This document shows positions 1-64,000 of a stretch of 64,000 nt of DNA, in pieces. Origin of the DNA: Bispira polyomma (Eukaryota); the NCBI GenBank assembly GCA_965649765.1, contig OZ287755.1, positions 19,964,001 to 20,028,000 of the forward strand, written 5' to 3'. Both the position numbers and the translations under genes were made by a program. Positions within the stretch are counted from its first letter, which is position 1, and each line of letters opens with the position of its first letter. The notes beneath the pieces are model-generated. The model did no database searches, was not told the origin of the DNA, and was given only the letters and a program-made list of their open reading frames with translations.

Positions 1-396
1 GTCAGAGCCCTGAGATACTACTTGGATAAAGTATCCGATATCAGGAAAGGTAGAAAGCTCTTGTTTGTGTCCTTTAAGAAGGGCCACAGCAAAGAAATAC
101 AGGCGTCAATCATATCATCATGGATTAAAGAGATAATTAAGTTGTGTTACTCTCTCGCGGAGGATCACTCTCTAGACCTACTACAGGTAAAAGCTCATGA
201 CGTCAGAGCTTTCGTGGCCTCCAAAGCCTTCCAAGGTGGCGTTTCGGTCGATCAAATTATGTCAGCCTGCCATTGGAAGTCGCATTCCACGTTCACGGAC
301 TTTTACTTGAAAGACCTGGCCTGGGCAGACAAAGACTACCTCTACCTAGGTCCTGTTGTAGCTGCTCAACAGATTGTGGATACTTCACCTTCCTGA
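1..396 (+). CDS. Tyrosine recombinase (DIRS-type), C-terminal part; begins upstream of the window
   Basis: Contains LFVSF...ISSWIK...KAHDVRAFVAS...IMSACHWKSHSTFTDFY: the H-x-x-R box plus the W and catalytic Y motif typical of DIRS YRs. Confidence 0.9.
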   Translation, partial: VRALRYYLDKVSDIRKGRKLLFVSFKKGHSKEIQASIISSWIKEIIKLCYSLAEDHSLDLLQVKAHDVRAFVASKAFQGGVSVDQIMSACHWKSHSTFTDFYLKDLAWADKDYLYLGPVVAAQQIVDTSPS

Positions 397-1416
397 TCTA
401 CTCTCAACATGTGATATTTGCCTCAGTGTGTGTGCCTGTGACCCGGCTGCTCTCTTGTGAAAACCAGGGGGGGGAGCCGACCGGATCGTGACACTTGCCA
501 GTGCCCCACCGGTCAACCGGACCCGGTACTACCGGACCAGTAGGACTACACACCAGCAGGATACCTGTATCGATGGTGAGAGAAAAAATTTTGACTTATT
601 CTGTTTTTTGATCTTAAAACACACAATGTAAGCATGGTTGTCAAATTAAAGTACGTTAATACTGTAATTCTGGGGGATAACTGATTACTATCTGTTCTCA
701 CATAAAGATATATATACTTGTCAATATTAATCCCAGAGTGGTATCTAATTATTGCGGGTATTTTAACCTTTTTTAGGTCAAAAAGTCTTACAGTGTGTGG
801 AAGTTCTGGTACTCTATGAAAAGGTGGTCTTCTCGATGACAGAGAGCTTCATGCTATGGTAAGTTACTATTACCTACCAAATTAATTCCTTCTTTCCTTA
901 TAGGATCAGACAGGAAGAGACAGCATCACCACCATCAACACTAATAACTTTGTTTATTTCAGAGAAAAGGAGTTCTACCAGCTTCCCTGTGGCGTTTACC
1001 CACCTCCTTGGTGACGGTATTCAGCACACAGTTTCACTGGGTAAGTAATTGTATTGCAATAAAATTAGAAATTTTATTCATAAATTGTATTTTTATAAAA
1101 TACATACTTACCCAGTGAAACGGTTAGAGTCCCACCTAACCTGCCTCGCGGTTAACACCAAGGGATAGGGTATTTCTATTAATGGGTTCAAAATGGCTCT
1201 AGTAAATCAGAATGGTCAGTGCACAGCTTCTCGCGCAGGGTCACGTGATGTCCCGGTCCCCGGTGGACCGACTCTCGTCGGAGGCGACCGGCATATAACC
1301 CCTTTTCTCTTAGGGATTGGTCGTCACCGGCAGGCGAACTACCGGTAAGCACACAGTTTCACTGGGTAAGTATGTATTTTATAAAAATACAATTTATGAA
1401 TAAAATTTCTAATTTT
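1..1416 (+). mobile_element. 3' end of a DIRS1-like tyrosine-recombinase retrotransposon (YR C-terminus, ICR and right ITR with extension)
   Basis: YR ORF end, then 1061-1121 is a perfect 61-bp reverse complement of 1356-1416, and 1023-1046 is directly repeated starting at 1348. This is the DIRS1 internal complementary region / right ITR layout, ending in TTTT. Confidence 0.85.
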
Positions 1417-1861
1417 GTGATTTAGATTTTTAAAGGATTCAAGTAAGTGTGACTAAAATTATTTATCTATGTATACCATTTGTGATTTGTAAAATGTTTG
1501 TGCATAGAATAGTGTCAGTTTAATAAAAAAAAATAATCTGTAATTGAATTAAACATTGGCTTTGATTACCAAGGGATTTATTTAAGTGTGATAGATTTTT
1601 TTAGTGTGTTATTACTAGTACTTTTTATTGTCTATAGGGATGGCGATATATGTGGTTTCCTAACTGTTGTATAATTGGATTAAACATGGACTTTGATTAG
1701 TAAGAGATTCATTTAACTGTGACTGTTTGTTTGAGGTTGCTTTAGTGGCTTCTGTTATAGCTAATCCATCTTCTATTGTCAATGTGGATGGTGATGTTTG
1801 TGGTTTCCTGACTGTTCTATAGTTGGATAAAACATTGGCTTAGATTAGTAACAGGCCTATT

Positions 1862-4497
1862 GATTATATACACCGATCCAGTGGATACTTTATTTTAGCG
1901 TTCGCTATGCCGCCACAGAGAGATTTTCTCCGTTAACACTCTCTGCAGAAAACTAGACCAGCTAGCTTTACCAAGTTTGCAGGGTATCTTTTTTGGGAGG
2001 TAAGCTTCTTTGCGACTGAAATTAGCCTCATTCTGAAAAAAAAGATGGTCGCCATCAGCATTTCTTTGAAAATTATCTACCTTTTTCAACTGACTGGTTT
2101 TTGTAACTAGAAGGTTGAATCTCTTCATAGGTGAAATGTATAACAGATATATATGTCCTCTACAAGCATACAGACATTTGACCTTGAAGCTCTTCATTCA
2201 AGGTCATTTACAAAGTGCCAAAGTACACAAAGTAACAGACTTTAAAAGTGCCTATATCTCCCTTATTATTGGTCCTAGAGGTTTGGCATGTGAAGCCTAC
2301 CTATAGGAAATCATGGGCTGGGAATCTTCCAGAGGTGCATTATGTCAATATCTTGGTTAGGATTGTATTTGGGCCCATTCAAAAAAACAACTTGAAATTT
2401 GTTGCTGGACCCTATCCCTGATAATAATTGCGCAACCCACCTTTTTGGGGTCTATAACCCCACTAGTTTAAATTCATCTATTTATTATATTAAAATGTTT
2501 ACAACAGAGATATAACATATAGCTATTCTCAGCCAAGGAGGGCGCTTATAAATCACTCAAATTTTAAGTTTTGTAAAAACATGACAACAGGTGTAACAAG
2601 CAAAGAATATTAACTGATATTAAGTGTTTTTTGTTGCAACATTTAAGTAATAAACAATGGATTCTCAAAAGGATATATTTGAATATTTATTGTGTTTGGA
2701 AGAGCCCATGACAAATACCTATCAATTCCTGATAACAAAATGTGGACATTATTTTTGTTCATGCTGTTTATCCAGTATCTTCAAACATGCAATGAGCAAC
2801 ATAATACAATGCACACTGTGTGAATGTGCAGTGCAAGTCTATGAAGTTGAATCAGTTAACCATAAGTTTAAAGAGCAACTGCTGGATCTGAATGTTATTT
2901 GTAGTGTATGTGGATTTAATGGCCATTACACAAGGACATTTTTTTGTAAAATAGACACAGATCACTCAATACAGGTGAATAAAGATGTTACATTCACCGA
3001 TGGTTCCATAGAGTCACCATTACAGAGTACACCAATAGGAGACAAGAATGTTCCTTTGACATCCAAGGACATGGAACTTCAAACATCACCAATTCTCATT
3101 TGTTTACCTGACATCCAAGGACATGGAACTTCAAACCTCACCAATTCTCATTTGTTTACCTATTCCACCAAAACAATCAGTGCAAAATAACTCACTTAAA
3201 CCGTCTTTACAGCGCCACTTAACATCTCTAACATCTCCACTGACGCTGACATCATTACCATATGTGAATCCAGACTTCAACCTACCGACCAACAATCACA
3301 CCACATTGACCACTTTACATGCATCAGAAACAACCAAACCCATCATCGCCACACAACTAGACCTCCACATGGATTAATCATTTATATACTAAATTCATGC
3401 ATAGCGTTGTCCCATCATCATTTCAACACCCCCACATTTTAATACAGGATTGTACAATTACAACAACTACCTTCTACTGCAATTGTCATTGTTCTCATAT
3501 AAATTTACACAACAAATACAACCCTCCTTCGGTCTTACAATACTAACAGGTACATTGTCCTTGGCGATTTCAACATCAATATACAATCATCACAAAATAA
3601 AACATTGCTTCAACCTATGAATGTCACCTTCCAAGCACAACAGCAATCTACCACAACATCTTGCTACGGCACCCTCATCAACTTATGCTTCTCACCCCTC
3701 CCACTACACCCTTCAACCATTTCTTGCAACTTCTCTGACCATAACATGTTAACCTTATCTTTAGACAAACAATAAACACTCCCCACATATTCCACTAACA
3801 TCATTCACATCTCCATCTAGAACATCACTTTATATCCCACTTCACAACATAACTAAAATCTTGCCTTCGCCCTCTTTAACAAAACAAAAGTCCTTTACAC
3901 ACCAACAAACAATTACCTATCCATAATTACAGCCCCTCCCCTTCATGACAGCTGACAATGTGGCCCACAGGGGCCACTCTATTTTTATCTTGTTAAATAT
4001 TATAGATACTCGGTACTAGCATTTCTGGGATGACGTCATCACTTTTCGTATACATCCCACATTTTATTTGACACGAGCGTCTTGCAAATCGCTTATGTTC
4101 TCATCACTTTTGGGGCATTTCGGTTGGGTACTCGACTTTCAAAATTTCCTATCTCGCTAGAATATATTTTGTTAACACACGAGTCGAGGCAAAGTCTGTG
4201 AACTCCTTCTATTTAAGCCTACATTCTCATTATATTTGGGGCGTTTTATGGGGGTACTCGGCTTTCAGAACTTCCTCCTTCACTATAATATCTTTTATTT
4301 AACACACGAGTCGAGGTTTCGTCTAAAACGTGACCCGGAAGTGAGCGACATTAAAGGATTTATAGTGAAAATACTGTATGCATATCGATACGTACTTGCT
4401 TTTAAATTTCATATCGCAATGTATTGCTTTTAGAAACTATATTGGGGTATATGAAGAAGTGTAGTATTCCCCCTCAGGTGTATGAATACATCTATTT
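1862..4497 (+). mobile_element. Putative non-autonomous Helitron/Helentron-like (HINE-type) composite element carrying a RING ORF
   Basis: Starts TTATATACACCG. Has 3'-type hairpins GTGGCCC-acag-GGGCCAC followed by TCTATTTTT (~3960-3986) and AGGTGTA-tgaa-TACATCT followed by ATTT (~4476-4497), and a ttgaccttgaa...ttcaaggtca internal motif. Boundaries are uncertain. Confidence 0.4.
2657..3377 (+). pseudogene. Degenerate C3HC4 RING + zinc-finger ORF resembling the N-terminal region of RAG1/Chapaev-type transposases
   Basis: FEYLLC...ITKCGHYFCSCCL...IIQCTLCE...ESVNHKFKEQLLDLNVICSVC. The first Cys appears mutated (TAT vs TGT). A 52-bp tandem duplication (3057-3108/3109-3160) shifts the frame between ORFs 2657-3190 and 3123-3377. 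Confidence 0.6.
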
Positions 4498-4539
4498 CCA
4501 TGTAGGGATACTTAAATAAATTGAAATATAGATCCTATA

Positions 4540-5200
4540 TTGTATTTTGTCTAGGTTGACCAAAAAACAATTATTATTTTTTTCCTAGGTAGACAGGACG
4601 AAGGGTGGACAAAAAAAAATATATATTTTTCTAGGTCGACAGGTTTTTTTAGGTAGACAGGCCGACATGTAGAAATTTTATATTTTTTAGGTAGTTAGGT
4701 CGACAGGTAGACTAATTTTTTTAAATATTTAAGAAAGATGAGCTGTCAGGTCGAAATTATTTTAGGCTTAAGGGGTTAGGGGATTATATCTAAGTTTATG
4801 TGTAACAGATATTTAGGCTAAAGAATGATGGCTAACTCTCCTAAACCCTAACCCTAAACTATAAAAAATTACCTTCAATCAAAAAATTAAAAAAACTTTT
4901 TTTTTAACTTGTCGACCTGTCAGGTTACATGTTGACATGTCGACAGATAGACAGTTGATCAATTTTTTTTTTTTTTTTTTTTAGGTAGACAGGTTGACAG
5001 GTAGACAGGTAATATTTTTTTAATATTTAAATAAGTTGTCAAATAAATTTCTTTTTTGTAACTTTTATATTGACAGGTGTATTTTAGGTTATAGGTAGAC
5101 AAGTAGACAGATATTCTTTTGTTGTTGTAACTTACATATTGACAGATAATATTGGTTTACTTTTAGGTAGACAGCTTGAGAAATAGATACATGTCTCCGA
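4540..5200. repeat. TE-derived region with repeated AGGTAGAC/GTCGACAG motifs in both orientations
   Basis: Many copies of aggtagacag/gtcgacag around a central ggttaggg...ccctaaccctaa inversion. Confidence 0.5.
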
Positions 5201-5268
5201 GATTTGTAACCGCAAGGTCACTTTCCTCTTGTTACTATTTACACACAAGTCATTCAATTGCACCTGTG

Positions 5269-5525
5269 GAGCCGCGGTGGCCTAGTGGTTAGCAAGCATT
5301 GCGCTTCACAATCACTGGTCTCTCACCTCTGGGCGGCGTGAGTTTGAATCCCATCGATGCCTCTGTGGGAAAGGTGGTAGTTCCTTACTGTGGGCCACTG
5401 GTTTCAGTCCAGAATCTTGATCAACTGTATGCAGTGTTTCCTCTAGTGTTTCCAACTACCCGTCCCAGTATAACCTAAACAGGTACTAGAGTGGATGTTA
5501 AATATCCAAATTCAATCAATTCAAT
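5269..5525 (+). mobile_element. tRNA-derived SINE family A (other copies 22263-22509 +, 37408-37654 +, ~47954-48204 -)
   Basis: A-box TGGCCTAGTGG and B-box GTTTGAATCC. Four near-identical ~250-bp copies with 13-17 bp TSDs (caattgcacctgtg/caattacacttgtg here; aaattcgaatcttacgg/aaattcgaatcgtacgg at 22 kb). Confidence 0.9.
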
Positions 5526-5919
5526 CAATTACACTTGTGAAATTGCTCTTTTTAACACCAATTCCACATCTTTTCTACACTACGTAAAACAGGAAGTGGT
5601 ATTTTTTTTCTCTCTCCAATCAGGAATCACATGACAATAGGTGTACGGGAAAATAAATATTGTGTTGCCATGACACCCACAAGGGAAGTTATAAATTGAA
5701 ATCAATTATGCTGATTAAATCATTGTTTTGTGCTGTTCTACACATATTAATGGTGGAAATATATAGAAATAGCATTACTACTTTAAAATATGTCTGTACG
5801 AGGCAAGTTTTTAAGTTCACGGTTAATCGGCTACTCGGCGGTTACTTTGAATGGTTCGTCGGCCAACAAAATTGACAGACTGTTTCAGCCATAGGCCTAT
5901 TTTTGTTTTGTGTGTGTAG

Positions 5920-6017
5920 TCTGGATGTCCACGTCTAATCACACCCATCTAGTCACAGACAGACAGAACGTCCCCTTCCTACCAGTAAATCCAGAGTTCT
6001 CATCCACCAGGAATCAG
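5920..6017 (+). CDS. GIT: GIT exon (Spa2-homology region): WMSTSNHTHLVTDRQNVPFLPVNPEFSSTRNQ
   Basis: Matches GIT1/2 VPFLPVNPEYSATRNQ; tgtag acceptor, gtaact donor, phase 1 to 0. Confidence 0.93.
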
Positions 6018-6486
6018 GTAACTACACCCTCTTTCAAGATATCCTTTATATTTGATTTAAAATCTATTTCACAACTTTTAAACCTGTTGTCTCTCAACAG
6101 CCCGAAAAAAACTTTCTGTTTTCTCTGTTAAACCCACAAAGATGGTTAAGTTTGGTGTTGAGAGCAAATGATTTTATATAGAAAAAGATTACAACTAATT
6201 CCTGGCAAAAATTGGTTTGTTTCATTTCCCAGCCTAAACGTCTGGCAATATTTAAAATACTACAGGAAGTGTACATGAGCCATATCTCTAAATACAACAT
6301 GGACAATAATATTGTTGGGTGTTGTGGATATGGTGAAATTTCAAGGATTTAGTAAGCAATTTTGTACAATTTCTTAGTTCTGTCTCTTTTGGTCAGCCAG
6401 TTCTTTAAGTTTGATTTTCCAGTAATTGGATTATAGAAGTTGAGATAATAGGGTGTTTCTACTGTTTGTATGAATGTCTGTTTCAG

Positions 6487-6589
6487 GGCAGACAGAAGCT
6501 GGCCAGGTTCAACCCAAGGGAATTTGCCACGTTAATCATAGACATCCTTACAGACGTGAGGCGGAGACAGTGTCCTCACTACTCACTGG
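6487..6589 (+). CDS. GIT: GIT exon (SHD2): GRQKLARFNPREFATLIIDILTDVRRRQCPHYSL
   Basis: Near identical to GIT1 GRQKLARFNAREFATLIIDIL; tttcag acceptor, gtaagt donor. Confidence 0.95.
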
Positions 6590-7042
6590 GTAAGTGGGCA
6601 AAAACATCCTTACCCCAGTTTAGTAAATTAGTGTGTGGTATCCTACGAAGTCCTACCTTTACTGGTAAGGCCATCCTTACAGACGTGAGGTGGAGACAGT
6701 GTCCTCACTACTCACTGGGTAAGTGGGCAAAAACATCCTTACCCCAATTTAGTAAATTAGTGTGTGTTATTCTATGAAGTCCTACCTTTACTGGTGGGGC
6801 CATCCTTACAGGCATGAGGCGAAGGTAGTGTCCTCACTATTCACTGGGTAAGTGGGAAAAAACATCCTCACCCCAGTTTTGTTAATTAATGTGTGTTATC
6901 CTACAAAGTCCTACTTTTACTGGTAAGGCCATCCTTACAGACATGACGCGAAGGCAGTGTCCTCACTATTCACTGGGTAAGTGGGCTAAAACATCACTGG
7001 CCCCAGTTTAGTAAATTAGTGTGTGTTATCCTATGAAGTCCT
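6543..7042 (+). repeat. 129-bp tandem repeat (~4 copies) spanning the exon 3' end and 5' splice site
   Basis: CACTGG|GTAAGT donors at 6590, 6719, 6848 and 6977 (exact 129-bp period). Confidence 0.95.
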
Positions 7043-7043
7043 A

Positions 7044-7250
7044 AATCTTACTTAATGGGTTTGACAATATTTGATTTAACTGAGTTCTACTAAATGGGTT
7101 TGACAATATTTGACTTAACTGAGTTCTACTTAATGGGTTTGACAATATTTGACTTAACTGAATCTTACTTAATGGGTTTGACAATATTTGACTTAACTGA
7201 GTTCTACTAAATTTGTTTGCCAATATGGTTCTACTTTATGGGTTTGAACA
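7044..7250 (+). repeat. 39-bp minisatellite (~5 copies) derived from a Tc1/mariner-type MITE terminus
   Basis: Unit tgacttaactgagttctacttaatgggtttgacaatatt matches MITE ends at ~28508-28543 and ~43707-43742. Confidence 0.85.
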
Positions 7251-7267
7251 TCTTGTGTTATTTCCAG

Positions 7268-7372
7268 GGACGGGTACTTTGAACCTGTCTACCAAGAAGT
7301 CAATCAGTATTATCAGTGATGATGAGCCTCTCTATGATTCGGTGGCTTCTGACGAGGATTACGCGAGTATTG
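7268..7372 (+). CDS. GIT: GIT exon: GTGTLNLSTKKSISIISDDEPLYDSVASDEDYASI
   Basis: Conserved YDSVASDED motif of GIT proteins; phase 1-1, ag/gtaagt. Confidence 0.92.
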
Positions 7373-7937
7373 GTAAGTTACACTCTCTCTCTCTAAGGAT
7401 TAGTGGCCATTTTATGTCTTCAGTTTTGAAGCTAAGTGAAAACTCAAAAGTAAGGTCACTAAAAATTAGTGTCAGGACAGTAAAACTTTTAGTCCATTGG
7501 TCTCATATGCTGAGACCGGTGAACCAGTTTTTAAAAAAAAGATTTGCTTGAATTTTCATTATTTTATTGTTAATGGCAGTCAGGGTATTGTCAGCCCCCA
7601 TGTAAGACTGGTTGGTAGGAAGTTCAAAATATATACTGGAGAGAGATGATTGATTGTTGACTGAGATACCAAACTTTTAAAGTTGTAGTCATGGCAGATG
7701 GTAGTCTTATCGAGACATTTAAATTTACCATTAAAGTCCCTTGCCGTGGTTCAAATCCCACTGGTACAGTAATGTGAAAATGTATAATATCAGGTACTTG
7801 GCATAGGTTCTTAGATTACACCATTAAATCTGGCCGTTGTGTTTAATGAACATTTAAGTAAGGTCTTGCTCTCCCTACATGTTTTGGATATTAACTGGTG
7901 TACTGTAATAGTCTGTACTTGTATTTTATTGAGTTAC

Positions 7938-9262
7938 TAGTGGCCCAGTGGTTAGGGAGTTTGTCTGGGCCGGTATTCTCGAACGTATACTCAGCCTGAG
8001 TATGACATATACTCAGCTTATACTCAAAACATTCTGAGTTTATGTCATACTCAACAAAGTTGGTATTCTCGAACGTTTGAGTATGAGTATAATCCTGAGT
8101 ATATACTCAAATCCTTGAGTATGGCTATAGCATACTCAAGGCCTTGAGTATACGATAGAATATCAATAATAAGCATGCTATATTTTTACTTTTCATTTAT
8201 AGAATGAGATATACAAGTCAGAAACGATTAGAAAATGTTACTTTATTGTGTAATTTAATCACACTATTATTATTCAAGCCGTTTAACCCAAAACTCAAAG
8301 TCTACAATAGAGTACATAATATAGATAATTGTTAGCTAATTTTTATTTAATTAGGTGACTTGTTATTGTTTTTCCTAAACTATGTTGAAGATAGGTTAAT
8401 AATTTATACTTTTAATATAAAATATTTGCCTTTTATGGGTTGTGTGTGTAGGCTATATTTTACACCAATAATTTATATGAATGTTGCTTAAACAGTAAAT
8501 TAAGGTACATATTTTGTGGCTTGTGGGTAATGATATTGTCACTAAATTCTATTTTTGTTCCTTTAACATTCAAGAAACAACTCAATAGACTGCAACAAGT
8601 CATTGAAAGACAAACATTTTAACACTAGCATATCTATTTATTTCCTTCTTACATGTGTGCACAATACTTAGAAATAATAAACAAAAACAGAAATAAATTT
8701 TATGTAAAAATGATAAAAAACTTAATATTATACTGGAAAGACAAAATGTTAAAGGCTTACACAATTAATAATTTTTTTTAGATAAGAAATTACAAAACTG
8801 GTTGTACAATAACCTAATTTACTGCGAGTCTGTCAGTCAGTGACATCATACAGCTGAGTATATGCTCAAAATATGCCTGAGTTTATACTTAGTTGAGTTT
8901 ACATTCGAGAATACCAATTTGAGTATATACTCAGCTGAGTATAAACTCAAGGTTTGAGTTGAGTACATACTCAGATTTGAGTATACGTTCGAGAATACCA
9001 GCCCTGGTGATCAGAAGGTCCCCGGTTCAACTCCCAGTGGGGGGAGTTGGTCTAGTGATCGGAAAGGTCCCTGGTTCATGACTCCTGCTAATATCGCTAG
9101 GTACATTAATTTGGTGGGATACCATCCTTGGGCAAGATGTAGACGCACCATTACTAAGGACGGCCTAGAGTATGCTGTAGGACACATGATTAGTTAATTG
9201 ATTCGGTTGTGCTTTACAAGATGCTTCGCATCAATATAAGGCATGTTAAAATACAATACATT
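7938..9262 (+). mobile_element. CORE-like tRNA SINE split by the MITE (related copies ~47240-47575, ~49245-49490, partial ~51590-51845)
   Basis: A/B boxes, catccttgggcaag core and shared tail aagatgcttcgcatcaataaggcatgttaaaata. Confidence 0.75.
7968..9003. mobile_element. Non-autonomous DNA transposon (PIF/Harbinger-like MITE) with CTG TSD, inserted into a SINE
   Basis: 26-bp TIR GGCCGGTATTCTCGAACGTATACTCA (1 mismatch); CTG at 7965-7967 and 9004-9006; subterminal TGAGTA/TACTCA repeats. The empty site restores the SINE sequence seen at ~49275. Confidence 0.9.
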
Positions 9263-9287
9263 CACAATTTTATATCCTGGTCACTAG

Positions 9288-9397
9288 GAGACACTCAAAG
9301 CTTAAAGGACATGAAGTTAGACGGTCACCCGCCAATCCTTGTGAAAGAAAACGGAGAGTCAACACTGCTGAAAGCAGACCACACTAAAGGGGACGAG
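9288..9397 (+). CDS. GIT: GIT exon: GDTQSLKDMKLDGHPPILVKENGESTLLKADHTKGDE
   Basis: Open frame, ctag acceptor, gtgagt donor, phase 1 to 0 bridging the flanking exons. Confidence 0.8.
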
Positions 9398-10809
9398 GTG
9401 AGTGTGTGGGTATGTAGTAGTAGTAATATAGAGAGGCTTAGCAACTGTTGTCATGGCGATATACCATATTTTTTTTAGTAGAGGCTCTCCTTACTAATTA
9501 TAGACTATAGGTTATAAGTGTGTACTCAGATCCTATGTGACAGATTGCTATCACTTTTGGCATGAGTGTAACCCATGGGTAAAGTGACAAAAACATATAT
9601 TTCAAATTTTGAAAAATATTTAATATGGCCTCTGTAGGAGGTAAAGAAAGGCGAAAATTAGCCACTGGGTGCGTCATGTGTGCCCACTAGTCGAAATCTA
9701 AATCTACTGCTTTGTAGGCGCAAAATCTTCCCTGCAAAGGAACTCAGTGCGCTAAATGGAACAAAAAAATAGTCCAAAATCATAGTCGCGAGACTTTTAC
9801 ATTTTTGTTTATAGAACTGAATACCAACACTTTAGCAAGTTACATGTCTCCTGCAGGAAGTGTTGTGAGTATTATAATACTGACTTGTACTAGATCATTG
9901 TGTGATAATGCAGGTCAGCATGTAAGTGATATTGACCTATGGTTAAGAATCAAGATATTTTGTGGAGAGTTCAACTTATTTTGACAAACAACATATTATT
10001 TTTTAACAATAACTTACACCGCCACATTTATCATAGAAATTACAGTATATACAATACCCAAGGTGAAGGTCACAAAAACAGCAGCAGAAGCATCTGGCTG
10101 ATAAATTTTAATGTTTAATTATGTGTTTTTCATCTTTTTATATTTGTTTACTCTTTCAATTTCTGTTCTATTGCCATATTTACTTTTGTACAAAAACTGT
10201 TTAGTTTGGCAAGTAGTAAATGAAACAAGTTACCAACACATAGTTGATAGTTTTGACAATGTTTGTAGACAATGTTGTCAAGAAGATGTGGTCTTATGTG
10301 TTAGTTATTTCTTTAGTTAAAAACAATAGAAATTATTCTCTTTCAGAAAAATGACTCCCTTGTATTATGTCGAGCCTCTGTGTGTAACTGTCATATGATT
10401 TGTTACTAAATTGTTAGTTGAAATATATACTTTGATTCTACATTATTTTGAATAATCTTGTTTTTAAATAATTGTTCCATTCATTGTTTCTGCATACAAT
10501 TGTTTTGCAACTTAGTTTATATTACTTTCACCAGTGTAACAGCGTTTGTATCAAGTAGAGCATTGTTGTAAAACTTGATGTCATTAGATATCTTAACACG
10601 CACTAGTGCTAAACCCAGCCTTTTTGCTAAGATGTATTTTCTTTTTGGTGTATAACAATTTTTTTGCTTTAGATGTATTACAAAAGATATAAAAGACTTA
10701 GGGTCTTGTGTTTGAAAGAATTTATACTATAACTTTCCCACATGAACGAATCAAGAGGTTTTTAACCTACACTTGTGAGAGGCCAGCCATTATGAAGCAT
10801 GCACTTTAT

Positions 10810-11459
10810 GTGGTGGTTTCACTAACAAGTATGATCGGGAAAATGGGCTCGATTTAAGATCAGGGCATTTGGGGCGAAAAAATGATAAAATTTAATATTT
10901 TGGGTCAGAAAAGGAAAGTGTGGGGCGACTTTCCAGATCAAACTAATTGCGTCCCTTTTTGACTGGACACCGATCACGATCGACCTTGAAGTCCGTACTA
11001 AAACTGGCCGGGCCTCCCCGATCCTGCTAGGATCGAACTTATTGGCGATAGGATCTGACGTATTGACCATATCGGCAATAAATTCTGACAGATGTATACC
11101 CAGTCTCTCATGATCAAACCTCTAATAATCAAGGTCGGAAATGCTATGCCAACGCTATGTTGAAAATTCTTCCTCATCACCTCATTCGCCCACCATTTTT
11201 ATCCCCCGAATTTTAAGTTCGAACGGGCCAGTGTTAGGACAGGCCTGAAGTGAGATAAGACCTATCAGACAGAACGTAATGACAATGGGATGCTAGTCTG
11301 CCAGACTTTTGAAAAATATCAAACATGTTTTATATTCTTGCGGAAACCACTGCATTCACCCCCGTTTTCATCCTCTGAACTATACAAACTCAAATTATCT
11401 CACCCCAGACCTTAAAAATGGTATGGTTAGGGAGTAAATCAGGAATATGGAACCACCAC
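10810..11459. mobile_element. Harbinger-like MITE
   Basis: Short TIRs gtggtggttt.../...ggaaccaccac around a GC-richer interior. Confidence 0.45.
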
Positions 11460-11467
11460 TAGGCAAG

Positions 11468-11682
11468 CCCATGGTGGCCTAGTGGTTAATAGGTTAGCTT
11501 TACAATCACAGGCCTCTCACCAATGTGGGTTCAAAATCATGTTTAGTCCTTCATTTGGTAAAGTTTGTCACGTATTTGCCACAGGTCAGAGGTTCACACA
11601 GTGGTTTCAGCACTGGTTTCTTCCACCCTTAAATCTGGCCGTCGCAATATGACCTAAACTCTTAAAAGCCATGCAAATTCCA
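11468..11682 (+). mobile_element. tRNA SINE family B with V-domain-like core (copies ~7730-7850, 26875-27050 -, 34320-34545, 35010-35230 -, 37015-37290 -, 43775-44005, 50605-50860 -, 53185-53412, 59670-59810)
   Basis: Shared aaagtttgtcaggtacttgcc...actggtttcctccacc...aaatctggcc...gttgaaagcgacgttaaacccaaa core and tail. Confidence 0.8.
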
Positions 11683-11987
11683 ACTGCTACGTCACTGCAG
11701 CCCCAACTTTCACTTGGAATCATTTTTAATTCTAAATTTACATGAAAGAAACTTCTCCCTGAAAATATATAGATTACATCAATTTATTTATGTTCAAAAT
11801 GATCATTAAACAAAGTTTTCACATTTCAAACTTTGCTTTTGCTCAAAATTTGTTAGCTTGTCAAACTGCAGAGTGCAATTTAAGACACACGTGAAAACTA
11901 CTTCCAATTTCTTTAATTGTTGTAAGACTATTAGTCACAATTGGGTGTTAACTATATATTAGAATTAATTCCACCTTTCTTCCGTAG

Positions 11988-12026
11988 GAATCGTTAAGTG
12001 GCAGTTCATCCACATTCTCACTTGAG
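11988..12026 (+). CDS. GIT: Candidate 39-nt symmetric GIT micro-exon (ESLSGSSSTFSLE)
   Basis: Strong pyrimidine tract ccacctttcttccgtag, GAG|gtaaag donor, phase 0-0, no stop. Confidence 0.6.
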
Positions 12027-12644
12027 GTAAAGGACTTCTAACTTCTTTGCCTACCTTTTTTGTCCAAAATATATAGCATGGTGTATTTATAATAATTCTT
12101 GCCGTGAAAATCCAGCACAACATTTATTTATTTTATTATTTGTTAACTTTATTCTTTTCCTCTGTCCATCGATTGTTTATCACTAGAAAAAAAATTATAC
12201 AAAAACTTGTCTTTAGATAACCTTTCATATCCTTGACCTCTGTGTGTGGGTATTAAACCTAAACCTTTGTTTTGATATAGTGACATAGATTTATATTCTT
12301 TCGTGACATATTATAATGATAGTGTCTAATAAAACTAATGGACCTCACTACAAAAAACCACTATAGAAGCAGATAAATTAATTTTTTCAAAAAATTTACT
12401 GAAACAGATAGATTTAAATACAATTGTTTCACTAAAATTCTGAGTTAGGTTTGTGTCTAATTTTATAAAGGTGGTAGAGCAATAGGAAAAAACTACTCAA
12501 TATGATGTATGATATATTGATGATAAATTTGAAATTTATACTGAACCCCCAAAAATTTTGGGGGTCAAGACGTCTTTTAAAAATTAGGAATTCGCTCGTT
12601 GTCATCTTTCAAGCCTCCCCTTAAAATGAATCCCTGAAAGCTCA

Positions 12645-13345
12645 TCAGGAAATTATCCCATCAATTATTTCCCATCAGGAAAACTTCCCATCAGCTAATT
12701 TGAGGGGTAGGAAAATTTCCCATCAATTTTTTAAAATTAAGGTAAAATATCATTAGCATAATATTTTGCTTTACAAAAGTGTTTAACTTATGTTCATGAG
12801 AAGCTTACTTCAAAAAGGTTGTGTGATGTCATTATGGCCAATTGACAAACTTTTTCATTTCCATCCCTGAGCATAAATCAAATAACATTAGAATGTGTAT
12901 TGTGCTAATTGCCAAATGTGATCAATTTGAAGACTCTTTTATTCTGTGTTCCTGAGCACAAATCAAATGGTGTAACATTGGTCAAATGTAATTAACTTTA
13001 AGATTCTCTAATTTTTATTCCACAGTGAAAGATTTAAATGAAAAAGACATGTTTTCAATTTACTATATGTACTTTATATTATAAAATTATTATCATTGCA
13101 TTAAAAGTTGTTAAAAATTGCATATGTGATGCAAAAGTACTAACACTTGTAATGAATTCAAAATTACATAAAGTAATAGTGCTAAAACTTGTATAATGTA
13201 CCTAAAATATCATAAAAGTTATATCAAGTAATATTGTATAATTTAGTATGGAATAACTAATAAAATTTGACTATTGATGGGAAAATTTTCAACCCCTCAA
13301 TTCAGTTGATGGGAAAATATCCTGATGGAAAGTTTTCCATCATCC
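12645..13345. mobile_element. MITE with long subterminal inverted repeats of TTCCCATCA
   Basis: Left ttcccatca repeats plus ttgaggggt are mirrored by acccctcaa and tgatgggaa on the right; AT-rich centre. Confidence 0.7.
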
Positions 13346-13599
13346 TCTTAGAGTATCTACTTGTGGCAGCTTAGCCAAATGCATGACTTGTGTTCTAAAA
13401 TTGCATGCCCCTCTTATATATTTAATCATAAGTTTTACATCACACTAAATTTACAACGTTTAGCTTATGCAAGCTGTTCTGTCCCTTTTCATGAGTCCGT
13501 CGTCAAACAGCAAGAAATATCGCTAACTAGGGACAGATTATTCAGTCTAAAAAATGCCGAACTCAAGCCTTCAAGTCAGACTTTATTCATATCATACTG

Positions 13600-13792
13600 T
13601 AGACGTTGTTACCGTGGCTAACGTCAGTCTGCTGTCTTATAGCCGTGGCACGAGCCCACATAGAACTGGAGATTTCTAAAAACAGAAACCCCCCCCCCCA
13701 AAAAAAAAACAAACTTAAAAAGACATTTTCAAAAAGTTTTTAGAAATCTCCACGGCAATAAGACCGCAGACTGACGTTAGTAACCATGTCTA
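13600..13792. mobile_element. Short TAG...CTA element with a 9-bp TSD (Academ/AcademH-like MITE)
   Basis: TSD ATCATACTG at 13591-13599 and 13793-13801; long imperfect TIRs (ctaacgtcagtctgc.../...gcagactgacgttag). Confidence 0.75.
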
Positions 13793-13801
13793 ATCATACT
13801 G

Positions 13802-14025
13802 GGGCGGTATTTACAAAAGGTCTTGGGGCTTGACTTAGTCTGAAGCTTAAGATTTTATTCTTTGATTTTATTCCGAAAAGGTTAAGATATTGGTCTTAAT
13901 TCCAGTGACAGTAAGCAAAAAGATATTTGGTTATTGTTAATATTGGTCTCAACACTAACTGTAAGCACTTTTAAATATTTAAGGACATAAATATTAAGAC
14001 TACAACCTTTTGTGAATGTGGCCAC
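13802..14025. mobile_element. CTG-target Harbinger-like MITE family (also ~19947-20081, 27108-27350, 28793-29376, 38868-39073)
   Basis: GGGCxGTATT...AATACGGCCC-type termini, mostly flanked by CTG/CAG. Confidence 0.7.
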
Positions 14026-14381
14026 TGGTTTCCATAATCTACAGTTTAACCCCCTTAAAGTTGAACCTGAGTGGACTGAGAAGAATACAGTAAAACATCT
14101 ATTATCTAAACATGTAATTCCACTTATCAAAGTTCTACTTAAAGGGATTTTGACTGTATATATGTAGTAGTATATCCTGTAGTCTTGCAGTGAATTTTTG
14201 CCTCTTTAATTAACATATTTATCACATTTAATCATTTATTCAACCATAGATATTATTTCTTTGTTAATCTGTTTTCAGGTGTTTATTTCAATTTTTCAAA
14301 TATTTGTCTTTTTCTACACATTGTCTCATTTGTTACTATAAATATTTTGAATATTTTCATCAACTAAAATACTACCGGGAA

Positions 14382-14529
14382 CAGTAGAACCTCTATTATC
14401 TGATCTTCTATTATCCAAATATTTAATTTTATTACCTCATTTTCGGTCTCCCAAGTTTTGTGTTTTGCCTATTCTGTTATCCAAACAAAATTTTGCTCCA
14501 ACATGTTCGGATAATAGAAGTTCTACTGG
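14382..14529. mobile_element. Tc1/mariner(pogo)-type MITE CAGTAGAACCTCTATTATCC family (>10 copies, e.g. 35784-35979, 39345-39523, 46577-46687, 49014-49195); sister families CAGTxxAACCCCTTTAAGT (14041-14156, 27993-28542, 43568-43741, 46868-47024) and CAGTAGACTCTGTA (27638-27821, 43364-43535)
   Basis: CAG...CTG TIRs, mostly flanked by TA; 150-200 bp; dispersed through the window. Confidence 0.85.
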
Positions 14530-14839
14530 ATGGTACCGTTCACAACACAATGTGAGGATATGTCAGTGAGCCTGAGTTGCCTAAATACGCACTGACATTA
14601 TCATGTTTGTTTAAGGAGTTAAGTTTAGTGTGAGCCAAGTATAGTATAAGCTCTATTATCTAAAATTTTATCATCCAAATATTCTATTATATGAACTCAT
14701 TTTCAGTCTTTCCAATTATATATTCTCATTGTTTTATGAAGGAATGTTATTTATGAACCTTCTGTCATCCAAACAAAATATTGCTCTCCCAACATGTTCA
14801 GATAGATGAATTTCTGCTGCACATTGAGTGTTTTATATT

Positions 14840-15225
14840 GTGTGTTGTTATATCGTTTGGGTTGGTAGAAATAGATACTAAAAGTAACGTAAAGTAACTT
14901 CAATATCGGCCGATATCGGGACATAGAAAGTTGTGAAGAAACTGGAACATATCTGCAAAACGAAAGACCTGCCCGGAAAAAAAAAAGGCAAAAGGGAGTG
15001 AAAGTCGATAGATATGTTTACAAGTAAAAATGGACATAAATGGTGATCATTCATTATTTGAAAGGTATTAACCATAAAATACCATTAAAATTGTTGTATA
15101 AATGTTGTCCTTAGGTGTAATTTGTGTCTATTATGACATTGATGCATTTGTATTACACTTCGATATCGGCGCGTAAAACCCCGAACAATAAATATCAGTG
15201 ATATCGATAAACCATTTACCCACTA
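14840..15225. mobile_element. hAT-type MITE family TAGTGGGTAAAT...ATTTACCCACTA (~360 bp; copies 42885-43266, 48414-48770, 52272-52639, ~54764-55165, partial 54413-54545)
   Basis: Shared internal sequence (aacttcaatatcggccgatatcgggacatag) and TIRs; degenerate 8-bp TSD gtgtacag/gtggacac at the 52-kb copy. Confidence 0.8.
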
Positions 15226-15320
15226 CTGTGTATACACCGAGTATTTGGTCACTGCAGTCAGATGGTCCGATATAGTAGATTATAGCGTGTATTGAGTTAG
15301 TGTGTCCTATCTCCACACAG

Positions 15321-15470
15321 AGTATCTCGTCACTACAGTCAGATGGTCCGATGACCATAGACGACTACCTGGACGTCAAGCGGCTGCTGGCCGACTCTCA
15401 GGTCAGGAACCAGAAACTAGTGCAGAGCAACCAGGACCTCAAGCTGGAAATAGTGCAACTAAAGAATATG
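15321..15470 (+). CDS. GIT: GIT exon (coiled coil): SISSLQSDGPMTIDDYLDVKRLLADSQVRNQKLVQSNQDLKLEIVQLKNM
   Basis: Aligns with the GIT1 coiled coil SDGAVTLQEYLELKKALATSEAKVQQL; cacag/gtaggt; 150 nt, phase 0-0. Confidence 0.92.
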
Positions 15471-17250
15471 GTAGGTTAATACTAAAGCTAGATTATCACT
15501 TAGTGCTGCTTAAGAATGTGGTAGGTTAATACTAAAGCTAGGTTATCACATAAAGCTGCTAAAGAATGTAGTAGGTTAATACTTAAGCTAGGTTATCACA
15601 TAGTGCTGCTAAAGAATGTGGTAGGTTTGTACTAAAGCTAGGTTATCACATAGTGCTGCTAAAGAATGTGGTAGGTTTGTACTAAAGCTAGGTTATCACA
15701 CAGTGCTGCTAAAGAATGTGGTAGGTTAATACTAAAGCTAGGTTATCACATAGTGCTGCTAAAGAATGTGGTAGGTTCATACTAAAGCTAGGTAATCACA
15801 TGGTGCTGCTAAAGAATGTGGTAGGTTAATACTAAAGCTAGGTTATCACACAGTGCTGCTAAAGAATGTGGTAGGTAATACTAAAGCTAGGTTATCACAT
15901 AGTGCTGCTAAAGAATGTGGTAGGTTAATACTAAAGCTAGGTTATCACATAGTGCTGCCAAAGAATGTGGTAGGTTCATACTAAAGCTAGGTAATCACAT
16001 GGTACTGCTAAAGAATATAGTAGGTTCATACTAAAGCTAGGTTATCACATAGTGCAGCTAAAGAATGTGGTAGGTTAATACTAAAGCTAGGTTATCACAT
16101 AGTGCTGCTAAAGAATGTGGTAGGTTCATACTAAAGCTAGGTGATCACATGGTGCTGCTAAAGAATGTGGTAGGTTAATACTAAAGCTAGGTTATCACAC
16201 AGTGCTGCTAAAGAATGTGGTAGGTAATACTAAAGCTAGGTTATCACATAGTGCTGCTAAAGAATGTGGTAGGTTAATACTAAAGCTAGGTTATCACATA
16301 GTGCTGCCAAAGAATGTGGTAGGTTCATACTAAAGCTAGGTAATCACATGGTACTGCTAAAGAATATAGTAGGTTCATACTAAAGCTAGGTTATCACATA
16401 GTGCAGCTAAAGAATGTGGTAGGTTAATACTAAAGCTAGGTTATCACATAGTGCTGCTAAAGAATGTGGTAGGTTCATACTAAAGCTAGGTAATCACATG
16501 GTGCTGCTAAAGAATGTGGTAGGTTAATACTAAAGCTAGGTTATCACACAGTGCTGCTAAAGAATGTGGTAGGTAATACTAAAGCTAGGTTATCACATAG
16601 TGCTGCTAAAGAATGTGGTAGGTTAATACTAAAGCTAGGTTATCACATAGTGCTGCCAAAGAATGTGGTAGGTTCATACTAAAGCTAGGTAATCACATGG
16701 TACTGCTAAAGAATATAGTAGGTTCATACTAAAGCTAGGTTATCACATAGTGCAGCTAAAGAATGTGGTAGGTTAATACTAAAGCTAGGTTATCACATAG
16801 TGCTGCTAAAGAATGTGGTAGGTTCATACTAAAGCTAGGTAATCACATGGTGCTGCTAAAGAATGTGGTAGGTTAATACTAAAGCTAGGTTATCACACAG
16901 TGCTGCTAAAGAATGTGGTAGGTAATACTAAAGCTAGGTTATCACATAGTGCTGCTAAAGAATGTGGTAGGTTAATACTAAAGCTAGGTTATCACATAGT
17001 GCTGCCAAAGAATGTGGTAGGTTCATACTAAAGCTAGGTAATCACATGGTACTGCTAAAGAATATAGTAGGTTCATACTAAAGCTAGGTTATCACATAGT
17101 GCAGCTAAAGAATGTGGTAGGTTAATACTAAAGCTAGGTTATCACATAGTGCTGCTAAAGAATGCGGTAGGTTTGTACTAAAGCTAGGTTATCACATAGT
17201 GCTGCTTAAGAATATGGTAGGTTAATACTAAAGCTAGGTTATCACTTAGT
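15459..17250 (+). repeat. 50-bp satellite (~36 copies) seeded on the exon donor, with a 349-bp 7-mer higher-order repeat
   Basis: Unit ctaaagaatgtg|GTAGGTtaatactaaagctaggttatcacatagtgctg; a 49-bp variant recurs at 15871, 16220, 16569 and 16918. Confidence 0.97.
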
Positions 17251-18078
17251 AGGGTAATTCTAAAGCTGTGACGATCAGTTGAAAGATCTATGTATCAGTT
17301 GACTGCGACAAATATTGCGATGCATGAAATCCAGGCTTTGCCACTCGATCATGTATATTTTACTCCTGTTGGTTGAATTTTAGTATGCAACCCAAAGCAC
17401 ATTGTTGCCAAGGAAAAATATAAATAATTAGATCGATAAAATTGTACCTTTGTATTCATGTTACACTTAAATTTGTAGTTATATGGTAGAAAAGATAAAA
17501 AAAAATAATTGAGTTTAGGTATATGTATCAGCACTGTATTTAGTTGAAATTGTTTTTTCGATGCATCAGTCAGTCTATTTGGGCAATAATCATTTGCAAA
17601 TAACATATATTCTGACTCTCAGATTTAATTAATACACACAGCTATTAAATATTATTTTGGTTTAACAGCGCTCTTGTTGCGTCAATTGTCATAACACGAA
17701 GTAGGAAATCAATGCCCTCCCCCCCCCCCCCCCCCCCACCTAAATGATATGATAGGTTATCAGCTAGTTCTGCTAAAGAATGTGGTAAGTCATCGAATAC
17801 AATGCTACTAAAGAATATGGTAAACCTTGGTTGTGTAGTGGTAACACACTTACCTTCCACCTTGGCAGCCATCCTGGATTCGAATCTGGGTTCTGAAGCA
17901 TGTATGTGAGAAAGTTGGCAGTGGACTTGAAGTTTGGCCATTTGCACCTTGAAAACCTTCACCAACTACCCTGTTCTTGTGCGACATCTTTAATGCAGTA
18001 AGTGTCGTTGTTTTGATTTTCTGTCGAATAACCTTACAAGAGTGGTGTGTTTTTGTTTTTTTTAAACTTTCACTGCAG

Positions 18079-18267
18079 GTACAACGACTTGTTCAAGAGA
18101 GTCAGTCAGCGAAGCTTGCAAATCCCGAGCCTTCATCTAGTCATTCACACGTTGTCAGTGGCGCCGTCTCTATCCAGGATGTGGCTGTGCGAGGGGCCAC
18201 CTCTTCCACCCGCCCCATGTCCATGTTTGAACCCAGAGAGCAGGCGCGATGTCAACACATGAGCAAA
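18079..18267 (+). CDS. GIT: GIT exon: VQRLVQESQSAKLANPEP...RPMSMFEPREQARCQHMSK
   Basis: Continues the coiled coil; RPxSMxE motif as in GIT proteins; ctgcag/gtaagg; 189 nt. Confidence 0.9.
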
Positions 18268-19449
18268 GTAAGGGATTTATTTAAGAAAAACACCTATATT
18301 TAGCTAGTGGCAGAAGGAGTAGTCGATTAATGACCGCCGAAGCAGTTCGTCTTTTGGCCCGAGTCAGAAACAGGAAGCTGATTACTCGCTAAGGCTTACT
18401 TCTCACACACATACTCACATTAAAGTGATTAAACCAAAGTCTCAAATAACCACCTCTTTCTTTACTTTTTACAATATATATTTCTTAATGTTGTCAGGTA
18501 GCCATAGTAACATTCAAACAGCAGCCTTGTTTTGTTGGGGTTAAATATTTTTTTAGCGAGTATGCAACACCAAATCGATAATCATCTAGCAAGTACTCGA
18601 GGCCCATTGTCTGGCTTGCTTGCAGCCCTATATTCAGTAAATTTCTTTGAGTTTTAGTAATCTCAAAATATGCCAGAATTTATGTTTATGTACAATAAAG
18701 TTATCCAAACCCAGAGAACAGCCCTGTGTCATTACATGAGAGTCAAGTAAGAGACTTCAGAAACCCATGGGGTGGTATTTAGTATTTACTGAGGCTGCAA
18801 GTCGTAGTATGTCATTTTGATCTATTTTATTACCCTCTCGGACTCAATTCTATTGACGAAAATCAAGTTCATCCTCATGAAGTGCCTAATCTCATCGAGT
18901 ATCAATAACAAATTAATAAAGTTACAAATGGATATTGTCTATTATTTTTTTTTTTTTTTTTCCGTAGTACAAGCACATACTAAAAATTCAGCTCGATTTA
19001 GGAGCAAAATATGCATGTTTGAGGAATGGCCACATAGATTTGTCAATCAGCTGATCTATTGATCTCTCAACTAAACACTGTAGCTTGAGTATATATACTG
19101 TAAAATCTTTGGAAAAGTCCTGGGGCTAGTATCACTCAAACTTTAGAAAATGTAGCATATGGTCTCTTAGGAGAATCTGGTTTTCAGTTGTAAATTTGGA
19201 ACTGTATTGATGGGAAAGTGTGTGAAATGGTGGGTTCTTGTGAAAGCATGGTCTTTTCACATAGAGTGTTTACTGTATATGTCAAGGGTCCTCAGACCTA
19301 AACTAACATTTCACAGAGAGAGTTTACTGTACATGCCAATGTATATATCTGCCTTGTTTGTCACAGGAATTCTGTAGTGAAAAAAAAATTGTATATGCTT
19401 CCATAGTAACAGTAATATTTATGCTATGTTTTGTATTCACTTATTATAG

Positions 19450-19461
19450 GTTTCTTCGAAG
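19450..19461 (+). CDS. GIT: Candidate 12-nt GIT micro-exon (VSSK)
   Basis: T-rich tract with TGC, then ttattatag|GTTTCTTCGAAG|gtaata; phase 0-0. Confidence 0.35.
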
Positions 19462-20096
19462 GTAATATTGGTATAAATAATTCTTAGACTAACTTATGTA
19501 TATTTTTCATAAAAAAAATATTCTTAAAACCTTGATCACTTTGCTTTGCTGCTACACAAGTCATTTGTAACATAGATCACTGATATTTTGATTGCACCGT
19601 TGTTAAATATTTAACCAGTCAAATGATCTTAGCCTTATGGTAGCATCAGCGCTAGTAGCAGTTTACAGAACCTCTCTAATTATCTGAACCTCTGTTATCC
19701 AAATATCCAATGATATATCTATATATATAGTCTCATTTCCCATTCATCCAAATCTATGTCTTCTATTGCTTTATAAACTAAAATGCCTCTTCTATTATCT
19801 GAACAAACTCTTGTTCACCCAAACTTGTTCTGCTATAATTATTGCCTGTTGATTCTTCGTTAATCCCTTCTTGCCATAAATGATCCTGATTTAACCTACT
19901 ATCCATTGAGTGAAAGATACATCCCAGGTCAGAAATGTAAGGGCCTGGGCTGGTATTGACAAAGATTCTTATTCTTAGAGACTTTTATTTCAACCAATTT
20001 GATTGGCTGTTTTTATTTTTTTCAAACAAATCTGATTGGCTGAGCCTAAAGAAATTTTAAGAATGTTTGTAAATATGATCCCTGTTGACCTATGCG

Positions 20097-20455
20097 CAGT
20101 GTCCGAAACTGCCACCAGCCAGCAAGCATATTGCTTCCAAGTTTTAGATTGGGCACATATCTCTACAGAGTTGCCAGCCCATCTTGCTTGTAAATTAAGA
20201 TAAATATTTGACTAAAATAAGACGTTAGATATTTCAACATAAATGTTTGTTTAAAATATTACAAGAAATGCTTGATTTACAATTTCTTTTGGTCTTTCTA
20301 CTGTAGTCACATATAGTTTCATCTACGAATATCGGTGTAGAATATTGATCTTTTGCAGAATACTGGACATGGAACTTTCGGCTTGGGCTTTTAACTTTTA
20401 AGACTTACCATCCCACGTGGGGGCATATGAGTTTTAGTGGTAGTTTCGAACACTG
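20097..20455. mobile_element. hAT-type MITE
   Basis: TIR cagtgtccgaaactgccac / gtggtagtttcgaacactg; degenerate 8-bp TSD cctatgcg/cctttgag. Confidence 0.75.
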
Positions 20456-20460
20456 CCTTT

Positions 20461-20910
20461 GAGTTTCTTTTTAAAGTCGCGAATGAATTATAACTAGAAG
20501 AGTGCTCAGTAACATGCATATATATATACCTTCTCGAAAAAGCTAGTGCCAGAAAAAGAATAAAACATTCCTGTATCCACCCTTTCTACCTGGATCTGAT
20601 CACTAAATTTAATAGATTCTTAGGAGTTTCTTTTCAAAATGGCGAATGAATTAGAACTAGAATGACGCTCAGTAAAATGTATATATACTTTCTCCAAAAA
20701 GCTACAGTGCTAGAAAATGAATGAAAAAACATTCCTCTATCCACCCTTTCTACCTGGATCTAATCACTAAATTTGAGGTATTCTTCCTTTGCACGTGCCC
20801 TATCCCTCTAATCAAATTTATTAAAAGCAGTTCAATAATGTTGTGTGATGCCAGTGACAAACCAACCAACGGACATATGCTGAAGCATACAACCTCATTT
20901 GTGGAGGTAC
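20461..20910. repeat. ~163-bp tandem duplication involving a HINE-like (AACTAGA...AACCTC/GAGGTA) element
   Basis: gagtttctttt...aactagaa...ccaccctttctacctggatct occurs twice; ends in an acctc..gaggt hairpin. Confidence 0.6.
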
Positions 20911-21569
20911 TTTTAGACTTTTGTGGGTTATTTTATTGTCAAGCAGTGCTTACTAATTTTTTTGCGTAAAACAGTACATTTTCATGAAATTGTAAATTGA
21001 TGTACCAAAAAAAAGAAAATCAGTTTTCTATAATGTTAAAAAATTTAATTTTAATACTAATCTCACTTCATGTAGAGTTGCCATTTCTTGCTTGTTTGAT
21101 TTTCTGTGTAAGTTGTAATTTGTTTGCTCCATACATAGCAACCAAATTCCTCTTATTTTGCACCAGAATCGTTTTGTTTATTGACTGACTGTGAAAGTTT
21201 GAATCTGTGTAACATAAAGTAGACTGTTTGAAATATTGTACCAGAAATAAACCGGCGCTCTGTTTAAATTCTGTAAGAATGGCTAATTTAAACAGCATTT
21301 AAATTGCTGTTACTTTAAACTTTGTTAAAACGGATTTGGATGTAAAGTGGAATGATGCTATTTTTTCTCTTTTTTGGTCTAGAAAATGTAAAAAAAGGAC
21401 CATATTTAAAACTTCTAAAATTTATAAATTTTTATTTTGTATATAACTGTTGAAATTTTGTGAAATATCCGACTAATGAGGCTTGAAGAGATGTATGAGC
21501 ACATCTTAAAGCACATTTCAGAGAGTTTACTGTAATTACACCCGTTGTTTGTTTCTTGTATAACTAAAG

Positions 21570-21659
21570 CATCATAACCAAAAGGATCAACAGCAGATAC
21601 AACAACAGAAGAAAGACCTGTCCAGTTCTGAGAGTGTCAAAATGAGAGATATTAACAAG
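21570..21659 (+). CDS. GIT: Candidate GIT exon: HHNQKDQQQIQQQKKDLSSSESVKMRDINK
   Basis: Pyrimidine tract then taaag acceptor (alternative in-frame AG before 21585), AAG|gttaga donor; 90 nt, phase 0-0, open frame. Confidence 0.6.
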
Positions 21660-22626
21660 GTTAGACCACCTGTCAATAAAGACCACCTTTGAGGCTTTCC
21701 TTCGGTGGTCTTCACATACAAGGCTCCCTTTATTGTTGAAGTGATGATGCCTGTGTTAGAGATGCTACTAAAAATTTGCTCCTGGGGATACTATTTTTCC
21801 TGAATCATTCTGATTCCGGGACACTGCCTTAACAAGTTTCCCCAGTTGTTGGAGAAAAATTTGTAGTCTCCTAAAAGTTTTCTGTTTAAAATCCACCTTA
21901 TTAAGTGGAAATCCTGCTTAAGTAGATATATTTTTGCTGATCCATTAAGGTTCTACTTAAAGGGGTTTTCTCAAAACTTTTAAAGAAAAAATTCTGTCAA
22001 TCTGTCGCACATACACTATTATTCCCCAGAAGCATTATAGCTACTGTATAGTTTTCACACACAAAATGGTTCTATAGATTCTATATGTATATAATTGCAG
22101 CATAACAAGGTTGTGTCATCAATTCTGATTGGTTCAAAAGTATGGTAAAATCTGGAACTCCAACACAAGAAAGCTTAAGACTGTTTTCCTCCATAATGTT
22201 TCTAATATGTCTAGTTTAGTAGTTTCCCCCACACTATAGTGATGTAAATTCGAATCTTACGGCGGCCGCGGTGGCCTAGTGGTTAGGAAGCATTGCGCTT
22301 TCACAATCACTGGTCTCTCACCTCTGGGCGGCGTGAGTTCGAGTCCCGTTGATGCCTATGTGGGAAAGGTGGTAGTTCCTTACTGTGGGCCGCTGGTTTC
22401 AGTGCAGAACCTTGATCAACTGTATGCAATTTTTCCTCCAGCATTTCCAACTACCCGTCCCAATATAACCTAAACTAGGTACTAGAGTGGACATTAACTA
22501 TCCCAATTCAAATTCGAATCGTACGGTTGTAATAAGGTTTTGTCTTTGTGTCCCTACGCCAACAATCATGGTAAAATTTCCATATATCCCTGTTTTGTGA
22601 TGGGGTTGTTTTGTTTACACCCACAG

Positions 22627-22799
22627 AGTGGCTCCAGTAGTAAAGACAGCTCCCAGACGTCCCTCAAGTCTCAGTCCCGGTTAGAACACCAGACAGACTC
22701 CACAGAGTCGGATTACGACAATGCTAACGCCCCCACTTTGGAGGAGGAGGACCCCTCTAGTGTGGACGCAGAGGCTCAGCTAGAGAACGCCAGGCTCAG
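22627..22799 (+). CDS. GIT: GIT exon: SGSSSKDSSQTSLKSQSRLEHQTDSTESDYDNANAPTLEEEDPSSVDAEAQLENARL
   Basis: Conserved SDYDN/SDYEN motif of GIT; cacag/gtaaga; phase 0 to 2. Confidence 0.92.
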
Positions 22800-23330
22800 G
22801 TAAGACAGAGACAGCTCGAGAACGCCAGGCTCAGGTAAGACAGAGGGACAGTTAGAGAATGCCAGGCTCAGGTAAGACAGAGGGACAGCTAGAGAACGTC
22901 AGGCTCAGGTAAGACTGAGGGACATCTAGAGAATGCCAGGCTCAGGTAAGACAGAGGAACAGCTAGAGAATGCCAGGCTTAGGTATGACAGAGGAACAGT
23001 TAGAGAATGCCTGACTTAGGTAAGACAGAGGGTCAGCTAGAGAATGCCAGGCTCAGGTAAGACAGAGGAACAGTTACAGAATGCCTGACTTAGGTAAGAC
23101 AGAGGGACAGCTAGAGAATGCCAGACTTAGGTAAGACAGAGGGACAGCTAGAGAATGCCAGACTTAGGTAAGACAAAGGAACAGTTAGAGAACGCCAGAC
23201 TTAGGTAAGACAGAGGGACAGCTAGAGAATGCCAGACTTAGGTAAGACAGAGGAACAGTTAGAGAACGCCAGACTTAGGTAAGACAGAGGAACAGTTAGA
23301 GAACGCCAGACTTAGGTAAGACAGAGGACA
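22777..23330 (+). repeat. 37-bp tandem repeat (15 copies) seeded on the exon donor
   Basis: cagctagagaatgccaggctcag|GTAAGAcagaggga; donors at 22800, 22835, then every 37 bp to 23316. Confidence 0.97.
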
Positions 23331-23864
23331 ACCTCTTTTATAGGGATTTGAATGTTACATGAATTCTAATGTTATATGAACAGTAAGTTAACTTGTACAA
23401 GACAGCCTCTTCTATCTAAACTTAAATGTTACATGAATAATGATCAGTGTTAGACTGATAATAATAAGGTAACTAATGTTCTAGTCAGGATAAATCTCTT
23501 TTATCTGAACTCTCCTGTTATCTAAATGCTCCTGTTATCTAAATGCTTCTGCTATCTGAATGCTTCTGCTATCTGAACGTTTCTGTTGTATGAAAAACCT
23601 CAATTATCTGAACTCTTCTGTTAAATGAATAATAGTCAATATTAGAATGCCAGGTTAAGGGAACTTATGCAGGAAAACCTATTATCTGAACTTTGCTGTT
23701 AAATGAATAATCTCTATTATCTGAACTCTTCTGTTAAACAAAGAATTAATTTATTCCAGTGAATTTCCTCAAGAATTGTGTAAATTAGTGAAATTCTCTT
23801 CCGGCTAAGATGTTTTCCACTTCTACACAGTTCTGTTAAAGGAACCATTGTCTCTGTGTTACAG

Positions 23865-24059
23865 TGGGGTGAGATCTGAAGACAACCAATCAACAGACTC
23901 CTTACATACACTGCCAGAAGAAGATGGCGCCACTGCAGCCAGTTTACCCACCGAGCCGGAAAAGCTGCCAACACAGGACGAGATTGTGAAGAAAACAGAA
24001 AAAATCACGAAGAAAATACAAGAGTTGCTGCGTAATGCACAGGATGGCAAGAAAGACTG
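23865..24059 (+). CDS. GIT: GIT exon, start of the C-terminal paxillin-binding domain (LPTQDEIVKKTEKITKKIQELLRNAQDGKKD)
   Basis: Matches GIT1 LPSTEDVILKTEQVTKNIQELLRAAQE; phase 2-2. Confidence 0.95.
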
Positions 24060-25746
24060 GTAAGGGAGAAAACTGGACTTTTCCCCGCAGATCAATGTTA
24101 TTACTTCTATAGGGACACAATCGGTGACCAATGACTCTGTTGCAAGCACATCCCTGTCATTATACGCAAGGATAGTTCGATAGGAGAAACGGTTTATGAT
24201 CAGAGTTCAGTCGTGACCGGGAGATGAATGTTAAGGCGGAACAAAGTGAGTTGATACAGATGTGTTTTGAGCTTTTCCTGGAGCCTGTAATCCTTGTCCC
24301 ATTGTGTGGCAGACTCGTTAGGAGATTATATTTTAATACAGCCAACCAGCTGTAGTAACTGTCATTCCCTAACAGAAAAAACACTGTTTTTAGAAGAATG
24401 ACAGTTACTGGTGCTGGTTGGCTGTACTTGTGTAAACAACAAAAGATTAATTGGCGCTTTGAGTCCCATAAAAAGGGAGAGAAGAACTGTGCAAAAATAC
24501 AGTGGATAACTTTTATTATCCTAAAATTTCGATTTCATGAACTCGCTTTCACCCTCTCAAATTCACATGTGTTGTCGTAATATGTCGGATATTACAACGG
24601 GTATGTCGTAATACTAGTCACAACTCCTTTCTCTAAATCAATACTGAGCCATTCTCATCTCTAAATATAGACATGACTTAGCTGCTCTCACACTCGTTAC
24701 ATAAGCCAATTCCCATTAGCTGGAGAGAGCAGCTACTTCAGCTTCTCTTAATTATAATAATGTTGACAACGTCTGTATATAAGCCACCCCAGCAACAACA
24801 CACACAAGCATGCCACCTTACACTCCTCCTAACATCAGGGAGCGGGTTGTGTTGGAGGCTCAAGCAGTTGTATATACTATATGTGGGGAATGTGGAAATA
24901 AAATAGAAGGATAGTTGTTATAATGGTGTTTCATTTGAGACTCGTACAAGCCTGAACTTTACCTATGCTCTATGATACTCCCTAGTTCAGGTTATGAAGA
25001 CATGGTGGAGATGCTGGGTATTGAACCCGGGACCTCCTCTCTTTTTATAGTAAAATGCTGATTCTGTTTAATAAACCTTTTGTTATATTTGATTATATTC
25101 TTGATCTGCCACAGCCATGTTCGGACAATTAGAGGGTCTACTGTAATTTAGCAGTCAAGAAAAAGCTGAATTACTATTGCTTTTTAGTCACACAAAGCAG
25201 AGAGATCCTGTGCAGAGTATAAATATACAAATCCTCTCCCTTAGGTAGTACGTACATATGTCACGATAATGGAATCGCGCCGTCAATGTTGCTACCTAAG
25301 TTGTGATATATATATAAACCATTATGTCTATGAAAATGTATATTTATATACTTACATTTCCATTTCAGCAATAAAGCATTGATAAATTTATTTTATGTGT
25401 GTTGTTTTGTCTCTGAAATGTGAATTTGTGTACTTGACGGTACTTACTTCTGGTAAAACAGGAAGTAGGTGCTCAAGATCAATAATTTCGTGAAAAACAC
25501 TTGGAATGTTAACTAATATGCAATATAAGACAGAAAAAAGGTCTATTTTTAATATTTTTATAAACAATATCTTTGATTACATGTACTTTGAGGTTATGTA
25601 TGTACAAATTGCATTTTGCGATGTATATCCTGATGTCGCTTACGAAACTAATGCCGATATTAATGCAAATTTTATGTGCTGATGCCAAGACTCCCCTTGG
25701 GTGTAGTATACATTTGTAACTTCAGTTGTTTTGTTTCCATGTCTAG

Positions 25747-25810
25747 GTACCTCCCGTCTGCAGAGAAGATCTTCACTGCTGTTAACGACATGATCGCCAT
25801 CTTTCCACAG
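25747..25810 (+). CDS. GIT: GIT exon: (W)YLPSAEKIFTAVNDMIAIFPQ
   Basis: Matches GIT1 FVPCSEKIHLAVTEMASLFP; ctag/gtttgc; phase 2 to 0. Confidence 0.93.
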
Positions 25811-26095
25811 GTTTGCTCTTCCTTGGCTTAAATATGTTAAAACTTGATTTTACCAAAAAAAAAACTATTGTCCTGTGACATATATATAGGCTTTCACTCA
25901 AGTCTAGCCCTTTCTCTTTGCTTAAGTTCACCACATAATTGAAGTTCTAAGGACACCACCATTTATTTATACCAAAAAAATGATATGCCAATTTAAAAAT
26001 TATAAAACAGTGAAGTTTAGTTGTATTGGTACCATCGCACTTGCTTAATTTAATAGTATATAATGTTCCTTCACTTGTTTGTGTTTAACTTTCAG

Positions 26096-26293
26096 ACGGT
26101 AGATCGAGAGACGATAGAACTTGCCTTGCAGCAGTTGACAAAGGGGGCAGACCGACTCCGCGAGCAATGCAGCCGTTCAACACCAGAGGTCTCTGGCACT
26201 AGCGCAGAGGTCAAAGTTCACACACAGCAAGTCATTCAGTGTGCTTATGACATTGCCCAGGCAGCCAAACAACTCGTCATGTGTTTTGAGTGA
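26096..26293 (+). CDS. GIT: GIT terminal coding exon: ...TQQVIQCAYDIAQAAKQLVMCFE*
   Basis: Hallmark GIT C-terminus TQQVIQCAYDIAKAAKQLV; ttcag acceptor; TGA stop. Confidence 0.97.
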   Translation, partial: TVDRETIELALQQLTKGADRLREQCSRSTPEVSGTSAEVKVHTQQVIQCAYDIAQAAKQLVMCFE

Positions 26294-26309
26294 CCATTTT
26301 TTACCAAAT

Positions 26310-26340
<31 letters not shown>

Positions 26341-28950
26341 GGTTTAACATTTTTTTTTTTTTTTTTGCTGCCTTTAGTGTTTGAAAAACACTGTATATGA
26401 GTGGGAATTTTTCCTTAGGAATAATTTCTAAGAAAGGAGTTGAAATTAATGGTTAAAATTAATTCCCAGTGAAAATTTGACCTTGTATTAATATTTTAAC
26501 TATTATCCGAACATGTTGGGAGAGTAGGATTTTGTTTGGATAATACAAGTTTCATAAAATCGGAGAGTCTGTTTAGTTTTCAGAACATAACTATAGGAAA
26601 GCATAAAATTTGGGACAGTATGAGATTGAGTTTATCAAATTGAATAATCGAATAACAGAAGTACAGATACTAGAGGTTCTACTGTAGTGAAGCTAAATTC
26701 TAGTAAATTTTCTCCAATAAATTTGTAAGCTAGTGAAATATTATTCCAGTTAAAATCATTATGTCTACAGTAGGTCTGTCGCTATATTGAGTACAGTAGA
26801 ACCTCTATTTTTAAGACATCTAGAGAGAGTGAAATTTAGTCCTTTAAATCGAATATATTCGGATAATAGAGTTAGGGTCATATCAAGACGGCCCAGATTC
26901 GATGGTGGAAGAAAGCCAGTGAAGTAGCTGTATTGTAATAACCACTGACCTCCTACTGCAAGTGCTTGACCAAAGTTTTCCCATATTGAAGGAACAAACA
27001 GGCTTCAAACCCACATTGGAGACAAGAGAGAACACTGATTGCTGCATACCTTAGAAAGATAGGCGTTAACTTTAGTCAGAAAATATAATTACTGAAATAT
27101 AGCTCCAGGGCAGGTATTCTCGAAATAAACTCATGCTTAAACTCATACTCAACTCAAAAAGAGGCTGCGTGAAAGTCTCTGTACATGGAAATAATCAATA
27201 CTTGTAACTATTCATTTTACAAGAGCTCTCAATGCTGAATTCAAATATGAAGCCAGATTTTTAGATAGGTTTACTGTATCCAGAGTTATAGAGATTCCAA
27301 ATTTGAGTTGAGTATAAGTTTGAGCCGAGTGTAAGTTCAAGAATATGGCTCTAGATGAATTATAGGAGATCCTCAATTATGTAAACACCTTTAGTAGAGA
27401 AAATAGTGCTTTAGTTTAGATAAAAAAACATTAATATAAAATGGAAGAAAAATTTGTAGTAAAAATAACCTTAAAGGAACATATACATGTAGTATATCAG
27501 AAGTATATGCAGTTAGGTACAAAATAAAATAGCTTAGAAATACTCGGAACTTGTTTAGAGGAGATATTCTAGTTTTTTGTGTAGCAAAATAAGTGCATTG
27601 ACATAGTATTTAGTGACATATAGTGAGAAGTGATCTACAGTAGACTCTGTATAACTAGAACCTCCAATAGCCACAGGATTTGGTTGGTTCTAGTTATAGC
27701 TAACTTCTAACTTACACTTACAAAAAATACAGCATTTCCTGATGTCGGGACCATTAAAACTGGTTCTCCACTTAGACCTAAATTTGACTTACACTTAGTT
27801 CTACTTTTACAGAGTCTACTGTAGTATAAACACACACCTTGTCTAGTATTAGACCTTATTTATATTTTAATCTTGTTTTTTAACAATCACAACTAACTAC
27901 TGCTGCTGCAATAATTATTTTGATATTTTGTAGTAGATTCTAGTAGTTTTTCTAATAACATTGTTAAAAATAAAACAACTATGAAGAGAATGCAGTGAAG
28001 ATCCCCTTTAAGTAGAACTCTGTTAAGTCAATTTCCCGGCCCCCACCTTTATATCGGAGTATATGACTTGTCCTACTGTGGCCCCTTTTCTTGTTTGCAT
28101 TCTACCCTGTTAAGTAGAAAAATCCCTTTTAACCTCTTAGCTCGCCTGAGAGCCGTAAATATACAGACGTTATTATTTTGACAAGCGCGTATCTGCCGTT
28201 TATATATACTGACCAAACATGATGTCTTCTTTTTGAATGGAGCTACACATAAATGTCACTTCTAAACGTGTAGTAAATGAAAAACATATATAAGGGAACG
28301 TTTTAAGCTCATTCTGTATTCACTAGGTGGTGCTAGTGTAAAGATAATACTTTTACTACTACAGAGGAACCTTGTTAAGTAGAATCTGAAGGAAACCATA
28401 AAAATTGTTCTGCTTAACAGAAATTCTACTTAAACAGGGTAAAATTTAAAGAGATAAATATAGCAATGGGAGAACCTTAAAATAACTTCTACTTGACAAG
28501 TAATGCCACCTAACAGAGTTCTACTTAATGGGTTTTTGACTGTACTACATAGTAATCAATTTTCCCCTATTGTTTTTCGACTTGGGGAGATTTACAAGCT
28601 AAAGCGGACGTGTTTTTTTTTTCTGGTCCCTTGGATTTTCACGTAAAAAGGACGTTTCAACTGTGTCTTATAAAGAGTTTGTTTAATGAGTAAATGTAGT
28701 TCACAATCGACCAGCTGATTTCAAGCACATTATGTCTTCTTACTTGTTTTGTGCCTTCATAATTATTCCATTATTAAATGTTAATAATGCTGGGGGCCGT
28801 ATTCAAAAATGGTGTAGTCTTAATTTTAGTCGTAAGCTTAAGACTTGAGTGTTTTTGATTTTTGGCCAAAAAGTTTTAGATTTTTGGTCTTAGTCCTAGG
28901 ATGATAGGAAAAGATTTTAGGTTAGTATTAACTTTGCCTCTTAACACTTA

Positions 28951-29304
28951 GCCCTGGGCTTCCTTTCAGCAGACACTGACGTCGGCTGATTTGAATGTAT
29001 CCGACTAGATCAGACCCCAGCCAATGTAGGGCTTTCTTTCATCCGATTTTTACTATATAAAAATAGTGTTAGATTTTTTTTTGATTTTTTCTTAATTTTT
29101 GTTCAAACATCGGACAGATCTCCTGATTTTTTCATTCCCTGACAGATAAATTATGATGACCCACCAGACGTCTGCCGACATCTACCGACATCTGTTTTGA
29201 TCTGCTGCATATATGATGAAAGGAAGCACTTGGTTATATTATATAGTGACCGATAAAATCGGCCGACGTCGGCCGAGAAAAACATGCTGAAAGGAAACCC
29301 AGGC
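28951..29304. mobile_element. Harbinger-type MITE (TWA TSD) nested in a CTG-target MITE
   Basis: TIR gccctgggcttcctttcagca / tgctgaaaggaaacccaggc, flanked by TTA and TAA; the empty site is visible in the related copy at ~13950. Confidence 0.8.
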
Positions 29305-29568
29305 TAACAGTAGGCAGTCTTAAATATTTTAGACAAAACCATTTGAGACTAGGAAGATCTTTTGTGACTACGGCCCCTGATCATCGATGATGAATTTTTA
29401 CACCAAAACAGTGTGTGAATTGAATTGGTAACTTAAAGGCAGCTCACGTTTCCCATACAATTATGCTAAGAAGTATCTGTGAACCGTGCTGTAGTAAAGC
29501 TCTCAAAAGTGGTTGCTTTCAATTACTTCTTTACCTGTGTTAAATCGTTTTACCTTTTAAAGGTATAC

Positions 29569-29788
29569 AGTAAGGAATCTAAAATTCGCCACTCTATCTG
29601 AATTTTGCCATCAAGAATGTATTGCGTTTTTGGTAGAATTGTGGGTAATGTTTGCTGAAATTGAGATTTTTGCAACTATTTGCCTTACTTAACTAAAATC
29701 CAGTTATTTTTCGCCTTTACTGATGTGGCTTAAATTTAAGGGGGGGCGACAAATTTCTGATACAGTGGCAAATTTTAGATTCCTTACT
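29569..29788. mobile_element. MITE family AGTAAGGAATCTAAAATTCGCCAC (copies ~33968-34185, 41455-41677, 44945-45150)
   Basis: ~30-bp TIRs and a conserved ~215-bp interior in four copies. Confidence 0.85.
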
Positions 29789-31784
29789 TTATATATAAAT
29801 GTATTTTAGTGTTCTATATATACTCCATTGTCGTAGAAAAATGTGCAAAAACAAAGTAATATGTTGTGATTACAATGTGATGGTTTCTATTGAAACAAAG
29901 CTATTTATTGCAACAACAAAAAACAATAAAGAAAGCTGGTATCATAGATCCTCTAATATTTGTTGGAAGGGAAGTGCATAATTTTGTTTGGATAATAGAA
30001 GGTGCATAAATACCTACGGAAGAGGAATTTCTGTATAGAACAACAGGAATGAGCATATATATATATTTTGGGCTACATAACTGATTGTTTTGCACTGTAT
30101 TTGCAATTATAAGTGTCATAGACTGTGGCCAGAATGAACGCTACTTTAGTTGTGAATGTGTCTCACTTTCTAAGCAATAAACTCTGTGACTTTTTGTGTC
30201 AAAGTACAATCATGTGAAATAATTGATGGTATTAGTAATTAGTTTAGTGGATTTCTCTATATATCTAGAACGTTTAGGTAGATTTGCTGTTATTTATCAG
30301 TAACTTCCACGTCTTAGTAAGGGGGTTGCCCCCCACCCACCCACTTTCACTTTTGTTGCCATGGTGATAAATACTTTTTTTGAGGTTTTGGTTTTGTGTA
30401 AGATAAAATTTAATGGAGATATATCATCACCAAAATTGTTTTGTGAGTATATATATTCATACTGTAGCTTGCTTGAATGCTTGTGCGGTTGCAAATATTT
30501 TTTTTTACATTTAAACAGACTGTTTCTGACATTGTGGGATTATGGGGTGTACTTTCATACATAATAATGTAGAGATTTCCTACTTTAAAGAAAACATGAA
30601 CCATTTCTGATAGCCTGTTCGAAAGTATGTTACAGCCATTGTAAGTGTCTTAAAATAAAGTACACAGTCCCAGTAACTAAAACGCTGCACCAATATTCTG
30701 ATATTGATTTTATAGCAAAGACTAATATTGATACATGTATACAGTCAACCCCCTTTAAGTAGAAACTCCTACAAGTCGAGTTTCCTTTTAAGTGGAGCTA
30801 AATATCTGTAGTCCCATAATAGGATTTTCTTTTAAAAGATATCTACCCTGTCAAATGGTAGAAATCTTGCTTCAGTAGATCTAGTTCTCTTAGTCGCTTG
30901 CAATTCGACTTGAAAAGGTTTAACTATATTTGGAGTGAATATTAATCCTTTGATTAGTTTTGTTGCTTTGTGTATTTGTATGGTTACGAAACATTGCTGT
31001 AATGTGTTCTCTGTAAAAAATTACATTTGTTGTTAATAATAAAAACGCTACTTTGATATATACATAATTATGTGATTACTAGGAAATAGTGTAATGCTTA
31101 GTAGAATAGAAAGATTTTGTTTGTTTTTTTGTGTACGATTTATAGTTTAGCCATGCACTTATTATAAGGATAGTATATAAGCTTTATAGAAAGGCATCAC
31201 CACATTGTACAGTACAGTGGGACCTTTATTATCCAAACATGACAAAGGAGAGCAAGATTTTGTTCAGTAAATATCTAAGGTTCATAAAATAGAAGAGGCA
31301 TTTTAGTATATAACAATAGGAAACCATGAACTTGGGACAGAGTGAAAAATGAGTTCATACAAATGAATGTTTGGATAATGAAAGTTTGCATAATATAGGT
31401 TTTGCTGTATTCAATGTGAAGTAACCACATACTTTTACTTTGCACAGTAATAAATGTTTCATAGCGACATTGCAATACACTAGTCCTAGTTGTACAAGTT
31501 GCAATAAGAAAGTCTAAATCATCAACTATTGGCAGTATTTCTATAGAGATAGGTGACAAGTTTCTGTTTGTGGTAAAATAAAAAAAGTTAATATAAATCC
31601 CTAAAAATGGGAAGAAACCTTGGGAGTAGGGCTGAGCGGAGTAGTAACTTTAGTATTTGAGTACTGTTTTACTGTTACTATACTCTTAATAGAATACCCC
31701 TTCAGGAGTGCACAAAATAACACCCCAAAGTATAAGCCTAGAACTCTTTTCTGATTTAGTACTCAAAGTATTACAGTACTATAT

Positions 31785-32158
31785 TCTTTGACTGGTACTT
31801 GAGTATTCTGTCACCAGTACTCCCAAGTATTCTTTACGTAGTACTTGAGTATACTTTAACCAGTACTTGAGTATTCTTCAACCATTGAGTATACTTTAAC
31901 CAGTACTTGAGTATTCTTTAAGCAGTACTTGAGTATTCTACAACCAGTACTTGAGTACTCTTTAACCAGTACTGGAGTATTCTTCAACCATTGAGTATAC
32001 TTTAACCAGTACATGAGTATTCTTTAACCAGTACTTGAGTATTCTTCAACCAGTACTTGAGTACTCTTCAACCAGTACTGGAGTATTCTTTAACCAGTAC
32101 TTGAGTATTCTCCAACCAGTACTTGAGTATTCTTTAACCAGTACTCTAGTATTCTTTG
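31785..32158. repeat. ~22-bp minisatellite (ccagtacttgagtattctttaa)
   Basis: About 16 variant units; follows a TAGGGCTG-starting MITE-like end at ~31627. Confidence 0.9.
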
Positions 32159-35100
32159 ATGGTCACTACTTGTTTAGTAATTAAAAACTAGAGACCCAGG
32201 AGTTTTACTTGCAATCAATGCAATATTTCTATATTTTCTTGTGCGTGTCTTTATATTTTCTTCATGTGTTGTTATAATTGAGAGAACTTGCCCCTCTAAA
32301 TGTGTATTTATCAATGTATTATAATCGCTGTTTTATTAATCATTCCAAGTCAGTGGTAAATGTCAAATGGAGTGAGGTATGTAGTTTTTATCCATTGATG
32401 TGTGTGTTGCTCCAAACAAATTTCAGTATTTTGTGTGTGTTATTCAAGAGCGAACTGGTAAGCAGATGAAAAGTGAGAGAAGATTTAAGTGTGTCTTTTT
32501 ATGGTTTTGACATGTGTCTTGATTATTATTAGTTACAAAGTAGAGCCAGGTAGAACAATATCATATGTATATTAAGACATAAGTAGGTTTAAGCAGATAC
32601 CATCATTGTTGGTTACTAATTTTTTGTTTTGATGGAAAAGTTCAGGCTCTAAAAAACTATTATTCTGCTGTTATATTTTATAAGTTCGATTTTGGATTTC
32701 AGTCATCACCTTTTGCCCCCCTCCCAAATATTTATTATTGGCACCTTAGAACTTAGTCGGTGTAAAGAATATTAACTCTGATTTAACTACTCAAGAAAGT
32801 GTTTTAATTCTAAAGTGCTTAATTGTAGTCCTGTTGTGTACATATATAACATTTACAATAGACTCTACTATTACAAGTAGATGTGTGTGTATATATATAT
32901 GTGGGTGTGTTCGTAAATCAATAGTGCTCAAGCTGCTGTAAAAAGTTTAACAGATGGAACGTTTCACTGAAGTGGGGGTGTTTTAGAATTGTTGGCCAAG
33001 ACTGGAAGTATTAAACTATGTATGTATATATGTGCCTACAAGTATGATGTAAACATTATTACCTTAAATGACGTCAGCTATTGTTTTATAATCCCATTTT
33101 TTTTTTTTTCAGAAGTCCCTATAGCTACCGGCTGTGGACAACCTAATCTCAGAACTTACAAAGATCTGTGCTTTTATATTTGGCATTTATATGGGAATCT
33201 GTTTCAGTGACGTTTCTTGAAAAAAATTTGTTTGAGCTCATATTGTCAGCGCATGTGCAGTACAATGGTAATCGGCTGATGAGGTCCCCTGATTATCAAC
33301 TCCCATTGTATCCATATGTGATTTCCCATAGTCTAGTGGTTCAGGTTTACCACCGTGAAACCACCAACTGAGTCAGCTGCTGATGCCACTACATTCTGTT
33401 CTTGTATAAATAATGATGGTGGTATACCGTCTTCATAGTCTATTAAAAAAGTTGGGTACATCTTTTGTAGAAATAAAGTTCAAGGGTGCGTACTTTATTG
33501 GCGAATAAAGGACTGACTTAAGGCGTATCGGCCCTCGTCCTTTACTCGCCAATAAAGTACAAGCCCAAGTATTTTCTATTTGAAAGACTGACAATAGTAT
33601 ATTTTAAAGCAAATAATAAGATATTTTCCAACTCACTGTGAACTATTTTTGTAGTTACTGACGGGACTATTTAGCCGTACTCTATTATCCCAGATAAAGT
33701 ACGGCTACGAATTGCGCACTGATGTCTTTTGTGTTCGGTGCGCACTTCCGGTCTTTCTAATATATCATAGCAAGTTAATTAAATGCGAGAGCACGTACTT
33801 TTAATATCTTCCATTACCAAATGTGTATTTATATATTAACTAACAGTTTCTAGTTCAATGATTTAAAGTTTCTATTGGCATTTTCCGTTTAGACCAGAAG
33901 TTGGAATGGGCCGGTTTTTGGTACATTGACTGTATATTCTATCTTGGTGCCCCTCACAATGGCTTAGAGTAAAAAATCTAAAATTTGCCACTGTATCTGA
34001 AATTTGACACCTAGAAAGTGTTTTTGGTAGAATTGAGAGTAATATTGGCTGAAATTGAGATTTTTGGGACTATTTTGCCTTACTCACCTAACTCCCAGTA
34101 ATTTTTTGCCAGCTTTGATTGATCTGGCTTAAGTTTTAGGGGGTGGCGAATTTCAGATAGAGTGGCGAGTTCTAGATTCCTTAATCTAGTAATGAGAAGT
34201 CTTAGAACTGTGTTGCACTCTCCAAGTACTTACATGTTTCCGTACACTTCATCCGTACACGTCAAAAACCTATCTGTCACAGGTCATTAGTATGTTAACA
34301 GAGGGTTTTAAACCATAACTGGGACCTTGGTGGTGCAGTCCTAACACACTCACCTCCCGGTTCAAAACTCGGCTGCAGCTTTAAGTGGGAAAGTTGGCAG
34401 TTCTTTGCCGATGGTCCCTGGTTTACAGTGTAAAATCTTTACCAACTAGTATGTACACTGGTTTCCTCTAGCACCGTACACTGCCCGTCATGATAGGACT
34501 CAAAACAGTGTGTTGAAAACGACGTTAAACCCAAAATCAAATCAAGTTAAACCGTTACTCTCTTATTTGTAATCCAATTGTAGGAATTCTTTCACCATTT
34601 GATTCAGTGTCTAAAGACGCTAATTTGAATACCAAATGCCTCAACTTTCGTTGCATATATTATAAGTAATGTACAGTACAGAGAATATGTGTACATTGTA
34701 GATGTTAATGGAATATACTCTACAAGTGTGCTTTGTAAGATCAGCGAGAAAAGTCGATATTTCTCGGCATCTAGTATCTGTGTTTGTCTGGGCTATCAGG
34801 CCTTGGCCTTTTAGCTCATACAGTAACCTTGGTGAACTTTGTAGGGGATTAGAGTACTATGGATTACAGTAACTATTTTCATGCAACATCAAATGTTTAT
34901 ATCTGTTACAAAAAAAAAAAAAAATCGCCCCTGGAAATTTTTTTGACATACTTAGATTATTAAAACACATTACAGAAAACATTTCACTTTCACGTGTGTA
35001 TTGAATTTTAATTTATTTGGGTTTACGTAGCTTTTAATTGCATTGGTCTTATCGCGACGGCCACGGATTAGTGGTGGGGGAAAACTAGTGCTGACGCACT

Positions 35101-36671
35101 GTAAACCACCGACCTACAGCAAACTACCTGATGAACTTTCTCGCATGAAGAAGGATTCTGTGGGATTTGATCTCTAGAGGTGACGGGTCAGTGATTTTAA
35201 TGCAGACGCTAGGAACCACCATGGTCCCCATGTGTGTATGGAAACAGGCCATTGAAAATCTAATTATCTATAGGATACCTCTTGCGACACTGTGGTTATA
35301 ATTTCATATTTAGGTTGCATGAATCTTCAGCGATTTAAAATATAGTTAAAACCAACAGGGTCAGTGATCTGTATGTAGTGTACTTAAAGTAAAACAATTA
35401 GTATAAATAATGGAAATTTGTTTTTGAACAAATTTCTCAGCTGATCAAGATGTTTGTATACGTATTTTTTGTATACGTTGTTTTAGACTATAAAAGGGGA
35501 TTTAGCATTAACACACCTGTAGCAGTAACTTATAATCACATTTGTTATATGTATATCAAGTTTTTGTTGTGTAAATAGTGCTTATAAATAGTGCTTTAGG
35601 TTTGTTTGATTTCTTTTTCTTTTTTGTTCAGTCTTAAATTTTAAAACTATTAAATGATTGAATGTGTGACAACTGTTTGATGTTACGTAAATTTAATGAA
35701 AGATATCTTTGATTTTCTTTCCAAGATGCCTTCCTGAAAAAAATAAGTAACATCAGTTATTCGGTGTGTATTAATGTCCATGTACAGTAGAACCTCCATT
35801 ATATAAACTCCTATTATTTGAAAGTTCAATTTTATTAAAAGTCATTTCCTCTGTCCTAATTTAAATATTCTCCAGATTTATTTTGTACTGAATTTACTTT
35901 CTGTTTTAGGAACCTTCTATTATCCATAAAACAACATCTTTCTCTGACTAACATATTCAAATAATAAGAGGTTCTACTGTATAAGTTTGGATAATATATT
36001 CAGGATGTCAGGTCTTTGAAATTATTAGTACGAGGATTTCGCACCCTGAATAATTTGAAAAAGACTACAATAATAATATGCGTTGTCTAAAAAGAATTAT
36101 TTGAACAAACAATGTATTCAGTAGAAGTTTAGCTAGGACTTTTTTTTGTAATCTCTTTAGCTATTGGAGAAAAAAACTGGATTTGAGTTGAACTTTTTGC
36201 TGCTTTGAAAAACGCCTTTGTATAGAATACAAACTGAGTTTTAAAAATAATGACCTGACAAATGTCTATTATTATTTCCTCAGCTAGCAATTAAAATGCA
36301 TCAAAGTCAATGGGTTCAGATGATGAAATTACAAAACTATTTTAATGTTGTGATTTGCCTTTGGGGGAAAAAAAGAAGAATGAATGAATGAATATTTGTA
36401 TAATAATTGTGTTGTATGGAGTATGGGATATGATTTCTTTTTTTATTGGTATTTTACTTCACATTTGATATTTTAGTCCATATGCATTTTTTTCAGAGAT
36501 AAATCTCTGTATGTATATATGTGTGTACACACCACCCTAGAGAGCTTACTGTACTTCTATGTCTAGATATATAAGAATATATTCTTTCCTCTTGTGTACT
36601 AATTTGTTATGGAAATCCTCAGAATATATTGAATAAAAACACAATCACGAACACTCTGCTTTATTTTCAAA

Positions 36672-36995
36672 TAGGATATTTGTTACAGCGCACTTATACA
36701 ACACAAGGCCGTTTCAAATGCGCTTCCTCATTGACAGCCACTATGGGCGCCAAGGCTTACTTGAGGATGACCATTTATCAGTGTTTCCAAGGATGTTTAA
36801 TCTGCCCCTGGAGATATTACTCAGTCACAGAGGACCGCCATTTTAAGTGGTCATCCGAGCCACGAAGCAAACTTGTGTGCACATCTTGCCTAAGGATTTA
36901 TGAAGCTAGTGGCCGGTACAGGGAATAGAACCAGGGACCTTCTGATCAAGTAATCATCAGACCGACACTCTAACCACTAGACCACGTGGGATCAT
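36672..36995 (-). mobile_element. tRNA SINE family C with Meta-like core and L2-like tail (copies 44285-44575 -, 45915-46237 -, related 39680-39970 +)
   Basis: Shared gatgaccacttaaaatggcggtcctc core and gaagcgcatttgaaa...aagtgcgct tail; tRNA-like head. Confidence 0.8.
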
Positions 36996-39900
36996 TTTGT
37001 CATTCTATGATATTTAGTTTGAATTTAGTTGGGTTTTTACATCGCTTTTCAAACAGCTTAAGGTCATATCGCAATGGCCAGGTTCAATAGTGGGAGAAAC
37101 CAGTGCTGAAGCCACGGTCAACCATCGGACAAAACCACCAGACAAACTTTCCTGCATGAAGGAACAAACAGGATTATTAGCAAAGTTCTTCTAACCAAGA
37201 AGAGTTACACCATTATAAACTTAAGATACTACTTGAAGAGAGGATTGTGAAGCTAACACTTTTAAGAACAAGGCCACATCAGCCCCTACTCTATGATTAT
37301 TAAACTGTCAGCAGAGAAGACATGAACAAGCTGTTTTTTTACGGTAAAACTAGTCAATTCTGGTGGAAAAACACTGATAATCACCCTTGTATAGCATGGA
37401 CTAAGAGGAGCCGCGGTTGCCTAGTGGTTAGCAAGCATTGTGCTTCACAATCACTGGTCTCTCACCTCTGGGCGGCATGAGTTCGACTCCTGTTGATGCC
37501 TGTGTGGGAAAGGTGGTAGTTCCTTACTTTGGGCCGCTGGTTTCAGTGCAGAACCTTGATCAACTGTATGCAGTGTTTTCTCCAGCGTTTCCAACTACCC
37601 GTTCCAATATAACCTAAACAGGTACTACAGTGGACGTTAAATATCCAAATTCAAAAGCAAGGACTGAGCGCCTGAACAGGCACAATGTCAAATTTCTCCA
37701 GAGTGAAAAATGAAATCTGCAAAGCAGTACTCCTAAAGTGGATATGTTAATCTTTTACTTCTGTAGCACCACAATCCATGACCAGGCATCCTCTGCAACA
37801 CGCATCTCAGTCAATATGCAAAAGAAAAGTGTGATAGGAGAAAGGCTTGTGATCAGAGTTTAGTTCTATCCTGGCAGACAAATGAATGTTAACGTGGTAA
37901 AGCAAGTTATAAGATACAGATGTGCTTTGAGCTTTTTCCTGAAGCCTGTAGTCCTTAATATGCAGACTACAAGTCTTTCTGGATCCTATGAAGTTATTGT
38001 TTTCTACACCTTTAAAGAACTACTTTTTGAGAAATAACACAAATCCCAAGTTTTATTGGTAAATCATTGGACCATATCATTTAATTCCACGACTCTGGTG
38101 TCATAGGTGCCAACAATACATTCCAATGTTCTCACGGCAGTTGTCGAGTATATTTTACAGAGAAAGCATAAACTTGAAGATTGATCCTTTTGAGGTTATA
38201 ACAGCAGCATTTAAAACTTCTCTGGATGGTACAAAACCTTACAGAAAGATTATAGCCGAGCCATAGAGAGATAATCTAGCAGAAAAACATGAAAGTTGAC
38301 CCCTTGGAGTTCCAACAACTAATCTTTGAACAGATTTACATGGTACAAAAACTCACCATTCACTTTGTTGAGCCTCCTAGATATATCCTACTAAGGTGAA
38401 TGCCATTCAAAATAATATTATTTATTTCTTTTATTTATTATTTTTGAAAGAGGACACAATATCATTCTTTGTATCAAATCGAGTTCTCAGAGTCAAAACG
38501 TGGTCATGTGAAAATGGGTCAAAGCATAACACTGCAAATATACACACCTCGACAAAATATTTACATTTAAAGTTTTAAACATAAGATCAAAGTTTATGGT
38601 ATTATTTCATGATCAACCTCTTTTGAGTCAAAGCAGCATAGCCACACATAATTTGCACTTGCAATAAATATTTGTAACAGTCATGAACTACCTGTTACAA
38701 GTAATTACTGTAGTCTAGTCGAGAACGGTCATACAAAGTCCTTGAAATTTATTGAGGCAACCAGGATTTTTCTAAGTCATGACCAGGGTTTTTTTTAAGT
38801 TGTGACCAAAGTATCGCACATCTACCACAGAACAAATAGTTGTACACGGGCACTTTCTGTATCTGTAGCCATGTTCTCCAAAGAAACTCGGACGCCACTC
38901 AAATGAAGGCTATGTGTGGAAGTCCTTGTACATGGAATAAACCTGAACTTATGACCATTCATTTTAATAGAGCTTTCAGCACTGAATTAAAATATGCAGT
39001 ACAGTTTTAAATAAGTTCACTCTAGCTAGAGATATGGGAACTCCAGCTGGAGATCTTTTGAGAATATGGCCCCTGGAGATATAATGTATAGCAGACTTAC
39101 ACTAAAACCTTGTTCAGTTGAATCCCTTTGAGTCGAACCTCAAGGGACTAGGAATAATACCTCTACTTAAGCAGGATTTCCACATACCAGGGTAGATTTG
39201 AAAGGAAAAGAACTTTGTGGGACTTCAAACCTGCTGCTCCCTCATCCGTGAAAACAGATCCTAGGTGGCATTCCACTATTCTCACGTTTCACGGTATTAG
39301 GTCTTGTAATACTAAATGACCTGAGGCCAGGGTATTGTACATGTACAGAAGAACCTCGATTATCCGAACATGTGTTGTCCGAATATTAAATTTTATGTAT
39401 CCTCTCACTCAAATTTATGTTTTCCTTTTGTTTTATACAAAATTGTCTTCTATTTTATGAACCTTTTATTATACAAACAAAATCTTGCTCTCCCGACAGG
39501 TTCAAATGATAAAGGCGCTACTGTACTACCACATATTTCTACTAAACCAGGTTTTTCTTTAAATATTTTGAAACCAAATAGCAAAACGTGTGTTTTATCA
39601 GGATAGAGCGCAAGAGCGCAAGTTTTGTATACAAATATTTCTAGTAATAAACCACAAGTTGTGGTCCACAATACTACTTTGGACCTAGTGGGCAATGAAA
39701 TGAAATGTAGAAATGCAGAGGACCTGGGTTTGATCCCAGCCTGGGGCAACCAGGTACAGGCAGATACATAGTGGCTCAGATGACCACTTAAAAAGGGCTA
39801 TCCTCTGTCATTGAGTCCTACCCCCAGAGACAGGCTAAAGAACCTTGGGGAAGTTGAGAAGAGGTCTCATCCTCGGGTCTCTTTAATGACGGGAAATAGT

Positions 39901-40729
39901 GGACAAGTTGGTTAGCTAAACCTGGGCAGTCCCTCAAGAAATGATGAATTAGCACGTTAAATAACTGAACACCAAATATTAATGCAGAGAGTATCAATTT
40001 GAATGCAATAAAACCATTGACCTGGTGACATCACAAGTCTACATCCTATCAGCCATTTGAATATGGTTTAGTTATTGTAATGGCTGGTGAAGGTTTAATA
40101 AAACACCCCAAGTGTTTATTCAATTCATTTATTTTACTTATTATTTTGTTTTGATATGGCAAAAATTTAAATAATATATAATATTCATCCAATTTTCACA
40201 ATCAATACAGTTACAAAATTCACGAAACATTGTTGTCCCAAGAAGTACAAGGAAAACAAATAAGACTTGCTCTTTATTTTACCGCACTTACTCTTTTTTT
40301 TTGAGGGGGGGGACAAAACGAACCAAACAAGGAAAGTTATAAACATAAATATTTGAAAAGAACAGTGAAAATACTGAATTTTAAAGCAGTACATGTAGGT
40401 CACTAAGGTCAGGGTGTGAAATCAAAGGTTAAATACACCAACACTACTTAAAACACTTCTTTGGGAGTTTTTGATTGACAATAACATAAGCAGTAGTTAC
40501 TGAGGTATCTAACAAATACTGCTGTCACAAAATTAAGTGGGTAACCAACTATTTTCCAAAACAATGTTGGAAAATCTGATAATAATTTACTTAAGGACAA
40601 AATAAATTTTATAAATTAATTATAAACAGATTTAAGGTAACATTTTTATTACAGTCATGGATGTAGTACATCTTTATCTATGCATAATTATTTCGACTGG
40701 AAACTTAAGTAGATACAAATTCAGACGTT

Positions 40730-40945
40730 TTAATATAAATTTCTGTCCTAGAATTAAGCTGGGTACCCAAATATTTTACTTTACAATAATGAAAATACTT
40801 TTTAATAAAATTTCTGTGGACGAATTAGGCTAGTACCCAAATATTTTATTTCACAATGATAGGAATACTTTCTAATAAAATTTCAGCCCTAGAATTAAGC
40901 TTGTACCCAAACTATTCTCCTTTACAATATTGGGAATACTTTTCC
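40730..40945. repeat. ~70-bp tandem repeat (3 copies) in the putative DRG1 3' UTR
   Basis: ataaatttctgtcctagaattaagctgggtacccaaatatttt...aatactt occurs three times. Confidence 0.8.
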
Positions 40946-41178
40946 CATCCTTTTATCATATAGACACTGTAGTAGCCTGGTAACCTGTTGTTGATGAAAC
41001 TGTAACACAAGCTGGTACCCTAATTAATGGTCACCGTGTGGGAAGCTGGTAATCGTAGATAATAATACTGTAGGAATAGCCCTGACACAAATCTCCTAGA
41101 AGAGTCCCAAATAATCCTTGGTGCAATGTCATTGAATGTCTCCTGTGTGTATGATCTATCCAGTGTGTGTGTGCCCGT

Positions 41179-41185
41179 TTAGATC
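41179..41185 (-). CDS. DRG1: DRG1 exon 11, 7 coding nt giving C-terminus ...VKKI*
   Basis: tgctcttattcacag|G ATC TAA completes the phase-2 donor of exon 10; total CDS 1104 nt = 367 aa; AATAAA on the minus strand at 40115-40120 and 38052-38057. Confidence 0.65.
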
Positions 41186-44100
41186 CTGTGAATAAGAGCA
41201 GAAACTCTCCAGAACATCAGGTCCTTGAGTAGATGAAAAAAAAGAGTGGGGGAAGAGAGAGAGAGAAAAAAGCACAGGGTAAGTAAGCAGTAGGTTTGTT
41301 ATAGAGCAGACGTGCAACCAAGATCTAGAATACCACACAAATAGAGTAGATAAAACTACTAGACATACGATACTATATTACAACATATGGAGGGTGAGTA
41401 ACAAGTAGGTTTGTTATAGAGCAGATAACAAGCAAGGGAAGGTAGACTACATGGAGTAAGGAATTTAAATTCCACCACTGTATCTGAAATTCTCCACCTG
41501 GAAAATGGTGTGTTTCTGGAAGAATTGTGGGTAATATTTGCTGAAATTGAGATTTTTGTGACTATTTGGCCTCACTTACCTAAATTTCAGTTATTTTTCA
41601 CCAGGTGTTTATTATTTTGGCTTACATTTTAGGGGTAGCGAATTTCAGATACAGTTGCGAATTTTAGATTCCTTACTACAGTTATTAATATGACAACACT
41701 CTAGACTACAATAGAGTGTATAAAAAAAAAAATGTCAAGCAACTACTAGACATATGATACTATACTACAACATATAGTGGGTGAGTAAGCAGTATATAGG
41801 TATAAGCAGACAAGCAAAGTAAGATATAGAATATTACTCAAATAGAGTAGATAAAACTACTAGACATATGACACTATACTACCACATGTAGAGAGTGAGC
41901 AAGGCAAACAATAGGATATTAGGTTAGTATAAACAGGAAGGAAATAGTGTAGATGAAGGTAGATGAAGGTGACCATACTACATAGTACATAACCACTACA
42001 ATTAGGGCTGCAAAGAGTAATATAGTACTCGTTAAAGAATAGAGTAATAAACTATTCGGAGAACAAAATCAGGAAAAGACTTTCAAAAGGGTACTCTTTT
42101 CTTGTTTGAGATTAGCAGTATTGCAAATATTGTCATAAAATTAACTTCAAATAAGTCATTATTTGTAACTCGGTTGGGAAAATCATGCAAATTCTGGCTA
42201 TTTTACGCTTAAAACAGTACTCTTTAAAGAGTAGAGTAATGATGAAAGAGTATTCGGGTATAAAAATTACTACTGATTGCAGCCTTAACTACAATACACT
42301 ATAGTAATACACTAGATGGAAATAGAGTACACAAAACTACTACATATTATGTTTGTTTCGTTTCGCGAAACTCCACTTCCTGTAACAGGCTGCATTCGTT
42401 TGGGGAGATACTAGAATCAATACATTTTCGGTATCCCGGAATCCCAACGGTTTTGCATCGGCGAGATACCGACATACAAAAACTGGTACCGTCCCCCCCC
42501 CCCTACTAGATAGATAAAATAATACCACAATATACAGCCAGTTAGTAAGCATATAGAGCAAACAGACAAGAGAAGGTGTAGAATACTAGACTACATACAG
42601 TAACAGCCAGTGCACAAATAGAGCTGATAAAACTATTAGATGTATGCTACTGTCTGTGTCACCGATTTGGATTGGCCGAAAGCTTCCGTAAAAATCACCA
42701 TATACACATGGGCTGTTTTGTCCGTAGGATTGATGCCCAGGAGAAAATAGTTCCTCTAGTAACATATAAGAATCCACTAATTACAGTAGAATTCAAGTGA
42801 TTATTTAATTAGTCGTGCTTCTACGCTCCAAGAGTGGTATAAATTACCGTATATCCTGGGTGTGGATACTATAGTACATGGCTACTAGTGGGTAAATCGT
42901 TTAGATTGATGGACATTAGTGGGTAAATTGTTTGGCCTGGTGGAGATTGGTATGGAAAGTAAAATAACTTCAATATCGGCTGATATCGGGACATAGCAAG
43001 AAAGCTGTGACGAAACTGAAACGTATCTTCAAAACGAAAAAAATCAGGCCAAATGAAACTGAAAGTGAGAACCGGTAAATATGTTCACAAGTAAAATGAA
43101 TTTAAAATCGTTAATTAGTTAATATTCACTTTTAAAATATCAATAAAATATATTAATATAAATTTTGTCCCAAGGGGAAATATGTGTCATTTATGATATT
43201 GGTGTGCTCGCATTTGACATCGATATCGGCATGCAAAAAACCTAAACAATAACTATTGGTGATTTTGAGAAACTATTTAGCCACTAAAAGACCAGTAATA
43301 GCCACTACAATACACTAGACTACAGTCCAAAAGGAAAGATATAGGGCAATATACTAGAAGAGCTAGTAGACTCTGTATAAGTAGAACCAGTGTAAGTCGA
43401 ATTTAGGTATAATTGGAATCAGTTTTGAGGTCCCCAACATCAGAAAATGCTGTACTTTTGTAGGTATAAGTTGAACTTAGCCATAACTAGAACCAAACCC
43501 TGTGGATATTGGAGGTTCTAGTTATACAGAGTCTTAAATACAGTGGATAAAACTACATGTACTATACAGTTGAACCCCTTTAAGTGGAACCTCAAGGGAC
43601 CAGGAGAAATACCTCTACATAAGCAGGATTTCCACTTAACAGGGTAGATTTGAAAGGAAAAAGTCTTCATGTGACTTCTAATTCGTCTCCACATAACAGG
43701 GAAAATGACTTAACAGAGTTCTACTTAAAGGGGTTTCACTGTATATGACATTATGCAGTGCACAGAGGGCTAGTGGGGCCATTGTCATCTAGTGGTTAAA
43801 AGCACCTGCTTTAAAATCACTGGCCTTTCACCTCTGGGGATATAATCCCACAGATTCCTTCTTCAAGTGAGAAAGTTTGTCAGGTACTTGCCATAGGTCA
43901 GTGGTTTACAGTGCATCATCACTGGTTTTCCCCCACCACTAATCCTTGCCATTGCAATATGACCCAAGCTGTTGAAAGCGACATAAAACCCAAATTAATT
44001 CAAATACACAAACGGCCAATTATCAGTATATATATATATATTAGTGGAACCCCTTCAAGTTACCTCAAGGGACCAGGAGAAATACTTAAGCAGGATATCC

Positions 44101-45196
44101 ACTTAACAGGGTGGATTTTAATGGAAAATAAAAAAGGCAAAATGACTTAACAGAGTTTTAACAAAAGGGGTTAGACTGTATATGTATGTATACAAGGCAA
44201 CACAAGCAAAGAAAGATGTAGGCTACTCTATCCTAGAATAGAGAGGAATTAAATACAGTAGATGAAATGGTATAGTGCATTTTTACAACACAGCACCGTT
44301 TCAAATGCGCTTCCTCATGGACAGCCACTATGGGCACCGAGGCTTGCTTGAGGATGACCATTTATCAACGTCCCCAAGGATCTTCAATCTGCCATTGGAG
44401 ATATTACTCAGTGACAGAGGACCGCCATTTTAAGTGGTCATCCGAGTCACTAGGCAAACTTGTGTTCACATCTTGCCCAAGGATGTTAGCCTACCAAATG
44501 AAATTAGCGGCCAGAACCGGGAATAGAACCGGGGAACTTCTGATAATCAGAGTAACACCCTAACCACTAGTCATAGAAAACCTTTCCCAAATAAAATTAG
44601 ACATATATTACAAAGTTAACATTCATTCACTTGTAACCTGCACTACTAACTGTATAGAGTTGGTAATTCTAATTTATAATTTTGCCATATATATTTGAAA
44701 CGGAAAAAGCAGGGTGAAAAACTGGTTTAAGACGAGCTTCTTTTGTTTAAAAATACTTATCTTGAAGCCAAAACTCAATAGTTTCCTAAAATGGAACAAA
44801 CGTAACTGCAAAACTGGATCAAATAGCATTTGAAATACTCTGATAATATACTTATCTTGAGGCCAAAACACTGTAATTTCTTACATTTTACTACATGTAC
44901 TAAATTAAGGGGGTAGTGATATTTGGCAAATTTCAGAGTATTACAGTAAGAAATCTAAAATTCGCCACCTGGAAAATGTGTTTTTGGTAGAATTCTGGGT
45001 AATATTTGGTGAAATTAAGATTATTTTTGTAACCATTTGGCCTGAATTACCTAAATTCCAGTAATTTTACACCTAATTTTTATTGGTTTGGCCTGAGAAA
45101 TTTAGGGATGGTGAATTTCAGACACAGTGGCAAATTTTAGATTTCCTACTCTAATATTTGGTAAATTTTAGAGTAATATCCGTGCAAGTGACTTAC

Positions 45197-45292
45197 TTTT
45201 TGACTATCTGCACAACGTCTTCATCATTTAATACGTGTTCCCTGCCGACATTCTGAGGTTGATGTTTGACTGAGGAACCCCACACTAAGGCA
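45197..45292 (-). CDS. DRG1: DRG1 exon 10: ALVWGSSVKHQPQNVGREHVLNDEDVVQIVK
   Basis: TGS-domain end matching DRG1; ttcag acceptor; AA|GTAAGT donor overlapping an in-frame TAA. Confidence 0.95.
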
Positions 45293-45741
45293 CTGAATAC
45301 AGAATGTAATACATGTAAACTTATTACCAAAAAAAATGTCCCTTCTGTTACCGGCGTTCATTTCCTCTTGGGGTGTCTAAAGTGTAAAATAAGATTTCCA
45401 CTCAACAGAGAACATTTTAAAAGAAAAATGCTGTTATGTAACTACAAGTTTCCTTTCTACATAAAAAGAGAAATTGCCTATAAACAGACTTCTACTTAAA
45501 AGATGAATTTTTCCACAAATTAAATTTTTTTTTAGCTGGGACAAAAGATTTGCTGATTTACAATTTTTTAGGAAGTTAACTTTAATTAAATTTCAAGATT
45601 GGCTAATTTTTAGTTAATACATATATCGATACAAGTTTAACTTTTCACTATCAATTAATTTTCAATATCCCAATTCATTAGATAAAACAGCTGAAATAGT
45701 TTTTTAGTAACAATTTCCAGTTATACAGTATTACTACTTAC

Positions 45742-45864
45742 TACTTGAATTCCTTTAGGATGTTCTTGTGTATTTTCATACAAAAGTCCTCCACAGTAGT
45801 GGCGGTCGTCTTGAGGACGATGGGCGAATTATAGTCGGGCAGTTGTCCCTTGGGTTTGGTGTAA
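45742..45864 (-). CDS. DRG1: DRG1 exon 9: [40 protein letters not shown]
   Basis: DRG1 TGS domain; phase 2-2. Confidence 0.96.
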
Positions 45865-46711
45865 CTGAAAACACAACGGATGGAAAGAAATGAAAATTAA
45901 TTGAAATATGACATTTGTTATAGCGCACTTATACAACACAGGGTCATTTCAAATGCATTTCCTCATGGGGCAGCCACTATGAGCGGCGAGGCTTGCTTGA
46001 GGATGACCATTTATCAACGTCCTCAAGGATCTTTAATCTGCTACTGGAGATAGAATTCTGTGACAGAGTAGAGGATCGCCATTTTAAGTGGTCATCCAAG
46101 CCACTAGGCAAACTTGTCTTCAAATCTTGCATAAGGATGTTATTCCACCAAATGAAACTAGCGGTCGGTACTGGGAATAGAACCAGGACCTTCTCATCTT
46201 CAGACTGACACCCTAACCACTAGACCATAGGGGATCACATTTTCTTGACTACCTAAGTACTGTAATCCAGCAACTGCCATTTCAGTATTTGACATTTCAA
46301 AGTGTAAATACCCCTTATCATCATGACTGCCCTAGTACAGTCAACCAGCACCGGTAACTATAACTTCCCGAACTTAGAGAAGCTTAGGCTTGAGGATGAC
46401 ACCATTTCTCGAATGTTGTTGTCAAATCTATGTTATCAAAAGATGTACAAATTTGCTGTTTTCAATAGAATCTTTGTTTGCAATGGAGTTTAAACACAAG
46501 TCACCCGCCTGTGCAAAAGAGGACAAAACGCCAAGGTAGTGATTGCTGAAGACATTGACAATGTCTATTTATCTTCAGTACAACCTCTTTTATCTGAATA
46601 TTCAATTTTATGGAACATATTTCCAACTCTCCCAAATTTAAAATTTCCCTGCTCTCCCAACACATTCGGTAAATAGAGGTTCCACTGTATTGATTTATGA
46701 CAAATACCTAC

Positions 46712-46824
46712 ATGCGACATAACGAGAGGTAATCCCACATCTTTTCCAGGAGATCGTCAAAGTTCCATTTGTGATGTGCAGAGATGGGCACACAGTGTGG
46801 GATTTTGTAAATAATGTCCAATTC
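46712..46824 (-). CDS. DRG1: DRG1 exon 8: [37 protein letters not shown]
   Basis: Near identical to human DRG1; canonical sites. Confidence 0.97.
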
Positions 46825-48807
46825 CTACAAGAACAAGTAATACAGTAACATACACTGACTATACATATAGTGGAACCCTGTTAATTCGAATCTTAAGGGA
46901 CCGTAAAAGTGTGTTCTTTTTGACAGGGTAAATTTTAATTAGAAATATAGCAGTGGGACCTTAAAATAATTCGACTTAACAGGTAATTCTACTTATCAGA
47001 GTTCTACTTTAAGGGCTTTGACTGTAAATAAAAATTTTTGCGAGGAATTAGGCTTATGCTAGTGAAAACTATTTCTCACAGTGAAAATTTAAATTTATAT
47101 TGATTCTTTCCAGAAACAAAAGTGAAACTTATTTCTAGTGAATTCATGAAAATTTCAAATTAAAAATTTGCACTTCTAAAGTAAATACAGCCAAACCTGT
47201 TGATGTGTTAATTATACGTCTCTTTATTTCAGTAAAAAATGTGGTATCTGTGGCGTAGTGGTTAGAGTGTCGGACTTCGGATCTTAGAGATCTTAAGAGC
47301 CCAGGTTCGATTGTAGCTGCAGGCCTGGAGATTGTACCCTTGGACAAGGTGCTCCACACAAAGTAGTCACTCTCTACCAAGGTGTATAAATGGGTAACTG
47401 GCTGCTAATGGGTGTTATAGTCTTTGTTTGCTATATGTGGCAGCAAGGCTAGTATGCTTCCTCAGGAAGCTGAGACTGAACAATTGTTGACAAGTGAAAG
47501 AATCCAGGCTGGGGGTGTAAACTTTAAAGTCGGCTGAGACCTCAATGGAGGCGATATTAGACTATATACCTACACACATTTACATAAACGAAAACGTGAA
47601 CAGCTATTTTTAAATGTTACATCCATTTCAATAGAACTTGAACTGGTGAATTTAAATCTACTTTTAGATATTAGTTATAATCTCACTCCCATTCATAAGA
47701 GATACGGGGGCCATTTTTGGGAGAGAAGCTCAGACTCATTCCAAATGTGAAGGCTATAAATACATCCTTGTAGGTAGAATATAAACTTATTCTTGTAACA
47801 CTATTCACAGACTTAAAATATGCAGTCAGATTTTACATAAACTGCAGTTCCACCAACCTTTTTTTAATTATTAAATTTGGGGATCAATTTTTTTACTTTG
47901 GAGGCCATGCGCAAAATTAAAATGATTGTACACCAATGGCTAAGAACGGTGTATTTGAATTTGGATTTTTAACATCCACTCTAGTACCTTTAGTTAGGTT
48001 ATATTGGGATGGATAGTTGGAACACTGGAGAAAACAACGCTCACAGTTAATCAAGGTTCCACACTGAAACCAGCGTCCTACAGTAAGGAACTACCACTTT
48101 TCCCACATAGACGGGAGGCGAACTCGTGACCATTCGATCTCCAGACGTGACAGACCAGTGATTTCAAAGCTGACGCTTATAACCACTAGGCCACAGCGGC
48201 CCCTCTAAGAATGGTGTAAAAGTGAAGATAAAATATGTCTGCATAGAACTGACCCTTAGATCAGTAATGTGTCCGTAATATGTAAAATTTCTGCTTAAAT
48301 TCGCTGAAAAGTTTATTCTAGCCGAATATATGTGTACTTTAGATTTGCGCTTGATTTTGAGTTGAGAGGGAGAATTGTTGGGAGAATACGTCCAGATTTG
48401 TATAGAGCTCGTCTAGTGGGTAAATTATTTGGGCTGGTGGAGATCGATATCGAAAGTAAAATAAATTCAATACAGGCCTATATTGGGACATAGAAGTTGT
48501 GAAGAAACTAGAATGTATTTCCAAAGCAAAAAACTGCCCGAATGAAACAGGAACTGAGAAACGCTAAATATGTTTACAAGTAAAAATAGACTTAAAATGG
48601 TTATCATTCATAATTTAAAATGTATTAACCATAAAATATTATTAAAATGGTTGTATAAATGTTGTCCCAAGGTATAACATGTGTCATATATGATATTGAT
48701 GTGTTTGTAATTAGAACATAAAAGCCCAAACAATAAATATTGGCGATATCCATAAACAATTTACCTAGTAAGCTCCTGATAAGTGTACAATACAAACGAA
48801 GACCTAC

Positions 48808-48910
48808 CTCTATAGAAATCTGGTCAATCTTATTGAGTGCATAGATACAGGGGATGTAGACTCTGTTGCCTTCAATCACATCGATTAGATCTTCTGCAGT
48901 GGCATCATAC
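48808..48910 (-). CDS. DRG1: DRG1 exon 7: [34 protein letters not shown]
   Basis: G4 motif NKID; canonical sites. Confidence 0.97.
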
Positions 48911-49558
48911 CTGTGTGTAATTATAAAAAGCCCAATCTTTACTTTGTACAGTAGTCAACAAAGTAGCCAAATCAACACAATCAGGGTTAAGACAAACCCA
49001 GGCAATAAAAGCACAGTACTAGAACCGCTATTATCCAAGCTTCTGTTCTCCGTATATTCAATTTTATAAACATAGTTTCACACTTTTCATTTTTGAAATT
49101 GATTTTTACGAAAATGCCTCTTCTGTTTTATGAACACTCTATTTTCCGAACAAAATTTTGCTCTCCCAACATGTGCAGATAATAGAGATTCTGCTGTATT
49201 GCTCTGCCCTTTATGCTTAATGGGTTTTACTGGGAAATACTAGGGGGAATCCCATGGCCTAGTGGTGAGGGCATTGGTCTGGTGATCAGAAGGTCTCCAC
49301 TTCGACTCCTGTTTATGTGGCTAGGTTCACTGATGGGATAACATCCTTGGGGAAAAACGTGAACACACCATTGCCTACTGATGACGACCCAGGCCAGATG
49401 GTAGGACACATGATTTGCTGATTGATTCGGTTGTTTCGCTTTAGAAGATGCCTTACATCAATAAAGCGCATTAAAAATATACAATGCAATACAGTATGGC
49501 TTTCAGGAAAATAGCACAAACACTCACACCTACTTTTTATACACAACTACATTATCTG

Positions 49559-50393
49559 CAGGGTTCACGCTTACGACGTCCGAGTATCTAAAAACGCGGA
49601 ATTTTCGTTAGCGGACCCAAATTAAAACATAGAATGCGTCCATTAGGACCCAGACTTTATTTAAAAGAAAGAAATCACCATTTTCCCCCTTTTAATTTTT
49701 ATATATTTTGAAGTTTAATCACAGTTTCTAGCGATCTTTTTGTTTTGATTTGGTTCTTCCGGTTGTGGTGTTTTGAATGGGTAGTTTCTAAAACTCAAAA
49801 TTCTGTCAGGCCCTGGGTGATACGAAAATTGCCTAACTTTTTTTAACTCACATTTTAAGTACCTAAACTTTATTTTATATTATAATTATGCAACTTAATG
49901 GTCAATAAGGCTTCACAATTGACTTGTTTTATCCAATTACACCATTGAGACACAGCTTATTTTTGGGGGGGATTTTTTTTTAAGCTACAGCTTATTTGTT
50001 GGATGTTTAGTGTAATTCCAAGGGTAACATTTGTTTGTTTGGTGTTAAATTATATATTTGGATGTAGAAATATCAAGTTTGTAGTGTTTAACTTAAATTT
50101 TTATATCTAATGGCTAACATTGGTTTGTTTGATGTTAAATTATATATTTGGATGTAAAAGTATCAATATTAAATTTGTAGTGTTTGACTTAAATTTTCAT
50201 ATTCTATGTTATTATATTCTGTTGTTTGATAAGTGTAGAAATACAACAGTATATATTTTATTATTTTTAAATTATATTTGTCACAAAAATTGAAATTATC
50301 TATCGGATGCATGGAAACTACTACGGGACCCCACTTTTTATGAGAGGTGGGGTCCCCAAAACCCCACTTTAAAAAATCCTAGCGCCAACCCTG
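49559..50393. mobile_element. Non-autonomous hAT-like element with a 5-bp TSD
   Basis: CAGGGTT...AACCCTG termini; ATCTG directly flanks both sides. Confidence 0.7.
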
Positions 50394-50905
50394 ATCTGTT
50401 ATGTAATCAATAGATATAATTAAAAGTATAAGCTCAGTAATTTAACTTCAACAAATATAATTCCTTTTTTATTGTATGAAAAAAAGCTAAGCTGGTAATT
50501 TATGATGAAAATTTATATTGCCCAATCATTGTCTGTTTTACCCAGCATTGCCCACCTAGGAGTATTGCCCAGCTCGTAAAAACCTGACTTTAGATGATTG
50601 ATTATTTTGAGTTTAACGTCGCTTTCAACACTTTTGTATAGCTCATATGACGACGGTCTCTTTTACTGGTAGGGCAAAGGCAGTGCATACTCATTTGTTG
50701 AGAATGGCAGAATTGTAAAAAAAAAAAAGATTCTGCATTGTAAACAATTGGGCTTCGGAAAATAACTGCCAACTTTCCACATAAAGCTGCTGCTAAGATT
50801 TGAATCCATGACCTCAGAGGTGGGAGGCAAGTGCATTTAACACTACACCAGTGAGCCCCCTATGACCTTACAAAGAAAACCAATAGGTCCATACAATTGA
50901 ATACT

Positions 50906-51093
50906 ACATGGGCGTTCATAATACCGCTCGGGTCACAATACCGTCCGTTGCATTTTAGGGACTTTACCAACGGAAATTTAATGAATAAAAGCACAGAATA
51001 CTTTATTTTGTTTGAAATATATCTACGTTTTAAGTATTAAAATGTCCGTCAAATGGTATTGTGACCTGACTGGTATATTGTGACCGCCCGTGT
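50906..51093. mobile_element. Mariner-type MITE (second copy ~57010-57208)
   Basis: tacatgggcg...cgcccgtgta termini; shared ataccgtccgttgcatttt interior. Confidence 0.7.
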
Positions 51094-51432
51094 ACAATAT
51101 TTAAAGTTTGGATAATAGAGGTTCTAATGTGTTGATATTCCAGAACCTCAGTATAGATAGAGACTATTCCCCCACCCACCCACTAGTATCATTGTTTCAT
51201 GTAACTTCGGCGCACATATAACTTCGACGTAAATCACCATTAGCCACATTAAAAGTTCACGATTTCAAATTATTACTTGTTCAAAACACAAATAATTATT
51301 TGGCAATAAATCTCGTAACAATAAAGTCTTTGAATTGTCAATAATATTGTACATTACTGAGTGAAAACGTCACCTGCCGTACATAGCTTACTACGCCGAA
51401 GTTACATTGGAACACCATACCAGAAGCCTTAC

Positions 51433-51515
51433 TTGAGTGTGATATCAGCGTTGTGCATTCTGTATTCACCCAGTATAGTCTTGACCGTATCCAGGTCTAA
51501 CTCTGACTGAGTCAC
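51433..51515 (-). CDS. DRG1: DRG1 exon 6: [27 protein letters not shown]
   Basis: Matches DRG1; phase 0 to 2. Confidence 0.96.
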
Positions 51516-51856
51516 CTGAAACACAAAAATTATATACATTCAATCAGGGGAAAAAAAGACTTTGTTTCCTCGGTACTACCCACCAAGAGCGCTAGATGTA
51601 GAGCCGTCTCAATTGCAGCCCCTAGGTTATGGAATAGTCTCCCTCCCAATTAAGCTCAGATCACTAGGAACATTTTGGTGTTTAGAAGAAAACTTAAACC
51701 TATTTCTTCAAACTAGCTTACCCCCCATAGTTCCCTCCCTGTACACCCTCACACCTTGGCTACGTTTTTTTAACTTGGTTGCTTGATTCTGTTGTTGCGC
51801 TTTAGAAGGTGCCTCGCATTAATAAGGCGTGTTAAAAATGAATAATATTCACACAC

Positions 51857-51943
51857 CGTGGCAGTGAGGTTGATGCCTCCTTTATCTTTCCTCCTGAAAT
51901 AGATGTTTGGTGGAATCTTGTTTAGCCTTTTACCAAACCCTTC
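51857..51943 (-). repeat. Diverged copy of the 3' half of DRG1 exon 5 with its donor, 135 bp downstream
   Basis: Copy of the sequence encoding [29 protein letters not shown], followed by gtgtgt. Confidence 0.93.
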
Positions 51944-51991
51944 AATAACTATCCATTAATAACACATAGTATAAACATAATGTACACATAC

Positions 51992-52161
51992 CGTGGCAGT
52001 GAGGTTGATGCCTCCTTTATCTTTCCTCCTGAAGTAGATGTTAGGTGGAGTTTTGTTTAGCCGTATACCAAACCCTTCCAACTCGTGTTCTATCAGTTTT
52101 TTATGCTGTAAAGGTTTTAACACATCCAGCACCAGGAAGATGATGTTACACGTGCGGGCCA
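51992..52161 (-). CDS. DRG1: DRG1 exon 5: [57 protein letters not shown]
   Basis: Matches DRG1; ttttcag/gtatgt; phase 1 to 0. Confidence 0.97.
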
Positions 52162-52250
52162 CTGAAAAATATATGGGGACACTATATAACATGTGCGGGC
52201 CACTGAAAAAAAAACAGGAAAAAGATGTAACATGTGCAGGCCATTGAAAA
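52148..52250 (-). repeat. 41-bp tandem repeat (3 copies) spanning the DRG1 exon 5 acceptor
   Basis: ttttcag|tggcccgcac at 52161 and 52202; third copy at 52243 has AG changed to AA. Confidence 0.9.
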
Positions 52251-52965
52251 GGAGACACAAGTTGTGTACAGTGATGGGTAAAGCGTTTAGGTTAGTGAAG
52301 ATTAATTTCAAACGTAAAATTACTTCAATATCAGCCCATATTAGGACATACAAAGAAACTGAAATGTATCTCTAAAACGAAAAAATCGTCTGCTCAAATG
52401 TAACTGAAAGTGAGAACTGCAAAATAAGTTTAAAAGTAAAAATGGACTTAAAATGGTAATCATTCATTATTTGATAAAGTGTTAACCTTAAAATAACATT
52501 TAAATTGGTGTATAAATGTTGTCCCAAGGTGTGATATGCGTCATTTACGATATTGATATGTTTGTGTTACACACCGATATCGGCACCCAAAAGCCCAAAC
52601 AATAAATCTTGGCGATATTAAAAAACAATTTACCCACTAGTGGACACTAAAAATAGCAGAATATTCATTACATGATAAAATACATGAATAAAACTAGAAG
52701 GGCACTTCGTAGAGTGCATACGTCCACCAGGGCAGTAAAGACTAAATATTTTTAATTCTACATCAAAATTTATGAATTTTTCCTTTGCGTCAACTAAATT
52801 TTTTTGTTTCAGTAGTTGTTTTTTTTGGAATCCTGGAGACAAACAACCATACGAGGATGCATAATTAACTAAAAATAAAAAACTTTTACCAATAAACAGC
52901 AGAGAGTTACTACATTCTTCTTAATTTCTTTCACTTTTGAAGATCTGAACAGAAGTGTGTTATAC

Positions 52966-53035
52966 CTGTGATGACTTGTTTTCCTCGACCTTTTCCATCT
53001 TTTGCTCCTTCAATGATACCGGGCAGATCTAGCAG
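52966..53035 (-). CDS. DRG1: DRG1 exon 4: [23 protein letters not shown]
   Basis: G3 motif DLPG; phase 0 to 1. Confidence 0.97.
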
Positions 53036-54125
53036 CTTAATACAATCAAAAACTAAAGTAAAACCAGGGTTGTCATATACACGTACACATACATACTCAT
53101 ATATAAATAACTGGATACAGTTAATTAAAATATAACTTTGGAGTTTAAGGTTATTACATTTGTATATGCAGCAACATCTTGGTGTCGCGGTGGCCTGGTT
53201 GGGTTAGAACAGTTAGTCTCTCTTATATTCACTGGAGTCTCAACCATGTGGGCTTGAATACTGTTTGTTCTTCCATGTAGTAAAAGTTTGTCTGGTACTT
53301 GCCATAGGTCGGTTGTTTACAGTGCCTCAGCACTGGTTTTCCTCTACCATTAAATCTGGCCAACGAAATGTGACCTAGGCTATTGAAAGCGTGGTAAAAC
53401 CCAAACTAAATTAAAATGTACATAGCATCAGTAAATGTATTCTAGCCCATTAAAAATTTATTTAAACAAAGTCCAACAGTCAATTGTTAGAATAACTATT
53501 AATTTGAATTATTACAAGTCAGATATTGTGAGATAAAAGTGACCTGGGACAATGCTTATTCAAGTAATTCAACTTTTACTAGTTATTGTTACAAGGAGTC
53601 TACAATATAGAATTATAAATGCTGCCATTGCTTTAAGTGCCACGCTAAACACTAGTCTAACCACACTATCATTGCAGTTATCATCACAGTGAATGTGAGC
53701 TCTTACCCATAAGAACATAGGAGTGTAAAAAGTTTTTAGGAGTCTTGACTTTTTAGCAATGATCAAGTACTGAGGACGCCATATCTAGCGACCTGATCAC
53801 CAATCATGCAATTTTGAAATTTTTCATTGGAATTTTTGGAAGTAAAATACCTACCACTTCCTAACATATCCAATAATTGACTTCACCAGAAGTCAGCTCA
53901 GTCGTAACGCAAAATCATGACACTACATAGGCCGATACCTTAAATTAAGTAGGTCACAATTCACAACCCACAATATAGAAGAGCTGGCAGCTATTGTCTT
54001 AATTACAAAATTTACCGTCATTGAGTAAACACTATTATTATTATAAAACTTAGTAAACATCCTACTTACGCAAAGTGCTGAAGTGTTCCGATACCTTAAG
54101 GCTTCTAATTCTCTTTCTGACCTAC

Positions 54126-54256
54126 CTGTATTTTCGCCCCTTTGTACCTGATGACCCCAGGGACAGTGGTGAGTGTGGTGAACTCATAAGCTGCAACCTC
54201 TGAGTACACGCCAGCTAGATTACTCAGCAGAGTGGACTTACCCACCGAGGGAAAAC
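54126..54256 (-). CDS. DRG1: DRG1 exon 3: [44 protein letters not shown]
   Basis: P-loop and G2 motif, identical to the remembered human DRG1 sequence. Confidence 0.98.
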
Positions 54257-55691
54257 CTGAAACACACATTCTACCTCATATATATATAAAATTTAGTCAG
54301 CAAAGTTGGTAGACCATAGGTCCATGAAAAAGTCACCAGCCCTATCATACAATCAGTTGCTTTTTACCTCGATAGATGGAGAAGGTAAACACAGCACTAG
54401 ACCACACCAGAAATTACTAGTAAATTGCAGTTGGGACTGCATTCAATCACACATTTGATATCGTCAATATTTATTACTTTGTCTTTTGTTTGCCGATATC
54501 AATATGTAAAACAAGCACACCAATATCATAAACGATACACATTTCACATATATATTCGTCAGCAAAGTCAGTAGACTATCGGTCCATGGAAAAAGTTACT
54601 GGACCTATAACACAGTCAATTGCTTTTTACCTCGATAGATGGAGAAGGTTAACACAGCCATAACTTGTGAAAATCTCAAATTCATATATAAAAATGTTTT
54701 ACCCGAAAAAGTTACTTGCAAGTGGGCTTTCGAGTTTTTAAACTTAATAGACCGCACCAGAAGTTACTGGTAAATTATAGTTGGGCCTGCATTTAATCAC
54801 ACACCGGATATCGTCATTATTTAGTGCTTTGGCTTTTGCATGCCGATATCGATATGTAAAACAAACACACCAATATCAAAAATGACACATATATCACCTT
54901 GGGAAAACAATTATGCTACAACTTTATTTATATCTTTAAGTTAATGCCTTTTAAATAATAAACAATAAACCATTTTAAATCCATTTTTTTTAAACTTACA
55001 TAAAACTCACACATAATATAGCATATTTAGCGGTTCTCGGTTATCGTTTCATTCAGGCCGATTTTTTGGTTTTGAAGACACATTGAAGGTTCTTGCTATG
55101 TTCCAATATTGAATTTGTTTTGTCTTTGACATGGATCTCCACTAACCTAAACAATTTACCACTACTATTTATATTATTATATTTTTTTGCAAAATATCTT
55201 TCATGTCTTCTTTTAGTTGTATAACATTTATTAATGTCATGGTTTTCCTGTAATATTCGTCATTTTATAGAATCACGACATATGACAAACATTTTATTAT
55301 TAAATGAGTGTGAGCACTAAAACCTATTTATTTACCTGTCCGATAATAACAGTGATCATTTTTTCGCCTTAATTTCTACTATAAGTATTTTGAAATTTCA
55401 ACAAAATGTGCTCTTTATATTGAATGTGAAACTGCTGTAAATATATCCGTTGCATTTTGATATTCAGTAAAAGCTCTTCGACTGTGAACCCATCCTTCTT
55501 CCTTACAGGCCTATTTGCCACCAGTGTATTTATACAGCACCTCCGAACAGTAAAAACCTTTTTATAGTGAGCACTTTGTTTAGTATTTAATACATGCACG
55601 TTTTACTGTATTTACTGTGTGACAGTTCTTATTGTGAGAAAAATCCTGCTTTTCTATTTTATTTGGACTATAAGCTACAGTAAAAACTCAC

Positions 55692-55860
55692 CTATGAATC
55701 CTATTCGAGCATCTCCAGTCTTGGCCACATCAAAACCTGCTTCTCCTCCACCACCGCCCCCACCTTTGGGTTCAATCAACTCCCGACGAAGCTTTGCCAA
55801 TCTGGCTTTTAACAGACCAAGATGACCACTGGTGGCCTTGTTCTTCTGAGTTCTGGCCAT
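55692..55860 (-). CDS. DRG1: DRG1 exon 2: [56 protein letters not shown]
   Basis: DRG N-terminal region; the RRELI/GDARIGF residues point to DRG1 rather than DRG2. Confidence 0.98.
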
Positions 55861-56550
55861 CTAAACAACAAGATGATGAATGATTAATGAAACGATGTAC
55901 TATTCCTGAGAAACAGAGTGAAAAGGTTATAAAGGGTCAGTCTAATCACTAAAACGAGCGTCCTTTCGGTGCTACCGAAAGGTAATTAAGTTATCAAAAT
56001 GTAATATCTGATTAAACATTCATCATTTTATTTATTGTAACACATTGTTACGGTTTTTGCCGAGTCAGAGGTTAAATATGCTTAGATGGAAGTCTCTATG
56101 TCTCTACGGTCAACGTCTTCATCAATTTACATTAAATGCGCATTTCAATATCTTATTGTTAAATAAAGTAATAAAAGACCAGTATATATATGTCGTAATT
56201 AAACTACGCTATTTTAGGGAATTTCTGTAAATTTAATTTTGCTGTTTATATCTTCTTCTGGTGTCCTTTCGGTGATCATTTCTTTTCGGTGAATACTTAG
56301 TAGACTTGCAAGTTATAAATATGTTATAATATGCGCAAGCAGACATCAACATTTTAAAAGTTTACTTGGTACATCAAGGTCATGTTTGAACTAAAGACAG
56401 GAAAAATATGCATAAATTACTTCCTTCAAAAACGATTAAAAGTACGTAGCCGTTAAAAGTAATGGATGAGTAGCAAATATTGCACAACTACTTCAGACTT
56501 CCAACTATCGCTCAAATTATTTATAAATTTACCAGAACATCACATCTTAC

Positions 56551-56589
56551 CTCATGTTCTATTTCAGCGATCTTATCTAAGATACCCAT
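56551..56589 (-). CDS. DRG1: DRG1 exon 1 coding part: MGILDKIAEIEHE
   Basis: ATG in aaagtcATGG context; GAG|gtaaga donor; KIAEIE motif. Confidence 0.93.
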
Positions 56590-56664
56590 GACTTTGATTT
56601 AATGGAAACTCTGGTCAGGTGTTGGCTAGTAAAAAATATAATTTCACTTTTAAAGTTTTTAAGT

Positions 56665-56700
56665 TTTCGCCGACCCCACACACGTTTACTTCCTGTTTTA
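56665..56700 (-). promoter_or_regulatory. Putative DRG1 proximal promoter with ETS-like CAGGAAGT motif
   Basis: ACAGGAAGTAAACGTGTG about 100 bp upstream of the ATG; no obvious TATA box. Confidence 0.3.
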
Positions 56701-57299
56701 AAAGATCTGGTAGTCACTAAAGCTTGGAAACATTATTCGTCTTTTTTCTTTACGTCGGCCTGATTTTGTTTGTACATGGACTACACGTTTGGCTCACTGA
56801 TGCTGTTGTTGCACTTTACAAGATTAAATGCGCATTTAAAATGTATAATAAATAATTAGATCCTTTCTTTGCTTTGAATTATGCAGATATGTACATAGGA
56901 ACGTAGACACTAATGATTCTATGAGAGATGGTGATACACCAATCGTCATAAACTTATCCAGTGTCCGATTTATCGCAACTGTCCTACGGATGCATTAAAA
57001 TGATTTACACATAATACCGGTCAGGATCACAGTACTGTTCGACGCATATTTCAATGCTCAAGATGTAGATTTCTTGAAATTAAATTAAGTGTACTTAATT
57101 TATAGGAATGAAGTAGCATATGTTTTTAATATTAATTTCCGTCGTTAAAGTCTTTAAAAATGCAATGGACGGTATTATGACCCGACTAGTATTATAAACG
57201 CCTGTGTAGTAATAATCATGGTAATGTTTTTTGCCAACATTCTCCTGTAAAATGAAATGAAATTGTGCTCTGCATTAATTTTGTTGTAGAGTCAAATGG

Positions 57300-58270
57300 G
57301 GCCCTGGCTGGTGAGAATACCTGTTTTTGGTCAGTATGAGCGGTTAATACAAAAGCTGGAATGTGAAGATGTGGCTGCTTCCTGATTTTGTGTGCATGCA
57401 TGGACCCTCCAATGTTTCAGAGTTGGGCACAAAATCGAGAAGAGTGACATCTGGTATAGAAATTTGGTGATCTCATGCTTGTAAGATTTCTATTGCCCTC
57501 TTCCCTAGCAACATAGAAGAGAAGAACTGTACAAACAATAAGCACAGCTAAGGGCTTAAGATTATCCCTTAAGAACTAATACAATTTCCCGATAGGACCA
57601 GTTCCATGACAGCACAGAATGATTTAAAGAAGAGTGTGAGAATTTGATAAAAATTTGCGGGGCTGTACAGTTATCAAGGCTCTTATCAGAGCTGCCCCTA
57701 TCATCTGTACAGCATTTGACAAAACTATGGTGATTTCCAGACAAATCGAGGAAATCCACATTTGAAGTATCATTATTCTTGACCAATTCAGAACTTTTAC
57801 TAAACCCTGACATCGCATAATAAATCCTTACAGATTCAGTAGGGGTTCATACATTTTCGTACTGAAAATTGATGTAAGAACGCTTTTTTAGAAGGTCAAA
57901 AATGACGTAAAGAATGCTTACGAATACCAACATGGTTGCCCTATGAATATATATGATTGAGTAAGGAACAGTCCAGATATGATGATGGAGTCTATTAATT
58001 TCGCAGAGTTTTTTATTGATAAAATGGCCAAGATCAGGTCTGTCATTAGAGCTGCAATTGATTTTATTCAACCACACCTTTCCCACTGCGTTTTTAAGCT
58101 TAATTACTTTCACACTATGTCTGAGAGTGGTGTCCTTAAACTTATTACTTTCTCCCTTCTCAAATCCTGTGACTTAAATCTGATTCCTGCTTCTGTTCTT
58201 TTCAAATGTCGACATTCTTATTTCACCCATCACCAACATAGTATAACTAGCAGTCCTATTTTAACATGCT
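57300..58270 (+). mobile_element. Decayed L2/CR1-clade LINE ORF2 fragment
   Basis: NFAEFFIDKMAKIRS...FHTMSESGVLKLI...KSCDLNLIPASVLFKC matches the CR1/L2 EN-RT linker (FADFFxxKI...KSCxLDPIP). Confidence 0.75.
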
Positions 58271-58860
58271 GAAATAAATCATTTTCAAGAGATAATCTCT
58301 AATCGGATTATTAGTTGTGAAAACCATAATATCTTGTTATAACAAACCCTTAATTATAATGGTATAACAACATAATCATCTTGCTATAACAAGATTGTTT
58401 CATGCTTATCAATTAATTTTAACATTCACACGAAATTACAAATTTAAGCCGTTGGAATGAGATTATTTCATCAAATAAGATAACAAGAGTTGTTTTAAGA
58501 AAAAGAAAACATGGACACTATATACTCCAGTCCGAGGCACCTCTGACACACCTCAGTTTAGCTGTGTAGTATGGGGATTTCACACCAGGGGTCTGTCCCG
58601 ATAAAACAACTCTTTTGTAAGAAGTAGCAGAGTTTGTATAAAATCATAGTGCACACTTATATTACACATTAAATAATGAGGTGGGGAAATCTTCCAATGG
58701 TTGCTATTCACATAGTTGCCTATTCTAAACATAATTTTATGAAGCAAATTGTGTTGGTTAGACTGACTGGCTCACAAGTCTATTTTATCCTTATCCACCA
58801 TGCATGAAGTCATTATGATTCTACTGCGTACGTGAATTGGGCCAGTTTGTGTCAGCACTA

Positions 58861-58897
<37 letters not shown>

Positions 58898-60843
58898 CAA
58901 ACTGCCCTCATATTATGCTTGATACAAAATAACTTAAAGAAAGCCTATCTGTTGGCTGGTCAGTCTTTGCATTACATGAGACAATATGATTGTAAAAAAA
59001 ACTTCTAAGAAAATATTCTAAAAATGGTAATTATGAATACTGTCACAGAATTAGAGTTGATACTTGGCAAATTGTCCACAGAATGCTTGGAGTCACTTAT
59101 TTGTTTAATTTTCCATTTTGTTTTTCAACACAAAAAGTATTTATTATTTGCAGTGAAAATGCAGCCAATTTCCTCATTTTAATGGTTATAAAAAACTATA
59201 AATAATCTACGCTGTATAATATGTGATGTTCAAGTTGCGAGGATATTAGACCATTTTGCTGATTTTAGCAAGTCCCCCGTGTATAGGCTTCTTGCTGTTC
59301 CAAATGAGTGCATTTTAAAGCACGTAGCCTGGAAAACATACCCACCCAATGAAAATTATCGTCGATTATTGGTTACCTAAATATAAGATGTCAAAACTAG
59401 CTAGAGCTGGACTGTCCTTGTCCAGAATAAAATGTAGCTACCTAAAATATTTTTCTTTTCTTGTATTTGTTTCTTACAAGCTCCTATCTACTATCTTCAT
59501 TTACAACTGGAGATATATTTATCTCTGACAGGCAAGTAGTTACAAGCACATGTGGACATTATGGAAAAAAGTTCTATGGACGTCTGGGAGCCAGATTTAT
59601 ACTGATCACCCAGTACCTAAATATTCTGGAAGTGTTCAATTGCCAATCACACGAGTCTCTCACAAATATGGGTTAGAATCATTTTGGAAAGTTTGTCAGG
59701 TACTTGCTGTAGGCTGGTGGTTTATTATCAACAGTTTCTTCTAACATTAAATTGAGTCGTTGTAATATGACATGTCCTGTTGAAAGCAACATAAACCCAA
59801 CGAAACTAAAATATTTGGTCACAGCTCGAGTCACAAGAGGAAATCACTAACTGGACATAGCTTTAATTTACTTCTTTAAAAGACACTAGTTAGAGAAAAA
59901 TTTAATCCTGAATGAATTTCTTTAAAAATTGTAAATTAGTGAAATTTTCTTACAGCTCAAATTTTGCACTTAATTCCACTAGCATATCGATAAATGAAAA
60001 AATAATTAAAAAATACTTAATACACACATAGAGACTTGAATTTGCTCTTGAGACTACAGACTAGGTCGGGGTCAATCTAGGTCAATCGTAAGCTGCTAAC
60101 AAATTATCTTAACCTTATAACGACCTATCTTTTCAATCGGCATCAAAATTGGGAGAAAAAAATTAGCCATTTTAATGTGACTGTAAAGATAAGTCATTAC
60201 CAAGTTCCCGATTGTAAAGATAACCCGTGGGAAGCGGCCGATAAGTCGTTAGGAAGCCCCGACTGTAAAGATAGGCGTCAATTGTAAGCTGTTAAAGAGT
60301 TATCTTAACCTTATAACGACCTATCTTTCCGATCGGCATCTAAATCAGGAGTAAAATTTGCCATTTTGAAAAAGATTAATCGCCCAATCCCTCCCGATAG
60401 GTCGGGAGCACCCTCCAGATTGGTCGGGAGCATTACGAGTTATCATCTACTACTCCTGAGTTATCCTGTTAAATTTTAAGGATAGGTCTTTAGAAATGCC
60501 CAGAGAGTAAAGATAACTCGGGAATGTCATAAAAATAAGTCGTTACCAAGTTCCCGATTGTAAAGATAACTCGGGAGAAGCGGCCGATAAGTCGTTAGGA
60601 AGCCCTGACTGTAAAGATAACTTGGGAGGATTAACGATAGGTCGGGTGGGACAAAAGATAACTCAGAAGTGAAAGTGATGACCGAGGAAACATTGGGGGG
60701 GGGGGGGGGGGGGAGCGGACTGTATAAAAGGAACACAGCACACTCGTTCTTTATCAGAATCATCCCAGCTTTCAAAGAGTCAACATCTGCTTGCAATTTT
60801 TATGTTATATGATAACAACAGGCTTTTATTTTTTATTATAAAG

Positions 60844-61035
60844 ATGAGTGAGACTATGCCAGGAAAAAAGAGCGTTACAAAGAAAAGGAAGGTACAGCCA
60901 AGGCAGAAGGAGGAGAGGGAGTTTGAAGGGAGGTATACAGATGATGAGGAGATTATTCCAGATACACAGCAGTAATCTGAGGTCCCACAAAGGGTTTCAT
61001 CATCCAGGTCTTTTAGGCAAATGCGTCGTCTCCGT
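60844..61035 (+). pseudogene. Probable 5' stub of the Harbinger second (DNA-binding) ORF
   Basis: TATAAAA at ~60723; MSETMPGKKSVTKKRKVQPRQKEEREFE... (NLS-like), convergent with the transposase; no Myb/SANT domain visible. Confidence 0.45.
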
Positions 61036-61762
61036 CGGTACTCAGCATCCACCAGGGCCAGCATAACAATGAAGTGGAATCCCTTGTAGTTGTAGAACTC
61101 ACTCCTCCTTTCTTTGACATCTTATTGCTATGTGTTTGCCGTCTATGGCCCCCAGGGCATTGGGGACTTGCCAGTTGTCTCTGTAAACAGCTGCGACCTT
61201 CTTCCAGTCCTTTGGGGTGGTGGGGCAGCAGAGAAATTCCTCATGGAATTCGTCGATGATTTCCTGGCAAACCTCAAGAACAAACATGGCAATGGTTGAC
61301 CTCCCCAAACAGAATGCGTACTAAAGTGAGGTGTACAACTCCCCAATCGCCAAATATCTTAAAGTTATTGCAATCTTCAGTCCAGGTGAGAGTGCCTTGC
61401 GGTACCAGGTCGTGTTTCTTGCAATCCTGTGGGCAACCCTCCTCTCCAGTTCTTGGAAAAATTCTGGGGTCATCCTCAAAAAGTTCCTATACAACCGTGT
61501 GTCTTGTGCCTCCATCCATGGCAGAAGTGCTGAGTAGTGACCGTGCTTCTCCCTATCCCTAAGTAATGGGTTCACCAAGAGCCTCCTTGGTGATCTGGCT
61601 CTCCTGATCCCGATATTATTAGCCTGATTCTGTGAGAGCAAGAGATTTTATCGTCTTCTTCTTCTTTGACCTTGAAAATGTCTAAGTGCAAGTAGTTGTA
61701 TAAATGCTAAGAAAGCTTGTAGAATTTGGACAATATCTATAATCCTTTAGGGTTTTGTACAT
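61035..61762 (-). pseudogene. Harbinger (HARBI1-like DDE) transposase, N-terminal half
   Basis: YRNFLRMTPEFFQEL...RKALSPGLKIAITLRYLAIG...PNALGAIDGKHIAIR...FYNYKGFH..VMLALVDAEYR; internal stop at 61321-61323, frameshift near 61100, truncated. Confidence 0.92.
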
Positions 61763-64000
61763 CTCCCAATAGTAAAATTGCAAGATCTATGTTTTCGAGG
61801 TAGCCAGTAATCAGGATCGAGGTACTGACCTATCGGGAGAGAGGTACCAACCTATCGGGGATGACAACGACCTATCGGAGATGACAACAACCCATCTTTA
61901 TGATCGTAACATGTTGTCCCCACTTGTCTTTGTTAATCAGGACGATTTTTTGGGCAAGATTCCCGATCTGTCCCAATCTATCGGGCCTTACTCCCAACCT
62001 ATCTTTACAATCGGGAACCATTACGATTTATATAAAATTTCCCGCCCTTTCTTTTCCAAAATCGTGGCAAAATGCTATGATTGCGGGACTGTATGACATC
62101 GGCTTTAGCGAAGTCAGTAATAACACATGGTGTGCAAAGCATCTAGTTCATTATTAGCTTTGTATTGTTATCATAATATCACAAATATATATAATAAAAA
62201 ATAAGACAGTAAGATAATAATAAAATCTACTCTGGACTACATAATGGCCCCATGGGTCTAGGTATAATTGAACACCACGTCCCAGAGTTAATTAGCTGAT
62301 TACATTATCATTTATAAAAACCACTTGTTGCAAATTTAAAAAAATACAGCCCTGGCTAATTAATACAAGGGGTGGCAACAATTAATTGAAAAATTTCCAT
62401 CACCATGGCAGGTATACGCCAAGTACATTTTGTATCACAAACCCCAAACATATTTAAACCACCATCGCGTGATGAAACAATATAGTAAAAGACCAATTAA
62501 AATCATTAACTAAGCAATTAAAAAGCTCGCATATTTACAGTGAAAAGGCTCCTTACCTAGTTTTTTACAATAGAAATAAGGTAGGAGTATATAGAACTTA
62601 GTAAACATGGTCATAAATACGCCTAGAATATAACAAGAATCGTGTCACACACAGAATTTATAGGTGGTGCCTGGGGGAAAATAACACTCTTACTTCTGCC
62701 TCAGATATTGGTGGTGCTAATAATGACAGTTTTTGTAGGGTAAGGATTCCTCTTGACAACATGTTAGATATCAAGCTATACCAACCAATGTGCACTGCTT
62801 GATCTGTTATATGCATATTTTAACTGGTTACCAGCAAATCGTCCAATAATTGCCTCTCCTGGGAACCAGTGCATATTAATCCCTTCCATAACCACCCCCT
62901 CCACCCCCTCCACCCCCCACCCCCCCCACCCCCCTACCAAAAAATCTTATAATACAAATTTTAAAGTTGTGATGCAGTAAGTATAAAATATATATTATTT
63001 AAAATTTTATAAGATAGGGGAAAATACTAAAATACAAATTTAATTTAAATCTATATACATGTAAGTTGAAATCAACTAGATATTATGAATAAAAGCACTC
63101 AAAAACGTTGTTTTTCTAAAACAACACACTTTAAGGTGACCTTAAATTGAGGGAGACCAAACATAGCTATGCATATTTAATAGGTACACCGCTCTAGTAA
63201 TCTAATAAATGTCTCTACCAGCTTTAGGGAAAAGCTATGAATATCAAATCAAAAGTTGTTCCCCCTCAAAGCCCAATGATTATGAGCCTTGAGGTTTTAG
63301 TACGGCACAGAGATATTCCTTTGCAATATATTTAATAATAAAATATATGTAGCGTCTCTGGTGGATAATTTGTTTAAAAAAAACTTATTATATAATTTAC
63401 AGGTTATTTATTTCCAAACAAAGAAAACTGACATTTAAAAATGAATGCACGAAATATTTCTTGCCAATATATTTGTATGTCTAATAGCTTTTCCACTTTC
63501 TTTCTCAGTTAAGTTCAAAAGGAAAGGAATAGAATACTCATTTTGTACTTCTTAAAACCCCTTTGAATGTAATCAATGTAATCAATCCCAAATGGTTGGC
63601 ACCTTACATTTGGTTACTATGATATCAGTCAGAAGGTCCTGAAGAGATGGTTTTGGTCTATAATTACCCTAGAACTGATTGCTATAACAGAAAGGCGAAT
63701 GCACAAAGTTTCTCTCACAAAACATAAATATTGTGTGTGTGATTTCTCATAGTGTGACTAATAAGCCGTCTAATGGCTGGGTGCCCTAATAATTTATTTG
63801 GGGTGGGGTCTTTATAAAAATCATCTATTTACTGTAGCTAATATTTATAACTGTATGACATACACACTTGTCAATGAAATAAAATATTACAACTACTAAT
63901 TCACAGGTAAAGAGAGTTTTATACTGACACATATAGTATAAGATATACTACGGAAGTCTATACAGGTCCCACAAAAAAAAAAATTATATCGTAATTACAA

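What the first reader, a model, noticed from the sequence alone, without database searches (positions are those of the whole stretch)
6543..52250. Recurrent splice-site-seeded tandem arrays: six exon boundaries in two genes are amplified
Seen in sequence: unrelated tandem repeats (units of 129, 50, 37, 135, 81 and 41 bp) each contain the end of an exon plus its splice site and extend into the intron. They are at GIT donors 6590, 15471 and 22800, the GIT acceptor at 15320, and both the donor (51991) and acceptor (52162) of DRG1 exon 5. That is 6 of roughly 40 splice sites, although exon edges are a tiny fraction of the window. The exon-proximal copy always gives the conserved protein, and most distal copies lead to stops or frameshifts or have lost the AG. 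Inference: either a mutational process focused on exon-intron junctions (for example transcription/splicing-coupled breaks with slippage or rolling-circle repair), or tolerated/selected decoy splice-site arrays that expand introns and could tune splicing and NMD. Established context: tandem duplication of AGGT sites is a proposed route to intron gain.
Basis: partly seen in the sequence, partly recalled or inferred. Interest (0 to 1): 0.9.

Follow-up and report, generated by a model that had tools for sequence, protein, structure and literature searches.

The report
Splice-donor "mirage" minisatellites in a worm
In this animal about three in ten exon ends have been copied, with their splice donor, head-to-tail into the next intron; this repeat type is already named ("mirages", from lancelets) and is probably harmless, but its strong bias to donors and its return at the same donors in a related species are not yet explained.

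Summary
All six duplications are real, with the stated coordinates and periods. Short-read contigs reproduce the one array tested (129 bp). Two of the six (135 and 81 bp) are single partial copies, not arrays. The pattern extends beyond the window. In 30 myosin loci elsewhere in the genome, 15/46 donors (33%) sit in the first unit of a duplication, against 3.8% of intronic GT sites (8.6-fold, p=7e-11). Acceptors are not enriched (3/44). Eight uncertain kinase donors showed none. These are "mirage" minisatellites, known from lancelet genes and from human F7, where the most upstream donor is used. Nothing suggests function: first distal donors are in frame 6/19 times, as chance predicts, and no RNA run was available. 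One GIT donor each in tubeworm and scallop has the same layout. A relative with unalignable introns has donor-derived copies at the same three GIT donors, with different units matching its own junctions (p 0.02-0.2). Best reading: tolerated short tandem duplications, renewed from a conserved exon end and expanded by slippage. Donor-focused mutagenesis is not excluded. The scan has reported this on other pieces of this genome; the donor bias and cross-species recurrence were not in the notes I saw.

The parts
6487..6589 (+). GIT exon (second SHD repeat); its last 47 nt seed the 129-bp array
   Evidence: PF08518
6543..7043 (+). 129-bp donor array, 3.9 units; distal donors after 6718 (in frame, open, +43 aa if used), 6847 and 6976 (in frame with stop); all keep GT
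   Evidence: tiled by DNA contigs with 0-1 differences
15234..15352 (+). 81-bp acceptor duplication: one upstream partial copy (about 6 intron nt + 32 exon nt), AG lost
15321..15470 (+). GIT coiled-coil exon, duplicated at both edges
   Evidence: PF16559
15450..17250 (+). 50-bp donor array (20 exon + 30 intron nt), 36 units, 7-unit 349-bp higher-order repeat; all 35 distal copies keep GT, and each would give a stop if used
17760..17830 (+). two detached, degenerate copies of the 50-bp donor unit
   Evidence: seen in sequence
22627..22799 (+). GIT exon whose last ~31 nt seed the 37-bp array
22769..23328 (+). 37-bp donor array, 15 units, only ~6 intron nt per unit; 13 of 14 distal copies keep GTAAG, all 14 keep GT; all give stops if used
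51842..52078 (-). 135-bp donor duplication of DRG1 exon 5 (87 exon + 15 intron nt alignable, one copy, GT kept, in frame with stop)
51992..52161 (-). DRG1 exon 5, duplicated at both edges
52133..52250 (-). 41-bp acceptor array, 2.9 units; nearer upstream copy keeps AG and scores above the real site (14.7 vs 11.6 bits), farther copy lost AG
44753..44870 (-). possible seventh case: 22-nt echo, 95 nt downstream, of a tentative last DRG1 micro-exon end (exon status unproven)

Best explanation
These are mirage minisatellites, tolerated by-products of DNA-level tandem duplication. (1) Shown: a 26-135 bp stretch (up to ~300 bp at acceptors) with one end 15-90 nt inside an exon and the other 0-95 nt inside the intron is duplicated head-to-tail. 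The copies carry the exon-intron junction, not an exon-exon junction, so the template was not spliced mRNA. (2) Inferred: the first event is an ordinary slippage or break-repair duplication, as also seen in introns. (3) From the literature: it survives because the most upstream donor is used, so the protein is unchanged. (4) Shown: it then expands and contracts like any minisatellite (349-bp higher-order repeat; 11/15/23 copies in paralogues). (5) Inferred: because the first unit is held by selection on the exon and donor, it is a lasting template. Old copies next to it provide homology for fresh duplications, so such arrays last longer, grow larger and recur at the same donors, while intron-only repeats decay or are deleted. 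This renewal, with weaker tolerance of upstream acceptor copies, is my explanation for the donor excess.
For: Donor-anchored rate is 15/46 vs 3.8% background and vs 11/164 strong intronic pseudo-donors, so the GT motif alone is not the cause. Polarity is strict: exon-end 20-mers are echoed downstream in 18/66 and upstream in 0/55. Anchored arrays are longer than intron-only ones (median span/period 4.7 vs 1.7, p=5e-4). Frame of the first distal donor is random (6/19). Copy number changes faster than point mutation: 11, 23, 15 copies in paralogues differing at 2 of 391 flanking nt. A relative diverged at 52% of four-fold sites has donor-derived copies at the same GIT donors, with different units, and each array fits its own species' junction better. 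Published mirages do not disturb splicing (PMC3087553, PMC3902484). Human F7 uses only the most upstream of identical donors (PMC1557585).
Against: The excess is greatest among the youngest-looking copies (14-fold at >=92% identity). Array starts are dense in the last 100 exon nt (3.4/kb) but not just inside the intron (0.3-1.4/kb), which also fits a raised birth rate. One acceptor array has 15 upstream copies with intact AG, so acceptor copies can be tolerated. Cross-species sharing rests on 3 sites (p 0.024-0.2 depending on the cut-off), and the intron parts of the two species' units do not align significantly. No RNA data were available for this animal.
Confidence: 0.58

Rival explanations
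1. Donor-focused mutagenesis: breaks, nicks, pausing or R-loops near the 5' splice site (or at the exon's nucleosome edge) raise the birth rate of short duplications at exon 3' ends, with some donors recurrent hot spots.
For: Enrichment is at donors only. It is 14-fold in the youngest identity class. Array starts cluster in the last 100 exon nt. The same donors carry different units in two species. It is seen in tubeworm and scallop GIT too.
Against: Anchored pairs look young partly because one copy is conserved. There is no direct mechanistic evidence.
Confidence: 0.24
2. Selected decoy splice sites that tune splicing, intron length or NMD.
For: GT is kept in 17/18 nearest copies found from the exon side only. 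Many copies score as well as the real donor. The first 129-bp copy would add 43 aa in frame. Arrays sit at the same donors in a relative.
Against: GT retention is expected at 90-97% identity. Frame is random. Units and copy numbers are not conserved between species or paralogues. The arrays are absent from Lineus GIT and two other DRG1 genes. Published mirages are mostly silent.
Confidence: 0.08
3. Intermediates of intron gain or intron sliding (duplication of proto-splice sites).
For: Proposed for lancelet globin mirages (PMC3087553). The 37-bp units contain repeated AG|GT motifs.
Against: Exon borders are the same in the relative's 12 GIT exons, and the DRG1 exons map one-to-one in two other animals. 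No new intron or shifted border was found.
Confidence: 0.05
4. Assembly artefact or chance overlap in a repeat-rich genome.
For: About 17-21% of intron DNA lies in near-tandem repeats.
Against: Contigs of three DNA runs reproduce the 129-bp array with 0-1 differences at single-copy depth. Copies carry distinct substitutions. The independent sample gives p=7e-11. The exact length of the 50-bp array was not checked.
Confidence: 0.01

Closest known systems
'Mirage' minisatellites of amphioxus (Adh3, globins BflGb6 and BflGb9, troponin C, PGBD5; PMC3087553, PMC3902484)
   Same: Tandem units of tens to ~160 bp span an exon-intron boundary, at donors or acceptors. The exon-side unit is the working one, many copies keep GT/AG, and copy number is unstable.
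   Different: Reported gene by gene in lancelets, with mechanism stated as unclear. Here the host is a probable annelid, the frequency is measured against a background, a donor bias is seen, and a relative has arrays at the same donors.
Human donor-spanning VNTRs (F7 intron 7, CBS intron 13, 6-16, lamin B2, PDGF; PMC1557585)
   Same: The first monomer holds the exon end and the real donor, followed by identical pseudo-donors. The most upstream donor dominates.
   Different: Single-gene reports in human, against roughly 30% of sampled donors here. In 6-16 and CBS one or two pseudo-donors are also used; use is untested here.
Short microhomology-mediated tandem duplications as seeds of tandem repeats (PMC13167724, PMC8355091; abstracts, plus a term search in PMC13167724)
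   Same: Short, head-to-tail, largely neutral and purged from coding DNA. Short junction homology is visible in some units (for example 6 nt in the 37-bp array).
   Different: PMC13167724 does not mention introns, exons or splice sites. Microhomology was not measurable in most arrays here.

Membership tests
mirage minisatellite | Head-to-tail repeat whose unit spans an exon-intron boundary | tested here: met
   six window sites, 18 myosin sites
mirage minisatellite | Exon-side unit supplies the coding exon; other copies lie in the intron | tested here: met
   exon-side unit matches the relative's protein; strict polarity 18/66 vs 0/55
mirage minisatellite | Minisatellite-size unit with many copies keeping GT/AG | tested here: met
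   units 26-135 bp (to 295 at an acceptor); GT kept 17/18
mirage minisatellite | Length instability | tested here: met
   11/23/15 copies in three paralogues; higher-order repeat. Allelic or somatic variation not seen in the one array tested
mirage minisatellite | Normal splicing not disturbed | not testable with these tools
   no RNA run listed for this organism; all laid runs were genomic
intron gain by tandem duplication | A new intron or shifted exon border formed from the duplicate | tested here: not met
   exon borders shared with the relative and other animals
microhomology-mediated tandem duplication | Microhomology at the duplication junction | tested here: inconclusive
   clear in a few units, obscured by decay in most

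The most novel reading that the evidence does not exclude
A splicing- or transcription-coupled mutational process duplicates DNA preferentially at 5' splice sites, hits the same donors again in separate lineages, and is widespread in spiralians. This would be a mutation bias set by gene structure, and would give thousands of natural tests of donor choice.
Probability: 0.22. Interest if true: 0.8.

Novelty: new member of a known kind. Interest (0 to 1): 0.45.

Why it matters
The origin of mirages has been left open since they were described in single lancelet genes. A genome where roughly 30% of sampled donors but under 10% of acceptors carry them makes the question testable with statistics (mutation bias versus tolerance and renewal). 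It also offers a large natural test of the 'most upstream donor wins' rule outside mammals. In practice, these copies mislead gene prediction and homology mapping: they were scored as extra exons by tblastn.

Tried and rejected
The genome-wide repeat scan could not be run. The 30 myosin loci are the independent sample. The 30 kinase loci were mostly intronless copies: 0/8 uncertain donors and no stop-codon end had an echo. Adding those donors gives 15/54 (28%). No RNA run was available. Rejected: the GT motif as cause (pseudo-donors 11/164); breakpoint clustering at the donor (p=0.23); selection on reading frame (6/19); typical AG loss; simple shielding of the intron start (array starts at +60 to +300 run at only 0.3/kb). 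Homology of intron parts between species was not significant. Two GIT proteins had no gene on record, and the downstream walk in the relative landed on a repeat, so its DRG1 was not seen. About ten myosin splice sites were too uncertain to score and were left out. Undetected exons inflate the background, which makes the test conservative.
Full report
Setting. The window is C8:19,964,001-20,028,000 of a 1.035-Gb assembly in 75 contigs. It holds the 3' part of GIT on + (12 exons, 5920-26293; Pfam GIT_SHD, GIT_CC and GIT1_C) and DRG1 on - (start 56589). Among eight named GIT genes or proteins, the tubeworm Ridgeia scored best or tied for several exons. That fits an annelid but does not prove it.

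Observation. The 129-, 50-, 37- and 41-bp cases are arrays of 3.9, 36, 15 and 2.9 units. The 135- and 81-bp cases are single partial copies. The 50-bp array has a 7-unit, 349-bp higher-order repeat. Contigs of three genomic runs (one study, at most two samples) tile the 129-bp array with 0-1 differences at single-copy depth, so that array is not an assembly error.

More than chance? In the window, 4/20 donors and 2/20 acceptors lie in the terminal unit of a near-tandem duplication, against 3.5-4.2% of intronic GT/AG sites (p=0.004). Since the window was chosen for the pattern, I tested 30 myosin-head loci from other places, picked by HMM score. Donors: 15/46 (33%, 95% interval 20-48%) against 3.8%, 8.6-fold, p=7e-11. 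Acceptors: 3/44 (7%) against 5.3%, not significant. Donor versus acceptor: p=0.003. Strong intronic pseudo-donors show 11/164. An exon-only test agrees: the last 20 exon nt are echoed downstream in 18/66 and upstream in 0/55, the first 20 nt upstream in 4/64, and intronic 20-mers in 3.1%. Eight uncertain kinase donors had no echo.

Anatomy. Donor units are 26-135 bp, with 15-87 exon nt and 0-95 intron nt. They carry the exon-intron junction, so spliced mRNA was not the template. Intron-side breakpoints are not clustered at the donor beyond chance (7/19 within 10 nt, 5.2 expected). Array starts run at 3.4/kb in the last 100 exon nt and 0.3-1.4/kb in the intron. Anchored arrays are longer than intron-only repeats (4.7 vs 1.7 periods, p=5e-4). 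One myosin segment present on three chromosomes, with 2 differences in 391 flanking nt, has 11, 23 and 15 distal copies of its 53-bp donor unit.

Function. GT is kept in 17/18 nearest copies, as expected at this identity. The first distal donor is in frame in 6/19 cases. In the window only the first 129-bp copy gives an open in-frame product (+43 aa); the other donor copies give stops, which is unremarkable for intron sequence. AG is usually kept in acceptor copies. No RNA run was available, so use of the copies is untested.

Other species. The same layout occurs at one GIT donor in Ridgeia (35 bp) and one in the scallop Ylistrum (43 bp). It is absent from Lineus GIT (0/13 donors) and from two other DRG1 genes with shorter introns. 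A close relative (ENA ERZ22147071) has the same 12 exons, 52% difference at 93 four-fold sites, and largely unalignable introns. It carries donor-derived copies after the same three GIT exons: a 40-bp array after the coiled-coil exon, degenerate ~31-bp copies at the donor of the 37-bp array, and a faint copy after the SHD exon. It also has echoes at two other donors. The chance of this overlap is 0.024-0.2 depending on the cut-off. Units differ in length and breakpoints, each array fits its own species' junction better, and the intron parts do not align significantly. The window's copies are too close to their own exon to be untouched relics of the common ancestor. They were either renewed from the exon end or born again at the same site.

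Known kinds. Ebner et al. 2010 (PMC3087553) describe this structure as 'mirages' in lancelet Adh3 and globin genes: length-unstable, not disturbing splicing by RT-PCR, mechanism unclear. Further lancelet cases are in PMC3902484. Borensztajn et al. 2006 (PMC1557585) list human donor-spanning minisatellites and show that the most upstream donor is chosen in F7. My searches of the held library found no genome-scale count or donor-versus-acceptor comparison, but that library is incomplete. Earlier notes of this scan report the same class on other pieces of this genome.

Mechanism. Shown: DNA-type tandem duplication across the junction, strict polarity, later expansion, donor excess. From the literature: silence of downstream donors. 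Inferred: the birth mechanism and the reason for the excess. I favour tolerance plus renewal from a conserved exon end (0.58) over donor-focused mutagenesis (0.24), selected decoys (0.08) and intron-gain intermediates (0.05).

Verdict. Real, widespread in this genome, and of a known kind in a new lineage. The donor bias and the cross-species recurrence are the parts worth following. Interest 0.45.

Noticed in passing
L005, L006, L007 (C11, C8, C13): One myosin gene segment is present on three chromosomes at ~99.5% identity, with 11, 23 and 15 distal copies of a 53-bp donor repeat.
   Followed up: partly
L036-L060: About 17 near-identical intronless kinase ORFs (411-419 aa open frames) on many chromosomes, probably carried by a mobile element.
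   Followed up: no
window 22-396 and 1023-1372: Tyrosine-recombinase-like fragment (weak Pfam hit, E 0.01) with nearby repeats, resembling the end of a DIRS-type element.
   Followed up: partly
window 2657-3190: Single-exon 177-aa RING finger ORF (PF00097, E 4e-5).
   Followed up: partly
window 60780-61900, minus strand: Broken ORF that by eye resembles a Harbinger/IS5-type transposase; no Pfam hit for the piece tested.
   Followed up: partly
window 44753-44870, minus strand: Tentative last DRG1 micro-exon with a 22-nt echo 95 nt downstream; an alternative acceptor may lie near 41227.
   Followed up: partly
L011:2310-2415 and 3121-3184 (gene orientation): Myosin P-loop exon present twice, possibly as mutually exclusive exons.
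   Followed up: no
L063 (Ridgeia GIT locus): Introns full of 33-38 bp minisatellites, one of them donor-seeded.
   Followed up: partly

Follow-up and report, generated by a model that had tools for sequence, protein, structure and literature searches.

A 36-copy minisatellite founded on a splice donor of the GIT gene of Bispira polyomma contains a seven-unit block repeated four times

Minisatellites that span an exon–intron junction form an already known class, to which amphioxus 'mirages' and the human F7 intron 7 VNTR belong. In amphioxus (lancelet), mirages have been reported in Adh3, the globin genes BflGb6 and BflGb9, troponin C, and PGBD5; according to the accessible portions of these reports, boundaries on both the donor and the acceptor side are copied tandemly into the intron as units of 10–160 bp, several per gene, with a homogenized core and diverged edge units, and splicing is reportedly not disturbed (PMC3087553, PMC3902484). 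The mechanism of their origin was called unclear (PMC3087553). The first monomer of the 37-bp VNTR in human F7 likewise spans the donor and reiterates it down the intron, and the same source, in its accessible text, also names IFI6 (6-16), CBS, LMNB2, and PDGF, describes the choice of the most upstream of identical donors in F7 by oriented scanning, and reports normal splicing despite donor repeats in F7, LMNB2, and PDGF (PMC1557585). Human tandem repeats at exon–intron boundaries have been surveyed in segmental duplications (PMC2812944), and repeat length and splicing are treated for a layout other than that described here in the part of PMC10078293 that was available. In the literature searched, which subscription papers mostly lay outside, no genome-wide count of such repeats against background was found. 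Added here is the frequency of junction-spanning repeats in a genome sample, measured against the intronic background.

The array described here lies in a GIT intron of the window analysed (the whole stretch of 64,000 nt) and belongs to this class. Its first unit spans the real junction with 21 exonic and 29 intronic nucleotides at the ancestral donor, the splice signals are reiterated intact (GT in 35 of 35 distal copies, which are not independent of one another, and a score of at least 7 in 30), and a 20-nt monomer pattern has no match with one mismatch or fewer outside the array. Compared with the mirages, it has 36 copies and a clean seven-unit block; the mirages were presented as single-gene cases in the text available, with length polymorphism and normal splicing shown, whereas here a frequency against background was measured. 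The F7 repeat includes 4 exonic nucleotides and 5–9 copies, versus 21 and 36 in GIT, and the human cases comprise a few named genes in that source, whereas about 12% of sampled donors are affected in this genome. The features of the locus are listed in Table 1.

Table 1. Features of the GIT array and related repeats in the 64,000-nt window
Feature	Position	Strand	Basis
Whole array, 50 bp × 36	15450–17250	+	TRF, monomer cutting
Coding exon for the GIT coiled coil (phase 0/0), from which the exonic part of the unit derives	15321–15470	+	Pfam, PDB, homologs, translation
Upstream copy of the exon's acceptor region, period 81, 36/44 identical, CAG to CCG	15229–15272	+	
Founder unit: 21 nt from the end of the exon (I-V-Q-L-K-N-M) and 29 nt from the start of the intron	15450–15499	+	
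Authentic splice donor, ATG/GTAGGT	15471–15476	+	Homologs; frame continues into 18079–18267
TAA in frame, preceding each of the 35 distal donors	15477–15479	+	Translation
Left flank monomers, outside the block repeat	15500–15720	+	
Seven-monomer 349-bp block × 4, one mismatch (16143)	15721–17116	+	
Right flank monomers	17117–17250	+	
Diverged orphan copies of exon end and donor	17753–17822	+	89% over 38 nt, E = 1.4e-9
Next GIT exon	18079–18267	+	
Sister donor-spanning array, GIT, 129 bp × 3.9 (SHD exon, donor 6590)	6543–7043	+	
Sister donor-spanning array, GIT, 37 bp × 15 (donor 22800)	22769–23327	+	
Acceptor-spanning repeat, 41 bp × 2.9, neighbouring gene	52133–52250	−	

The host gene was identified by matches to GIT_CC (Pfam PF16559) at 15339–15470 (E = 4e-11), GIT_SHD (Pfam) at 6487–6570, and GIT1_C (Pfam) at the last exons, and the exon adjoining the array also matches the coiled coil structure of GIT1 (PDB 2w6a, E = 1.5e-4). 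The start of this exon was placed by homologs, 13 of which were obtained from a search of 1.84 billion representatives; an earlier homolog search had returned three short C-terminal fragments only. All 14 aligned sequences share E37 and L41, and at least 90% of them have I38, N43, and M44; 12 of the 13 homologs read N-M-V and diverge beyond, as is expected of open reading frames that run through a shared GT donor. The conserved exon end and the shared N-M-V thus show that the donor at 15471 is ancestral and that the repeat was derived from the exon and not the reverse, and the composition of the unit and the homolog alignment agree with the original prediction that the array was seeded from a coding exon end. 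Read-through of the donor yields V-G-stop, with TAA two codons past the true donor as had been noted, and every product of a distal donor would therefore carry a premature stop, which holds for all 35 distal donors, including the 11 in frame. An exonized coding repeat is ruled out by the stop at the third codon, and so is a role as backup donors, because any distal donor would include the TAA. Inside a GIT intron of the window lies an intronless RING-finger ORF (2654–3775; Pfam zf-C3HC4, E = 3.8e-5) with a 52-bp duplication, likely a decayed mobile element.

In the window, TRF reported a period of 50 bp in 36.1 copies together with a period of 349 bp, and 36 occurrences of GTAGGT, the number of units originally proposed, were found within 15471–17217. 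Cutting at these occurrences gave 16 unit types, with the final unit running into the flank. Units 6–33 follow the order F-G-H-I-J-K-L four times, which bears out the seven-monomer block; the mean distance between monomers is 1.07 at lag 7 versus 3.3–4.0 at lags not divisible by 7. At the best lag, 19 pairs are identical, a number that none of 20,000 random monomer orders matched (maximum 9). The four blocks differ pairwise by 0–1 of 349 nt, the sole change being a private base in one of them, and a near-exact run of 1,108 nt exists at period 349, whereas monomers within a block differ by an average of 3.5 of 50 nt (approximately 93% alike). The predicted diagnostic units with a 1-bp deletion do start at 15871, 16220, 16569, and 16918, the missing T itself being located some 6 nt downstream of each start; the 'gaatatag' variant (monomer type K) also recurs every 349 bp. 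More diverged monomers flank the core on both sides, as had been noted, and the last donor of the array (17217) has the same 9-mer as the authentic donor. The order of the monomers and the near-identity of the blocks support the proposed amplification in two stages.

The predicted orphan units were located at 17753–17790 and 17803–17822, with a poly-C tract and a tRNA-like SINE (the latter read from sequence) as neighbours, and are likely the product of an older duplication round. A similar relic of the 37-bp donor unit is present at 23640–23660, approximately 320 nt past its own array.

The description of the block repeat as 'centromere-style' holds for formal likeness only. As in the higher-order repeats of alpha-satellite DNA, the blocks are more alike than their monomers and the flanking monomers are unordered. 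However, alpha-satellite arrays are described, in the text available, as extending over 250–5000 kb with 171-bp monomers of 70–90% identity (PMC7767330), whereas the block region of GIT occupies 1.4 kb at one intronic locus with monomers 93% alike, and the hundreds of kilobases to megabases typical of centromeric repeats contrast with a 1.8-kb array that has no second copy in the assembly. A centromeric satellite is rejected for this single intronic locus of a conserved gene; the array is a 1.8-kb single-locus minisatellite with late block amplification. Block duplication is a known, although infrequent, minisatellite process, and in MSY1 and INS, as far as the accessible text goes, a block of several variant units is likewise repeated within an allele (PMC2674676). 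In the GIT array, four copies of the block follow one another directly.

The implication of the original prediction that such an array is rare proved wrong. Three of the eight GIT donors in the window carry junction-spanning arrays (129 bp × 3.9, 50 bp × 36, and 37 bp × 15). An acceptor-spanning repeat was also found in the neighbouring minus-strand gene, which presumably encodes a GTPase of the DRG type, judging from its motifs; the one exon of this gene that was scanned gave no Pfam match. The frequency was examined in exons collected by family search (myosin head, Ras, and kinesin), using the flanks of 288 of 297 rows (781 kb), after 53 of 150 Ras rows (full-length or C-terminal) had been dropped; the kinase family (130 rows) was left out, its best hits being nearly all intronless. 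A self-trained matrix called 259 donors and 247 acceptors in the 288 exons, an above-threshold donor being missing in 29 and an acceptor in 41, and a junction was scored when the 20-mer centred on it had a tandem copy on the intron side. The results thus refer to three conserved families and computed splice sites, with small counts for long arrays.

Before removal of paralogs, 33 of 256 donors and 20 of 247 acceptors were positive, versus 2.63 and 2.74% of collapsed intronic points, respectively. After removal, the values were 30 of 247 donors (12.1%, CI 8.3–16.9%, p = 5e-12) and 18 of 237 acceptors (7.6%, CI 4.6–11.7%, p = 1e-4), versus 2.6–2.7% of intronic points; the difference between donors and acceptors for all duplications was not significant (p = 0.097). 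Of 109 gene bins, 26 are affected, bootstrapping over bins gave 8.5–17.3%, TRF alone detected 28 of 259 donors and 15 of 247 acceptors, and a looser junction test gave 14 of 62 in myosin, 14 of 113 in kinesin, and 7 of 84 in Ras. Some real donor arrays (47 bp × 35 and 26 bp × 18) escaped the site caller and the background contains unannotated exons, so the enrichment is likely understated. The 26-bp array lies on C10 near 19421060; its unit is wholly exonic and starts with GTAA, such that each unit recreates a donor from an exonic proto-splice site. A 53-bp donor array was found in 12, 24, and 16.8 copies in three near-identical myosin-head paralogs (C11, C8, and C13), whose sequences suggest a recent segmental duplication to three chromosomes followed by changes in array length; copy number is thus labile.

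Long arrays (at least 10 copies with a period of at least 20) were measured as the chance that a point falls in a founder unit. On the donor side, this chance is 4.45% at donors (11 of 247), 0.64% at +40 to +100 nt, 0.25% at +100 to +200 nt, and 0.1–0.15% beyond, and on the acceptor side it is 1.27% at acceptors (3 of 237), then 0.45, 0.38, and 0.08–0.18%. The rate at donors is thus approximately 30–40 times that of the deep intron and 7 times that of the proximal intron. Starts of duplications peak at 4.4 per kb at 20–40 nt inside the exon versus 1.1–1.2 per kb in the deep intron. Among 45 long arrays of the exon-flank sample, which include paralog copies, 6 have a duplicated multi-unit block, none has a block of diverse monomers in at least three copies, and 3 with long runs at a multiple of the period are near-homogeneous and were not scored as higher-order. 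The GIT block is cleaner than that of any of these 45 arrays, the extreme end of what an ordinary process produces. The GIT array as such is nothing unusual in this genome and falls into a class already described.

We consider it probable that the array is an intronic single-locus minisatellite whose founder spans the GIT donor, which was seeded at a microhomology, grew unit by unit and then by four-fold amplification of a seven-unit block, and is likely harmless; a tolerated by-product is the most likely status. TAGT occurs at both ends of the array (15451–15454 and 17247–17250), and a slip at this 4-nt microhomology, a possible seed, would have duplicated the junction and left the mRNA unchanged, as the first donor would still work. 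Slippage or unequal exchange may then have lengthened the array by single units, before a recent four-fold amplification of the seven-unit block in 349-bp steps. By analogy with human F7, in which first-donor use was shown according to the text cited above, the first GIT donor would be taken by 5′-to-3′ scanning, and any leak to a distal donor would presumably lead to nonsense-mediated decay. More generally, donors likely accumulate arrays because a duplication at this position does not alter the mRNA and a conserved exon holds the seed in place. Deletions are also likely less frequent in DNA close to exons, which would keep arrays visible longer; the raised rate of long arrays in the proximal intron (0.64 versus 0.1–0.15% in the deep intron) fits such a shelter effect and is seen at +40 to +100 nt even for arrays that do not span the junction. 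Upstream copies of an acceptor would be transcribed ahead of the real site and may be removed more often, in line with the lower rate at acceptors.

A quite different origin, in which the donor was brought in by a dispersed satellite or a piece of a transposon that landed at the end of the exon, is very improbable. In the whole assembly, a 20-nt monomer pattern gave 36 hits with one mismatch or fewer, all inside the array, and 7 scattered single hits with two mismatches (1 for a control pattern), and no second array was found in this search. The original prediction had named a dispersed monomer as grounds for rejection, and the monomer proved to be locus-specific. Many copies would be expected elsewhere of a dispersed repeat, but a 200-nt search of the genome returned, besides the array itself, one 43-nt match of 91% identity 1.2 Mb away on the same contig (C8:18759251–18759293). 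This match lies beside a poly-G tract and a SINE-like element, with another repeat on its other side, a setting that could speak for a mobile source. However, it is a single copy shorter than a monomer, and it contains the exon-derived part together with a variant present only in inner monomers, which points to the array as its source; it more likely came from the array, possibly as a templated insertion. The exon end and the position of the donor are also ancestral, which, together with the locus-specific monomer, largely refutes a dispersed element as the origin. That the array is real and its four-fold block partly an artefact of assembly, by expansion or as a haplotype mosaic, is improbable too. 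In favour of an artefact, the blocks are almost identical and none of the 45 other long arrays has a comparable block, but one block carries a private base (16143), and 1.8 kb would be short for the long reads that an assembly of 1.04 Gb in 75 contigs implies. The depth over the first unit was 9–12 times that over the exon (contig depth; three runs of one study, whose contig sets are possibly the source of the assembly itself), which indicates many copies and not their number.

Two further explanations concern the donors themselves. The original prediction described the array as a dense cluster of potential U1 sites, and as sequence this part stood: 30 of the 35 distal donors score 7.7–8.1 versus 8.1 for the real one, so the real site is not marked by its sequence and must be marked by its position. 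A function of these sites did not gain support, and we regard it as unlikely that selection keeps such arrays as landing pads for U1, whether for strengthening of the donor, suppression of premature polyadenylation, or tuning of GIT output via decay. One A(A/T)TAAA hexamer is present downstream in the intron, and GT is weakly under-mutated across 25 donor arrays (11 of 50 GT columns variable versus 168 of 500 other G/T columns; Fisher p = 0.11, paired Wilcoxon p = 0.044). However, the other U1-pairing columns in these arrays are not conserved (54 of 144 variable versus 333 of 1,049 others), and there is no clear selection for U1 sites. Copy number varies between paralogs, 88% of sampled donors have no array, a backup donor used here would meet the TAA, and the pseudo-sites of F7 are described as failing to compete even if strengthened, in the portion of the report available (PMC1557585). 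A donor-linked mutational process, such as slippage or damage connected with transcription, splicing, or the edges of nucleosomes at 5′ splice sites, that makes or amplifies copies and leaves the arrays functionless is a possible though doubtful alternative; it is compatible with the minisatellite origin preferred above and would add to it. The peak of duplication starts inside the exon, the gradient of long arrays from donors (4.45%) through acceptors (1.27%) to the deep intron, and repeated rounds at one donor, as seen in the orphan copies, speak for such a process, whereas the donor–acceptor difference for all duplications is not significant, the proximal intron is raised on both sides, and a standing frequency mixes birth and survival. 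Some observations run counter to a neutral view: the excess of long arrays at donors exceeds rough neutral factors, put at about 2-fold each, GT columns vary somewhat less than others, with GT intact in all 35 non-independent copies of the GIT array, the GIT block is cleaner than in any of the 45 sampled long arrays, and splicing in human IFI6 and CBS leaks to the two pseudo-donors that follow, according to the same partial source (PMC1557585). Neutral effects do not obviously reach 30–40-fold, and a donor-linked mutational bias thus stays a candidate; the enrichment at donors is only partly explained.

If 12% of donors carry ladders of decoys, the choice of splice site in thousands of genes must withstand dozens of identical donors lying downstream. 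RNA-seq of this species could then probe the scanning model on many more genes than the few human examples. The surplus of long arrays at donors is also relevant to the origin of mirages. A more far-reaching and tentative idea is that long minisatellites of this genome arise mainly at 5′ splice sites, via splice-linked mutation or selection for U1 sites; if true, tens of thousands of decoy-donor ladders would provide a natural test of first-donor choice on the scale of a genome. In practice, such arrays can mislead gene prediction and exon-primed markers.

Other elements were noted in the window and beyond. Reading frames at 1–480 resemble the end of a tyrosine-recombinase retrotransposon and are followed by an inverted repeat near 1010–1130, and broken reading frames on the minus strand at 60500–61650 resemble those of a Harbinger-type transposase and its partner. 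Many near-identical intronless kinase ORFs of approximately 411–418 aa are distributed over at least 10 contigs, with a tandem cluster on C4 at 97.6–99.1 Mb, and are possibly carried by a mobile element.
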